This document shows positions 1 through 36,607 of a stretch of DNA of 36,607 bases, piece after piece. Both the position numbers and the translations under genes were made by a program. The DNA is from a virus (lineage: Duplodnaviria > Caudoviricetes): the IMG/VR virus record IMGVR_UViG_3300017747_004372, positions 1-36,607 of that record. The stretch is one strand, 5' to 3'. Each line of letters opens with the position of its first letter. The first letter of the stretch is position 1. The notes beneath the pieces were generated by a model. The model ran no database searches. It was not told the DNA's origin and saw only the letters and a list, made by a program, of their open reading frames with translations.

Positions 1-123
1 CTCTGCGAGGCGGGCGATCTCTTCCTCGCGGTCCACCACGACGGCGGCGAGTTTTGCTCCGGTCTCGCGTGCGCTCCGAAGCATGTAGTCCGCGCACGAG
101 GGGCAGGATGGATCCCCGTTGCA
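1..123. repeat. Terminal direct repeat, copy 1 (circular-assembly overlap)
   Basis: 1-123 is identical to 36485-36607 (ctctgcgagg...ccccgttgca). Confidence 0.97.
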
Positions 124-489
124 GACGTCGAGCTTGCCGCAGCCGCCGCAAATCACTTTCTGAGGAACGGGATTCTTCGCAGCCTTTTTCGGCTTCGCCT
201 CACTGGCCGGCGGCGGGGTGGGGCTCGGCTCCGTCACCACCTCGACCGGCGCAGGCTCGGCGCGGGGGGCGAGGGTGGCGGCGCGGTAGATGGAGCGGCC
301 ATCGGCCTTGACCTCGCGGGTGACGAGGCCGGCGTCCACCAGATCGGCGGCGCGGGTCTCGACCTGGGTGAGGGTGAGCTGCGGGCGGCGCCGGGAGCCC
401 CAGGCTTTCAGGGAGCCTTCACCCATGGCGGGCTGTCCCTGGAGGTCAGCGAGGAGGGCGCGAGCGGGGGCGCTGAGGGCGGCGGTCAC
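1..489 (-). CDS. 5' part of an origin-spanning ~277-aa protein: wHTH, Pro-rich linker, Cys cluster, coiled coil, second wHTH (continues at 36484..36140)
   Basis: The GTG at 489 overlaps the upstream TGA. The frame is open to base 1 (VTAALSAPARALLADL...DLVDAGLVTRE...ICGGCGKLDVCNGDPSCPSCADYMLRSARE...) and joins the 36140..36568 ORF in frame. Confidence 0.8.
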   Translation of the reverse strand, partial: MTAALSAPARALLADLQGQPAMGEGSLKAWGSRRRPQLTLTQVETRAADLVDAGLVTREVKADGRSIYRAATLAPRAEPAPVEVVTEPSPTPPPASEAKPKKAAKNPVPQKVICGGCGKLDVCNGDPSCPSCADYMLRSARETGAKLAAVVVDREEEIARLAE

Positions 490-548
490 AGCAGCCCCCG
501 GAGCCAGTCGAGGGCCCTGGCGATACGGGCGAGGTGAGGGTGGGTCAT
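486..548 (-). CDS. 20-aa amphipathic micro-peptide MTHPHLARIARALDWLRGLL
   Basis: TGATG overlap with the upstream gene, GTGA overlap with the downstream gene, GGAGG SD upstream. Confidence 0.5.
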   Translation of the reverse strand: MTHPHLARIARALDWLRGLL

Positions 549-721
549 CACGGGGCCTCCATTGGGGGCGGGGTCAGGTCGGTGTCATGCTCGGCGGTGC
601 GCCACTCGTGGAGGAGGGCGGCGCTGCGGCGGGGCGGGATCACCCACTCCCCGGACTCGTCGGGGGGCGGGCTGGGGGCGGTGTCCCTGCTGGGCGGCGG
701 GGGCGGGATGCAGGGGATCAC
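548..721 (-). CDS. 57-aa Pro-rich hypothetical protein
   Basis: GTG start overlapping the upstream TGA, with AGGAG SD. It fills the coupled operon exactly. Confidence 0.5.
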   Translation of the reverse strand: MIPCIPPPPPSRDTAPSPPPDESGEWVIPPRRSAALLHEWRTAEHDTDLTPPPMEAP

Positions 722-954
722 GGCAGGCTCCTAGCGGCGCGCAGGGCGGCGCCGAGGCGACGGGCCCGGGTGGCGCGGTTGGGTGTGACCGGGACGCCGG
801 CGAGCTCCAGGGCGTCGGCCAGCTCGGCTTCCTCGTCGGCGCGGTCCCACGGCACCAGGCCCGGATCGCAGTCAACGGGGCGGCCGGTGGCGCGTGCCAG
901 GGCGGCGAGGTCATCGAGGCTGGTCGCGGCGTGGGCGGCGAGGGCGCGGGTCAC
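718..954 (-). CDS. Hypothetical protein (78 aa)
   Basis: 3' part of ORF 718..1296. GTG at 954 in a GTGA overlap, GGAGG SD, GC3-rich codons. Confidence 0.65.
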   Translation of the reverse strand: MTRALAAHAATSLDDLAALARATGRPVDCDPGLVPWDRADEEAELADALELAGVPVTPNRATRARRLGAALRAARSLP

Positions 955-1265
955 GACATCGCCTCCCGGGCGAGGGCCTGGCCCAGCGGCGTCAGGCTGT
1001 ACCTGGTGGGCGAGGAGCCCCACATCTCCAGGAGGCCATGGTTCGCCAGGGTGCGTGCGTGGCGCCCGTAGCCCACCGGCAGCCATGACCGGCGCCGCAG
1101 GTGGACCAGCAGGAGCTTTGCCGCGTGCGTCAACTCGGGGACCAGCGAGCAGGGGCAGGTCTGGACGAAGCTGCGGCGGCACCGGTCGCACCGGCGCAGG
1201 GGGATCCCCGGGGCCTCGTCGGCGCGGTCCGCGTGGGGGCTGGTGAGGGCGTAGGCGTCGGTCAC
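951..1265 (-). CDS. Hypothetical protein with a CxxC...CxC zinc motif and a wHTH-like C-terminus
   Basis: Motifs RCDRCRRSFVQTCPC and TLANHGLLE...YSLTPLG. Coupled overlaps at both ends. Confidence 0.7.
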   Translation of the reverse strand: MTDAYALTSPHADRADEAPGIPLRRCDRCRRSFVQTCPCSLVPELTHAAKLLLVHLRRRSWLPVGYGRHARTLANHGLLEMWGSSPTRYSLTPLGQALAREAMS

Positions 1266-1543
1266 GACATCCTCCCAAGCTCGTCAAGGAGCGCATTCAG
1301 GGCGCGTGCCTCGGCGTCGCCGACGAGGTCGCGGTGCTCTCGGAGCAGCTCCGCGGCGATGAGCCGGATCGCTCCGTCTGCGTCGTGGTCGGGAAGCCCG
1401 GTGATCGTGACCCGGTAGCTCGTCCCGGCGCCGTCCACGATGACGATGCGGAAGTGCGGCTCACCGAAGGCCGGCGCGACGGCGCGCAGATAGACCTCTC
1501 GATCCGGGAGGGCCCTGGCGAGGGCTTGCAGGGCGGCGCTCAC
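1262..1543 (-). CDS. Hypothetical protein (93 aa)
   Basis: 3' part of ORF 1262..2215 from the GTG at 1543 (GTGA overlap): VSAALQALARALPDREVYL... Confidence 0.7.
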   Translation of the reverse strand: MSAALQALARALPDREVYLRAVAPAFGEPHFRIVIVDGAGTSYRVTITGLPDHDADGAIRLIAAELLREHRDLVGDAEARALNALLDELGRMS

Positions 1544-1968
1544 GCTGCCACCGCCGGGGCGTCGAGACCGTACAGGGCAAGCTCCGCGCGCTCCCGGGCG
1601 AGGGGGAGCGGGTCCGCCGCGAGGATCTGCTGGCACCGGCGCCGCACCGCGGGGGCGACACCGCCGACGAGCTGGCCGCGACGGGCGAGCATCACCAGCT
1701 TGACGAGCGCGTCTGCCTCGTCGGCGTGGCGGAGGTCGAGGGCGTGGCGCTCCTCGCGGAGGGCGACGGGGAGCGCAGCGGCGCTGGTCCCGTGGAGGTC
1801 GAGCAGGAACGCCGCGTGGAGGGCGCTGGCCTTGACCGCGGGGGGAAGGCTGGCGTCCGCGGGGGTGCCGGTGAGGGCACGGGCGGCGCGGATGGGGGCG
1901 CCGTCGTAGATGCGATCTTCGTCGTCGCGGAGGGTACGAAGGATGGTGCTGGGGAGGATCGTGGGCAT
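1540..1968 (-). CDS. Hypothetical helical protein (142 aa)
   Basis: ATG at 1968 preceded by GAGGAG SD: MPTILPSTILRTLRDDED... Confidence 0.75.
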   Translation of the reverse strand: MPTILPSTILRTLRDDEDRIYDGAPIRAARALTGTPADASLPPAVKASALHAAFLLDLHGTSAAALPVALREERHALDLRHADEADALVKLVMLARRGQLVGGVAPAVRRRCQQILAADPLPLARERAELALYGLDAPAVAA

Positions 1969-1988
1969 GGGTCGTGGTCTCCTCGGGC

Positions 1989-2168
1989 TCAGGAGGGCTG
2001 CTGCTCGGGGGTGAGGTTGAGGCGAGCGATGACGCGGGCGGCGCGCTCGGCGGCGAACGGTCGGACGGTCTGCCCCGCAAGCACCTTTCGGACGGTGCGG
2101 GGGTCCACGCCGGACTTGGCGCACTCGATGAGGAAGATGCTGCGGGGGACGCTGTTGACGGTGGGCAT
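1989..2168 (-). CDS. Small HTH DNA-binding protein (59 aa; absent from the ORF track)
   Basis: ATG at 2168 with GGAG SD. MPTVNSVPRSIFLIECAKSGVDPRTVRKVLAGQTVRPFAAERAARVIARLNLTPEQQPS; AKSGVDPRTVRKVL is HTH-like. Confidence 0.7.
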   Translation of the reverse strand: MPTVNSVPRSIFLIECAKSGVDPRTVRKVLAGQTVRPFAAERAARVIARLNLTPEQQPS

Positions 2169-2248
2169 GGTGGTCTCCGTGGTGGGTGGGCTCGTGGGCC
2201 CCGTCCCGCAGCCATCCGAAGAGGACCGCGGACCGTGGCCGGCGAGCG

Positions 2249-2647
2249 TCAGGCGACCCGGCGCACCGGCAGGCGCTCGTCACGCAGGGCCCGGGTGCGG
2301 CAGCGGAGCTCCACCGCGAGGTCATCGAGGGCGGCGGTGTCCTGCACGGTGGCCTGACGCCAGTCGGCGCTATCCCAGTCCTCACAGCCGTATTCCATCC
2401 GCAGGTCGCAGATGACGCGGTCGGCGGCGTCCAGCAGGGCCCAGGGGAGGCTCCCGCCATCGAGGGCGATGCCGGCTGCGGCCAGCAGGGTCGCGGCGCT
2501 GAGGAACGGGTTGGCGACCCCCAGGAGGCTGGCGGCGGCGTGGGCCTCGCGGAGGTCCGCGTCGAGGCTGGCGGCGGCCTCCAGGTCGTCAGACGGACGG
2601 GCGAAGGCGAGGAGCGAGGGGAGGTGGGCTGCGGGGCGGGTCGTCAT
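2249..2647 (-). CDS. First gene of the leftward early operon, hypothetical (132 aa)
   Basis: The ORF starts 6 nt after the -10 box of the leftward promoter; GC3-rich. Confidence 0.75.
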   Translation of the reverse strand: MTTRPAAHLPSLLAFARPSDDLEAAASLDADLREAHAAASLLGVANPFLSAATLLAAAGIALDGGSLPWALLDAADRVICDLRMEYGCEDWDSADWRQATVQDTAALDDLAVELRCRTRALRDERLPVRRVA

Positions 2648-2653
2648 GCCCTA

Positions 2654-2682
2654 ACAATGACTAACATCCTGTTAGCCGTCAA
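2654..2682 (-). promoter_or_regulatory. Leftward early promoter (PL-like) with an operator in the spacer
   Basis: Minus strand: TTGACG, 17 bp, CATTGT, 6 nt, ATG. The spacer holds the palindrome CTAACATCCTGTTAG (2661-2675). Confidence 0.75.
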
Positions 2683-2707
2683 GAGGGTATGCGACAAAAA
2701 GTTAGCC

Positions 2708-2736
2708 TTGCCTCGTTTTGTGGCAGTGCCTAGGCT
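2708..2736 (+). promoter_or_regulatory. Sigma70-type promoter for the membrane protein gene
   Basis: TTGCCT, 17 bp, TAGGCT, 6 nt, ATG(2743); no SD. Confidence 0.65.
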
Positions 2737-2742
2737 CGCCCG

Positions 2743-3009
2743 ATGGCGGAGCTTGTGGGTATGTTCGTTGGGGGCTGGCTCTGGATGGCGTTCGGACGCA
2801 CCGCGGCGCACTACGCCCCCTGGGATAAGGTGACGGTGGCCGGCGCCGTGGCCATCGGGATGGTCCTGGCGCTACTAGGGCTGGCGGCGCACTACGGTGT
2901 CCCCGGCGACCGGCTCGCCGTCTACCTCGTGGGCCACTGCGCCAGCGTGGGCTTCTGGCTCTGGCGGTTCGCCGTCAGCCTGCGGCGCGCATCGACTCCA
3001 GCGAGCTGA
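2743..3009 (+). CDS. Small membrane protein (about 3 TM segments), candidate superinfection-exclusion or lysogenic-conversion gene
   Basis: 88 aa with three hydrophobic stretches. It has its own promoter and converges on the repressor gene. Confidence 0.65.
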   Translation: MAELVGMFVGGWLWMAFGRTAAHYAPWDKVTVAGAVAIGMVLALLGLAAHYGVPGDRLAVYLVGHCASVGFWLWRFAVSLRRASTPAS

Positions 3010-3475
3010 CGCGCAGGGCGAGGGCTTCGAGGAGGGCGTCCTTCGTGACCGGGTAGCCTCCGCGGCGCAGGTGCGCGGCGCCGTCCAGCAGAGCGCGGGC
3101 GAGGGCCTCCGCTTGCTCCGGGTGGCTCAGGGTGAGTCCGGTGCGGAGCAGCTCCTGGACGGCGAGGGCGTCTCCGAGCTTGTGTCGCTTTGCGTCAAAG
3201 GCGGCTTCGAGGGCCCCGTCCAGGCGCGCGGGCTCCCGCGGGGCCCGGTCGGAGGCGGGGGGCTCCGGGTCGCGGTGGGTGTCGTCCGCCAGGAGCCACC
3301 CCTCGGCCACGCCCAGCACGGGGGCGAGGCTTGCGGCTGCGGCCTTCCCCATCGACCCCCGGCGCAGAATCGTCGAGAGGTACCCCCTATCGAGGCCCGC
3401 GGCTTTCTCGATCGCGTACTTCGTGAGTCCGGTTTTGCGGATCGCCTCTTCCAGCCGATGACGGAGGTCGGACAT
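2975..3475 (-). CDS. CI-like phage repressor (XRE HTH)
   Basis: N-terminus LRHRLEEAIRKTGLTKYAIEKAAGLDRGYLSTILRRG...LAPVLGVAEGWLL; divergent from a cro-like gene. No S24 peptidase motif recognised. Confidence 0.8.
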   Translation of the reverse strand: MSDLRHRLEEAIRKTGLTKYAIEKAAGLDRGYLSTILRRGSMGKAAAASLAPVLGVAEGWLLADDTHRDPEPPASDRAPREPARLDGALEAAFDAKRHKLGDALAVQELLRTGLTLSHPEQAEALARALLDGAAHLRRGGYPVTKDALLEALALRVSSLESMRAAG

Positions 3476-3488
3476 AACAAACCGTTAG
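3474..3488. promoter_or_regulatory. Operator-like site overlapping the repressor start
   Basis: ATAACAAACCGTTAG matches CTAACA-N3-TGTTAG at 10 of 12 positions. Confidence 0.65.
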
Positions 3489-3541
3489 CAACCTTTCCGG
3501 GTGCCGGTAGAGGACGGGAACGCCTGGTTTTGCTAGACACC

Positions 3542-3570
3542 TTGACCGCTGGCAGAATGTTAGCTATTGA
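3542..3570 (+). promoter_or_regulatory. Rightward early promoter (PR-like) with an operator in the spacer
   Basis: TTGACC, 17 bp, TATTGA. The spacer holds CTGGCAGAATGTTAG (3549-3563), and a CTAACA half-site follows at 3571. Confidence 0.7.
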
Positions 3571-3578
3571 CTAACATC

Positions 3579-3839
3579 ATGGCGCAGAGTCGAGGAGGTC
3601 AGCGGTTTGCGACGGCGGTGAAGCGACAGGGCGGGTACCGCCGCACGGCCACCCTGCTGGGCTGCTCCATCGTGACGATCCACTACTGGATCTCCGGCAA
3701 GCGGCGCCCCTCCGCGGACAACCTCCGGCTCTTGGAGCGGCACCTCTCGATCCCGGTCGAGGCCTGGTTCCAGCCGGCGCGTGCCCCCCGAGTCGCTCGT
3801 GTCCGCGCGGAGACCCCCGCCGCCTCCGAGGCCGCGTGA
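3579..3839 (+). CDS. Cro-like XRE HTH regulator
   Basis: GYRRTATLLGCSIVTIHYWISGKRRPSADNLRLLERHLSIPVEAW; first gene after PR. ATG 3579 is preferred over TTG 3567, which lies inside the -10 box. Confidence 0.85.
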   Translation: MAQSRGGQRFATAVKRQGGYRRTATLLGCSIVTIHYWISGKRRPSADNLRLLERHLSIPVEAWFQPARAPRVARVRAETPAASEAA

Positions 3840-4066
3840 TGGACCCCCTCGACCAGCGCATCGCGGGCGCGGCACCGGCGCCCCTCTCGGCCACGGATCG
3901 GGACCGCATCGCCGGGACCCGGAACATCCTCGCCCTTGAGGCCCGTGACGCCAACGAGCGCGCGGGCTCCTCGATGGGCGGGCCTGGTGACCTTGCCTTG
4001 GCGCTCCGGTGCATCGAGGCAGCGCGGACCCTGGACGAGCTGCTCGCGCGTCGGGGTGCCCGGTGA
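3839..4066 (+). CDS. Hypothetical protein
   Basis: TGATG-coupled to cro; GC3-rich. Confidence 0.65.
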   Translation: MDPLDQRIAGAAPAPLSATDRDRIAGTRNILALEARDANERAGSSMGGPGDLALALRCIEAARTLDELLARRGAR

Positions 4067-4365
4067 GCGCCCGGGTCTACGCCTGGCCCCGGGGGATCGC
4101 GGCAACGTCCGTGTCCCGAGGCTCGGCGCAGTGGCGCGACCACGACGATGAGGTGCTGAAGCGCGCTCGCGAGCGCCTCGCTGCCTCGCTGGAGGCGGTG
4201 GCCTACCACCGCGACGAACTGCGCGCGGCCCAGGCCAACGCGGAGACCCATCGCCAGCACCTCGCCTGGCTCGAATCGAAGATTTCCCCTCGCCCGGAGC
4301 CTCGCGCCAACGAGACTCCGGGCTCTCCAACCCACACTGAAGGAGACCCCGATGAATCAGCATAA
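4063..4365 (+). CDS. Hypothetical coiled-coil protein
   Basis: GTG at 4063 (GTGA overlap): VSARVYAWPRG... Confidence 0.65.
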   Translation: MSARVYAWPRGIAATSVSRGSAQWRDHDDEVLKRARERLAASLEAVAYHRDELRAAQANAETHRQHLAWLESKISPRPEPRANETPGSPTHTEGDPDESA

Positions 4366-4873
4366 CACACCTATCGTCCCTGTCCCCGTCCCTGTCCTGG
4401 AGGCCGTCGAGGTTTCTCTCCAGGATCCCCGCGGTCGCCTCGCTGCCCTCGCGGCCCTCGCCCTGGACCGCTGCCCCGCGGAGCTGGTGGCGCGTCGCAC
4501 GGGTCGCAGCCAGGCCACCGTCTACGGCTGGCGCCACGAGGCCACCGTGGGCGGGCTCCGGGTGCTCGACCTGGTGCTGGCGCCCCGCCCCTTCGGGGTC
4601 ATGGTGGCGCGCGGGCTCGTGGCGTCGATGGGCGCCCCGCCCTCGGATGGCCCCAGCCGCTCGAGCCTGGCGGCGGCCCTGGCGCGCATCGCCGGGCTGC
4701 TCCTGGCGACCGAGCGCGAAGACCCGTCGAGCCTGTCGGACGAGCAGCTCCGGGAGCGCCTCGGGGCGCTGGACGATGCCGCCGCGCAGATCGCAGAGCA
4801 GCGGGCGCGCTTCGAGGGCGAGGCCGTGCGCCGTCGCGTCGAGGCTGCGCGGGCGAAGGGCGGTGCTCGGTGA
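4352..4873 (+). CDS. HTH protein, possibly a CII-like regulator
   Basis: AAGGAG SD; HTH AELVARRTGRSQATVYGW plus a C-terminal coiled coil; located downstream of cro. Confidence 0.6.
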   Translation: MNQHNTPIVPVPVPVLEAVEVSLQDPRGRLAALAALALDRCPAELVARRTGRSQATVYGWRHEATVGGLRVLDLVLAPRPFGVMVARGLVASMGAPPSDGPSRSSLAAALARIAGLLLATEREDPSSLSDEQLRERLGALDDAAAQIAEQRARFEGEAVRRRVEAARAKGGAR

Positions 4874-5358
4874 AGCGCCTCCTCCTCGTCTTCGGCGCCC
4901 AGGAGCTGGGCCGCGACCCCCTCTCCCTCGCCTGGGTGGACTGCCGCCTCCAGACGGAGCTCCTCGCCCTTCGCCGTCGCGGGGGCGTGCTGATCTCCGC
5001 CGGCTCCCCAGGCCCCGAGGTGCTGGCGGAGATGATCGCCGTCACCCTGGGCGTGTCCGTGGTGGCGTACCTCCCCTCGGGGGAGCGCCGCGTCGACGGG
5101 CACGTCCGGACCCGGTGGACGGAGCGCACCCTCTCCGCCGGCGGCGCCGCGGTCGCTCGTCGGGACCAGGCCCTGATGGAGCGCGCCGTCGAGGTCCGCG
5201 ATGGGGGCGGCGCCGTCGAGGTGCTCTCCTTCCTGGTCGCGGGGGCGTCGAGCCGTAGCAGCTCGCTCACCCGAACCCGGCTGGCGGAGGCCGCGGGGAT
5301 CCCGGTGCGGGTGTGGACGTGGGGCGCCGAGGTCGAGAGGGCGGTGGCGGCGGAATGA
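4870..5358 (+). CDS. Divergent SLOG-superfamily (DUF2493/YspA-like) protein
   Basis: The pattern LLVFG...VLISAGSPGPEVLA...GVSVVAY...RRDQALM...VLSF...LTRTRLAEAAGIPV parallels the SLOG motifs as I recall them. Confidence 0.55.
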   Translation: MKRLLLVFGAQELGRDPLSLAWVDCRLQTELLALRRRGGVLISAGSPGPEVLAEMIAVTLGVSVVAYLPSGERRVDGHVRTRWTERTLSAGGAAVARRDQALMERAVEVRDGGGAVEVLSFLVAGASSRSSSLTRTRLAEAAGIPVRVWTWGAEVERAVAAE

Positions 5359-5804
5359 GCACCCCAACGTTCGCCGAAACGCTGGCGGAGACGTGCGTCT
5401 CGGAGCACCTCGACGAGAAAGGCGGCGGATACGTCCACCTCCGAAACCGGGACGGCGTCTCTGTCATATCCGCAGGGCTCCGGGCGGTCCATTGTCCCGA
5501 GGCGAAGGCGCTGAGGTTCGTCCGCGATGCCCTCGCCGGGCTCATCGGGGCCGGCATCGAGGAGGGGCGGCGCCAGGCTGGCACCCCAGCCCCCGAGGCC
5601 CTTGCGTCGGCTCACGAGGCGGGGATCGCCGTCGGCTGGACGCGCGCCCTCGCGGTGGCGATCCGGGAGGTCGAGGCGCAGCAGGAGGGCGTGGATCTGC
5701 TGAGGCGGTCGCTGGCCCGGGGACAGGATGACCTGCGGGTAGCCGAAGCCGTGCGCAACGCCATCTCCGAGGCGATGCCGAGGACGGGGGGCTACGATGA
5801 GTAA
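5355..5804 (+). CDS. Hypothetical protein
   Basis: ATG at 5355 in an ATGA overlap: MSTPTFAETL... Confidence 0.7.
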   Translation: MSTPTFAETLAETCVSEHLDEKGGGYVHLRNRDGVSVISAGLRAVHCPEAKALRFVRDALAGLIGAGIEEGRRQAGTPAPEALASAHEAGIAVGWTRALAVAIREVEAQQEGVDLLRRSLARGQDDLRVAEAVRNAISEAMPRTGGYDE

Positions 5805-5949
5805 GGCCGTTTTCGTCGTGATCTTCCGACGCCGACGCCTCGGCGCCTTCGAGCGGATCCGGGACGCCGTCGCGGTGCTCTCGGAGGCCAGGACCGCGGC
5901 AGGGCTGCCCCACGAGGGTCACCTGAAGGTGGAGAGGTCGTCGCCATGA
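5797..5949 (+). CDS. Hypothetical 50-aa protein (absent from the ORF track)
   Basis: 8-nt ATGAGTAA overlap upstream and ATGA overlap downstream: MSKAVFVVIFRRRRLGAFERIRDAVAVLSEAR... Confidence 0.6.
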   Translation: MSKAVFVVIFRRRRLGAFERIRDAVAVLSEARTAAGLPHEGHLKVERSSP

Positions 5950-6539
5950 AGGCCGCCAGCCTCGATGACCTCCGGGACGCGATGCGTGGCGCCGTCGATG
6001 ACGCCATTGCCGCCCGGCTGACGGAGCACGTCCTCGAAACCGCGGCGGCTGACGCGGCGCTCCGGGATGCCCTGGCCCCCATCTGCCTCGCCGCCCACGA
6101 GCGCAAGATCCTCGCCACCATGGCCCTGGGCGAGGCCACCCCGGCGGACCTCGACGGGCTCACCGTGGGGGCGTTTGCCTCGCGGGTCCGCGGCGATATC
6201 TTCGCCAGGCTCCGCAGCGGCGCCGACCTCCTCAGCCTCCGCGCTGCCTTCCCCGGCGTCCAGGGGGCAGCCCTCGCTCGCGAGGTCGCCGCCATCGAGG
6301 AGAGCCCCGTCGTGGTGGGCCCCCCGCTGCGGCGTCTCGTCTTGGAGGTGATCGCCGCGGACGCCTTCAGCATGTTCGTTGCGGACCTGAGGACGCTCTA
6401 CCAGCTCACCAAGGTCGAGGCCGCGAGCCACGATGAGCGGCGCCACGTCGGGGCCCTCGATGGCGCCTCGCTGCGAGCTCGCCTCCGGGGCCTGTCCTGC
6501 GCCCTGGCCCCTGCCCTTCGCGCTCTGGAGGATGCGTGA
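5946..6539 (+). CDS. Replication-associated protein with a DnaB N-terminal-like domain
   Basis: AHERKILATMAL...LDGLTVGAFASRVRGDIFARL resembles the DnaB-N pattern; immediately upstream of the VapE gene. Confidence 0.45.
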   Translation: MKAASLDDLRDAMRGAVDDAIAARLTEHVLETAAADAALRDALAPICLAAHERKILATMALGEATPADLDGLTVGAFASRVRGDIFARLRSGADLLSLRAAFPGVQGAALAREVAAIEESPVVVGPPLRRLVLEVIAADAFSMFVADLRTLYQLTKVEAASHDERRHVGALDGASLRARLRGLSCALAPALRALEDA

Positions 6540-8197
6540 GCGTGGCCAAGCTTCAGGCCGTGCGCGGCGGTGGCCAGCGCTACCCGCTCGAGGGCGACTC
6601 CTGGGAGAAGGAGTTGCTCTGGAAGAGCACCGTGGGCCGGGACGGGCAGATCGTCCGGACCCTCGAGGCCGGGCTCTCCAACGTCTACGCCATCCTCCGC
6701 AACGCCCCCGAGTGGGAGGGCGTGGTGGTCTACAACGACGCCCGCGGCGAGGTGCAATTCGTGGCGCCGCCGCCGTTCGTCGAGGTCGAGCCCGGCGCCT
6801 GGACCCCCGAGCGGTTGAGCCTGGCCACCCGCGTCAAGACGGTGATCTGGCTCGAGCGGGTCTGGCACCTCAAGACGAATTCGAAGGCCGTCGGGGAGGC
6901 CCTCGAGGCCATCGCCGCCAGCCGCAAGATCAACCCCGTCCAGGGGTACCTGAAGGGGCTCCGGTGGGATGGGGTGCCCCGCCTCGATACCTGGCTGGTC
7001 CGCTACTGCGGCACCAAGGACACGCCGTACACCCGGGGCGTCGGGGCCGCCTGGCTCCGGCAGGGCGTCGCTCGAGCCCTCCACCCGGGCTGCCCCTTCT
7101 TCGGGATGCTGGTCCTCGAGGGGCTCCAGGGGCGCGGCAAGTCGACGGTCTTCTCCATCCTCGGCGGGGACTACTTCACGGACGACGTGGTGGACCTGCA
7201 CAACAAGGACGCGGTGGCCCAGGTGCGGCGCTCCTGGATCGTCGAGCTGCCCGAGCTGGCGGCCATGCGTCGCAGCGACCTCGAGGCCACCAAGGCGTTT
7301 CTCACCCGGCGCACGGACAACCAGCGCCTGGCCTACCGCGAAGACCCGGAGATGATGGCCCGCCGATGCATCTTCGGGGGCAGCACCAACGCCGACGTCT
7401 GGCTCGTGGACGTCTCGGGCAACCGGCGATTCTGGCCGGTGAAGGTTGGCCTCATCGACCTCGAGGCCCTGCGCCGGGACCGCGACCAGCTCTGGGCGGA
7501 GGCCATGGCGACCTGGAGCGCGGGCGCCGCCGCCAACCTCGAGGAGCACCTCTGGGCGGAGGCCGCGGAGGAGCAGGGCGACCGGACGATGGACGACGTC
7601 TGGGAGGGGGCGGTCTCCCGCTTCATCGCCAACAAGGCCCAGACCTCCGCCGAGGACGTGCTCGTCGACGCCATCGGGCTGAAGCTCGAGCAGATCACCC
7701 AGCGGGAGCGCCTCCGCATCGGGGACGTGCTCCGCCGCCTGGGCTGGGGGCGCCGCCAGATCCGGGTCAAGCGAGACGGGAAGGACGCGAGGGAGTGGGT
7801 TTTCCTGCCCCTGTCACCGGACACGCCGTCACCAGACGGTCTGTCACCAACCCCCCCTGTCACCAGTGACAACCCTGGAAAAAGCAGCGTTGTCACCAGT
7901 GTCACCAGTCCTGGCTCGCGCACGCCATTTCAACATTCCAAGGCGTCGTCTCAGAATCCTCTCTCTTCTACTACTGGTGACACTGGTGACACTGGTGACA
8001 ACAGGGAGATTCTAGGGGGTTCGGCTGTCACCAACCCCGTCACCAACCCCCCGGTGACGGCTCTGACTGGTGACAAGGCCGCCGCCTGGGATGCCCGCTA
8101 CCACGAGCACCTCGCCGCCCGCCCCGGTGCCATCGGCGCCGCCCTCGCGGCCACCACCGCCGAACTGGGGCCCCGCCCCGAGGAGGAGCCCTCGTGA
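6536..8197 (+). CDS. VapE/VirE-family P-loop ATPase (replicative helicase-type)
   Basis: Motifs NPVQGYL...WDGVPRLD, MLVLEGLQGRGKS (Walker A), WIVELPEL (Walker B), GSTN, GNRRFWPV, RDQLWAEA. Confidence 0.92.
   Translation: MSVAKLQAVRGGGQRYPLEGDSWEKELLWKSTVGRDGQIVRTLEAGLSNVYAILRNAPEWEGVVVYNDARGEVQFVAPPPFVEVEPGAWTPERLSLATRVKTVIWLERVWHLKTNSKAVGEALEAIAASRKINPVQGYLKGLRWDGVPRLDTWLVRYCGTKDTPYTRGVGAAWLRQGVARALHPGCPFFGMLVLEGLQGRGKSTVFSILGGDYFTDDVVDLHNKDAVAQVRRSWIVELPELAAMRRSDLEATKAFLTRRTDNQRLAYREDPEMMARRCIFGGSTNADVWLVDVSGNRRFWPVKVGLIDLEALRRDRDQLWAEAMATWSAGAAANLEEHLWAEAAEEQGDRTMDDVWEGAVSRFIANKAQTSAEDVLVDAIGLKLEQITQRERLRIGDVLRRLGWGRRQIRVKRDGKDAREWVFLPLSPDTPSPDGLSPTPPVTSDNPGKSSVVTSVTSPGSRTPFQHSKASSQNPLSSTTGDTGDTGDNREILGGSAVTNPVTNPPVTALTGDKAAAWDARYHEHLAARPGAIGAALAATTAELGPRPEEEPS
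7811..8077. repeat. Iteron-like array (GTCACC/GGTGAC), probable replication origin
   Basis: Eight forward and five inverted copies around a lower-GC core at about 7925-7975. Confidence 0.75.
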
Positions 8198-8952
8198 CCT
8201 GGACCCTCCACCATGGCGACTGCATCGAGTGGATGCGCTCGCTGCCAGACAAGAGCGTCGACCATGTGATCGCGGACCCGCCTTACGAGGCCGCGGCGCA
8301 TACGGCGGGGCGACGGATAAGGGGCAAGACGCTCCCCGGAGGAGGTCGAGAGATCGTTACGGTACCTCTGTCATTCCCGCCCATCTCGGCTGCAGAGCGC
8401 TCCGCGGCCGGCGCGGAGATCGCTCGCGTTGTCCGTCGCTGGGCTCTGGTGTTCTGCCAGATCGAAGCCGCGATGCTTTGGGTGGAAGCGCTCCGTCCGT
8501 TGGCCTACAAACGGACGTGCCTTTGGGTAAAGCCCGATGGCCAGCCGCAGCTCTCTGGCGACCGCCCAGGCATGGGTTACGAGTGCATCGTCGCCTGTCA
8601 TCCTAGCGGGCGTTCCAGGTGGAACGGTGGCGGCAAGCTGGGGGTGTTCACTCAAACAAAGACGCCTCTCGGTGGCGCCAAGAATCCCCACCCGACCACC
8701 AAGCCGCTGCCGCTTATGCTGGAGCTTGTCTCGCTCTTCACCGACCCCGGCGAGACCATCCTTGACCCGTTCGCCGGCAGCGGCACAACCGGCGTAGCCG
8801 CGCTCCGGTTGGGGCGGCACTTCCTCGGCGCCGAGATGGACGCGACCCACCACGCCACCGCAACCGCCCGGCTCCGCGCCGAGGAGAGCGGCAGCACGCT
8901 GGGCGCCGTCCGTGCCGGTCAACTGGCGCTCATCGAAGGAGCCGCAGAATGA
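8194..8952 (+). CDS. N6-adenine/N4-cytosine DNA methyltransferase, beta class
   Basis: GDCIEWM...IADPPY (motif IV), then HPTTKP and ILDPFAGSGTT (motif I). Confidence 0.95.
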   Translation: MTWTLHHGDCIEWMRSLPDKSVDHVIADPPYEAAAHTAGRRIRGKTLPGGGREIVTVPLSFPPISAAERSAAGAEIARVVRRWALVFCQIEAAMLWVEALRPLAYKRTCLWVKPDGQPQLSGDRPGMGYECIVACHPSGRSRWNGGGKLGVFTQTKTPLGGAKNPHPTTKPLPLMLELVSLFTDPGETILDPFAGSGTTGVAALRLGRHFLGAEMDATHHATATARLRAEESGSTLGAVRAGQLALIEGAAE

Positions 8953-9524
8953 TCCGCCTCTCCGAGCTCGCCCAGGACGAAGCCCTCGCCACCGGCGCCG
9001 TGCTCGCCAGCCCCCACCACAGCGCCGCGGCGCTCACCAAGGCCCAGGCCAGGGTGAAGGCCCTCCAGAGCCTGCTCGACCTCACCCGGCACCAGCTCAC
9101 CGAAGCCCTGCGCGAGCTCGACGAGCAGGCCCCGCGGTGGCGCACCCTGTTCATCGTGACCGCGCCCATCGCCACCGTGAGCGAGGCGAACCAAAGGGAC
9201 CACCATCAGGTCAAGGGGAAGCGGGCCGCGCGCCAGAGGGACGCCCTGACGGCTGCCCTCCGGTGCCTGTCGGTCAACCCCGAGGAGATGCCCCGGCGCC
9301 TCCGCGTCACGTTCACGCGGCTGGCCTCGGGCACCCTCGATGACGACAACCTCAGCGGGGCCTTCAAAGCGTGCCGCGACGCGGTAGCCGCATGGCTCGG
9401 CGTCGACGACGGGCCCCGAGGACCGATCACCTGGAGCTACGCCCAGGAGCCCCACAAGCGACACCGCAACAGCCCGGGCATCCTCGTGACCTTCGAGGAG
9501 CCGGCGCCGAGGAGGACGCCATGA
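8949..9524 (+). CDS. RusA-like Holliday junction resolvase
   Basis: VSEAN...RVTFTR...LDDDNLSGAFKACRDAVAAWLGVDD...GILVTF. Confidence 0.75.
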   Translation: MIRLSELAQDEALATGAVLASPHHSAAALTKAQARVKALQSLLDLTRHQLTEALRELDEQAPRWRTLFIVTAPIATVSEANQRDHHQVKGKRAARQRDALTAALRCLSVNPEEMPRRLRVTFTRLASGTLDDDNLSGAFKACRDAVAAWLGVDDGPRGPITWSYAQEPHKRHRNSPGILVTFEEPAPRRTP

Positions 9525-9667
9525 CCTGCAAGACCACCTTCGCTCTTTGCCAAGGCGAGACCTCGCCCGCGCTGTGGAAGGCCGCCTTCCACCCTGACGC
9601 GCAGTGCGTCGACCAATTTGGATCGTGGTACATGCCCTGGTGCTTCGGCGGGGGGTGGTGCCTGTGA
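9521..9667 (+). CDS. 48-aa Cys/Trp-rich peptide
   Basis: GGAGG SD with ATGA and GTGA overlaps: MTCKTTFALCQGETSPALWKAAFHPDAQCVDQFGSWYMPWCFGGGWCL. Confidence 0.6.
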   Translation: MTCKTTFALCQGETSPALWKAAFHPDAQCVDQFGSWYMPWCFGGGWCL

Positions 9668-9855
9668 CCTCTCCCGCCCCGTCCCTGACCTGCATGGGTC
9701 TCCCCGCTCGCCTCGTCTCCAGCAAGGCCCGCGACGTCGCCCTGTTCTTCCCCGACGAGCCGCCGCCCCTCCACTACCGCGCATGCGTCCTGGAGGATGG
9801 CCGGTGCGTCGCCGTGCCGTCCTCGTGGGTCCAGCGCGCGGAGGAGAGCCCATGA
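9664..9855 (+). CDS. Hypothetical protein
   Basis: Coupled GTG start; VTSPAPSLTC... Confidence 0.6.
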   Translation: MTSPAPSLTCMGLPARLVSSKARDVALFFPDEPPPLHYRACVLEDGRCVAVPSSWVQRAEESP

Positions 9856-10157
9856 GCTGCCCCGCCACCACCCTCGACTTCGGCGAGCTGGTCCGCTGCC
9901 GCCTCCCCGAGGGCCACGCAGGGCCCCACGAGGACGGCTGCATCGGCTGGTACGCCCCACCACACCCGGGGCCCTACAGCGAGAGCCCACCCCCCGACGA
10001 CCTCGCCGCCTGGCGTGGCCTTGCCATCGCCCTGCGGGGGCGCCTCACCGCCACCCAGGAGGCAGCGCGGGCGTATGTCGAGGCCAGGGAACGGGTGGAC
10101 CCCGAAGGCGAGCGCAAGGCGAAGGAGAGGCTGGAGGAGGTGCTGCGTGACCGGTGA
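9852..10157 (+). CDS. Hypothetical protein with a C...CRLPEGHAGPH metal-binding motif
   Basis: GAGGAG SD and ATGA overlap. Confidence 0.65.
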   Translation: MSCPATTLDFGELVRCRLPEGHAGPHEDGCIGWYAPPHPGPYSESPPPDDLAAWRGLAIALRGRLTATQEAARAYVEARERVDPEGERKAKERLEEVLRDR

Positions 10158-10458
10158 GCCCCCGTCCGACACAGCGCATGAGGACGCCATCGCCAGGGCT
10201 CGCGCCATAGCCTACGGGGTCGCCCTCGATGGCCTGGGCGTGCCCTTCGACCCCGACGCCAGCCCCCTGACCCTGCTCCTTCTGGTCCAGCAGGAGACCG
10301 CGCGGGCCCGCGAGCTGGAGGAGGCGGTAGCCGACTACCTCAGCGCCCTCGACGCGGCTGGGGAAGACGACCCGCCCGGCGTGGCCCGCCTCCGGGAGCT
10401 GTGCCCGGTGATGACCCTCAAGGACGCCTTCAAGGCGCTGAACACGGTGGAACCATGA
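10147..10458 (+). CDS. Hypothetical protein
   Basis: GGAGG SD; GTG start overlapping the previous gene by 11 nt. Confidence 0.65.
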   Translation: MTGEPPSDTAHEDAIARARAIAYGVALDGLGVPFDPDASPLTLLLLVQQETARARELEEAVADYLSALDAAGEDDPPGVARLRELCPVMTLKDAFKALNTVEP

Positions 10459-10745
10459 GCACGCCCCCACGCTTGCCCCCCGAGCTGACCCTCAAGATCC
10501 GCGCTGCGCGTGACCACCACGTCATGAAGGTCGCCGGGCTCCTGGCACAGCACTTCCCCGGGGGTGGTTCACGAGAGCCCGCGGCCCTCGCGGGAGCCCT
10601 CCAAGACCTCACCCTCGATGCCCTCCTCGCCATCGCCGAGGCGTCCTACACGCAGGGCCTCGCCACCGCGGGCGACGCTCGCCAGGCCATCGACGATCTG
10701 GCCACCCTGCGCGCCGCCGCTCGCATCCTGACGGGGGGACGATGA
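10455..10745 (+). CDS. Hypothetical protein
   Basis: ATGA overlaps at both ends. Confidence 0.65.
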   Translation: MSTPPRLPPELTLKIRAARDHHVMKVAGLLAQHFPGGGSREPAALAGALQDLTLDALLAIAEASYTQGLATAGDARQAIDDLATLRAAARILTGGR

Positions 10746-10969
10746 CCCGCATCGAACGGCGCCGCCGTGCTCGCCTGGCCGTGGCCTGGCGCCGCTATCG
10801 CCGCGTCCAGCGTGACGAGATGGGCCAGACCCGGCGCCCCGTCGCCTGTGGCTGCTCGATGGCGGCCCTCAACGCCCTCTGGGGTCTGGTCGATGCAGAG
10901 GTCCGGGCCGGCGAGAAGCTCTGGCCCAAGGTCATGACGGGCGGAACCCTGAAGGTGTACGGCCGATGA
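10742..10969 (+). CDS. Hypothetical basic protein
   Basis: ATGA overlaps at both ends. Confidence 0.6.
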   Translation: MTRIERRRRARLAVAWRRYRRVQRDEMGQTRRPVACGCSMAALNALWGLVDAEVRAGEKLWPKVMTGGTLKVYGR

Positions 10970-11457
10970 CCACCCGCGAGGGGACCGCCGCCGCCCGTTC
11001 CTCGGGCCGTTCGGGGAAAACCATCCGACTGGTCGGGGACGACACTCGGCCCGCTCCCGAAATCGGGGAAGCGCGCCCCATCGCAGGCATCCCCCTCGCG
11101 TCAGAAAAGGCCGCGTACATCCTCGGACTGAAGCTCTCCGGGGTCTGGAACTCCAACCACCGGAACAAGCTCGCCGCGGAGTGGGGTTGCACCCCCGACG
11201 GCGTGGACAAGGTTGCGGAGAAGGTCAACGCCGTCCTCGCCCGGATCATCGGCGACGACCCCACCCGGCGCCTCGTGGTCTCCCAGCTCCTGCTCGCGCT
11301 CCGGGAGGTCGAGACGGTGGCGGACCCCGCCAAGCGCATCCCCCTGCGGGTCAAGGTGGTAGCCGAACTGTCGAAAGTCACCGGCCTCGTCAAGAGCTCC
11401 TTCAGCCTCACCCCCTCCGGCGGTCTCTCCCTCGACGCCCTCAAGGGGGGCTCGTGA
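10966..11457 (+). CDS. Putative terminase small subunit (HTH)
   Basis: HTH-like RNKLAAEWGCTPDGVDKV followed by a helical region; close upstream of TerL. The call rests mainly on position. Confidence 0.45.
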   Translation: MTTREGTAAARSSGRSGKTIRLVGDDTRPAPEIGEARPIAGIPLASEKAAYILGLKLSGVWNSNHRNKLAAEWGCTPDGVDKVAEKVNAVLARIIGDDPTRRLVVSQLLLALREVETVADPAKRIPLRVKVVAELSKVTGLVKSSFSLTPSGGLSLDALKGGS

Positions 11458-11798
11458 GGGTTGCCGATCTCCAGCCCGAGACGCCCCCGCCCGCGTGGCT
11501 CCTGCACAAGCCCACGTTCAGGCTCACCCGGGAGCGGGTCGAACTACTCCACGTTGCGGTGACCGCGGCGCACGTCGCTGGCGTGGTCAACGGCGAGACC
11601 CGAGGAGCCCCCGACCCGGAGCGTTTCCGCATCTGGCTCTTCGGGGCACAGTACGACCCCGCAGACGCCGTGGTGGCCATCGCCCTCAGGATCGCGGCCC
11701 ACCCCCCGGAGCTGCAAGACCGCCCGGTGTTCCAGCACCTCCTTGGCAAGATGGAAGACCTGGCCGATGCGTGGCCCTGGTGGACGGTGAGGTCATGA
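11454..11798 (+). CDS. Hypothetical protein
   Basis: GTGA and ATGA coupling; VRVADLQPETPPP... Confidence 0.65.
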   Translation: MRVADLQPETPPPAWLLHKPTFRLTRERVELLHVAVTAAHVAGVVNGETRGAPDPERFRIWLFGAQYDPADAVVAIALRIAAHPPELQDRPVFQHLLGKMEDLADAWPWWTVRS

Positions 11799-12052
11799 GC
11801 GCCATCGTCCAGATCCACTGGCCCTCGATGCGGGTCGACACCCTGCCCTCCGGCAGCCCGGTGCCTCGCGTGGGCGAGGAGGTCACCGCCCTCGACCTCC
11901 AGCCCCTTTCGGGAGGGCGCCGGGGTGTCCGTCGGGTCATGCGCCGCGGCATCGTGGCCAGCGTGGTCTACCTCCTGGAGCGCGACGAGCTGCCACCTAC
12001 GACGGAGCGCCGCCTCTGGGTCCAGGTCACCATGAGGCGCTGTGGCCGCTAA
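11795..12052 (+). CDS. Hypothetical protein
   Basis: GAGG SD with ATG at 11795; MSAIVQIHW... Confidence 0.6.
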   Translation: MSAIVQIHWPSMRVDTLPSGSPVPRVGEEVTALDLQPLSGGRRGVRRVMRRGIVASVVYLLERDELPPTTERRLWVQVTMRRCGR

Positions 12053-13616
12053 GAAGAAGGCCCCCGCCGAGCCCTCGGGCCCGCCCACGCTGGAGGATCT
12101 CCTGACCTCCCGGCTCGGCTTCGGTCTACCGACCGCGACCCCGGTGCAGCGCGCCGTGTGCAGGGCCATCGAGGGGCGTCCGCTCGGCGACCTCGCCAGC
12201 GAGCCCAACGTGCTCCGGGCCTTCGGTGGCGCCGCTGCCGTCGAGGCGCTGCCCCTTGCTCGCCCCCGCGAGGTCTACCTGATCGCCGGCATCCGCGCGG
12301 CGAAGAGCCTGATTGCTGCCGCCGCCGCGGTGCTGTCCACGCAGACGGTCGACATCTCCCAGCTCGGCGCTGGCGAGATGGCGCGCGTGTCGGTGGTGTC
12401 GCTGAGCATCGACACGGCCAAGGTGGTCTACGGCCACATCCTGGGCAACGTCCAGGCAAGCCCGGTGCTCCGGCAGCTCCTGGTGGGCGAGCCCACCGCC
12501 GACACGGTGACGCTACGCCATCCGTCCGGGCGCCCCATCGAGATCAAGGTCGTCGCAGGCAGCAAGGCCGGCGGCACCCTCGTTGCTCGCTGGTCGGCAG
12601 GCGTCATCTTCGACGAGGCCCCGCGCATGAGCGGCGATGAGGCCGTCGTCAACTTCAGCGACGCCCGCGCTGCGGTCCTCGGCCGTCTGCTCCCCGGCGC
12701 CCAGCTTCTCGCCATCGGCTCGCCCTGGGAGGCAGAGGGCCCCGTCTACGAGACCGTCATGGCTCGCCATGGCGCCCCCACCGCGAGCCTCGTGGTGGTC
12801 CGTGCGCCCGCGGACGTCATGAACCCCGTCTGGTGGACGGCGGAGAAGGTGGACGAGTTCCGGCGCGACAACCCGGAGCTGGCCAGGACGGAGATCGATG
12901 CGGAGTTCGGCCTCGTCAACGGCGCCTCGTTCTTCGTGGCCAGCGACTTCGAGCTGCTCTTCAGCGACGGCGCCCGGCGCGACGCGGGCCCCGGTGACCT
13001 GATCTCGTCGGCGGTCGACCTCGGGTTCGTTCGGAACTCCGCGACCCTCGCTGTCCTGTCGGAGCGCTCCGGCGTGGCGGACGCCATCGACCTCCAGGAG
13101 CTACGCCCCGAGCCCACCCGGGCCCTCGTCCCCTCCGTCGTCTGCTCCTCCTTTGCCGCCGCGCTGAAGGCCCGGCACTGCGGGATGGCCGTGGCCGACG
13201 GGCACTACCGGGAGACGCTCCGCGAGCACACCGATCCCGTCGGCGTGAGCCTGTACGACGGCCCAGGCCCCGGCGAGCGGTTCCTGGCGCTGCGGCTCCA
13301 GGTGCGCGCCGGCACGCTGCGGGTCAACCCCGCGCTGCCCGAGGCCCAACGGCTCCGGCGCCAGCTCGGGCAGGTGCGCCCCCGCCTCGCCCCCGGAGGC
13401 GTGCTCTCGGTGGTGCTGCCCGAGGACACCGACGGATCCCACTGCGACCTTGCGGACGTGCTCGCGCGCGCCGCGTGGGGTCGCCAGCGCTACGGGGGCA
13501 CGCCGGTGCCTGCCCCCGTCAACCCCATCGACGCCCTGGAAGCGTCGCTCATCGCTCGGCTCGAAACCCGCGCGAACGAGGAGAAGAACAAGCCATGGTA
13601 TCGAAGGCAATCCTGA
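12042..13616 (+). CDS. terL: Terminase large subunit
   Basis: TPVQ, Walker A IAGIRAAKS, Walker B VIFDEA, coupling motif AIGSP, nuclease motifs AVDLG...AD...HCDLAD. Confidence 0.9.
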   Translation: MAAKKKAPAEPSGPPTLEDLLTSRLGFGLPTATPVQRAVCRAIEGRPLGDLASEPNVLRAFGGAAAVEALPLARPREVYLIAGIRAAKSLIAAAAAVLSTQTVDISQLGAGEMARVSVVSLSIDTAKVVYGHILGNVQASPVLRQLLVGEPTADTVTLRHPSGRPIEIKVVAGSKAGGTLVARWSAGVIFDEAPRMSGDEAVVNFSDARAAVLGRLLPGAQLLAIGSPWEAEGPVYETVMARHGAPTASLVVVRAPADVMNPVWWTAEKVDEFRRDNPELARTEIDAEFGLVNGASFFVASDFELLFSDGARRDAGPGDLISSAVDLGFVRNSATLAVLSERSGVADAIDLQELRPEPTRALVPSVVCSSFAAALKARHCGMAVADGHYRETLREHTDPVGVSLYDGPGPGERFLALRLQVRAGTLRVNPALPEAQRLRRQLGQVRPRLAPGGVLSVVLPEDTDGSHCDLADVLARAAWGRQRYGGTPVPAPVNPIDALEASLIARLETRANEEKNKPWYRRQS

Positions 13617-15457
13617 ACAGGCTCGATCGGCGCTGGTGGTTCGTCGACAAGGACGACGTCCACGGCACCCTGACGACCGCGCTCGATCTGGCGATGGCGC
13701 ACGACCGGCAGCGCATCGACTACTACCGGATCCTCGCGCTGCTGCACGATGAGCACGACCGCCAGTGCATGTGGGGCGGTCGCGTCGTCGACCGGGAGCA
13801 GGATTACCGGGTGCCGCGCAACGTGCTCCGGCGCCTCGTGTCGACGGCGCATGCTCGCCTGATCTCGACCATCCCGAGGCCCTTCTACTGCTCCGACGGC
13901 GGGGACTTCGAGCTGAGGCAGAAGCTCGAAGACCTCAACACCGCGGTGCATGGCCTCTTCCTCTCCAACAAGGTCGACAGCTACGCCAACCTCGCGCAGC
14001 GCCATGCGCTCACGTTCGGGGACGGCTTCGTCAAGGTGAGCCCGATCCTGCACACCAAGAACCCGAGGGTCTGTGTGGAGAGGGTCTACCCCTGGGAGGT
14101 GTACGTCGATCCCCTGGACGGGCTCTACGGGGAGCCCCGCTGCTACTACCAGGTCCGCTGGATCGACCGCGCCCACCTGATCGCGCTCTGGCCGAAATAC
14201 GCCAAGGACATCTTCGACGCGACCACGGACCGTCCCGAGTGGGCGGGCTGGCTCGACGGGATGAGCGACCCGGTGCGCGTCATTGAGGCATGGTACCTCG
14301 ACCCGGACGGCGACATGGGCCGGCATGTGGTGGCCGTCAGCAGCGCCACGCTCATCGATGAGCCGTACCTGTACGACGTGCCCCCGCTGGTGAGGTTCCA
14401 GCACGCGGCGCCCCTGTCGGGCTTCTGGGGGGATGGGCTCGCCCACGAGGTCGCCGGCCAGCAGATGGAACTCAACGACATCATGAGCGCCATGAGTGAG
14501 ACGGTGAAGCTGGGCGCGTGGCCGACGCTCCTGGTGGAGAAGTCGTCCGAGGTCGAGGTGGGGCAGATCGATAACTCCCCGATGAAGATGCTCAAGTACC
14601 GGGGCACCCCTCCGATCATTCAGACGGCGCAGGGCCTCACCGCCGAGTCCTCGCGCTACGCCGACAGCATCGCCCAGTCGATGTACGAGACGAGCGGCGT
14701 CAGCCAGTACGCGGCCAGCTCGACCAAGCCCGCGGGGCTCCAGAGCGGTCGGAGCCTCCGGATCTTCGCCGACCAGCAGGAAGGCAACTTGCGCGAGGGG
14801 AGCGACCTCCGCGCGCAGAGCTACCTGGCCTTGGGGATGGCGCTGGTCCGTGCTCAGCGCGCCGTGGCCGAGGTGCGCCCCGACGTGAGGGTGATCTTCA
14901 GCGACCCGCGCGAGCGCAAGGTGGTGAGCCTCCGCTGGAAAGAGATCGACCTCCCCGACGACGGGCTGGAGATGGTTGCGGCGCCGGTGTCGATCCTCCC
15001 GAGCACGCCCGCAGCGAAGGCCGCCGCCCTGGAGGAGCTGATGAACGCCGGCGTGCTGAGCCCCGAGGAGTTCCGGGAAAACCTCGACCTGCCCGACGTC
15101 AAGGCCCTCAACAAGACGGCCACCGCGCCCAGGAGGGTGATCGAGATGCAGATGTTGGAGATGATCCGCGATGGGGTGCCCCAGTCGCCGGAGCCCTTCT
15201 TTCCCCTCGACCTCGCCCTCCAGCTTGCCGGCCAGCACTACTGCCAAGCGGTGGTCGATGGCGCCAGCGAGGACCGCCTGGAGCTGGTCCGCCGGTACAT
15301 CCAGGCGATCACCGACCTCCAGGCCCCGCCGCCACCCCCCGAGGGCGGCGCACCCCCGCCCCCCGAGATGCCCGCCGAGGAGATGTCGCCCCCTGAGGGC
15401 GCGCCGCCTCCCGAGATGATGCCCGAGATGACCCCTCCCCAGGAGATGATGGCATGA
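13595..15457 (+). CDS. Portal protein (podovirus/P22-like), about 620 aa
   Basis: Follows TerL; motifs NVLRRLV, ALTFGDGFVKV, ERVYPWEVYVDP, FWGDGL, ETSGVS, SGRSL; Pro/Glu/Met tail. Start taken at ATG 13595. Confidence 0.85.
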   Translation: MVSKAILNRLDRRWWFVDKDDVHGTLTTALDLAMAHDRQRIDYYRILALLHDEHDRQCMWGGRVVDREQDYRVPRNVLRRLVSTAHARLISTIPRPFYCSDGGDFELRQKLEDLNTAVHGLFLSNKVDSYANLAQRHALTFGDGFVKVSPILHTKNPRVCVERVYPWEVYVDPLDGLYGEPRCYYQVRWIDRAHLIALWPKYAKDIFDATTDRPEWAGWLDGMSDPVRVIEAWYLDPDGDMGRHVVAVSSATLIDEPYLYDVPPLVRFQHAAPLSGFWGDGLAHEVAGQQMELNDIMSAMSETVKLGAWPTLLVEKSSEVEVGQIDNSPMKMLKYRGTPPIIQTAQGLTAESSRYADSIAQSMYETSGVSQYAASSTKPAGLQSGRSLRIFADQQEGNLREGSDLRAQSYLALGMALVRAQRAVAEVRPDVRVIFSDPRERKVVSLRWKEIDLPDDGLEMVAAPVSILPSTPAAKAAALEELMNAGVLSPEEFRENLDLPDVKALNKTATAPRRVIEMQMLEMIRDGVPQSPEPFFPLDLALQLAGQHYCQAVVDGASEDRLELVRRYIQAITDLQAPPPPPEGGAPPPPEMPAEEMSPPEGAPPPEMMPEMTPPQEMMA

Positions 15458-16278
15458 GCGACTTTGAAGCCACCCCCGTTGACGAGACCACCGAAGCTGC
15501 GCCCCCCGTCGAGGGCGAGGCCCCACCGCCCGCACCGGAGCCCGAGGAGAAGGAGCCCAGTGATGAGGCCCTGACCAAGGCGTTCACGGCGCTCAACCGG
15601 AAGAAGAAGGCCCACCAGGAGAAGCTCGCCGCCCTCCAGAGCGAGAAGAGCGCGTTGCAGCAGGAGCGCGAGGCGTTCAAGGCAGAGCGCGCGATCCTGG
15701 AGCGGCTCCGCAGCGGCGACGAGGACGCGCTGCGCGAGGCCATGGGCGAGGATTACTTCGATCGCCTGGTGGAGAAGCGCCTGAACCCGGAGGCGACCGC
15801 GAAGGAGGCGAAGCTGAAGAGCGAACTCCAGCGCCGCGACCAGGAGCTTGAGGCCCTGAAGAAGCGCCTCGACGACTTCGACCAGAGCCAGCGCCAGGCC
15901 CAGATGCAACGCGAGGAGGCGGGCCTGCTGCAATACTTCCGGGAGCTGAACGCCCCGGAGCTGGACGTGCTCGACGATGAGGAGAAGCTCGACCTCGCGC
16001 GGCGCCTCGCCCCGCAACTCCGCGAAGAACTCGGCCGCCCGCCGACCTTCGGTGAGCTGGGCAAGCTCCTCGTCAACATGCAGAAGCCCAAGGTCGAGCG
16101 GCTGAAGAAGCGCCTTCTCCCGCCGCCTCCCGAGGCACCGCCGCCCGGGAAGAAGAGCCCGGCGGGGCTGACGAACCGCGACGCCTCGACGCCCGCGGGT
16201 GCCACGCCCGAGGAGGCCGAGGACATGGACGCCTTCCGGAAGCGCATGGAGCGCAAGCTCTTGGAGAGCTTGGGCTGA
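15454..16278 (+). CDS. Capsid scaffolding protein
   Basis: Acidic, Pro-rich N-terminus and coiled coils; lies between portal and capsid. Confidence 0.75.
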   Translation: MSDFEATPVDETTEAAPPVEGEAPPPAPEPEEKEPSDEALTKAFTALNRKKKAHQEKLAALQSEKSALQQEREAFKAERAILERLRSGDEDALREAMGEDYFDRLVEKRLNPEATAKEAKLKSELQRRDQELEALKKRLDDFDQSQRQAQMQREEAGLLQYFRELNAPELDVLDDEEKLDLARRLAPQLREELGRPPTFGELGKLLVNMQKPKVERLKKRLLPPPPEAPPPGKKSPAGLTNRDASTPAGATPEEAEDMDAFRKRMERKLLESLG

Positions 16279-16311
16279 TAGGCTTGCCCTATCAGACGGG
16301 TCTGTTAAGAT
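16275..16311 (+). promoter_or_regulatory. Putative capsid-operon promoter with a palindrome over the -35 box
   Basis: TTGCCC, 16 bp, extended -10 TGtTAAGAT; inverted repeat CTGATAGG-N5-CCTATCAG at 16275-16295. Confidence 0.55.
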
Positions 16312-16319
16312 AGACGCCA

Positions 16320-16440
16320 CTTGCCCCTCTCGGGGCCTCGCGTGCCGGCCACGCGGACGTACCCAGTCGTCAAAACCGGAGCGCCACGAGCGCGAGCCCA
16401 CCCCGAGAACCAACGCCGCCAGAGAGCGGCGGGGAGCAAG
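16320..16440 (+). ncRNA. Candidate structured 5' leader of the major capsid gene
   Basis: Nested complementary segments, including TCTCGGGG/CCCCGAGA and CTTGC-CCC/GGG-A-GCAAG, which covers the SD. Confidence 0.45.
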
Positions 16441-16442
16441 CC

Positions 16443-17819
16443 GTGCCCGCACCTTCAACGACGTCGAACGTCGCAGAGATCCTCAAGGACGTTTACGAGC
16501 AGCTTCGCAACGAGCAGCTCTACACCCGCAAGCCCTTCTGGGACATGCTCCGGAAGAAGAAGAACTTCAACGGGCTCACCCACGAAGTTCCCCTGCGCTA
16601 CTCGCCGGAGCCCGGCGGGTCCGCCACCTTCTCCAGCGCGCTCGCCAACCGGGGCCCCTCGGGCTTCCGCCGGTTCGCCGTCACCCGCAAGAAGGACTAC
16701 GCGACCGCCTCCATCGAGACGGAGCTGGTCCGCGCCGCGAAGGACAATTCCGGCGCCGTCGTGAGCGCCGTCGAAGCCGTGATCCGCGGCATGAAGAACA
16801 CCGCCGAGCGGTCGATCTGCAAAGGCATCTTCGGCAACGGCGGCGGCGCCCGCGCCCAGGTCACCAGCGGCATGGCCTCCAGCACCATCACGCTGCTCAA
16901 CCCCAAGGACATCGTGTGGTTCGAGGCCGGCATGGTCTTGGACGGGTCCGCGGCCGATGGCACCTCCGGCGCGGCCACCGCCGGCGGCGCAGCGGCGAAG
17001 ATCGTCAGCATCAACCGCGACACCGGCACCCTCACCAACGACGCCTCCGCCAACTGGGATGCTGCGACGGGCATCAACTCCCTCGCGGCCAACTGGTACC
17101 TGTTCCGGCAGGGAGACTTCGGCGCCACCATGACCGGGCTCGACGCCTGGATCCCCGCGACCGTGAGCGCCACGGCCTTCTTTGGCGTGGTCCGGACCCT
17201 CGACACCGAGCGCCTCGCGGGCTGCCGCATCACCCCCACCACCACGGGCTACACCTACTCGACCGTCGAGGGCGCCATCACCGCGATCCTCGAAAGGGTC
17301 TACATGGCCGGCGGCGCCCCGGACACGATCCTGCTTCACCCGCAGAGGTACAAGCGCCTCTGCGACGAGCTGGGGGCGAAGCGCCAGTACGTCGACATCA
17401 AGACCGACGCGGGTGTGTCCTTCAAGGGCATCCTCGTAGAAGGCCAGGGCGGGCAGGCGCGTGTGGTCTCCGACCCCTGCTGCCAGCTCGACACGGGCTG
17501 GGCGCTCAGCATGGACACGTGGACGTTCAACACCCTCGGCGACCCGTTCAGCATCGTGGACGACGACGGCAAGGGCATCTGGCTGCGCGAGGGCGACAAC
17601 GACGCCATGCAGGCCCGCCTGGCGACGTTCGGGAATCTCTATTGCGACGCCCCCGCGTACAACGGGCGCTTCAGCCTCACGGGGATCAGCTTATGGCCTC
17701 GGGCAAGGCGCAGTCTCCGGTGCGTCACGCGACGCCCGATGCGGAGCTGTTCGAGGGGTCGTTCGCTCCCGACACGGCCAACGCCCCGACGACCCTCCGG
17801 GGCTCCGGCTTCACCGTGA
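16443..17819 (+). CDS. Major capsid protein (416-aa core plus a 42-aa overlap tail beginning at a TTA codon)
   Basis: GGGGAG SD and GTG start; size, position and HK97-like motifs (MTGLDAWIP, PDTILLHP, VVSDPCC, GNLYCDAP). Confidence 0.88.
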   Translation: MPAPSTTSNVAEILKDVYEQLRNEQLYTRKPFWDMLRKKKNFNGLTHEVPLRYSPEPGGSATFSSALANRGPSGFRRFAVTRKKDYATASIETELVRAAKDNSGAVVSAVEAVIRGMKNTAERSICKGIFGNGGGARAQVTSGMASSTITLLNPKDIVWFEAGMVLDGSAADGTSGAATAGGAAAKIVSINRDTGTLTNDASANWDAATGINSLAANWYLFRQGDFGATMTGLDAWIPATVSATAFFGVVRTLDTERLAGCRITPTTTGYTYSTVEGAITAILERVYMAGGAPDTILLHPQRYKRLCDELGAKRQYVDIKTDAGVSFKGILVEGQGGQARVVSDPCCQLDTGWALSMDTWTFNTLGDPFSIVDDDGKGIWLREGDNDAMQARLATFGNLYCDAPAYNGRFSLTGISLWPRARRSLRCVTRRPMRSCSRGRSLPTRPTPRRPSGAPASP

Positions 17820-18070
17820 CCTACGTGTCCGCGGGCCGGTGGACGGTCACGATCCAGGGCATCGGAGGCGCCACCGTCGTCAAGGCCATCGCGGGCGTCC
17901 AGCTCAACGCGGCGGCGGCGAGCCCCATCGATGTGTCGATCATCGGGGCCACCGCGAGCAGCTCCGGGAACCTCACCTTCGACATCCTCTACCGGGTGAA
18001 CGCGGTGGCGACCAACATCGCCGCCAACGCCAACAACCGGGTCCACTTCTCCGTCACGGTGAGGCCGTGA
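17693..18070 (+). CDS. Beta-rich virion protein (possible capsid decoration)
   Basis: GGGGA SD and ATG at 17693; MASGKAQSPV...GFTVTYVSAGRWTVTI...RVHFSVTV; GC3-rich. Confidence 0.7.
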   Translation: MASGKAQSPVRHATPDAELFEGSFAPDTANAPTTLRGSGFTVTYVSAGRWTVTIQGIGGATVVKAIAGVQLNAAAASPIDVSIIGATASSSGNLTFDILYRVNAVATNIAANANNRVHFSVTVRP

Positions 18071-18273
18071 AAGGCGGCCTCTTGGCCATCCTCGGGGGCA
18101 AGCCCTCGGGCGAGGAGATGAACGAGGGCGACCCCTTCGAGACGGGCTTCTCTGCCTTCCGCAGCGCGCTCAAGAGCGGCGACGCGATGAAGGCGAAGAA
18201 GGCGTTTCGCCTCATGAAAGAGGCGTGTGGCGACGACGACGAAGAGGGCGACGACTACAGCGACGAGGAGTGA
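18067..18273 (+). CDS. Small acidic hypothetical protein of the head module
   Basis: GTGA overlap; VKGGLLAILGGKP...ALKSGD...DDDEEGDDYSDEE. Confidence 0.7.
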   Translation: MKGGLLAILGGKPSGEEMNEGDPFETGFSAFRSALKSGDAMKAKKAFRLMKEACGDDDEEGDDYSDEE

Positions 18274-18279
18274 CCTGCC

Positions 18280-19041
18280 ATGCCGATCCCGATCTCTCAA
18301 GCGTCCCTCCGCACGAGGATCCGGACGGCTGTGCGGCAGCCCAACGCCTCGGGCTTCATCTCCGACACGGAGATCAACGCCTACATCAACGAGGGCGCGT
18401 ACCGGCTCTATAACCTGCTCGTCGCAGCCCGCGGCGAGCACTACTACGCCACCGAGTGGGGGTTCAACACGACGGTGGGCGTCAAGCGCTACCCGTTCCC
18501 CGAAAACTTTTATCGCCTCGTGTCGCTGATGGTGTCGGAGACCCCCGGGGGCTCGCCCTCGGGCACGGTCCAGCCCACCGGCGCCACCTGGTACGAGCTG
18601 CGACGCATGAACCCCGGCGACTGGGCGCTGCAAGAGAGCCTCGCCGGGGACAGCATCCACGAGGTCCGCTACGCCCTCACCGGGCGGCAGCACGAGACCA
18701 CCACCTCCCAGCTCGCGGAGATCGGACTCTATCCGGCGCCCCGCGCGGTGTGGAACGTCCGGACCATCTACCTCCCCACCCTCGACCTCTCCAACGAGAC
18801 CAGCAGCGGTGCCCCGCTGTACGACGGCATCAACGGCTTCGACGAATACATCGTCGCCCACGCCGCGGAGCAGATCGCCGCCATGCAGGAAGACTCCACC
18901 GTGGCCGTCTGGAGGGCGAAGAAGGCCGACATCGAGGAGCAGATCCGGGGCCTCGCCAGCGACCGCGACGGGCACCAGCCCATGCAGGTCCGTGACGTCC
19001 GGTGGGGCCGGGCTCGGCGCGAGAGGTACCCCCGCCCATGA
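18280..19041 (+). CDS. Head-tail adaptor (tail tubular A / P22 gp4-like)
   Basis: LRTRIR...FISDTEINAYINEG...RYPFPENFYRL...LYPAP...FDEYIVAHAA. Confidence 0.75.
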   Translation: MPIPISQASLRTRIRTAVRQPNASGFISDTEINAYINEGAYRLYNLLVAARGEHYYATEWGFNTTVGVKRYPFPENFYRLVSLMVSETPGGSPSGTVQPTGATWYELRRMNPGDWALQESLAGDSIHEVRYALTGRQHETTTSQLAEIGLYPAPRAVWNVRTIYLPTLDLSNETSSGAPLYDGINGFDEYIVAHAAEQIAAMQEDSTVAVWRAKKADIEEQIRGLASDRDGHQPMQVRDVRWGRARRERYPRP

Positions 19042-19352
19042 TCGACCTCCCCACCCTCGACGGCGCCCGCAGCGCAGCCGATGTGACGCGGCTGCTGGGG
19101 CAGTGGCGCGACCGGCTCACCCAGGCGCTCCGGTCGCCCCCCGTGGACCCCCGCGGCGTGCTGCTGAAGGGCATCGACCTGTCCACCACCCCCGTCTCTA
19201 TCGCTCACGGCCTCCCCTCGCTCGGGGGCTGGCTCGTGGTGCGCGCCCGGGGGGCCGCCGCGGCCTCCGTCGTGGAGACCGCGGTGTCAGCGCGCACGCT
19301 GACGCTGGTGGCCTCCGGCGCCGTCACCGTTGACCTGTGGGTGTGGCCGTGA
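19038..19352 (+). CDS. Small virion protein
   Basis: ATGA overlap; ...VSIAHGLPSLGGWLVV...TLTLVASGAVTVDLWVW. Confidence 0.65.
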   Translation: MIDLPTLDGARSAADVTRLLGQWRDRLTQALRSPPVDPRGVLLKGIDLSTTPVSIAHGLPSLGGWLVVRARGAAAASVVETAVSARTLTLVASGAVTVDLWVWP

Positions 19353-22300
19353 GCCTGGCGAAGACCGTCCTGGAGGTCCAGCCCATCGGGGGGCTCGACC
19401 AGTCCCGCGGCGAGTGGGCCACGGTCCCGGGCCCCGGGGGGCTCGCGAGCCAGTTCCACACGTTGGACAACCTCCGGTACACGAAAACCGGTCAGATCGA
19501 GAAGCGCGCCGGGCTCGTGGCGATGTCGTCCGCGGTGCTCGACGGCTACGCCTTCGGGACCAGCACAGACCTCGTGGCCGTCGGCGGCCAGGAGCTGGTC
19601 GCCGTCGGTACCCGCGCGCAGGAGACCTCGACGCAGCCGGGCGAGCCCGGTGCCTACCTCTGGAGCTACAGCCCCTCGGCGGTGAAGTGGGCGCCGAAGA
19701 CCGGCGTCCCGCAGCTCAGCGTGGAGCGCTACCCGGGCGTCCGCGGCGAGACGGACCTCGACAGCGCCGTTACCCAGGTGGCGCGCGTCGGGACCGTCGA
19801 GATGGTCTTGTACACCGTCGGGAGCGACGCCTATGCGCGCATTGTCGACCGCGCGACAGGGACGGTGCTGCTCGACAACACCCAGTTGGTCACCGCGGCG
19901 CTCGCCGGGAAGTACGTCCTCTTTACCTGCGGCGACGGGCTCTTCACCGTCGTCTGGATCACCGGCGCCAACCAGCTCCGCCGCGCCACCCTCAACCCCA
20001 CCACGCTGGCCACGTCCACCGCCAGCGTGGGCGGTGCCTACTCCTTCACCCCCGCGAGCTGGGACGCGATCCCCACCATCTCGGGCAAGTGGGCCATCGC
20101 AGCGCAGGGCGCGGTTCCCGGTGGCGACGTGGCCCTCCGGCGCATCGACAACGCGACCGCAGCCGTGGACGCCACCGCAGCCGAGCTAGGCCGGAGTGGT
20201 ACGCGGCTCTCGCTCGGGTTCCGCATCGGGTACAACTTCCTCCTTCTCGCCTGGGACGATCGTCTCGACATCCGGGCGAAGCACTACGTCGAGAGCACCC
20301 TTGTCACCGCGCTGGTGGACTGGGTGGTTGAGCCCCTCACGAGCTTCTTCGCGGTGCGGAACCTCGCCGCGCAGTTTGACGACCAGAACCGCAGTTTCGT
20401 CCTCATCGGCGCCGAGGATTCCAGCGGGTACGCCTCGCTCGCCCTGCGCGCGTTCGACACGCTAGGCGCCGGTCTCATGAGCCTCCGGCGCATCTACTGG
20501 ACGGGCCTCCAGACGAAGCCATTCCGGCTGGGCGGCGCCCTGTACGCGGTGGTCTGTCGGTACCGGACCGGCGCCGTCAGCGCCCAGGAGAACTACGGCT
20601 ATGCGCTCATCAACTTGTCGAGGCGCTTCGACGCCATCGGCGGGGACTACCCGGTGGCCCTCGAAGGCAACCTCGCCCCCATCGACGGCGTGGGCCTCGA
20701 TGTGGCGACGACGGACGAGCACCTTGCCTGGGTCCAGGTGACGAGCGACGGAGACGCCTACCTCCCCATCGTCGTCAACGCCTCGAACGACGACGCGCCC
20801 GCGGGTACCCCCGACGCTGCCGCCTGGGTGGACGTGGTGCGGCTCCGGTCGGGGCGCGCGGTGGACGGGCTGTGGTCGTGGGCGCACGGGGCCCGGCTCC
20901 TCCACCTGACGAGCGCGCTCCCCGTCCAGTACGACGGCCAGGCCGCGGTCGAGGTCGCGTTCCTGGAGCCCCCGCAGCTCGTGGGGTCCGTGAGCCTGAC
21001 GTATGGAGCTTCCGGCCCTGCCGCGGGCTCGCCGGACAACGTCTACAGCTACCTGATGGTCTGGGAGTGGATCGACGCGCAAGGGCAGATCCACCGGAGC
21101 CGGCTCAGCGCCCCCTTCACCGCGACCATCAGCAGCGGGAGCGGCACCAACGCCATCGTGGACTTCGACGTCAAAACGACGTGCATCACGCGCCGGGGCA
21201 GCAAGGCAGACGGCGACCTGACGCGCCCTCGCCTTGCGGTCTTCCGCACGCTCGCCAACGGGACGGTCTACTACCGCCTCGGCGGGAACGGCGAGGTCAA
21301 CGACCCCGGCGCCGCGACCATCGCGTTCCAGGATGACGAGACGGACGCGACGATTGCCCCGCCTGAGCCGATGCTCCCCCGACCCGGGCTCTACACCGCA
21401 GGCGGCATCCTGGAAAACGAAACGCCTCCGCCGGCCAGGCATGTCCAGGTAGCCGCGCGTCGCGTCTGGCTCACCAGCGCGGAGGGCGCCGAGGTGTGGC
21501 CGTCGCGCGAGATCGTCGCGGCCGAGGCCCCGGCGTTCTCGTCGCTGCTCCGGATCTCGCTGGACGAGGTAGACGAGCGCCTGGTGGGAACCGCATGGCT
21601 CGACGGTGCCCTGGTGATCTTCTCCGAGCGGCGTATCTTCACCCTCGACGCGGGCGCCGGCCCCGGCGACACGGGCCTACCCCCCTGGCCCTCGCCGCAG
21701 GCGCTCCAGAGCAGCGCCGGGTGTACGAGCGGGAGGAGCATCGCCGTTTTCCGCGATGGCGTGATCTACCGCGACCCCGACGGCTTCAAGATCCTGACCC
21801 GCGGGCGCAGCATCATCGACATCGGCGGCGCCGTGCGCGACATCACCGACGCCAACCCGGTGACCCTCGACGTCCAGGTGGACGCGGCGCAGGAGCGGGT
21901 GGTCTTCGTCGTCGCCACCTCAGAGACCGGCACCCCTCAGATCCTGGTGTACGACTACCGGCACACGGGCCCCGATGGCGCCGGCTCGTGGTCCACCTGG
22001 AGCACCGAGGAAGACCCGGCGACGGTACGCGCTGCCATCTGGCAGGGCTCCCTCGTCACGGCCACCAACGGCCCCTGCCTGGAGGGCGACGGCGCTACCC
22101 CGGGCTACGATGGCATCGGCGGCGGCGCGCAGTGGATCACCGGCACCCTCGCCACGCCATGGCTCCGGGTGGGTGCGCTCGGGGGATTCCAGCGGGTGTG
22201 GCGCGCGGTCCTGGAGCTACGCCAGATGAGCGCCCACGGACTCTCGCTGGAGGTCTACGTCGATGGCGACGACACCACCCCGGTCCAGACGGAGACCTGG

Positions 22301-22519
22301 AGCGCGGGCGACGTCGCGGCGCTCCAGGGGCTACCGCGCGAGCGCCTTGTGGTCGGGATGGCGACGCAAAAGTGCCAGTCGATCCGGCTCAAGCTCAGCG
22401 ACACGGCGCCGGCGGTGTCGGTGCCCGAGAACCCCACGGGCTTTCGCTACAGCGGGCTGTCTCTGGAGGTCGGGCAAAAGCAGGGCGTCGACAAGGCGCA
22501 GAAGGCGAACACGAGGTAA
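19349..22519 (+). CDS. Tail nozzle / stabilisation protein (tail tubular B / P22 gp10-like)
   Basis: About 1056 aa, beta-rich; GGLDQ...DNLRY...GQIEKRAG start, LVIFSERRIF, GCTSGRSI, LATPWL...FQRVWR. Confidence 0.75.
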   Translation: MSLAKTVLEVQPIGGLDQSRGEWATVPGPGGLASQFHTLDNLRYTKTGQIEKRAGLVAMSSAVLDGYAFGTSTDLVAVGGQELVAVGTRAQETSTQPGEPGAYLWSYSPSAVKWAPKTGVPQLSVERYPGVRGETDLDSAVTQVARVGTVEMVLYTVGSDAYARIVDRATGTVLLDNTQLVTAALAGKYVLFTCGDGLFTVVWITGANQLRRATLNPTTLATSTASVGGAYSFTPASWDAIPTISGKWAIAAQGAVPGGDVALRRIDNATAAVDATAAELGRSGTRLSLGFRIGYNFLLLAWDDRLDIRAKHYVESTLVTALVDWVVEPLTSFFAVRNLAAQFDDQNRSFVLIGAEDSSGYASLALRAFDTLGAGLMSLRRIYWTGLQTKPFRLGGALYAVVCRYRTGAVSAQENYGYALINLSRRFDAIGGDYPVALEGNLAPIDGVGLDVATTDEHLAWVQVTSDGDAYLPIVVNASNDDAPAGTPDAAAWVDVVRLRSGRAVDGLWSWAHGARLLHLTSALPVQYDGQAAVEVAFLEPPQLVGSVSLTYGASGPAAGSPDNVYSYLMVWEWIDAQGQIHRSRLSAPFTATISSGSGTNAIVDFDVKTTCITRRGSKADGDLTRPRLAVFRTLANGTVYYRLGGNGEVNDPGAATIAFQDDETDATIAPPEPMLPRPGLYTAGGILENETPPPARHVQVAARRVWLTSAEGAEVWPSREIVAAEAPAFSSLLRISLDEVDERLVGTAWLDGALVIFSERRIFTLDAGAGPGDTGLPPWPSPQALQSSAGCTSGRSIAVFRDGVIYRDPDGFKILTRGRSIIDIGGAVRDITDANPVTLDVQVDAAQERVVFVVATSETGTPQILVYDYRHTGPDGAGSWSTWSTEEDPATVRAAIWQGSLVTATNGPCLEGDGATPGYDGIGGGAQWITGTLATPWLRVGALGGFQRVWRAVLELRQMSAHGLSLEVYVDGDDTTPVQTETWSAGDVAALQGLPRERLVVGMATQKCQSIRLKLSDTAPAVSVPENPTGFRYSGLSLEVGQKQGVDKAQKANTR

Positions 22520-22523
22520 CCGC

Positions 22524-23357
22524 ATGGCCATCTGGGACACGGTGAAAAAGGTTGGTGGCGCGGCGCTGGGGATCCCTATCGCCAAGTCCTTTTACGACAT
22601 CCACACGGGCAACGCGGGCACCTACACCCCGGCCACCGCGGATCAGGTCTACTGGGGCGGCGACAAGGGCGCGCAGGGTGCTCGCGTGGACGAGTACGGC
22701 CGGCGCCTTGACGAGGGTTACGGCGCAAGCCAGCGCTTCGAGCAAGCGGGCCTCGAAGGCCGCGGGCTGGAGCGCCAGACCTTCAACGCTTACGAGCAGA
22801 TGAGCCGCGGCGAGGGCCCCAGCGTGGCGCGACAGATGGCCATGCAAGGCGCCAACACGGCGCAGATGCAGGCGAACCAGATGGCCGCCAGCGCCCGCGG
22901 GGGTGGTGGGAACCAGCTCCTGGCGCAGCGCATGGCCCAGCAGACGGGCGCCCAGGCCCAGCAGCAGGCCAGCGCCACCGCGGCGCAGCTCGGGCAGCAG
23001 GAGCAGCTCGCTGCCATGAGCGCCATGGGTGACATGGCCTCGCGGCTCCGGGCGGGCGACGCGAGGGCGCAGGAGATGGCCGCCGGTCGTGGGCGTGACT
23101 TCCTCGGGGCTCGGCAAGGCGTCGAGGGCGCATCGTTCCAGGGCGAGCAGCAACGCTCGCTCGCCAACATGGAGGCCGCGAACATGGCCAGCCAGGAAGA
23201 CCTCAAGAGCAAGCGCGAGGCGAGGGCGCAGCGGGCGTCGATGTTCGAGAAGGCCGCGGGAATGGGCGCCGCCGCCGCGAAGGGCGGGCCCAGTGCCTTA
23301 CAACAGCTACCGACGCGAGACGAACCCCGCCGGGGTGCCCGTCTACAACCTCTATGA
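22524..23357 (+). CDS. Putative internal virion/ejection (pilot) protein 1
   Basis: GAGG SD and ATG at 22524; Ala/Gln/Met-rich, GEGPSVARQ motif; follows the nozzle. An in-frame TTA lies at 23298. Confidence 0.65.
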   Translation: MAIWDTVKKVGGAALGIPIAKSFYDIHTGNAGTYTPATADQVYWGGDKGAQGARVDEYGRRLDEGYGASQRFEQAGLEGRGLERQTFNAYEQMSRGEGPSVARQMAMQGANTAQMQANQMAASARGGGGNQLLAQRMAQQTGAQAQQQASATAAQLGQQEQLAAMSAMGDMASRLRAGDARAQEMAAGRGRDFLGARQGVEGASFQGEQQRSLANMEAANMASQEDLKSKREARAQRASMFEKAAGMGAAAAKGGPSALQQLPTRDEPRRGARLQPL

Positions 23358-24729
23358 AGACGACGGCGATGCGCCCTCGCTCACCCTGCCCCAGGGTGGC
23401 GCCGCGGATCAGTTCGTCCTGACGATCCCCGAGCGCGAGGACATGCGGCTCGCGAAGGGCGGCGCGGGCGAACAGAACCAGAGCGGCGGCGACGGGATGA
23501 TGAGCCGCATGGACGCGCAGCCAGCCCCACAGCCGGCGCCCGCCCCCGCGTCGACCGCGGACACGAGGCCGCCGCCCGCGCCGCCCATCCCCACCGGAGC
23601 CCCTCCGGTGCCACAGGCGCCCCCGCTCACGGGTCGCAGCGGGCAGACCTTCGACCTCCTCGGAAGGCTCAACCGGCGCGACCTGACGGCCACGCAGAGC
23701 GCCAGCGAGAAGGACACGAACGTCACCCTCGAAGGCAAGGCCATCGACCCGGCGCTGGTGGAGGAAGAGCGCGCGCTGCGGCTGGGCGTGGCCCGTGGCG
23801 AGCTGCGGCAGATCGACGAACGCGAGCGCGGTGCGGCGCTGGCGAGCTACCTGGAGCCGAAGCGGGCTGCCGCAGCCGACGAGCTGACGGCGCAGACCGG
23901 AGCCCTCCGGGGGCAGGGCGACCAGCGCCGGCTGGAGGCCATGCAACAGATCCAGAAAGACATCGACGAGGAGAACAAGAAGGGCGGCTTCTGGGAGACG
24001 CGCAACGAAGACCAGGTGCTTCGGACCATCCTCGGCGCCGTCTCCGCGGTGTTCGCCTCCCCCCAGGTCGCCGCGTCGTACTTCGATGACGTCTACAAGG
24101 GCTGGCAGGACAAGAAGACGAAGAAGCTCGCCGCGCTCGAAAAGAAACGCGGCATGACGGGTGAATACTGGGACCTCTACCGCAAGCAGCTTGACGAGTT
24201 CGAGGGACGCGAGCTTGACCGCATCAACCGCAAGATTGCCGGTGTCGCGTCGCGGGGGTTGCCCCCGAAGGAGCAGCAGGAGTTCGCCGCGTGGTTCCAG
24301 AAGAACCAGCAGAACCCCGCCGCGGGGCTGGCACCGGCGAGCGTCGCAGCGGTGCGCCAGGAGACCGAGAAGAAGGTCCAGGCGATCACCGCGAAGAAGA
24401 CGCTGACCCCGAAGGACAAGGCCGACCTGAAGCGACTGGAGGGCGACATCGTTGCCCTCGGCGCTCTAGAGGGCAAAGTTGCCGCCCGCGACGTGACCCG
24501 CGAGCCCATCCCCGCCGGTGCCCTGGGCGCCATGCAGGCCCGCGCGGGTGCGTCGCAGGGCCCCGGGGGGTTGCGCACGGCGCCCTCCGCGGGCCCCGTC
24601 GCCGCCGCACCACCACCGGCGCCCCCGGTGCGCCCCTCGATGGACCCGGCCGTGCTCCGGCAGCTCCAGGAGGAAGAGCGCCGCACCCTCCAGACCCTCC
24701 GCTCCCGCGACACAAAGGACATCCGATGA
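23293..24729 (+). CDS. Putative internal virion/ejection protein 2
   Basis: GTG at 23293 (VPYNSYRR...), GC3-rich from there on; helical with Pro-rich linkers. Confidence 0.6.
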   Translation: MPYNSYRRETNPAGVPVYNLYEDDGDAPSLTLPQGGAADQFVLTIPEREDMRLAKGGAGEQNQSGGDGMMSRMDAQPAPQPAPAPASTADTRPPPAPPIPTGAPPVPQAPPLTGRSGQTFDLLGRLNRRDLTATQSASEKDTNVTLEGKAIDPALVEEERALRLGVARGELRQIDERERGAALASYLEPKRAAAADELTAQTGALRGQGDQRRLEAMQQIQKDIDEENKKGGFWETRNEDQVLRTILGAVSAVFASPQVAASYFDDVYKGWQDKKTKKLAALEKKRGMTGEYWDLYRKQLDEFEGRELDRINRKIAGVASRGLPPKEQQEFAAWFQKNQQNPAAGLAPASVAAVRQETEKKVQAITAKKTLTPKDKADLKRLEGDIVALGALEGKVAARDVTREPIPAGALGAMQARAGASQGPGGLRTAPSAGPVAAAPPPAPPVRPSMDPAVLRQLQEEERRTLQTLRSRDTKDIR

Positions 24730-25589
24730 GCCCCCGCGAAGACTACATGGAGTGGGCCCGTCAACAGCTCCCCGACACCCCCGCGGAGGCCCTCGGGGCG
24801 AGGCTCGCGCAGGAGGCCGTGAACCCTCCGCAGCAGCCGCCGCTCATGACCGCGATGGGCGCTCTCGATGACCTTGCGGCGCGGTCCACGGCCAACCCGC
24901 GGACCTTCGAGCCCGGGGGCTACAGCACGCCATCGAGCTTCGAGCTGGAACGGGCGAAGGTGATGCACGTGCTGGCCGCGGAACGCCTCGCCCTGGCGGA
25001 CAAGTACGCCATGACGCGCAAGGAAGTGCAGCGCACGCGCACCGAATCGAAGAGCGATTATGACCCGATGAAGCGCCTCGGGCTCATGGCCTCGACAGCC
25101 GGCGCCGCGGACACGACGGAACTGGAGGACGTGAAGACCCGGCGCGCAGCCGAGGAGCGCAAGGCCGAGAAGTTCGGCGCCCTCGCGTTCAACTACGTCA
25201 GCCCCGACGGCAAGAGAGAGGAGCTGTGGGCGGCGCGCCCAGGGACACCCGAGAAGGACGTCCAGACGCTGAAGGAAAACGCGGGTAGCCTTGCGATGGT
25301 CGACAAGCTCCTGAAGGAGATCGCGGACACCCGCAGCCTGGCCGACAAGGGGCGCTCCAACGCAATCCTCACCGCCAATACGAAGGCCATCGCCGGCATC
25401 CTCGGCGGGTCGCTCTTCAACTCCGGCGTGGTGAACAGCGACGAGCTGAAGGCCATGGAGGACATCGTGAAGCAGCAGGGCTTCATCGGGCCCGATGGGC
25501 TCCAGGCGTTCCGGCAGCTCCGCGGCACGATGCGGCTTCGGTACGAGAACCAGCTCCGGCAGGCCGGCGCCACGAAGGTTGCGCGCTGA
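24726..25589 (+). CDS. Putative internal virion/ejection protein 3
   Basis: AAGGA SD and ATGA overlap; MSPREDYMEW... Confidence 0.6.
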   Translation: MSPREDYMEWARQQLPDTPAEALGARLAQEAVNPPQQPPLMTAMGALDDLAARSTANPRTFEPGGYSTPSSFELERAKVMHVLAAERLALADKYAMTRKEVQRTRTESKSDYDPMKRLGLMASTAGAADTTELEDVKTRRAAEERKAEKFGALAFNYVSPDGKREELWAARPGTPEKDVQTLKENAGSLAMVDKLLKEIADTRSLADKGRSNAILTANTKAIAGILGGSLFNSGVVNSDELKAMEDIVKQQGFIGPDGLQAFRQLRGTMRLRYENQLRQAGATKVAR

Positions 25590-27991
25590 TGGCCGAGTCC
25601 CCCGAGGTCTACGTCACCGGGCCCGATGGCCAGGAGTACCGCACCGGCGGGGACACGCTCCGGGACTACCTCGCCAACGGGTACACGGTCTCGAAGAACC
25701 AGCCCAACTTCAGGGGCGTCCCGGTGCGTCTCCCCGACGGGAGCGCGGCCGAGCTGGACCCCCAGCGAGCCGAGGAGGCGATCCGCAGCGGGGGCGCCGA
25801 CGTCATCGACCGCGGCACCCTCCTGGCGGACCAGGAGCGGCAGGTCTTCGGGGGCGGCGCGGGGCAGACGGCGGCGGCAGCCGCAGGGCTCGCGCGCGGG
25901 GCCACGCTGGGGCTTTCCGACGTCGTGGCCGGCGCCATCGACCCCACGCTACCCGCGGGGCTCCGGCAGCTCCAGGAGGCCAACCCCGCGACGAGCACGG
26001 CCACCGAGATGGGCGGCAACATCGCCTCCCTCCTGGCGACCGGCGGCGGCGCGGGCCTCGGGAGCCTGGCGACCCGTGGCGCGGTGAAGCTCGGCGCCGT
26101 CGAGGGCGGGCTGGCCGCTCGCGCCCTGGCCGGCGCTGCCGTCGGGGCTGCGGAGATGGGCGCCATCGAGGCGGGGCGCGAGCTGTCGCAGGCCACGCTG
26201 CAAGAGCGCGAGACCTCCGCGGCGCGGGTGGCGGAAGCGTTCGGACACGGCGCCTTGCTCGGCGGGGCGTTCGGTGGAGCTCTCCCGCTCGCGGGAGCGG
26301 CCTTCGGTGGCGTGACGGAGCGCCTCGGCGTCAAGGTGGCGGAGGGCGAGAGCTTCGTTCAAGCCGTCGCCCGGCAGCTCGAAGACGAGTTCGCGGCCAA
26401 GTCCGTCGGGGCGATGAAGAAGCAGTTCCGGGAGTTCACCGGGGAGAGCTTCGCCCGCACCGGCGCCAAGGATCGCGCCGTCGAGATGGCGCAGGAGATG
26501 GCGCTCCAGCCGCTAGAGCGCAAGGTCGCCATGAACGCCGCGGCCATGCGCGAGGCTGGTGAGCGCATCACTGCGGCGGCGGACACCCTCTCCGCTGCGG
26601 GGGTCCGGGCTGAAGTGGCGCCGGTGGTGGAGGGCATCACGGCCAAGGCCGCGTCTTTCGCAGAGCGTAGCGGGCCCCAGTTCAAGGCCGCAGCCCGCGA
26701 GGCGGAGACGTGGGTGGCGGACCTCCGCGCCAACGCTGGCGACGGAGACGTGAAGAAGCTCTTGCAGTTCAAGCGAGACCTCGGAGGGAGCACCGCCTGG
26801 GATCCCCGCCTCGACGCCTTCAAGACGCCCGCGGAGGCCCTCAAGCGCGACCTGTACCACCAGGTCGATGACCTGATCGTCAGGACGGGCGAGAGCACCG
26901 GCGACGACGCCTTCCGGGACGCATGGCGCGCGGCCAACCGTGACTCTCAGGCGGCTCGCTGGATCAAGGGCTCCCTCGACGAAAAGCTTGCGGGGCAGGC
27001 CAACCGCGCCATGGGCCTCTCGGAGCAGATCGGCGGGGCTGCGGGCTTCGTCGTCGGCGGTGGCCTCAACCCGGTCGGGCTCCTCACGGCTGCCGCTGGC
27101 GCCGGTGTGCAGCGGCTCATCAAGAGCTACGGCGCCGACGTGGGCACCCTCGCCGCCAGGGCCTTCAGGACGGGCGACACGAAGGTGATCTCCTCCATCG
27201 TCGACAGCTCCATCGCACAGGGCGTGGGCAAGATGCTCTCCGGCACCGCGAAGGCGACGAGCCGCCTCGCTCCCATCGTCGCCGCGGACGCTGCCACCCG
27301 CACCGCGCTTCTCGGCCGGAGCCTCGCCCCCGTGGGCCCTCGCGCGGTGGACCGCAGGGCGCCCCCGGGCGGGGCCTCGCCGCAGCAGACGGCGAAGATC
27401 CGCGCCACCATCGAGCAGAGCGCGGAGCAGCAGCGCCAGGCCATCGGGGCGGCCATGGCGGCGGCGCCTCCCGAGGTCGCGGCGACGCTCCGGGGGCAGC
27501 TCGGCGCCAGCGAGCGGGCAACGACGTACCTCCTGAGCAAGATCCCCCTCAGCGGGAACCAGAAGAACACCCTCACGCCGCAGGCCGAGGCGCCCCGGCT
27601 CACCAAGGCCCAGCTCGACGAGCTGGTGACCGCGGCGCGCGTCGTGGCGGATCCCCTCAGCGTCCTGGAGTCGCTCGAGCGGGGCACCCTCCAGCGCACC
27701 GAGGTGGAGGCGCTCCGGGTGGCCGCCCCGGGGCTCTACCAGCAGATCCGCACCGAGGTGCAGACGCAGCTCTCGACGCGCGAAGAGCCCCTGCCCTACC
27801 GCCAGGCGCTCCAGCTCTCCCAGCTCCTGGGCGTGGTGGGGCACCCGTCGCTCTCCCCCGCGTCGATCCAGGCGATTCAGACGAGCTACGCGCCGCCCGC
27901 GCAGAGCGACCAGCCGGCGCCCCCTGTCAGCGCTCCGAAGCGCACGATTTCCACCACCAAAGACTGGTCTCTGACCAGCGAGGAGCCTTGA
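25589..27991 (+). CDS. Large putative ejection/DNA-transfer protein (800 aa)
   Basis: Gly/Ala-rich hydrophobic stretches (GLARGATLGLSD, GALLGGAFGG) typical of podovirus ejection proteins. Confidence 0.65.
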   Translation: MAESPEVYVTGPDGQEYRTGGDTLRDYLANGYTVSKNQPNFRGVPVRLPDGSAAELDPQRAEEAIRSGGADVIDRGTLLADQERQVFGGGAGQTAAAAAGLARGATLGLSDVVAGAIDPTLPAGLRQLQEANPATSTATEMGGNIASLLATGGGAGLGSLATRGAVKLGAVEGGLAARALAGAAVGAAEMGAIEAGRELSQATLQERETSAARVAEAFGHGALLGGAFGGALPLAGAAFGGVTERLGVKVAEGESFVQAVARQLEDEFAAKSVGAMKKQFREFTGESFARTGAKDRAVEMAQEMALQPLERKVAMNAAAMREAGERITAAADTLSAAGVRAEVAPVVEGITAKAASFAERSGPQFKAAAREAETWVADLRANAGDGDVKKLLQFKRDLGGSTAWDPRLDAFKTPAEALKRDLYHQVDDLIVRTGESTGDDAFRDAWRAANRDSQAARWIKGSLDEKLAGQANRAMGLSEQIGGAAGFVVGGGLNPVGLLTAAAGAGVQRLIKSYGADVGTLAARAFRTGDTKVISSIVDSSIAQGVGKMLSGTAKATSRLAPIVAADAATRTALLGRSLAPVGPRAVDRRAPPGGASPQQTAKIRATIEQSAEQQRQAIGAAMAAAPPEVAATLRGQLGASERATTYLLSKIPLSGNQKNTLTPQAEAPRLTKAQLDELVTAARVVADPLSVLESLERGTLQRTEVEALRVAAPGLYQQIRTEVQTQLSTREEPLPYRQALQLSQLLGVVGHPSLSPASIQAIQTSYAPPAQSDQPAPPVSAPKRTISTTKDWSLTSEEP

Positions 27992-28279
27992 ATGTCATTC
28001 CTAGCCAAACTCATCCCTGTCCTCCGTCAGAGCGCGTCCTCTGTCCTCCTGGCCGATGGCACCACGGGCTCTGCGCTCTCCGACGCCAAGAAGCTGATGG
28101 TGCCGGCGCACGGGCTCCATTTCCTCGCCGCAGGGCTGGTCACCGTCATCGACGAGGACGGCAACAGCTCGCAAATCCTGGGCGTGGCGGGCCAGGATTA
28201 CGGCGCGCAAATCGTGCAAATCATGGCCACGGGGACCGCGGTGGCCGCGGCTGACCTCGTGCTGCTCCGGGGGATCTGA
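27992..28279 (+). CDS. Spike-base-like protein (RcGTA Rcc01079-like)
   Basis: AHGLHFLAAGLVTVIDEDG...VAGQ...QIVQIMATGT...LVLL follows the family pattern as I recall it. Confidence 0.55.
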   Translation: MSFLAKLIPVLRQSASSVLLADGTTGSALSDAKKLMVPAHGLHFLAAGLVTVIDEDGNSSQILGVAGQDYGAQIVQIMATGTAVAAADLVLLRGI

Positions 28280-28425
28280 TGGCGCTCATCCCTGCCCCCG
28301 TCCCTGCTCCTCCGTTCCAGGCCCCCGCGGGCGGCGGCGGTCCTCCGCCCCCTGCCGATGGGCTCCTGCTGGAGAGCGGCGACAACCTCCTTCTTGAGTC
28401 CGGTGACCGAATCCTTCTGGAGTGA
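28279..28425 (+). CDS. 48-aa virion peptide with LLLESGD repeats (absent from the ORF track)
   Basis: TGATG overlap; MALIPAPVPAPPFQAPAGGGGPPPPADGLLLESGDNLLLESGDRILLE. Confidence 0.65.
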   Translation: MALIPAPVPAPPFQAPAGGGGPPPPADGLLLESGDNLLLESGDRILLE

Positions 28426-28431
28426 TCGACC

Positions 28432-29520
28432 ATGGCTGACACGAAAATCTCTGCACTTTCCGCAGGCACACAGCCTGCGGGCACCGAGGAGATCCCCGCC
28501 GTCCAAGGGGGCGCTACCGTCAAGCTCACGGTGACGCAGGTGCGCCCCCGGGTGAACCGCACCGGCGCCGCGCCGACCGTCTCCGACGACTCCGCCGCGG
28601 GCTACACCGTGGGCTCCGTCTGGGTCGATACGCGGGTGGGCTACGGCTACACCTATGACCTGATCGACGCCACCGCGGGCGCCGCTGTCTGGAAGGTCCG
28701 CCCCATCGCGTTCGTCTACACGACCCCGGGCGCCGCTACCTGGAATGAGCCCGTGGGCACATTCTCCGGCGTGCTCGTCGAGATGGTGGCGGGCGGCGGC
28801 GGCGGAGGCAGCGGACGCCAGGGCGCAGCGGCTACGGTCCGCTGTGGCGGTGGCGGTGGCGCGGGCGGTGGCAGAGCCGGGCCCTTTTTCATCGCGGCGG
28901 CGGCGCTGGGGGTCACCGAGACCGTGACGGTGGGCTCCGGTGGTCCTGGCGGTGCGGCGGCAGGGACCGCCGACACCAGCGGCAACGGCGGGACCGCGGG
29001 CGCCAACAGCTCCTTCGGCAGCCACATCCGCGCGCTCGGCGGGGGGCTGGGCTCCGGAGGCACCGCCACGACCGGCACCGGCGGGAGCAGCGGCACTGGC
29101 GAGCAGGCGGGCAGCAACGGCGGCACGGCCTCGACCACCGGCCTCGTCGGCGTCGCAGGGACCGCGTCGGTGGGCGGTGGTGCCGGTGGTGGCAGCGGCG
29201 GCGGCATCACCTCGGCCAACGCGACCAGCGGCGGCGGAGCTGGCGGCGGTCGCTGGACCGTCTGGGGTGGCGCCGCGGGCGGCACCGCGGGCGCTGTGGC
29301 CGGCGCTGGCGGTCCTGGACCTGCGGCCCCCACCGGGAGCAGCCAGGGCGGCGGTGGTGGCGGCGGTGGTGGCTCGGGCTCGGGTGTCGCGGGCGGCGCG
29401 GGCGCTGCGGGCGGCGTCTACGGCGCGGGTGGCGGCGGTGGCGGCGCCAGCCTCAACGGCTTTGCTTCAGGTGCGGGCGGGGCTGGTTCCGCAGGCATCG
29501 TGATCGTGAACGTGTTCTGA
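28432..29520 (+). CDS. Glycine-rich fibre protein
   Basis: MADTKISAL start, APTVSDDSAAGYTVGSVW motif, Gly-rich domain ending GAGSAGIVIV. Confidence 0.8.
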   Translation: MADTKISALSAGTQPAGTEEIPAVQGGATVKLTVTQVRPRVNRTGAAPTVSDDSAAGYTVGSVWVDTRVGYGYTYDLIDATAGAAVWKVRPIAFVYTTPGAATWNEPVGTFSGVLVEMVAGGGGGGSGRQGAAATVRCGGGGGAGGGRAGPFFIAAAALGVTETVTVGSGGPGGAAAGTADTSGNGGTAGANSSFGSHIRALGGGLGSGGTATTGTGGSSGTGEQAGSNGGTASTTGLVGVAGTASVGGGAGGGSGGGITSANATSGGGAGGGRWTVWGGAAGGTAGAVAGAGGPGPAAPTGSSQGGGGGGGGGSGSGVAGGAGAAGGVYGAGGGGGGASLNGFASGAGGAGSAGIVIVNVF

Positions 29521-29532
29521 AAGAAGGTCAGC

Positions 29533-29817
29533 ATGGCGAACATCGGTGACATTGGGCTTTTTGGCATCGCCAGCGGCGAGAATCGTCCCTGCGTGGTGGT
29601 GAGCGGCGCGAAGGATATCGAGGGCATCGTCTATTACGACATCAACGTCGACGTGGGCCCGGACGATAACGATTACCTGAACGATATCGAGAAGAAGGAA
29701 TACCAGCCCGGCCAGCCCATCGGGGACAACAACTACCAGCACGCGGTGCGGGTGATCGCGCGGCGCGCTCGCAAGAGCACCAGCCCTCCCGAGGTCGGTC
29801 GGTTCTGGATCCCGTGA
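29533..29817 (+). CDS. Small hypothetical protein, lower GC
   Basis: AAGG SD; MANIGDIGLF...RPCVVV...GRFWIP. Confidence 0.7.
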   Translation: MANIGDIGLFGIASGENRPCVVVSGAKDIEGIVYYDINVDVGPDDNDYLNDIEKKEYQPGQPIGDNNYQHAVRVIARRARKSTSPPEVGRFWIP

Positions 29818-30209
29818 TGGCGACCCTCCGCAGCGTTCCGCCACCGCCCGATCTCCGGGAGCGTCTCGACTCCGCTGAGAACGCGGTGGCGGATGCGCTT
29901 GTGGAGATGCAGGAATCGAACGCCAAGCTCGAAGACAAGATCGCCGCGCTCACCGCGGAAAACGCCCAGCTTCGCGCTGACCACGACCGGGAAATGGCTC
30001 GCGCGTGGAAAGCGTGGGGCTGGCAAACGACGCTGCTGGCGCTCGCCGCCATCGCAGCAAATATCATCGCGGCAAACGTATGGAGGCTCGATAAACGTGA
30101 CCGATATTCAACTCCTCATCACGTGGGCGCAGGCCCATCCGCTCCAGGCGTGCGGCGCGGTGCTGGCGCTGGCGCTGATGGCGCTGGCCCAGGTGAGGCT
30201 CACCCGTGA
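29817..30209 (+). CDS. Coiled-coil protein with a C-terminal TM segment (lysis-associated?)
   Basis: TGATG coupling; coiled coil, then WGWQTTLLALAAIAANIIAA. Overlaps the next gene by 113 nt. Confidence 0.55.
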   Translation: MATLRSVPPPPDLRERLDSAENAVADALVEMQESNAKLEDKIAALTAENAQLRADHDREMARAWKAWGWQTTLLALAAIAANIIAANVWRLDKRDRYSTPHHVGAGPSAPGVRRGAGAGADGAGPGEAHP

Positions 30210-30399
30210 CCAGGCGCTGCGGTGGCCTCGCCTCGCGGCGCTGATCGTCGTGGCCCACAAGGTCGCGCCGGTGCTCCGCGGGCTGCTGAAGCCGCTCGCG
30301 GGCGTTGGCTCTGCAAAGGTCGCCCTGGAGGTGGTCGACCTGATTTTCCCCTCGACGCCTAGCAGCAACCCTCCCCCTCCGTCCAAAGAGGCACCATGA
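30097..30399 (+). CDS. Holin-like membrane protein
   Basis: GGAGG SD and GTG at 30097; hydrophobic segments; located in the lysis region. Confidence 0.5.
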   Translation: MTDIQLLITWAQAHPLQACGAVLALALMALAQVRLTRDQALRWPRLAALIVVAHKVAPVLRGLLKPLAGVGSAKVALEVVDLIFPSTPSSNPPPPSKEAP

Positions 30400-30740
30400 A
30401 GCACCTCGATCTCGCCGTGTGGTTTTTTATCGGTCTGTCTTGGTGGTCGTGCAAGCCGTTGCCCTCTGCCTCGCCGGAGCCGAACCCCGACCCGGCGGCG
30501 AAGCTCGCTGAGGTGATCGAGCGCGTAGAGCGCATCGCCCCGGTGGCGCTGGCCGCGTGTAGCCTCGCCGCGGAGGACAAGAGGCCCGCGTGCGAGGAGG
30601 CGGCCCATGTCCTCGCCGCTGCGGCTGCGGAGGGGCGGGCGGTGATGCACACCCTCGACCGCTGCCGCGAGGAGCAGGACGAGGAGTGCGTGGCCCTGGC
30701 CATCGAGCGGGCGGCCGAGCTGGTACGGGTGCTTCGGTGA
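30396..30740 (+). CDS. Predicted lipoprotein (spanin-like?)
   Basis: Signal MKHLDLAVWFFIGLSWWS-C with a lipobox-like Cys, then a helical body with four more Cys. Confidence 0.55.
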   Translation: MKHLDLAVWFFIGLSWWSCKPLPSASPEPNPDPAAKLAEVIERVERIAPVALAACSLAAEDKRPACEEAAHVLAAAAAEGRAVMHTLDRCREEQDEECVALAIERAAELVRVLR

Positions 30741-30826
30741 GCCGGGACCGCGCCACGGCCATCGCGCTGTGCCTCGCCGGGCTGGCCCTGGCGGCGCTGG
30801 TGCTGCGGGTCTGGAGGCTCCTGTGA
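30737..30826 (+). CDS. 29-aa single-TM peptide
   Basis: GTGA overlaps at both ends; VSRDRATAIALCLAGLALAALVLRVWRLL. Confidence 0.55.
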   Translation: MSRDRATAIALCLAGLALAALVLRVWRLL

Positions 30827-31467
30827 GCGCGGACAGCATCGGCCTCGCGGCTCACCGGCTCGTCGGGCTGTCCTGGGGCGACGAGGCGACCCGGCGCGAC
30901 TACTCGCGGATACTCGCCCCCTGGGATAGCGAAGAGCGCGCGGTCCTGATGGCGAGCGAGCAATCGAGCTGCGCGCTGGTCGTGGCGGCGGTCCTGCTCA
31001 TCGCAGAGGTCGACGGGATGGTGAGGGGCTGGCGCGGCAAGGTGGCCTGCGATCCCCTACGCGAGCCACGCTGGCAGAGGTACGATAGCGTCGCGTACCT
31101 GGAGCAGCTCGCGCGCCAGCGCGGCGTCTACAAGGGCGCCGGGAAGGAGAAGCCCGACCTCCGCCCCGGTACCTGGTGGACGGTCGGGAGCGGCAAGGGG
31201 GACGAGCACGTCGAGGTGGTCGTGGAGGTCGATGGCGAGGACATCGTGTGCGTCGGGGGCGGCAAGCTGGACCCGCGCAACCCCAGGCCGGGGGCGAAGG
31301 GATGCACCCGCATCGCCCTCGGGAGGCACCGGCTCACCCAGGCGCACGGGCGGTGGGTGCTCGCGGGGCGCCCGCTGCTCTACACGGCGGACGCCACGGA
31401 GCTACCCTGCCTCCAGGTGGGCGAGCGCAAGGGGATGCCCTGGGCGGCCATCGGGGTGAAGCCGTGA
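30823..31467 (+). CDS. Putative CHAP/NlpC-P60-like cysteine peptidase
   Basis: SSCALVV (catalytic Cys candidate), PDLRPG, EHVEVVVEV (His candidate), IVCVGGG. Confidence 0.5.
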   Translation: MSADSIGLAAHRLVGLSWGDEATRRDYSRILAPWDSEERAVLMASEQSSCALVVAAVLLIAEVDGMVRGWRGKVACDPLREPRWQRYDSVAYLEQLARQRGVYKGAGKEKPDLRPGTWWTVGSGKGDEHVEVVVEVDGEDIVCVGGGKLDPRNPRPGAKGCTRIALGRHRLTQAHGRWVLAGRPLLYTADATELPCLQVGERKGMPWAAIGVKP

Positions 31468-32219
31468 GCCGCGCCGTCCTCGCCCCGGAGGTGCTCGATC
31501 ACTGGATCCGCCACACGGAGCGGTACGAGGGCAGGATCCCGTGGATGTACCTCGACATCCGGGGCCTCGTCACCATCGGCGCCGGCGTGCTCGTGGACCC
31601 CGTGGAGCTCGCCATGCGGCTCCCCCTCCAGCTCGACGGACGCCAGGCCTCCCCGAGTGAGATCGCCGCCGAGTGGCGCGCGCTGAAGGCCCGTCCCTCG
31701 CTCGCCCAGCAGGGCGCCGCCGCTGCGGGCAGGGTGGCCCGGCTGCGCCTCACCGGAGCCGACCTCGACGCCCTCACGTGGGCGCGGCTGGACTCGACGG
31801 TGAGGGCGCTGGTGAGGCGGTGGCCTGGCCTCCCCGGGTGGCCCTGGCAGGCGCAGCTTGCCGTCTGCTCCTGGGCCTGGGCGGTGGGCGCGGCGGCGCA
31901 GGGATGGCCTCGATTCGAGGCGGCCTTGCACGCCCAGGACTGGACCACCGCGGCCGAGCAGTGCCGGATCCGCGACGAGGACAACCCGGGGGTCACCCCG
32001 CGCAACGCGGAGAATCGACGGCTCTTCCTGGAGGCCGCCGCGGGGGCCACGACGGTGCCGCCCCCGGAGGATCGCCCGTCGAGTCCCCCGGTCGTGATCG
32101 TGGACGATGAGGCGCCGGCGACCGACCGGCTCCCTGTGGGCGAGGTCGCGGCGCTGGTGGCAGAGACCGGGGACCAGCTCGCCCGGGAGCTGCTCGCCGA
32201 GGGGTACCGGCGGCGCTGA
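31464..32219 (+). CDS. Endolysin, T4-like/GH24 lysozyme fold
   Basis: YEGRIPWMYLDIRGLVTIGAG (E-X8-D-X5-T triad), WPRFEAAL...DW..AA, RNAENRRLF. Confidence 0.85.
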   Translation: MSRAVLAPEVLDHWIRHTERYEGRIPWMYLDIRGLVTIGAGVLVDPVELAMRLPLQLDGRQASPSEIAAEWRALKARPSLAQQGAAAAGRVARLRLTGADLDALTWARLDSTVRALVRRWPGLPGWPWQAQLAVCSWAWAVGAAAQGWPRFEAALHAQDWTTAAEQCRIRDEDNPGVTPRNAENRRLFLEAAAGATTVPPPEDRPSSPPVVIVDDEAPATDRLPVGEVAALVAETGDQLARELLAEGYRRR

Positions 32220-32235
32220 GACTCGACGGGACCGC

Positions 32236-32468
32236 GGTCCCGATCCCGGTCCCGATAGGGCCCCCGGGGGCACATCCTGGCGTGACGTACCCCGCGGTTT
32301 AGCGGCCTTTCCGTACCTGTGGAGGATTTAGGTTCCGACGCCTCACGGCGTGTGGGTTCAAGTCCCTCCTTGCGCACAAGTCCTGAATATTACAGGGAAA
32401 TCCCCTCCCCTCCCGGGCCCTCGACAGGGGGGCCCTCCGGGGGTTCCGGTCCCGATTCCGGTCCCGAT
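32236..32468. mobile_element. attP region: tRNA core flanked by arm-type repeats
   Basis: GGTCCCGAT at 32236, 32248, 32448 and 32460 (two 12-bp-period pairs) around the tRNA fragment. Confidence 0.85.
32324..32377 (+). tRNA. 3' half of tRNA-Leu(TAG) forming the attP common core (not a complete gene)
   Basis: GGA-TTTAGGT-TCC anticodon arm, long variable arm CGCC-TCAC-GGCG, T-arm GGGTTCAAGTCCC, acceptor strand CTTGCGC-A; no 5' half or D-arm upstream. Confidence 0.88.
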
Positions 32469-33578
32469 AGCCTTCCCCCCGCAGGCGCCGTCGAGGGCAG
32501 GGCACCGGGCTGGCGGGTCCAGCGCCAGGAGCGCGGCGCGGGCCCCTTCCGCCTGCGGGTGGAGGTAGTGATCGGTGGTGCCGGCGCTCCGGTGCCCGGC
32601 CAGGAGCTGGAGCCCTCCCCTCGTGGCCCCCGCATCGCTGAGGTGGGTGAGGCGCGCATGCCGAAGGTCGTAGGGACAGACCCGCGAGGCCCGGTCCGCG
32701 TCGAGGCCGCTCGCCTTCCCTGCGATCCTGAAGAGCTTGTCCATCCGGTACCGCCCCCAGAGCGGGCCCTCCCCGAGCGGGGCGTGCTCTTCGAGCAGCT
32801 CCACAGCGCGGCGGCTCAGCGGCACCGCCCGGCCCATCTGAGCCTTGTCTTGGTCGTCGCCGATCACCAGCTCGCGGCGTCCTCGATCCCAGGCCCGGGG
32901 GCGGACCAGCCGGGCGACGGTCGCGGGGCGCAGGCCCGTCTCGTACAGGAACTCGGCGTAGGCTCGCACGGGGTACAGGCTCCCCCCGCGCACCGGGCGA
33001 GGGCTCCAGGGGGGCAGCGCCGCCAGCAGCCGGGCGACCTCCTCGGGGCTCAGGGGCACCGGGCGGCGGTCTCGCTGGCGGGTGCCGGCGGCACGGGCGG
33101 GGAGGGAGAGCGCGGGCACCTCGGCGAGCAGCTCCTGGTCAAGGCACCAGCGGAGGAAGCCCGACAGCGCGGACTTTTCTTTCCGCGCGGTCTTGCGGCT
33201 CACCTCCCCCAGGCGATCCCGGAGGTAGGCACGGAGCGCCGAGGAGGTCAGGTCCGCGAGGCGCTCCCACCGCGCGAGCCAGCGCCGGGCGTAGCCGAGG
33301 TACGTCGCGCGGGTCTTCGGGTCGAGCCCCCCGGGGCCTTCGAGGCTGGCGAGCCAGGATGCACACAGCTCCGGGAGCGGAGCGGCGACGGTGGCTACGC
33401 TGCGCGGGTGCCGGCGCCCTTCGACGACCTCGGCGTACACCCTCGGGGCGGCGCGCTCAGCTTCGCCAGGATCGCCCGTGCGGAGGGAGACCTTGTGACG
33501 GTGCCCCTCGTGGCGGAACCTGACGAAGAAGACGCCGTCTTGCTGGACGATTTGGAATCCTCGCGGCTTTCGAGCCAT
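32358..33578 (-). CDS. int: Tyrosine integrase
   Basis: Arm-binding N-terminus (FFVRFRHEGHRHKVSLRTGD); catalytic motifs ETGLR, YDLRH, LAGH, TTDHY. Confidence 0.95.
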   Translation of the reverse strand: MARKPRGFQIVQQDGVFFVRFRHEGHRHKVSLRTGDPGEAERAAPRVYAEVVEGRRHPRSVATVAAPLPELCASWLASLEGPGGLDPKTRATYLGYARRWLARWERLADLTSSALRAYLRDRLGEVSRKTARKEKSALSGFLRWCLDQELLAEVPALSLPARAAGTRQRDRRPVPLSPEEVARLLAALPPWSPRPVRGGSLYPVRAYAEFLYETGLRPATVARLVRPRAWDRGRRELVIGDDQDKAQMGRAVPLSRRAVELLEEHAPLGEGPLWGRYRMDKLFRIAGKASGLDADRASRVCPYDLRHARLTHLSDAGATRGGLQLLAGHRSAGTTDHYLHPQAEGARAALLALDPPARCPALDGACGGKAIGTGIGTGTPGGPPCRGPGRGGDFPVIFRTCAQGGT

Positions 33579-33721
33579 TCGAGCAGCTTCTTTCGGTGGT
33601 AGAGCGGGCTCCCCGAGAGGCGCTCTGGTGGGAAGTGGGGGTCAATCTTCCGGAGCACGGTGCGCTCCGAGCAGTGGAGCAGGGCGGCAACCTGCTCGCG
33701 GGTGAGGTAGAGGGGCTCCAT
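33395..33721 (-). CDS. xis: Excisionase (HTH_17/Xis-like) with a Ser-rich tail overlapping int
   Basis: YLTREQVAALLHCSERTV...PLYHRKKLLEWL; directly upstream of int. Confidence 0.8.
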   Translation of the reverse strand: MEPLYLTREQVAALLHCSERTVLRKIDPHFPPERLSGSPLYHRKKLLEWLESREDSKSSSKTASSSSGSATRGTVTRSPSARAILAKLSAPPRGCTPRSSKGAGTRAA

Positions 33722-33785
33722 ACCGCCACAGCCCCCGGGCTCCGGTTCTCCGGGGCGACGGGGGCGCGGTGGACAGGGCGAGGGG

Positions 33786-33881
33786 CTACCGCCTCTCCCT
33801 CCCGGAGACGGCGAGGCTGCTACCGACCGCCAGCGCCAGGAGGGCGAGGCCGGCCAGCATTTCGAGGATGCCTTGGGTCAC
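33786..33881 (-). CDS. 31-aa single-TM peptide
   Basis: GTGA overlap; VTQGILEMLAGLALLALAVGSSLAVSGRERR. Confidence 0.5.
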   Translation of the reverse strand: MTQGILEMLAGLALLALAVGSSLAVSGRERR

Positions 33882-34249
33882 GGTGTCACCCCGCCCGGTA
33901 GCGTCGTCAGACTGGCCACAGCGCGCAGCACCTCGGCCCACGGCCTATCGGTCGTGGTGCCCGTGTGGCAGGCGTCGCAGGCGTCGCGCTTGGCTGCGTG
34001 GTCCACCACCGTGGCAACGGCGCCGCACGCACACGACGGGCACCGGGCTAGCATTTCCAGGACGGCGAGGTGCAACGCGCGATAGTCCCGGACGGCGGCG
34101 CTCATGGCGTCTTCTGCCTCGGCGAGAGAGTATCCGCGCTCCTGGTTGAGTACGATGCGCTGCAATCGGGTCGTGGCGTCGGGGTCCACGGGGAGCCGTC
34201 CGCGGAGGTCGGCGATGGCGGCGCGTGACAGGATGAGGCGACGGATCAC
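33878..34249 (-). CDS. Hypothetical zinc-finger protein
   Basis: GTG at 34249 with AAGGAG SD; CPSCACG...ACDAC. Confidence 0.7.
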   Translation of the reverse strand: MIRRLILSRAAIADLRGRLPVDPDATTRLQRIVLNQERGYSLAEAEDAMSAAVRDYRALHLAVLEMLARCPSCACGAVATVVDHAAKRDACDACHTGTTTDRPWAEVLRAVASLTTLPGGVTP

Positions 34250-34452
34250 GGCTCCGCTCCTTCCTCGTGGCAGGTAGGGCAGCGGTCGCACGCGATGCCC
34301 TCGACCACATCCCGGTAGACCACGGCGACCCGGGCCCCGCAGGCGTCGCAGATCGGCGTGGGGTCCGGAGCCGCGTCGCGCTCGCGGAGGTAGGCGGCCT
34401 CCAGGGGGCGAGGGTGCTGAGGGCGCCAGGGGGAGCGGGCGGTGCGGGTCAT
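34246..34452 (-). CDS. Small zinc-ribbon protein
   Basis: GGAGG SD and ATGA overlap; CDACG...CDRCPTC. Confidence 0.7.
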   Translation of the reverse strand: MTRTARSPWRPQHPRPLEAAYLRERDAAPDPTPICDACGARVAVVYRDVVEGIACDRCPTCHEEGAEP

Positions 34453-34811
34453 GACTTCCTCCCGGCGACCAGCGAGAGGAGGCCCGCGGGGCTGAGGCCA
34501 CGCTCCCCTCGCAAGAGTCCGATCCCCCGGTGGAGGTGTGCGCGCAGCGCCTGCGGCGCGGCGTCGCCGTGGCGCTCCACGATGCACGCCCAGTAGAGCG
34601 GGGCGTAGCGCCCGCCGAGGGTGGCCCAGGTGATCTCCAGGCCATCGCCGGGGAGCTGGTGCGTCGGCGGGTCGGAGGGCACCGCCAGCGAGAGGGCGAG
34701 GGCCCAGCGGCAGGGGGCGGCGAAGGTGGTGAGGCGGGTCTTTGTCCGGATCCACAGGAGCCAGGTGCGCTCCTCAGCGGAGAGGCGGAGGGTGGTGGGT
34801 GGCGCGATCAC
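34449..34811 (-). CDS. dndE: DndE-like protein (DNA sulfur-modification protein family), 120 aa
   Basis: GGGAGG SD and GTG at 34811. LRLS...L..IRTKT, CRWALALSLAVP..PP, LEITWATLGG.Y and LRAHLHRGIGLL match the DndE signatures (I.LS, CRWA..SL..P, E.W..FGG, R.HLHRGI..L) in order, spacing and length, as I recall them. Confidence 0.8.
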   Translation of the reverse strand: MIAPPTTLRLSAEERTWLLWIRTKTRLTTFAAPCRWALALSLAVPSDPPTHQLPGDGLEITWATLGGRYAPLYWACIVERHGDAAPQALRAHLHRGIGLLRGERGLSPAGLLSLVAGRKS

Positions 34812-35215
34812 AGGCGCCTCCCGCGAGCGCAGCCACAAGACCGCGTGTTGCCGGAGCGGAGGGCGGTGGTCGTGATGACGGCCTCGGCGCCGCAGTCGCA
34901 GAGGCAGTGCCACGCCTTGCGGCTGTGGCCGTGCTGATCGGGGGCGCGGTCTCCGACCAGCAGGCGGCCGAAGCGCTGTCCCGTCAGGTCCAGGGGCCTC
35001 CGTCCGGTCTTCCCCCGGCGACCGCAGCCGCACGAGCGAATCTGCCCCGAGCGGAGGTTGCTACCGGTGACGTTGGTGCGGGCCCCGCAGTCGCAGAGGC
35101 ACCACCAGGCGGAGCGCCGGCCGGAGAGGAAATCGCGCACCGGCGCCGGCTCCTGGACGGTGAGGCGGCCGAAGCGCCGGCCGATCATGTCGATGGGCTT
35201 CCGTCCGCGGGTCAT
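34808..35215 (-). CDS. Protein of two tandem G.RFGRL.V / W.C.CDCG / SCGC zinc-binding domains
   Basis: ATG at 35215 with AGGAGG-like SD; two complete repeats and no HNH or AP2 domain. Confidence 0.85.
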   Translation of the reverse strand: MTRGRKPIDMIGRRFGRLTVQEPAPVRDFLSGRRSAWWCLCDCGARTNVTGSNLRSGQIRSCGCGRRGKTGRRPLDLTGQRFGRLLVGDRAPDQHGHSRKAWHCLCDCGAEAVITTTALRSGNTRSCGCARGRRL

Positions 35216-35742
35216 GACGCCCTCTTGATGAGCACGAGCCCGCCGTCGCACCGCTTGGGGCAGTAGAGCAGCGCCCCCTCTCGACGGCGCGTAGTGCCGC
35301 ACTCGGGACAGGGGGAGGCCAGGACGGGCTTCTTCGCCGGACGCTCGGGGGGCTCGGGGCGCTCGTGCTTGTGCAGCCGGTGCCATTCGAGGGCCTTTGC
35401 CTTCTTCGCGGCCTCCGACTTCGCCTTGCACTCAGGGCAGTAGCGAAGCTGGGAATCGGGGGCCTCGAAGCGCACGGGGCAGCCCCGGGTCCGGCAGGGG
35501 TAGAGGAGCGACGCGGGAGGCTCCTCCGCCGAGAGGAGCTGGAGCCCCGCGAGACGCTCCGCGGGGGCCCTGCCGCCGGCCAGCAGACGCCGGAGTAGGT
35601 CCACGGACACGCCCCCGCGGTGCGCTACCTCCTCCTCCGAGGTGCGGCGCTGCCAGGCCCGGAGCAGGAAGCGGACCCGGTGCGAGAGGGTGGCGAATCC
35701 CTCCAGGGTCAGGTAACGGGTGTGGGGATTGCTGTAGCCCAT
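35212..35742 (-). CDS. HTH plus two zinc-ribbon protein
   Basis: GGAGG SD and ATG at 35742; EEVAHRGGVSVDLLRRLL, CRTRGC...YCPEC, CPECG...YCPKRC. Confidence 0.75.
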   Translation of the reverse strand: MGYSNPHTRYLTLEGFATLSHRVRFLLRAWQRRTSEEEVAHRGGVSVDLLRRLLAGGRAPAERLAGLQLLSAEEPPASLLYPCRTRGCPVRFEAPDSQLRYCPECKAKSEAAKKAKALEWHRLHKHERPEPPERPAKKPVLASPCPECGTTRRREGALLYCPKRCDGGLVLIKRAS

Positions 35743-36143
35743 AACGACTTCCTCCGGCATCCGCAGGTCTTTGTGTGCCCTCTTTTGAGGTCGTGGGCGT
35801 AGACCGCCCTGGGCGTCCCGCAGTCGCATCGACAGAGCCAGCGGGACTCACCGGCGGCGCCATCGGGGCCGGGGCCCTCGACCACGAGCCTGCCGAATCG
35901 CTCGCCCACGGGGACCGCGAGGCGGCGGCGCTCCTTGGCCTCGCGACCGAGGCAGCCGCACGAGCGGGTGTTGTCGCGCCGGAGGTTGTCCGCGGCCACG
36001 GAGACCCGCTCGCCGCAGTCGCACACGCACCACCAGGCGGGTAGTGTGCGATCTATGCGGCGGCGCCTTGGAGCGGGGCCCTCGACCACCAGGCGGCCGT
36101 GCCGAGTGCCGGCGTGGATGGGCGTGCGTGGGCGCTCGTTCAC
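35709..36143 (-). CDS. Second protein of two tandem CxCDCG/SCGC zinc-binding domains
   Basis: GGAGG SD and GTG at 36143; paralogous to 34808..35215; in-frame TTA at 35744-35742. Confidence 0.85.
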   Translation of the reverse strand: MNERPRTPIHAGTRHGRLVVEGPAPRRRRIDRTLPAWWCVCDCGERVSVAADNLRRDNTRSCGCLGREAKERRRLAVPVGERFGRLVVEGPGPDGAAGESRWLCRCDCGTPRAVYAHDLKRGHTKTCGCRRKSLWATAIPTPVT

Positions 36144-36484
36144 CGGCGCCTCCACAGGCCCGGGGTGCTCTCGTAGGCCAGTCCCGCGGCGCGCAGCTCG
36201 GCGAGGGCGTGGGGAACGCTGCGGCGCAGGATCCGGGAGCGGGTAGCGATCTCGTGGGGGGAGGTGCCGCGGGTGGTGGAGAGGATGGCGAGGGCCCCCT
36301 GCGCGTTGGGGGACAGGGACGTCGGGGGCTCCGGTGGGGTGGGCTCCGCGGGGGCGCGGGCGGCGAGCTGGTCACGCTCGGCGGTGACCTGGGCGAGGCG
36401 GGTCTCTGCCTCCTCGATGCGGGCCTCCATCGCGGCGAGGTCGGTCCCGTTGACGCCCCACAGCCGCTCCCAGGAGAGCAGGGC
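36140..36484 (-). CDS. 3' part of the origin-spanning wHTH/zinc/coiled-coil protein (from 489..1)
   Basis: Coiled coil, then LSPNAQGALAIL...PHEIATRSRILRRSVPHALAELRAAGLAYE...W (wHTH). Confidence 0.8.
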   Translation of the reverse strand, partial: ALLSWERLWGVNGTDLAAMEARIEEAETRLAQVTAERDQLAARAPAEPTPPEPPTSLSPNAQGALAILSTTRGTSPHEIATRSRILRRSVPHALAELRAAGLAYESTPGLWRRR

Positions 36485-36607
36485 CTCTGCGAGGCGGGCG
36501 ATCTCTTCCTCGCGGTCCACCACGACGGCGGCGAGTTTTGCTCCGGTCTCGCGTGCGCTCCGAAGCATGTAGTCCGCGCACGAGGGGCAGGATGGATCCC
36601 CGTTGCA
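36485..36607. repeat. Terminal direct repeat, copy 2
   Basis: Identical to 1-123. Confidence 0.97.

Follow-up and report, generated by a model that had tools for sequence, protein, structure and literature searches.

In the phage described here, UUA probably serves as a genuine fourth stop codon, likely read by an altered RF2 of a host that probably belongs to the Myxococcota. We draw this from sequence comparison, because TTA stands at gene ends and is swapped with TGA and TAA at homologous codons. The DNA analysed, a stretch of 36,607 nucleotides that we call the window, is the complete circular genome (36.5 kb, 71% GC) of a temperate phage from a lake. Its first 123 bases (1..123) are repeated as its last 123, a terminal repeat that marks the contig as complete and circular.

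Results

In-frame TTA codons in the phage genome

The two strands of the window hold 46 TTA triplets (28 and 18). A codon-model gene caller predicted 54 genes, about 11,000 codons, with in-frame TTA only in the capsid gene and at 23298; the zinc-domain gene, in which a third TTA lies (35744-35742, minus strand), escaped it. With that gene added, the three in-frame TTAs that the first-pass annotation had counted among credible genes are all accounted for. TGA, TAA and TTA account for the ends of all 54 called genes, and TAG closes none of them. No phage tRNA or release factor was seen, the release-factor search covering 40 ORFs.

The major capsid protein gene (16443..17693, plus strand; PHROG 14242 major head protein, Pfam SU10_MCP), its end placed by homologue ends, encodes 416 aa if it ends at the TTA at 17691..17693 (plus strand) and 458 aa under table 11, where this TTA is codon 417. 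The TTA lies at the homologue stop position and its A opens the next ATG (TTATG). The gene that follows (17693..18070, plus strand, 125 aa), whose frame is conserved relative to the related record L004, had no family match in NCBIfam; a head-decoration role is a guess.

The gene for the putative ejection/internal virion protein 1 (22524..23300, plus strand) had no family match and would encode 258 aa if ended by the TTA at 23298..23300 (plus strand), its best 12 full-length homologues spanning 253-305 aa. This TTA falls within an 8-nt overlap, GTGCCTTA, with the next gene (23293..24729, plus strand, 478 aa), whose codons dictate it: the Pro-Tyr codons CCT TAC contain the triplet. The 93%-identical relative L001 has TGA three codons earlier, so the site falls close to the homologue stop without coinciding with it. 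The earlier suggestion that the TTAs sit where stops belong thus stands for the capsid and has to be loosened here.

The third TTA (35742..35744, minus strand) forms a TTATG overlap with the gene at 35742-35212 and would end a zinc-domain repeat protein (35742..36143, minus strand; PHROG 374, HNH-associated) at 133 aa. Its paralogue (34808..35215, minus strand) has 135 aa, the comparison drawn in the first pass, and ends in TGA; the two proteins are 47% identical.

These junctions do resemble the ordinary overlaps of the genome, as had been claimed. Among the called genes 25 overlaps are of 4 nt, three of 1 nt (one of them TTATG) and two of 8 nt (one of them GTGCCTTA). A separate long overlap (30097-30209) contains no TTA, bearing out a caveat raised in the first pass, and recurs in identical arrangement in G008.

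The absence of internal TTA from the window alone is not significant, about 1-2 being expected (TTG x CTA / CTG), while the chance of three TTAs all lying no more than five codons from a gene end is about 2e-4 by rough estimate. When each of 58 codons was treated as a stop, TTA alone improved the gene map of the window, and TTA came top of six improving codons in G007; the test is mildly biased in that the training genes were cut at TTA, and its control is void for L008, where the model drops genes running off contig ends.

Sequencing error was considered and rejected, as contigs of run X1, possibly the source run, had 0 differences from the window over all three sites. Contigs from X9 (spanning 23236-24237) and X12 (35519-36212) also had 0 differences each, and in both L001 and its fellow relative L002 the capsid gene likewise ends at a TTATG.

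The capsid gene end across homologues

Homologues of the capsid protein form 54 clusters, of which 33 bear one of two C-terminal anchors, corresponding to two subgroups. Sixteen of the 33 stop within 0-2 residues of the anchor point. The other 17 run on, and every one has leucine at the stop position (11 'GI-x-L-W/C', 6 'PAP-L'), for about 15 of them as a residue read from protein where the codon is not visible; their tails extend 1-160 residues beyond it. Five related records offer both DNA and a run-on capsid, and the codon is TTA in each of them (L001, L002, L004, L007 and L003, the last being the window's own record).

The capsid gene ends in the TTA pattern in 11 clusters of 66-97% identity, and within one 90% cluster the capsids are 458 to 539 aa long. 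From TTA to the next standard stop there are 41 codons at 17691, 18 at 23298 and 10 at 35744-35742, and the off-frame look first ascribed to these tails is confirmed for the capsid. Against L004, the tail frame keeps 10/40 identical residues and the frame of the overlapping gene 34/40, with 28/40 base changes at third positions of the overlapping gene. The capsid tail behind TTA is evidently under no selection.

Stop swaps and depletion of TTA in relatives

TTA takes the place of standard stops in several genes. The tail gene of L008 ends ANTR-TTA and six records stop after NTR; the putative winged-helix-like gene (36140..36568, minus strand) ends LWRRR-TGA in the window and LWRRK-TTA in G007; the capsid gene ends PAP-TTA in L007 and PAP-TGA elsewhere. 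In L006, the terminase large subunit and a gene upstream of it share one frame, with a TTA between them.

Inside genes the codon is missing from kin of moderate GC content. None of 642 internal leucine codons in aligned regions of L004, L006 and L007 (56-58% GC) is TTA, against 13/388 in the outgroups G010, G011 and L013 (Fisher p=2.7e-6; the test omits L012, a near-copy of G011, and L010, which at 63.5% GC has 0 TTA in 958 aligned codons). These counts come from curated queries, an all-frames homology count having been dropped as swamped by shadow frames; the 'ej2' query was out of frame and the 'terS' start too early, which touches the totals for the window, G007 and G008 and leaves the Fisher test unaffected. 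TTA is the sole unused sense codon in L004, L006 and L007, where the next rarest is used 20 times in 6,767 codons, and UUG and UCA are still sense codons (98 and 26 uses).

There is one exception, an internal TTA at portal codon 189 of L015. G009, 96% identical in DNA, has TTC there, and all the other homologues listed have F, W or Y; the L015 codon is either an error, a nonsense variant or the mark of a relative in a standard-code host. No TTA-ended gene was found in G009 (28 kb) or G012 (38 kb), and the distant integrase relatives L055, L058 and L061 (30-38% identity) have TTA inside genes. As controls, two 70-71% GC Actinomycetota genomes carry rare TTA inside genes, and the control genome G211 has a tRNA-Leu(taa) and an SPF RF2.

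Nine TTA junctions could be compared. Five are TTATG, which places the next gene in a constant -1 relation; the remaining four differ in frame or have no start beside them, as with the L007 capsid, whose TTA overlaps no start. Four of the five sites examined showed unremarkable folding downstream of TTA (z -1.33 to +1.22; L008 -2.06), no consistent structure being found across the five, and a tail-end motif scan gave 21 matches, all attributable to chance.

The att site and the host

The probable attP core (32322..32378, plus strand) is the 3' half of a tRNA-Leu(UAG) gene, and the tyrosine integrase (32358..33578, minus strand; PHROG 1, PF00589) has its last codons inside it. A 16-mer of the core lies inside ARAGORN-called tRNA-Leu(tag) genes in 8 of 10 other records, and the core is common to the provirus G012, which shares 283 bp of the att/integrase end with the window at 93%. 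Rfam had no match at the att half-tRNA. Scans of IMG/VR with the att motif returned G007, G008 and G012 only, plus unrelated tRNA arrays, and no loose ends at the att site were among those listed for four runs.

A gene flanking G012 has its nearest clusters in Myxococcota. The host-side genes of G012 (786, 195 and 345 aa and one cut) have no in-frame TTA and no TTA end, although at 70% GC this carries no information. Both a capsid from the closest cluster and a homologue of the ejection protein appear in the annotation of a 'Myxococcales bacterium' MAG (MBK9073241.1, MBK9073235.1), a link made by one 20.7-kb contig that is possibly misbinned. A genome-collection scan with the capsid alignment found one locus, that of L015, in a MAG labelled Actinomycetota; of 401 Actinomycetota genomes searched, one matched the att core, with 3 mismatches. 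From the MAG annotation and the shared tRNA-Leu att site, the host is probably a Myxococcota bacterium.

In an annotated phage collection the capsid had no match and integrase matches reached at most 32%. An RF2 motif scan gave two loci, both plain SPF, and the RF2 genes encountered belong to other organisms and are all plain SPF. No RNA holder was listed among 24 runs.

Discussion

Of the states that the first-pass annotation had offered for UUA, termination gains support from the TGA and TAA swaps, from tails that lack conservation and from the absence of TTA inside genes in kin of moderate GC content. The hungry codon of bldA type loses ground, because the capsid gene ends at TTA and no TTA was found inside conserved coding regions. 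Translational coupling is not special to TTA: most gene pairs of this genome overlap with TGA too, and the L007 capsid ends at TTA without an overlap.

A temperate phage must rely on its host's own machinery. We infer that peptides are released at UUA by a release factor, RF2 rather than RF1, and that the host has lost its tRNA-Leu(UAA). GC pressure would have made UUA nearly extinct, and the tRNA for it would have been lost after that; the specificity of RF2 may have widened from UAA and UGA to take in UUA as well. TGATG or TAATG junctions would then have been free to drift to TTATG, and the overlap of TTA with the next start would be ordinary termination-reinitiation coupling.

UUA might instead be unassigned in the host, with neither tRNA nor release factor, so that ribosomes stall and are rescued by an ArfB/ArfA-type system or drop off with peptidyl-tRNA. 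This predicts the same genomic pattern, TTA never inside genes and tolerated at their ends, and drop-off at UUA is discussed in the available part of PMC10732093. In the same source, however, a stall at an empty codon is followed by cleavage of the mRNA, rescue by tmRNA and, in many cases, proteolysis, a poor ending for the virion protein made in greatest amount. Eleven clusters end their major capsid gene so, and TTA has repeatedly been gained over working stops, a change that selection ought to resist if the codon did no more than stall; we regard this explanation as unlikely. A conditional UUA, with a regulated host tRNA-Leu(UAA), tails made in some states and a role in sensing lysis or lysogeny, is distinctly improbable. 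The phage is temperate, L015 has its one internal TTA, and Streptomyces phages, as described in the available text of PMC10732093, exploit UUA and the tRNA state of the host. Such control uses internal UUA, though, and no internal TTA was found in the window or its moderate-GC kin, even at 56-58% GC. The tails of 1 to 160 residues follow the frame of the overlapping gene, and among 401 Actinomycetota genomes the att core matched one, with 3 mismatches.

Capsid frameshift fusions are known, T7 gp10A/10B being an example, and the TTA could mark a site of programmed frameshifting or bypassing that yields a fusion of the upstream protein with the following one, such as capsid with decoration protein. 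The fixed -1 relation at five of nine junctions fits this, as does the UUA-triggered bypassing reported for a Streptomyces phage terminase (PMC10732093, available text). We consider it very unlikely all the same: the other four junctions differ in frame or lack an adjacent start, no slippery heptamer precedes the capsid TTA, folding downstream is unremarkable at four of five sites, and the 416-aa capsid itself would be left without an end. Hardly more credible is TTA as plain leucine, arising by TGA-to-TTA stop loss in AT-rich start regions with the tails tolerated. One substitution turns TGATG into TTATG, site 2 did arise through TGA loss, and the window alone is too GC-rich to reveal depletion. 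Single changes in a stop codon, however, yield many residues, and the 17 run-on clusters have leucine only. The pattern also recurs in at least five unrelated genes, TTA is absent from the 642 internal leucine codons of moderate-GC kin, and random capsid tails of 40-120 residues would need to persist across 66-97% identity. A fourth stop remains our preferred explanation.

To our knowledge, bacterial code changes have turned stops into sense codons or replaced one amino acid by another; phages that read UAG as Gln exist, and the labyrinthulean mitochondrial code is NCBI table 23. In the available text of PMC12574857, UUA-to-stop changes are described for labyrinthulean mitochondria, peDinoflagellate plastids (UUA/UCA) and Marsupiomonadales mitochondria (UUR), RF2 Ser204 substitutions accompany UUA stops in two organelle lineages, and the plastid case is called, in 2025, the first sense-to-stop change outside mitochondria. 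The phage resembles these organelles in the codon, in its place at 3' ends where homologues stop and in its absence inside coding regions, L015 excepted. It differs in that theirs are small organelle genomes and its host is presumably a free-living high-GC bacterium, and in that UUG and UCA, recruited in the UUR and UUA/UCA organelles, stay sense here.

The available text of PMC10732093 describes bldA/UUA regulation in Streptomyces and UUA-triggered bypassing in the terminase of phage Hau3. Common to that system and ours are a rare UUA, a high-GC host, a temperate phage and out-of-frame sequence after the codon. There, however, UUA stays leucine, lies inside the gene and is bypassed to rebuild the full-length protein, whereas the TTA of our phage sits at the ends of proteins, exchanges with stops and stands in no constant frame relative to the gene that follows. 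The alternative codes known from bacteria and phages, as presented in the available text of PMC8629427, comprise stop-to-sense changes (UGA=Trp/Gly) and sense reassignments screened by Codetta. They share with ours a lineage-restricted codon change visible by homology; the direction is opposite, from sense to stop. Codetta, the largest prokaryote code screen, is by its own statement blind to new stop codons, so a UUA stop would have been left among its 5,539 uninferred sense codons (PMC8629427, available text). We found no UUA stop in bacteria or phages in the open literature, as covered by listings and the starts of abstracts and with subscription journals outside; in the texts available, UUA-to-stop is in print only for mitochondria and plastids.

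Somewhat less firmly than the stop itself, we think it likely that there is a free-living bacterial lineage, in the Myxococcota by present indications, with four stops (UAA, UAG, UGA and UUA), 60 sense codons and a naturally altered RF2, and that this temperate phage has adapted to it, with a UUA-ended capsid gene and a tRNA-Leu att site pointing to the host. Through that att site the host can be found. If a free-living bacterium does have a fourth stop, it would supply a natural release factor with a new codon specificity, and reverse codon capture under GC pressure could be put to the test. The fourth stop may also act as a barrier to phages and gene transfer, since genes written in the standard code would be truncated at any internal TTA. 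Databases would then hold falsely extended or fused proteins for the lineage, and the 17 run-on capsid clusters point that way.

Results

In-frame TTA codons of the window

The first-pass annotation claimed that in-frame TTA codons occur in only three credible genes, at 17691 (capsid), 23298 (putative ejection protein 1) and 35744-35742 on the minus strand (zinc-domain protein), with 41, 18 and 10 further codons in frame until a standard stop is reached. This proved correct: none of the other TTA triplets, of 46 in the window, is in frame in a called gene. The gene caller missed the zinc-domain gene, whose TTA was checked by hand. Contigs from X1, a sequencing run that is possibly the source, are identical to the window at all three sites; those at 23298 and 35744-35742 were confirmed by contigs from runs X9 and X12, and that at 17691 by two IMG/VR records. 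Since chance at 71% GC would give one or two internal TTAs, scarcity alone means little, and the telling feature is position. Cut at its TTA, the zinc-domain protein does have 133 aa, against 135 aa for its paralogue. The codon at 23298 looks the weaker case by alignment: in the related record L001 a TGA ends the gene three codons before this point, and since the window lost that TGA, the TTA catches the frame.

The 54 called genes end in 49 TGA, 3 TAA and 2 TTA. None ends in TAG (1-2 of about 57 in the relative G007), a possible sign that RF2 dominates termination in the host. When each of 58 codons was treated as a stop in turn, a test mildly biased by its training set, TTA alone improved the gene map. 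The suggestion that TTA is a special coupling signal did not hold, as 1-, 4- or 8-base overlaps occur at 30 called junctions, almost all of them formed with ordinary stops.

Gene ends across the phage family

A capsid homologue search gave 54 clusters, 33 of them with one of two C-terminal anchors. Of the 20 clusters with the first anchor, 9 stop within two residues of ...GI. The other 11, at 66-97% identity the nearest to the window, have GI-x-Leu-Trp/Cys, as TTA-TG would encode, with tails that extend the proteins to 471-539 aa. With the second anchor (13 clusters), 7 stop after ...PAP and 6 read PAP-Leu plus 1-160 residues. Leucine stands at the stop position in 17/17 run-on clusters; where the DNA is known (records L001, L002, L004, L007 and the window's own), the codon is TTA. 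Judged by comparison with L004, the tail past the TTA is not conserved: 10/40 residues are kept, against 34/40 in the overlapping gene, and base changes fall mostly at third positions of the latter. Even one 90% cluster holds tails of different lengths, with capsids of 458-539 aa.

Among the homologues compared, one and the same codon position can hold TTA in one phage and an ordinary stop in another. The large tail gene has NTR-stop at its end in six records and ANTR-TTA in L008; for a winged-helix-like gene the ends are LWRRR-TGA (window) and LWRRK-TTA (G007). A long single frame in L006 is split by TTA immediately ahead of the start of the terminase large subunit, and in L004 TTA follows a ParB-like zinc-finger gene, as a candidate gene end only. 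Five of the nine distinct junctions are TTATG; the other four differ. In L059, a distant integrase relative, two genes end TTA-TGA (TTATGA), at 2719 on the minus strand and at 13888-13893, and TTA may also be used internally. The scaffold-position ORF L010:1753-2706 has its sole TTA 10 codons before the stop; 958 aligned codons of L010 held none.

As in known sense-to-stop changes, UUA lies at 3' ends where homologues stop and, with one exception, is absent inside coding regions. In three relatives of only 56-58% GC it should be common, yet regions aligned to window proteins had 0/642 TTA among leucine codons, and every sense codon but TTA was in use. In phages of comparable GC but greater distance the count was 13/388 (p=2.7e-6); L010 and L012, a near-copy of one of them, were left out. 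Two 70-71% GC Actinomycetota genomes, one with tRNA-Leu(taa), use rare TTA inside genes, so the placing of TTA at gene ends is not explained by high GC alone. Close kin yielded a single counter-example, an internal TTA in the portal gene of L015 (2545-2547), where the column is aromatic and the 96%-identical G009 has TTC; it could stem from an error, from a dead variant or from a phage whose host uses the standard code. No TTA-ended genes were seen in the G009/L015 subgroup. Internal TTA does occur in integrase relatives of 30-38% identity, and the code is therefore a restricted one.

The phage and its host

The 36,607 bases of the window make up a complete phage genome with a 123-nt terminal repeat. 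Family and profile searches identified an SU10-like capsid and adaptor, portal, VapE-type helicase, methylase and tyrosine integrase; no tRNA genes were found in the window. Every one of the 24 runs listed as containing it comes from a freshwater or lake metagenome. The replication helicase (6536-8952) is 43% identical to that of G007, though 27.7 kb align at 93%, and on this comparison is a swapped module. At 32398, in the C-terminal part of the integrase, the window has A and 4/4 runs compared, including X1, have C, so that A is probably an assembly error. In X1 and X15, contigs lack 368 bases (33878-34246), a deletion variant between short repeats that would remove one 123-aa gene. The integrase-side operon has a DndE-like domain (PF08870, E=1e-13) at 34449-34811 on the minus strand. 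A coiled-coil and membrane-segment gene (29814-30209) has a low-complexity tail, lacks TTA and overlaps the next gene by 113 nt, as in the related record G008.

Directly behind the integrase, the 3' half of a tRNA-Leu(UAG) gene (32322-32378) probably serves as attP; the last integrase codons (CAQGGT), an ending found in many integrase homologues, overlap it. Provirus G012, an otherwise different phage, has 283 bp of the att region in common with the window (93%) and two half-tRNA copies separated by about 470 bp that include an integrase remnant. Its flanks carry glycerol-3-phosphate dehydrogenase and a lipoprotein-like gene with Myxococcota as its nearest Atlas clusters (0.92). A Myxococcales MAG has an annotated capsid of the closest cluster, run-on tail included. 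Of 401 Actinomycetota genomes searched, one matched the att core, with three mismatches; this genome carries the standard machinery. Binning and similarity suggest that the host is likely Myxococcota.

Discussion

The behaviour of UUA is reproducible across the phage family, and the best reading, from sequence, is that it serves as a fourth stop codon in the host, probably a true stop recognised by a class-I release factor. That factor would probably be RF2. RF2 reads UAA and UGA, and the called window genes lack TAG ends. Organelles offer a precedent, as a Ser204 substitution in RF2 is common to two lineages with UUA stops, according to PMC12574857.

If UUA were instead unassigned in the host and stalled ribosomes were freed by rescue, the same genome pattern would be predicted; we regard this as unlikely. 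A mere stall is harder to reconcile with a capsid gene that ends at TTA, since stalling tends to bring mRNA cleavage and proteolysis, as described in PMC10732093. A conditional meaning of UUA, as in bldA regulation in Streptomyces, seems decidedly improbable, fusion by frameshift or bypass at TTA is scarcely credible, and so, to the same degree, is plain leucine. These last three fit poorly with unconserved tails, mixed frames, the absence of consistent structure downstream of the TTA sites and leucine in 17/17 clusters.

UUA as a stop would resemble a kind of code change already known in organelles: PMC12574857 names labyrinthulean and some green-algal mitochondria and peDinoflagellate plastids, the plastid case being described in 2025 as the first outside mitochondria. 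New stops fall outside the Codetta model, as presented in PMC8629427. Our literature search, with subscription journals outside its scope, found no bacterial or phage UUA stop.
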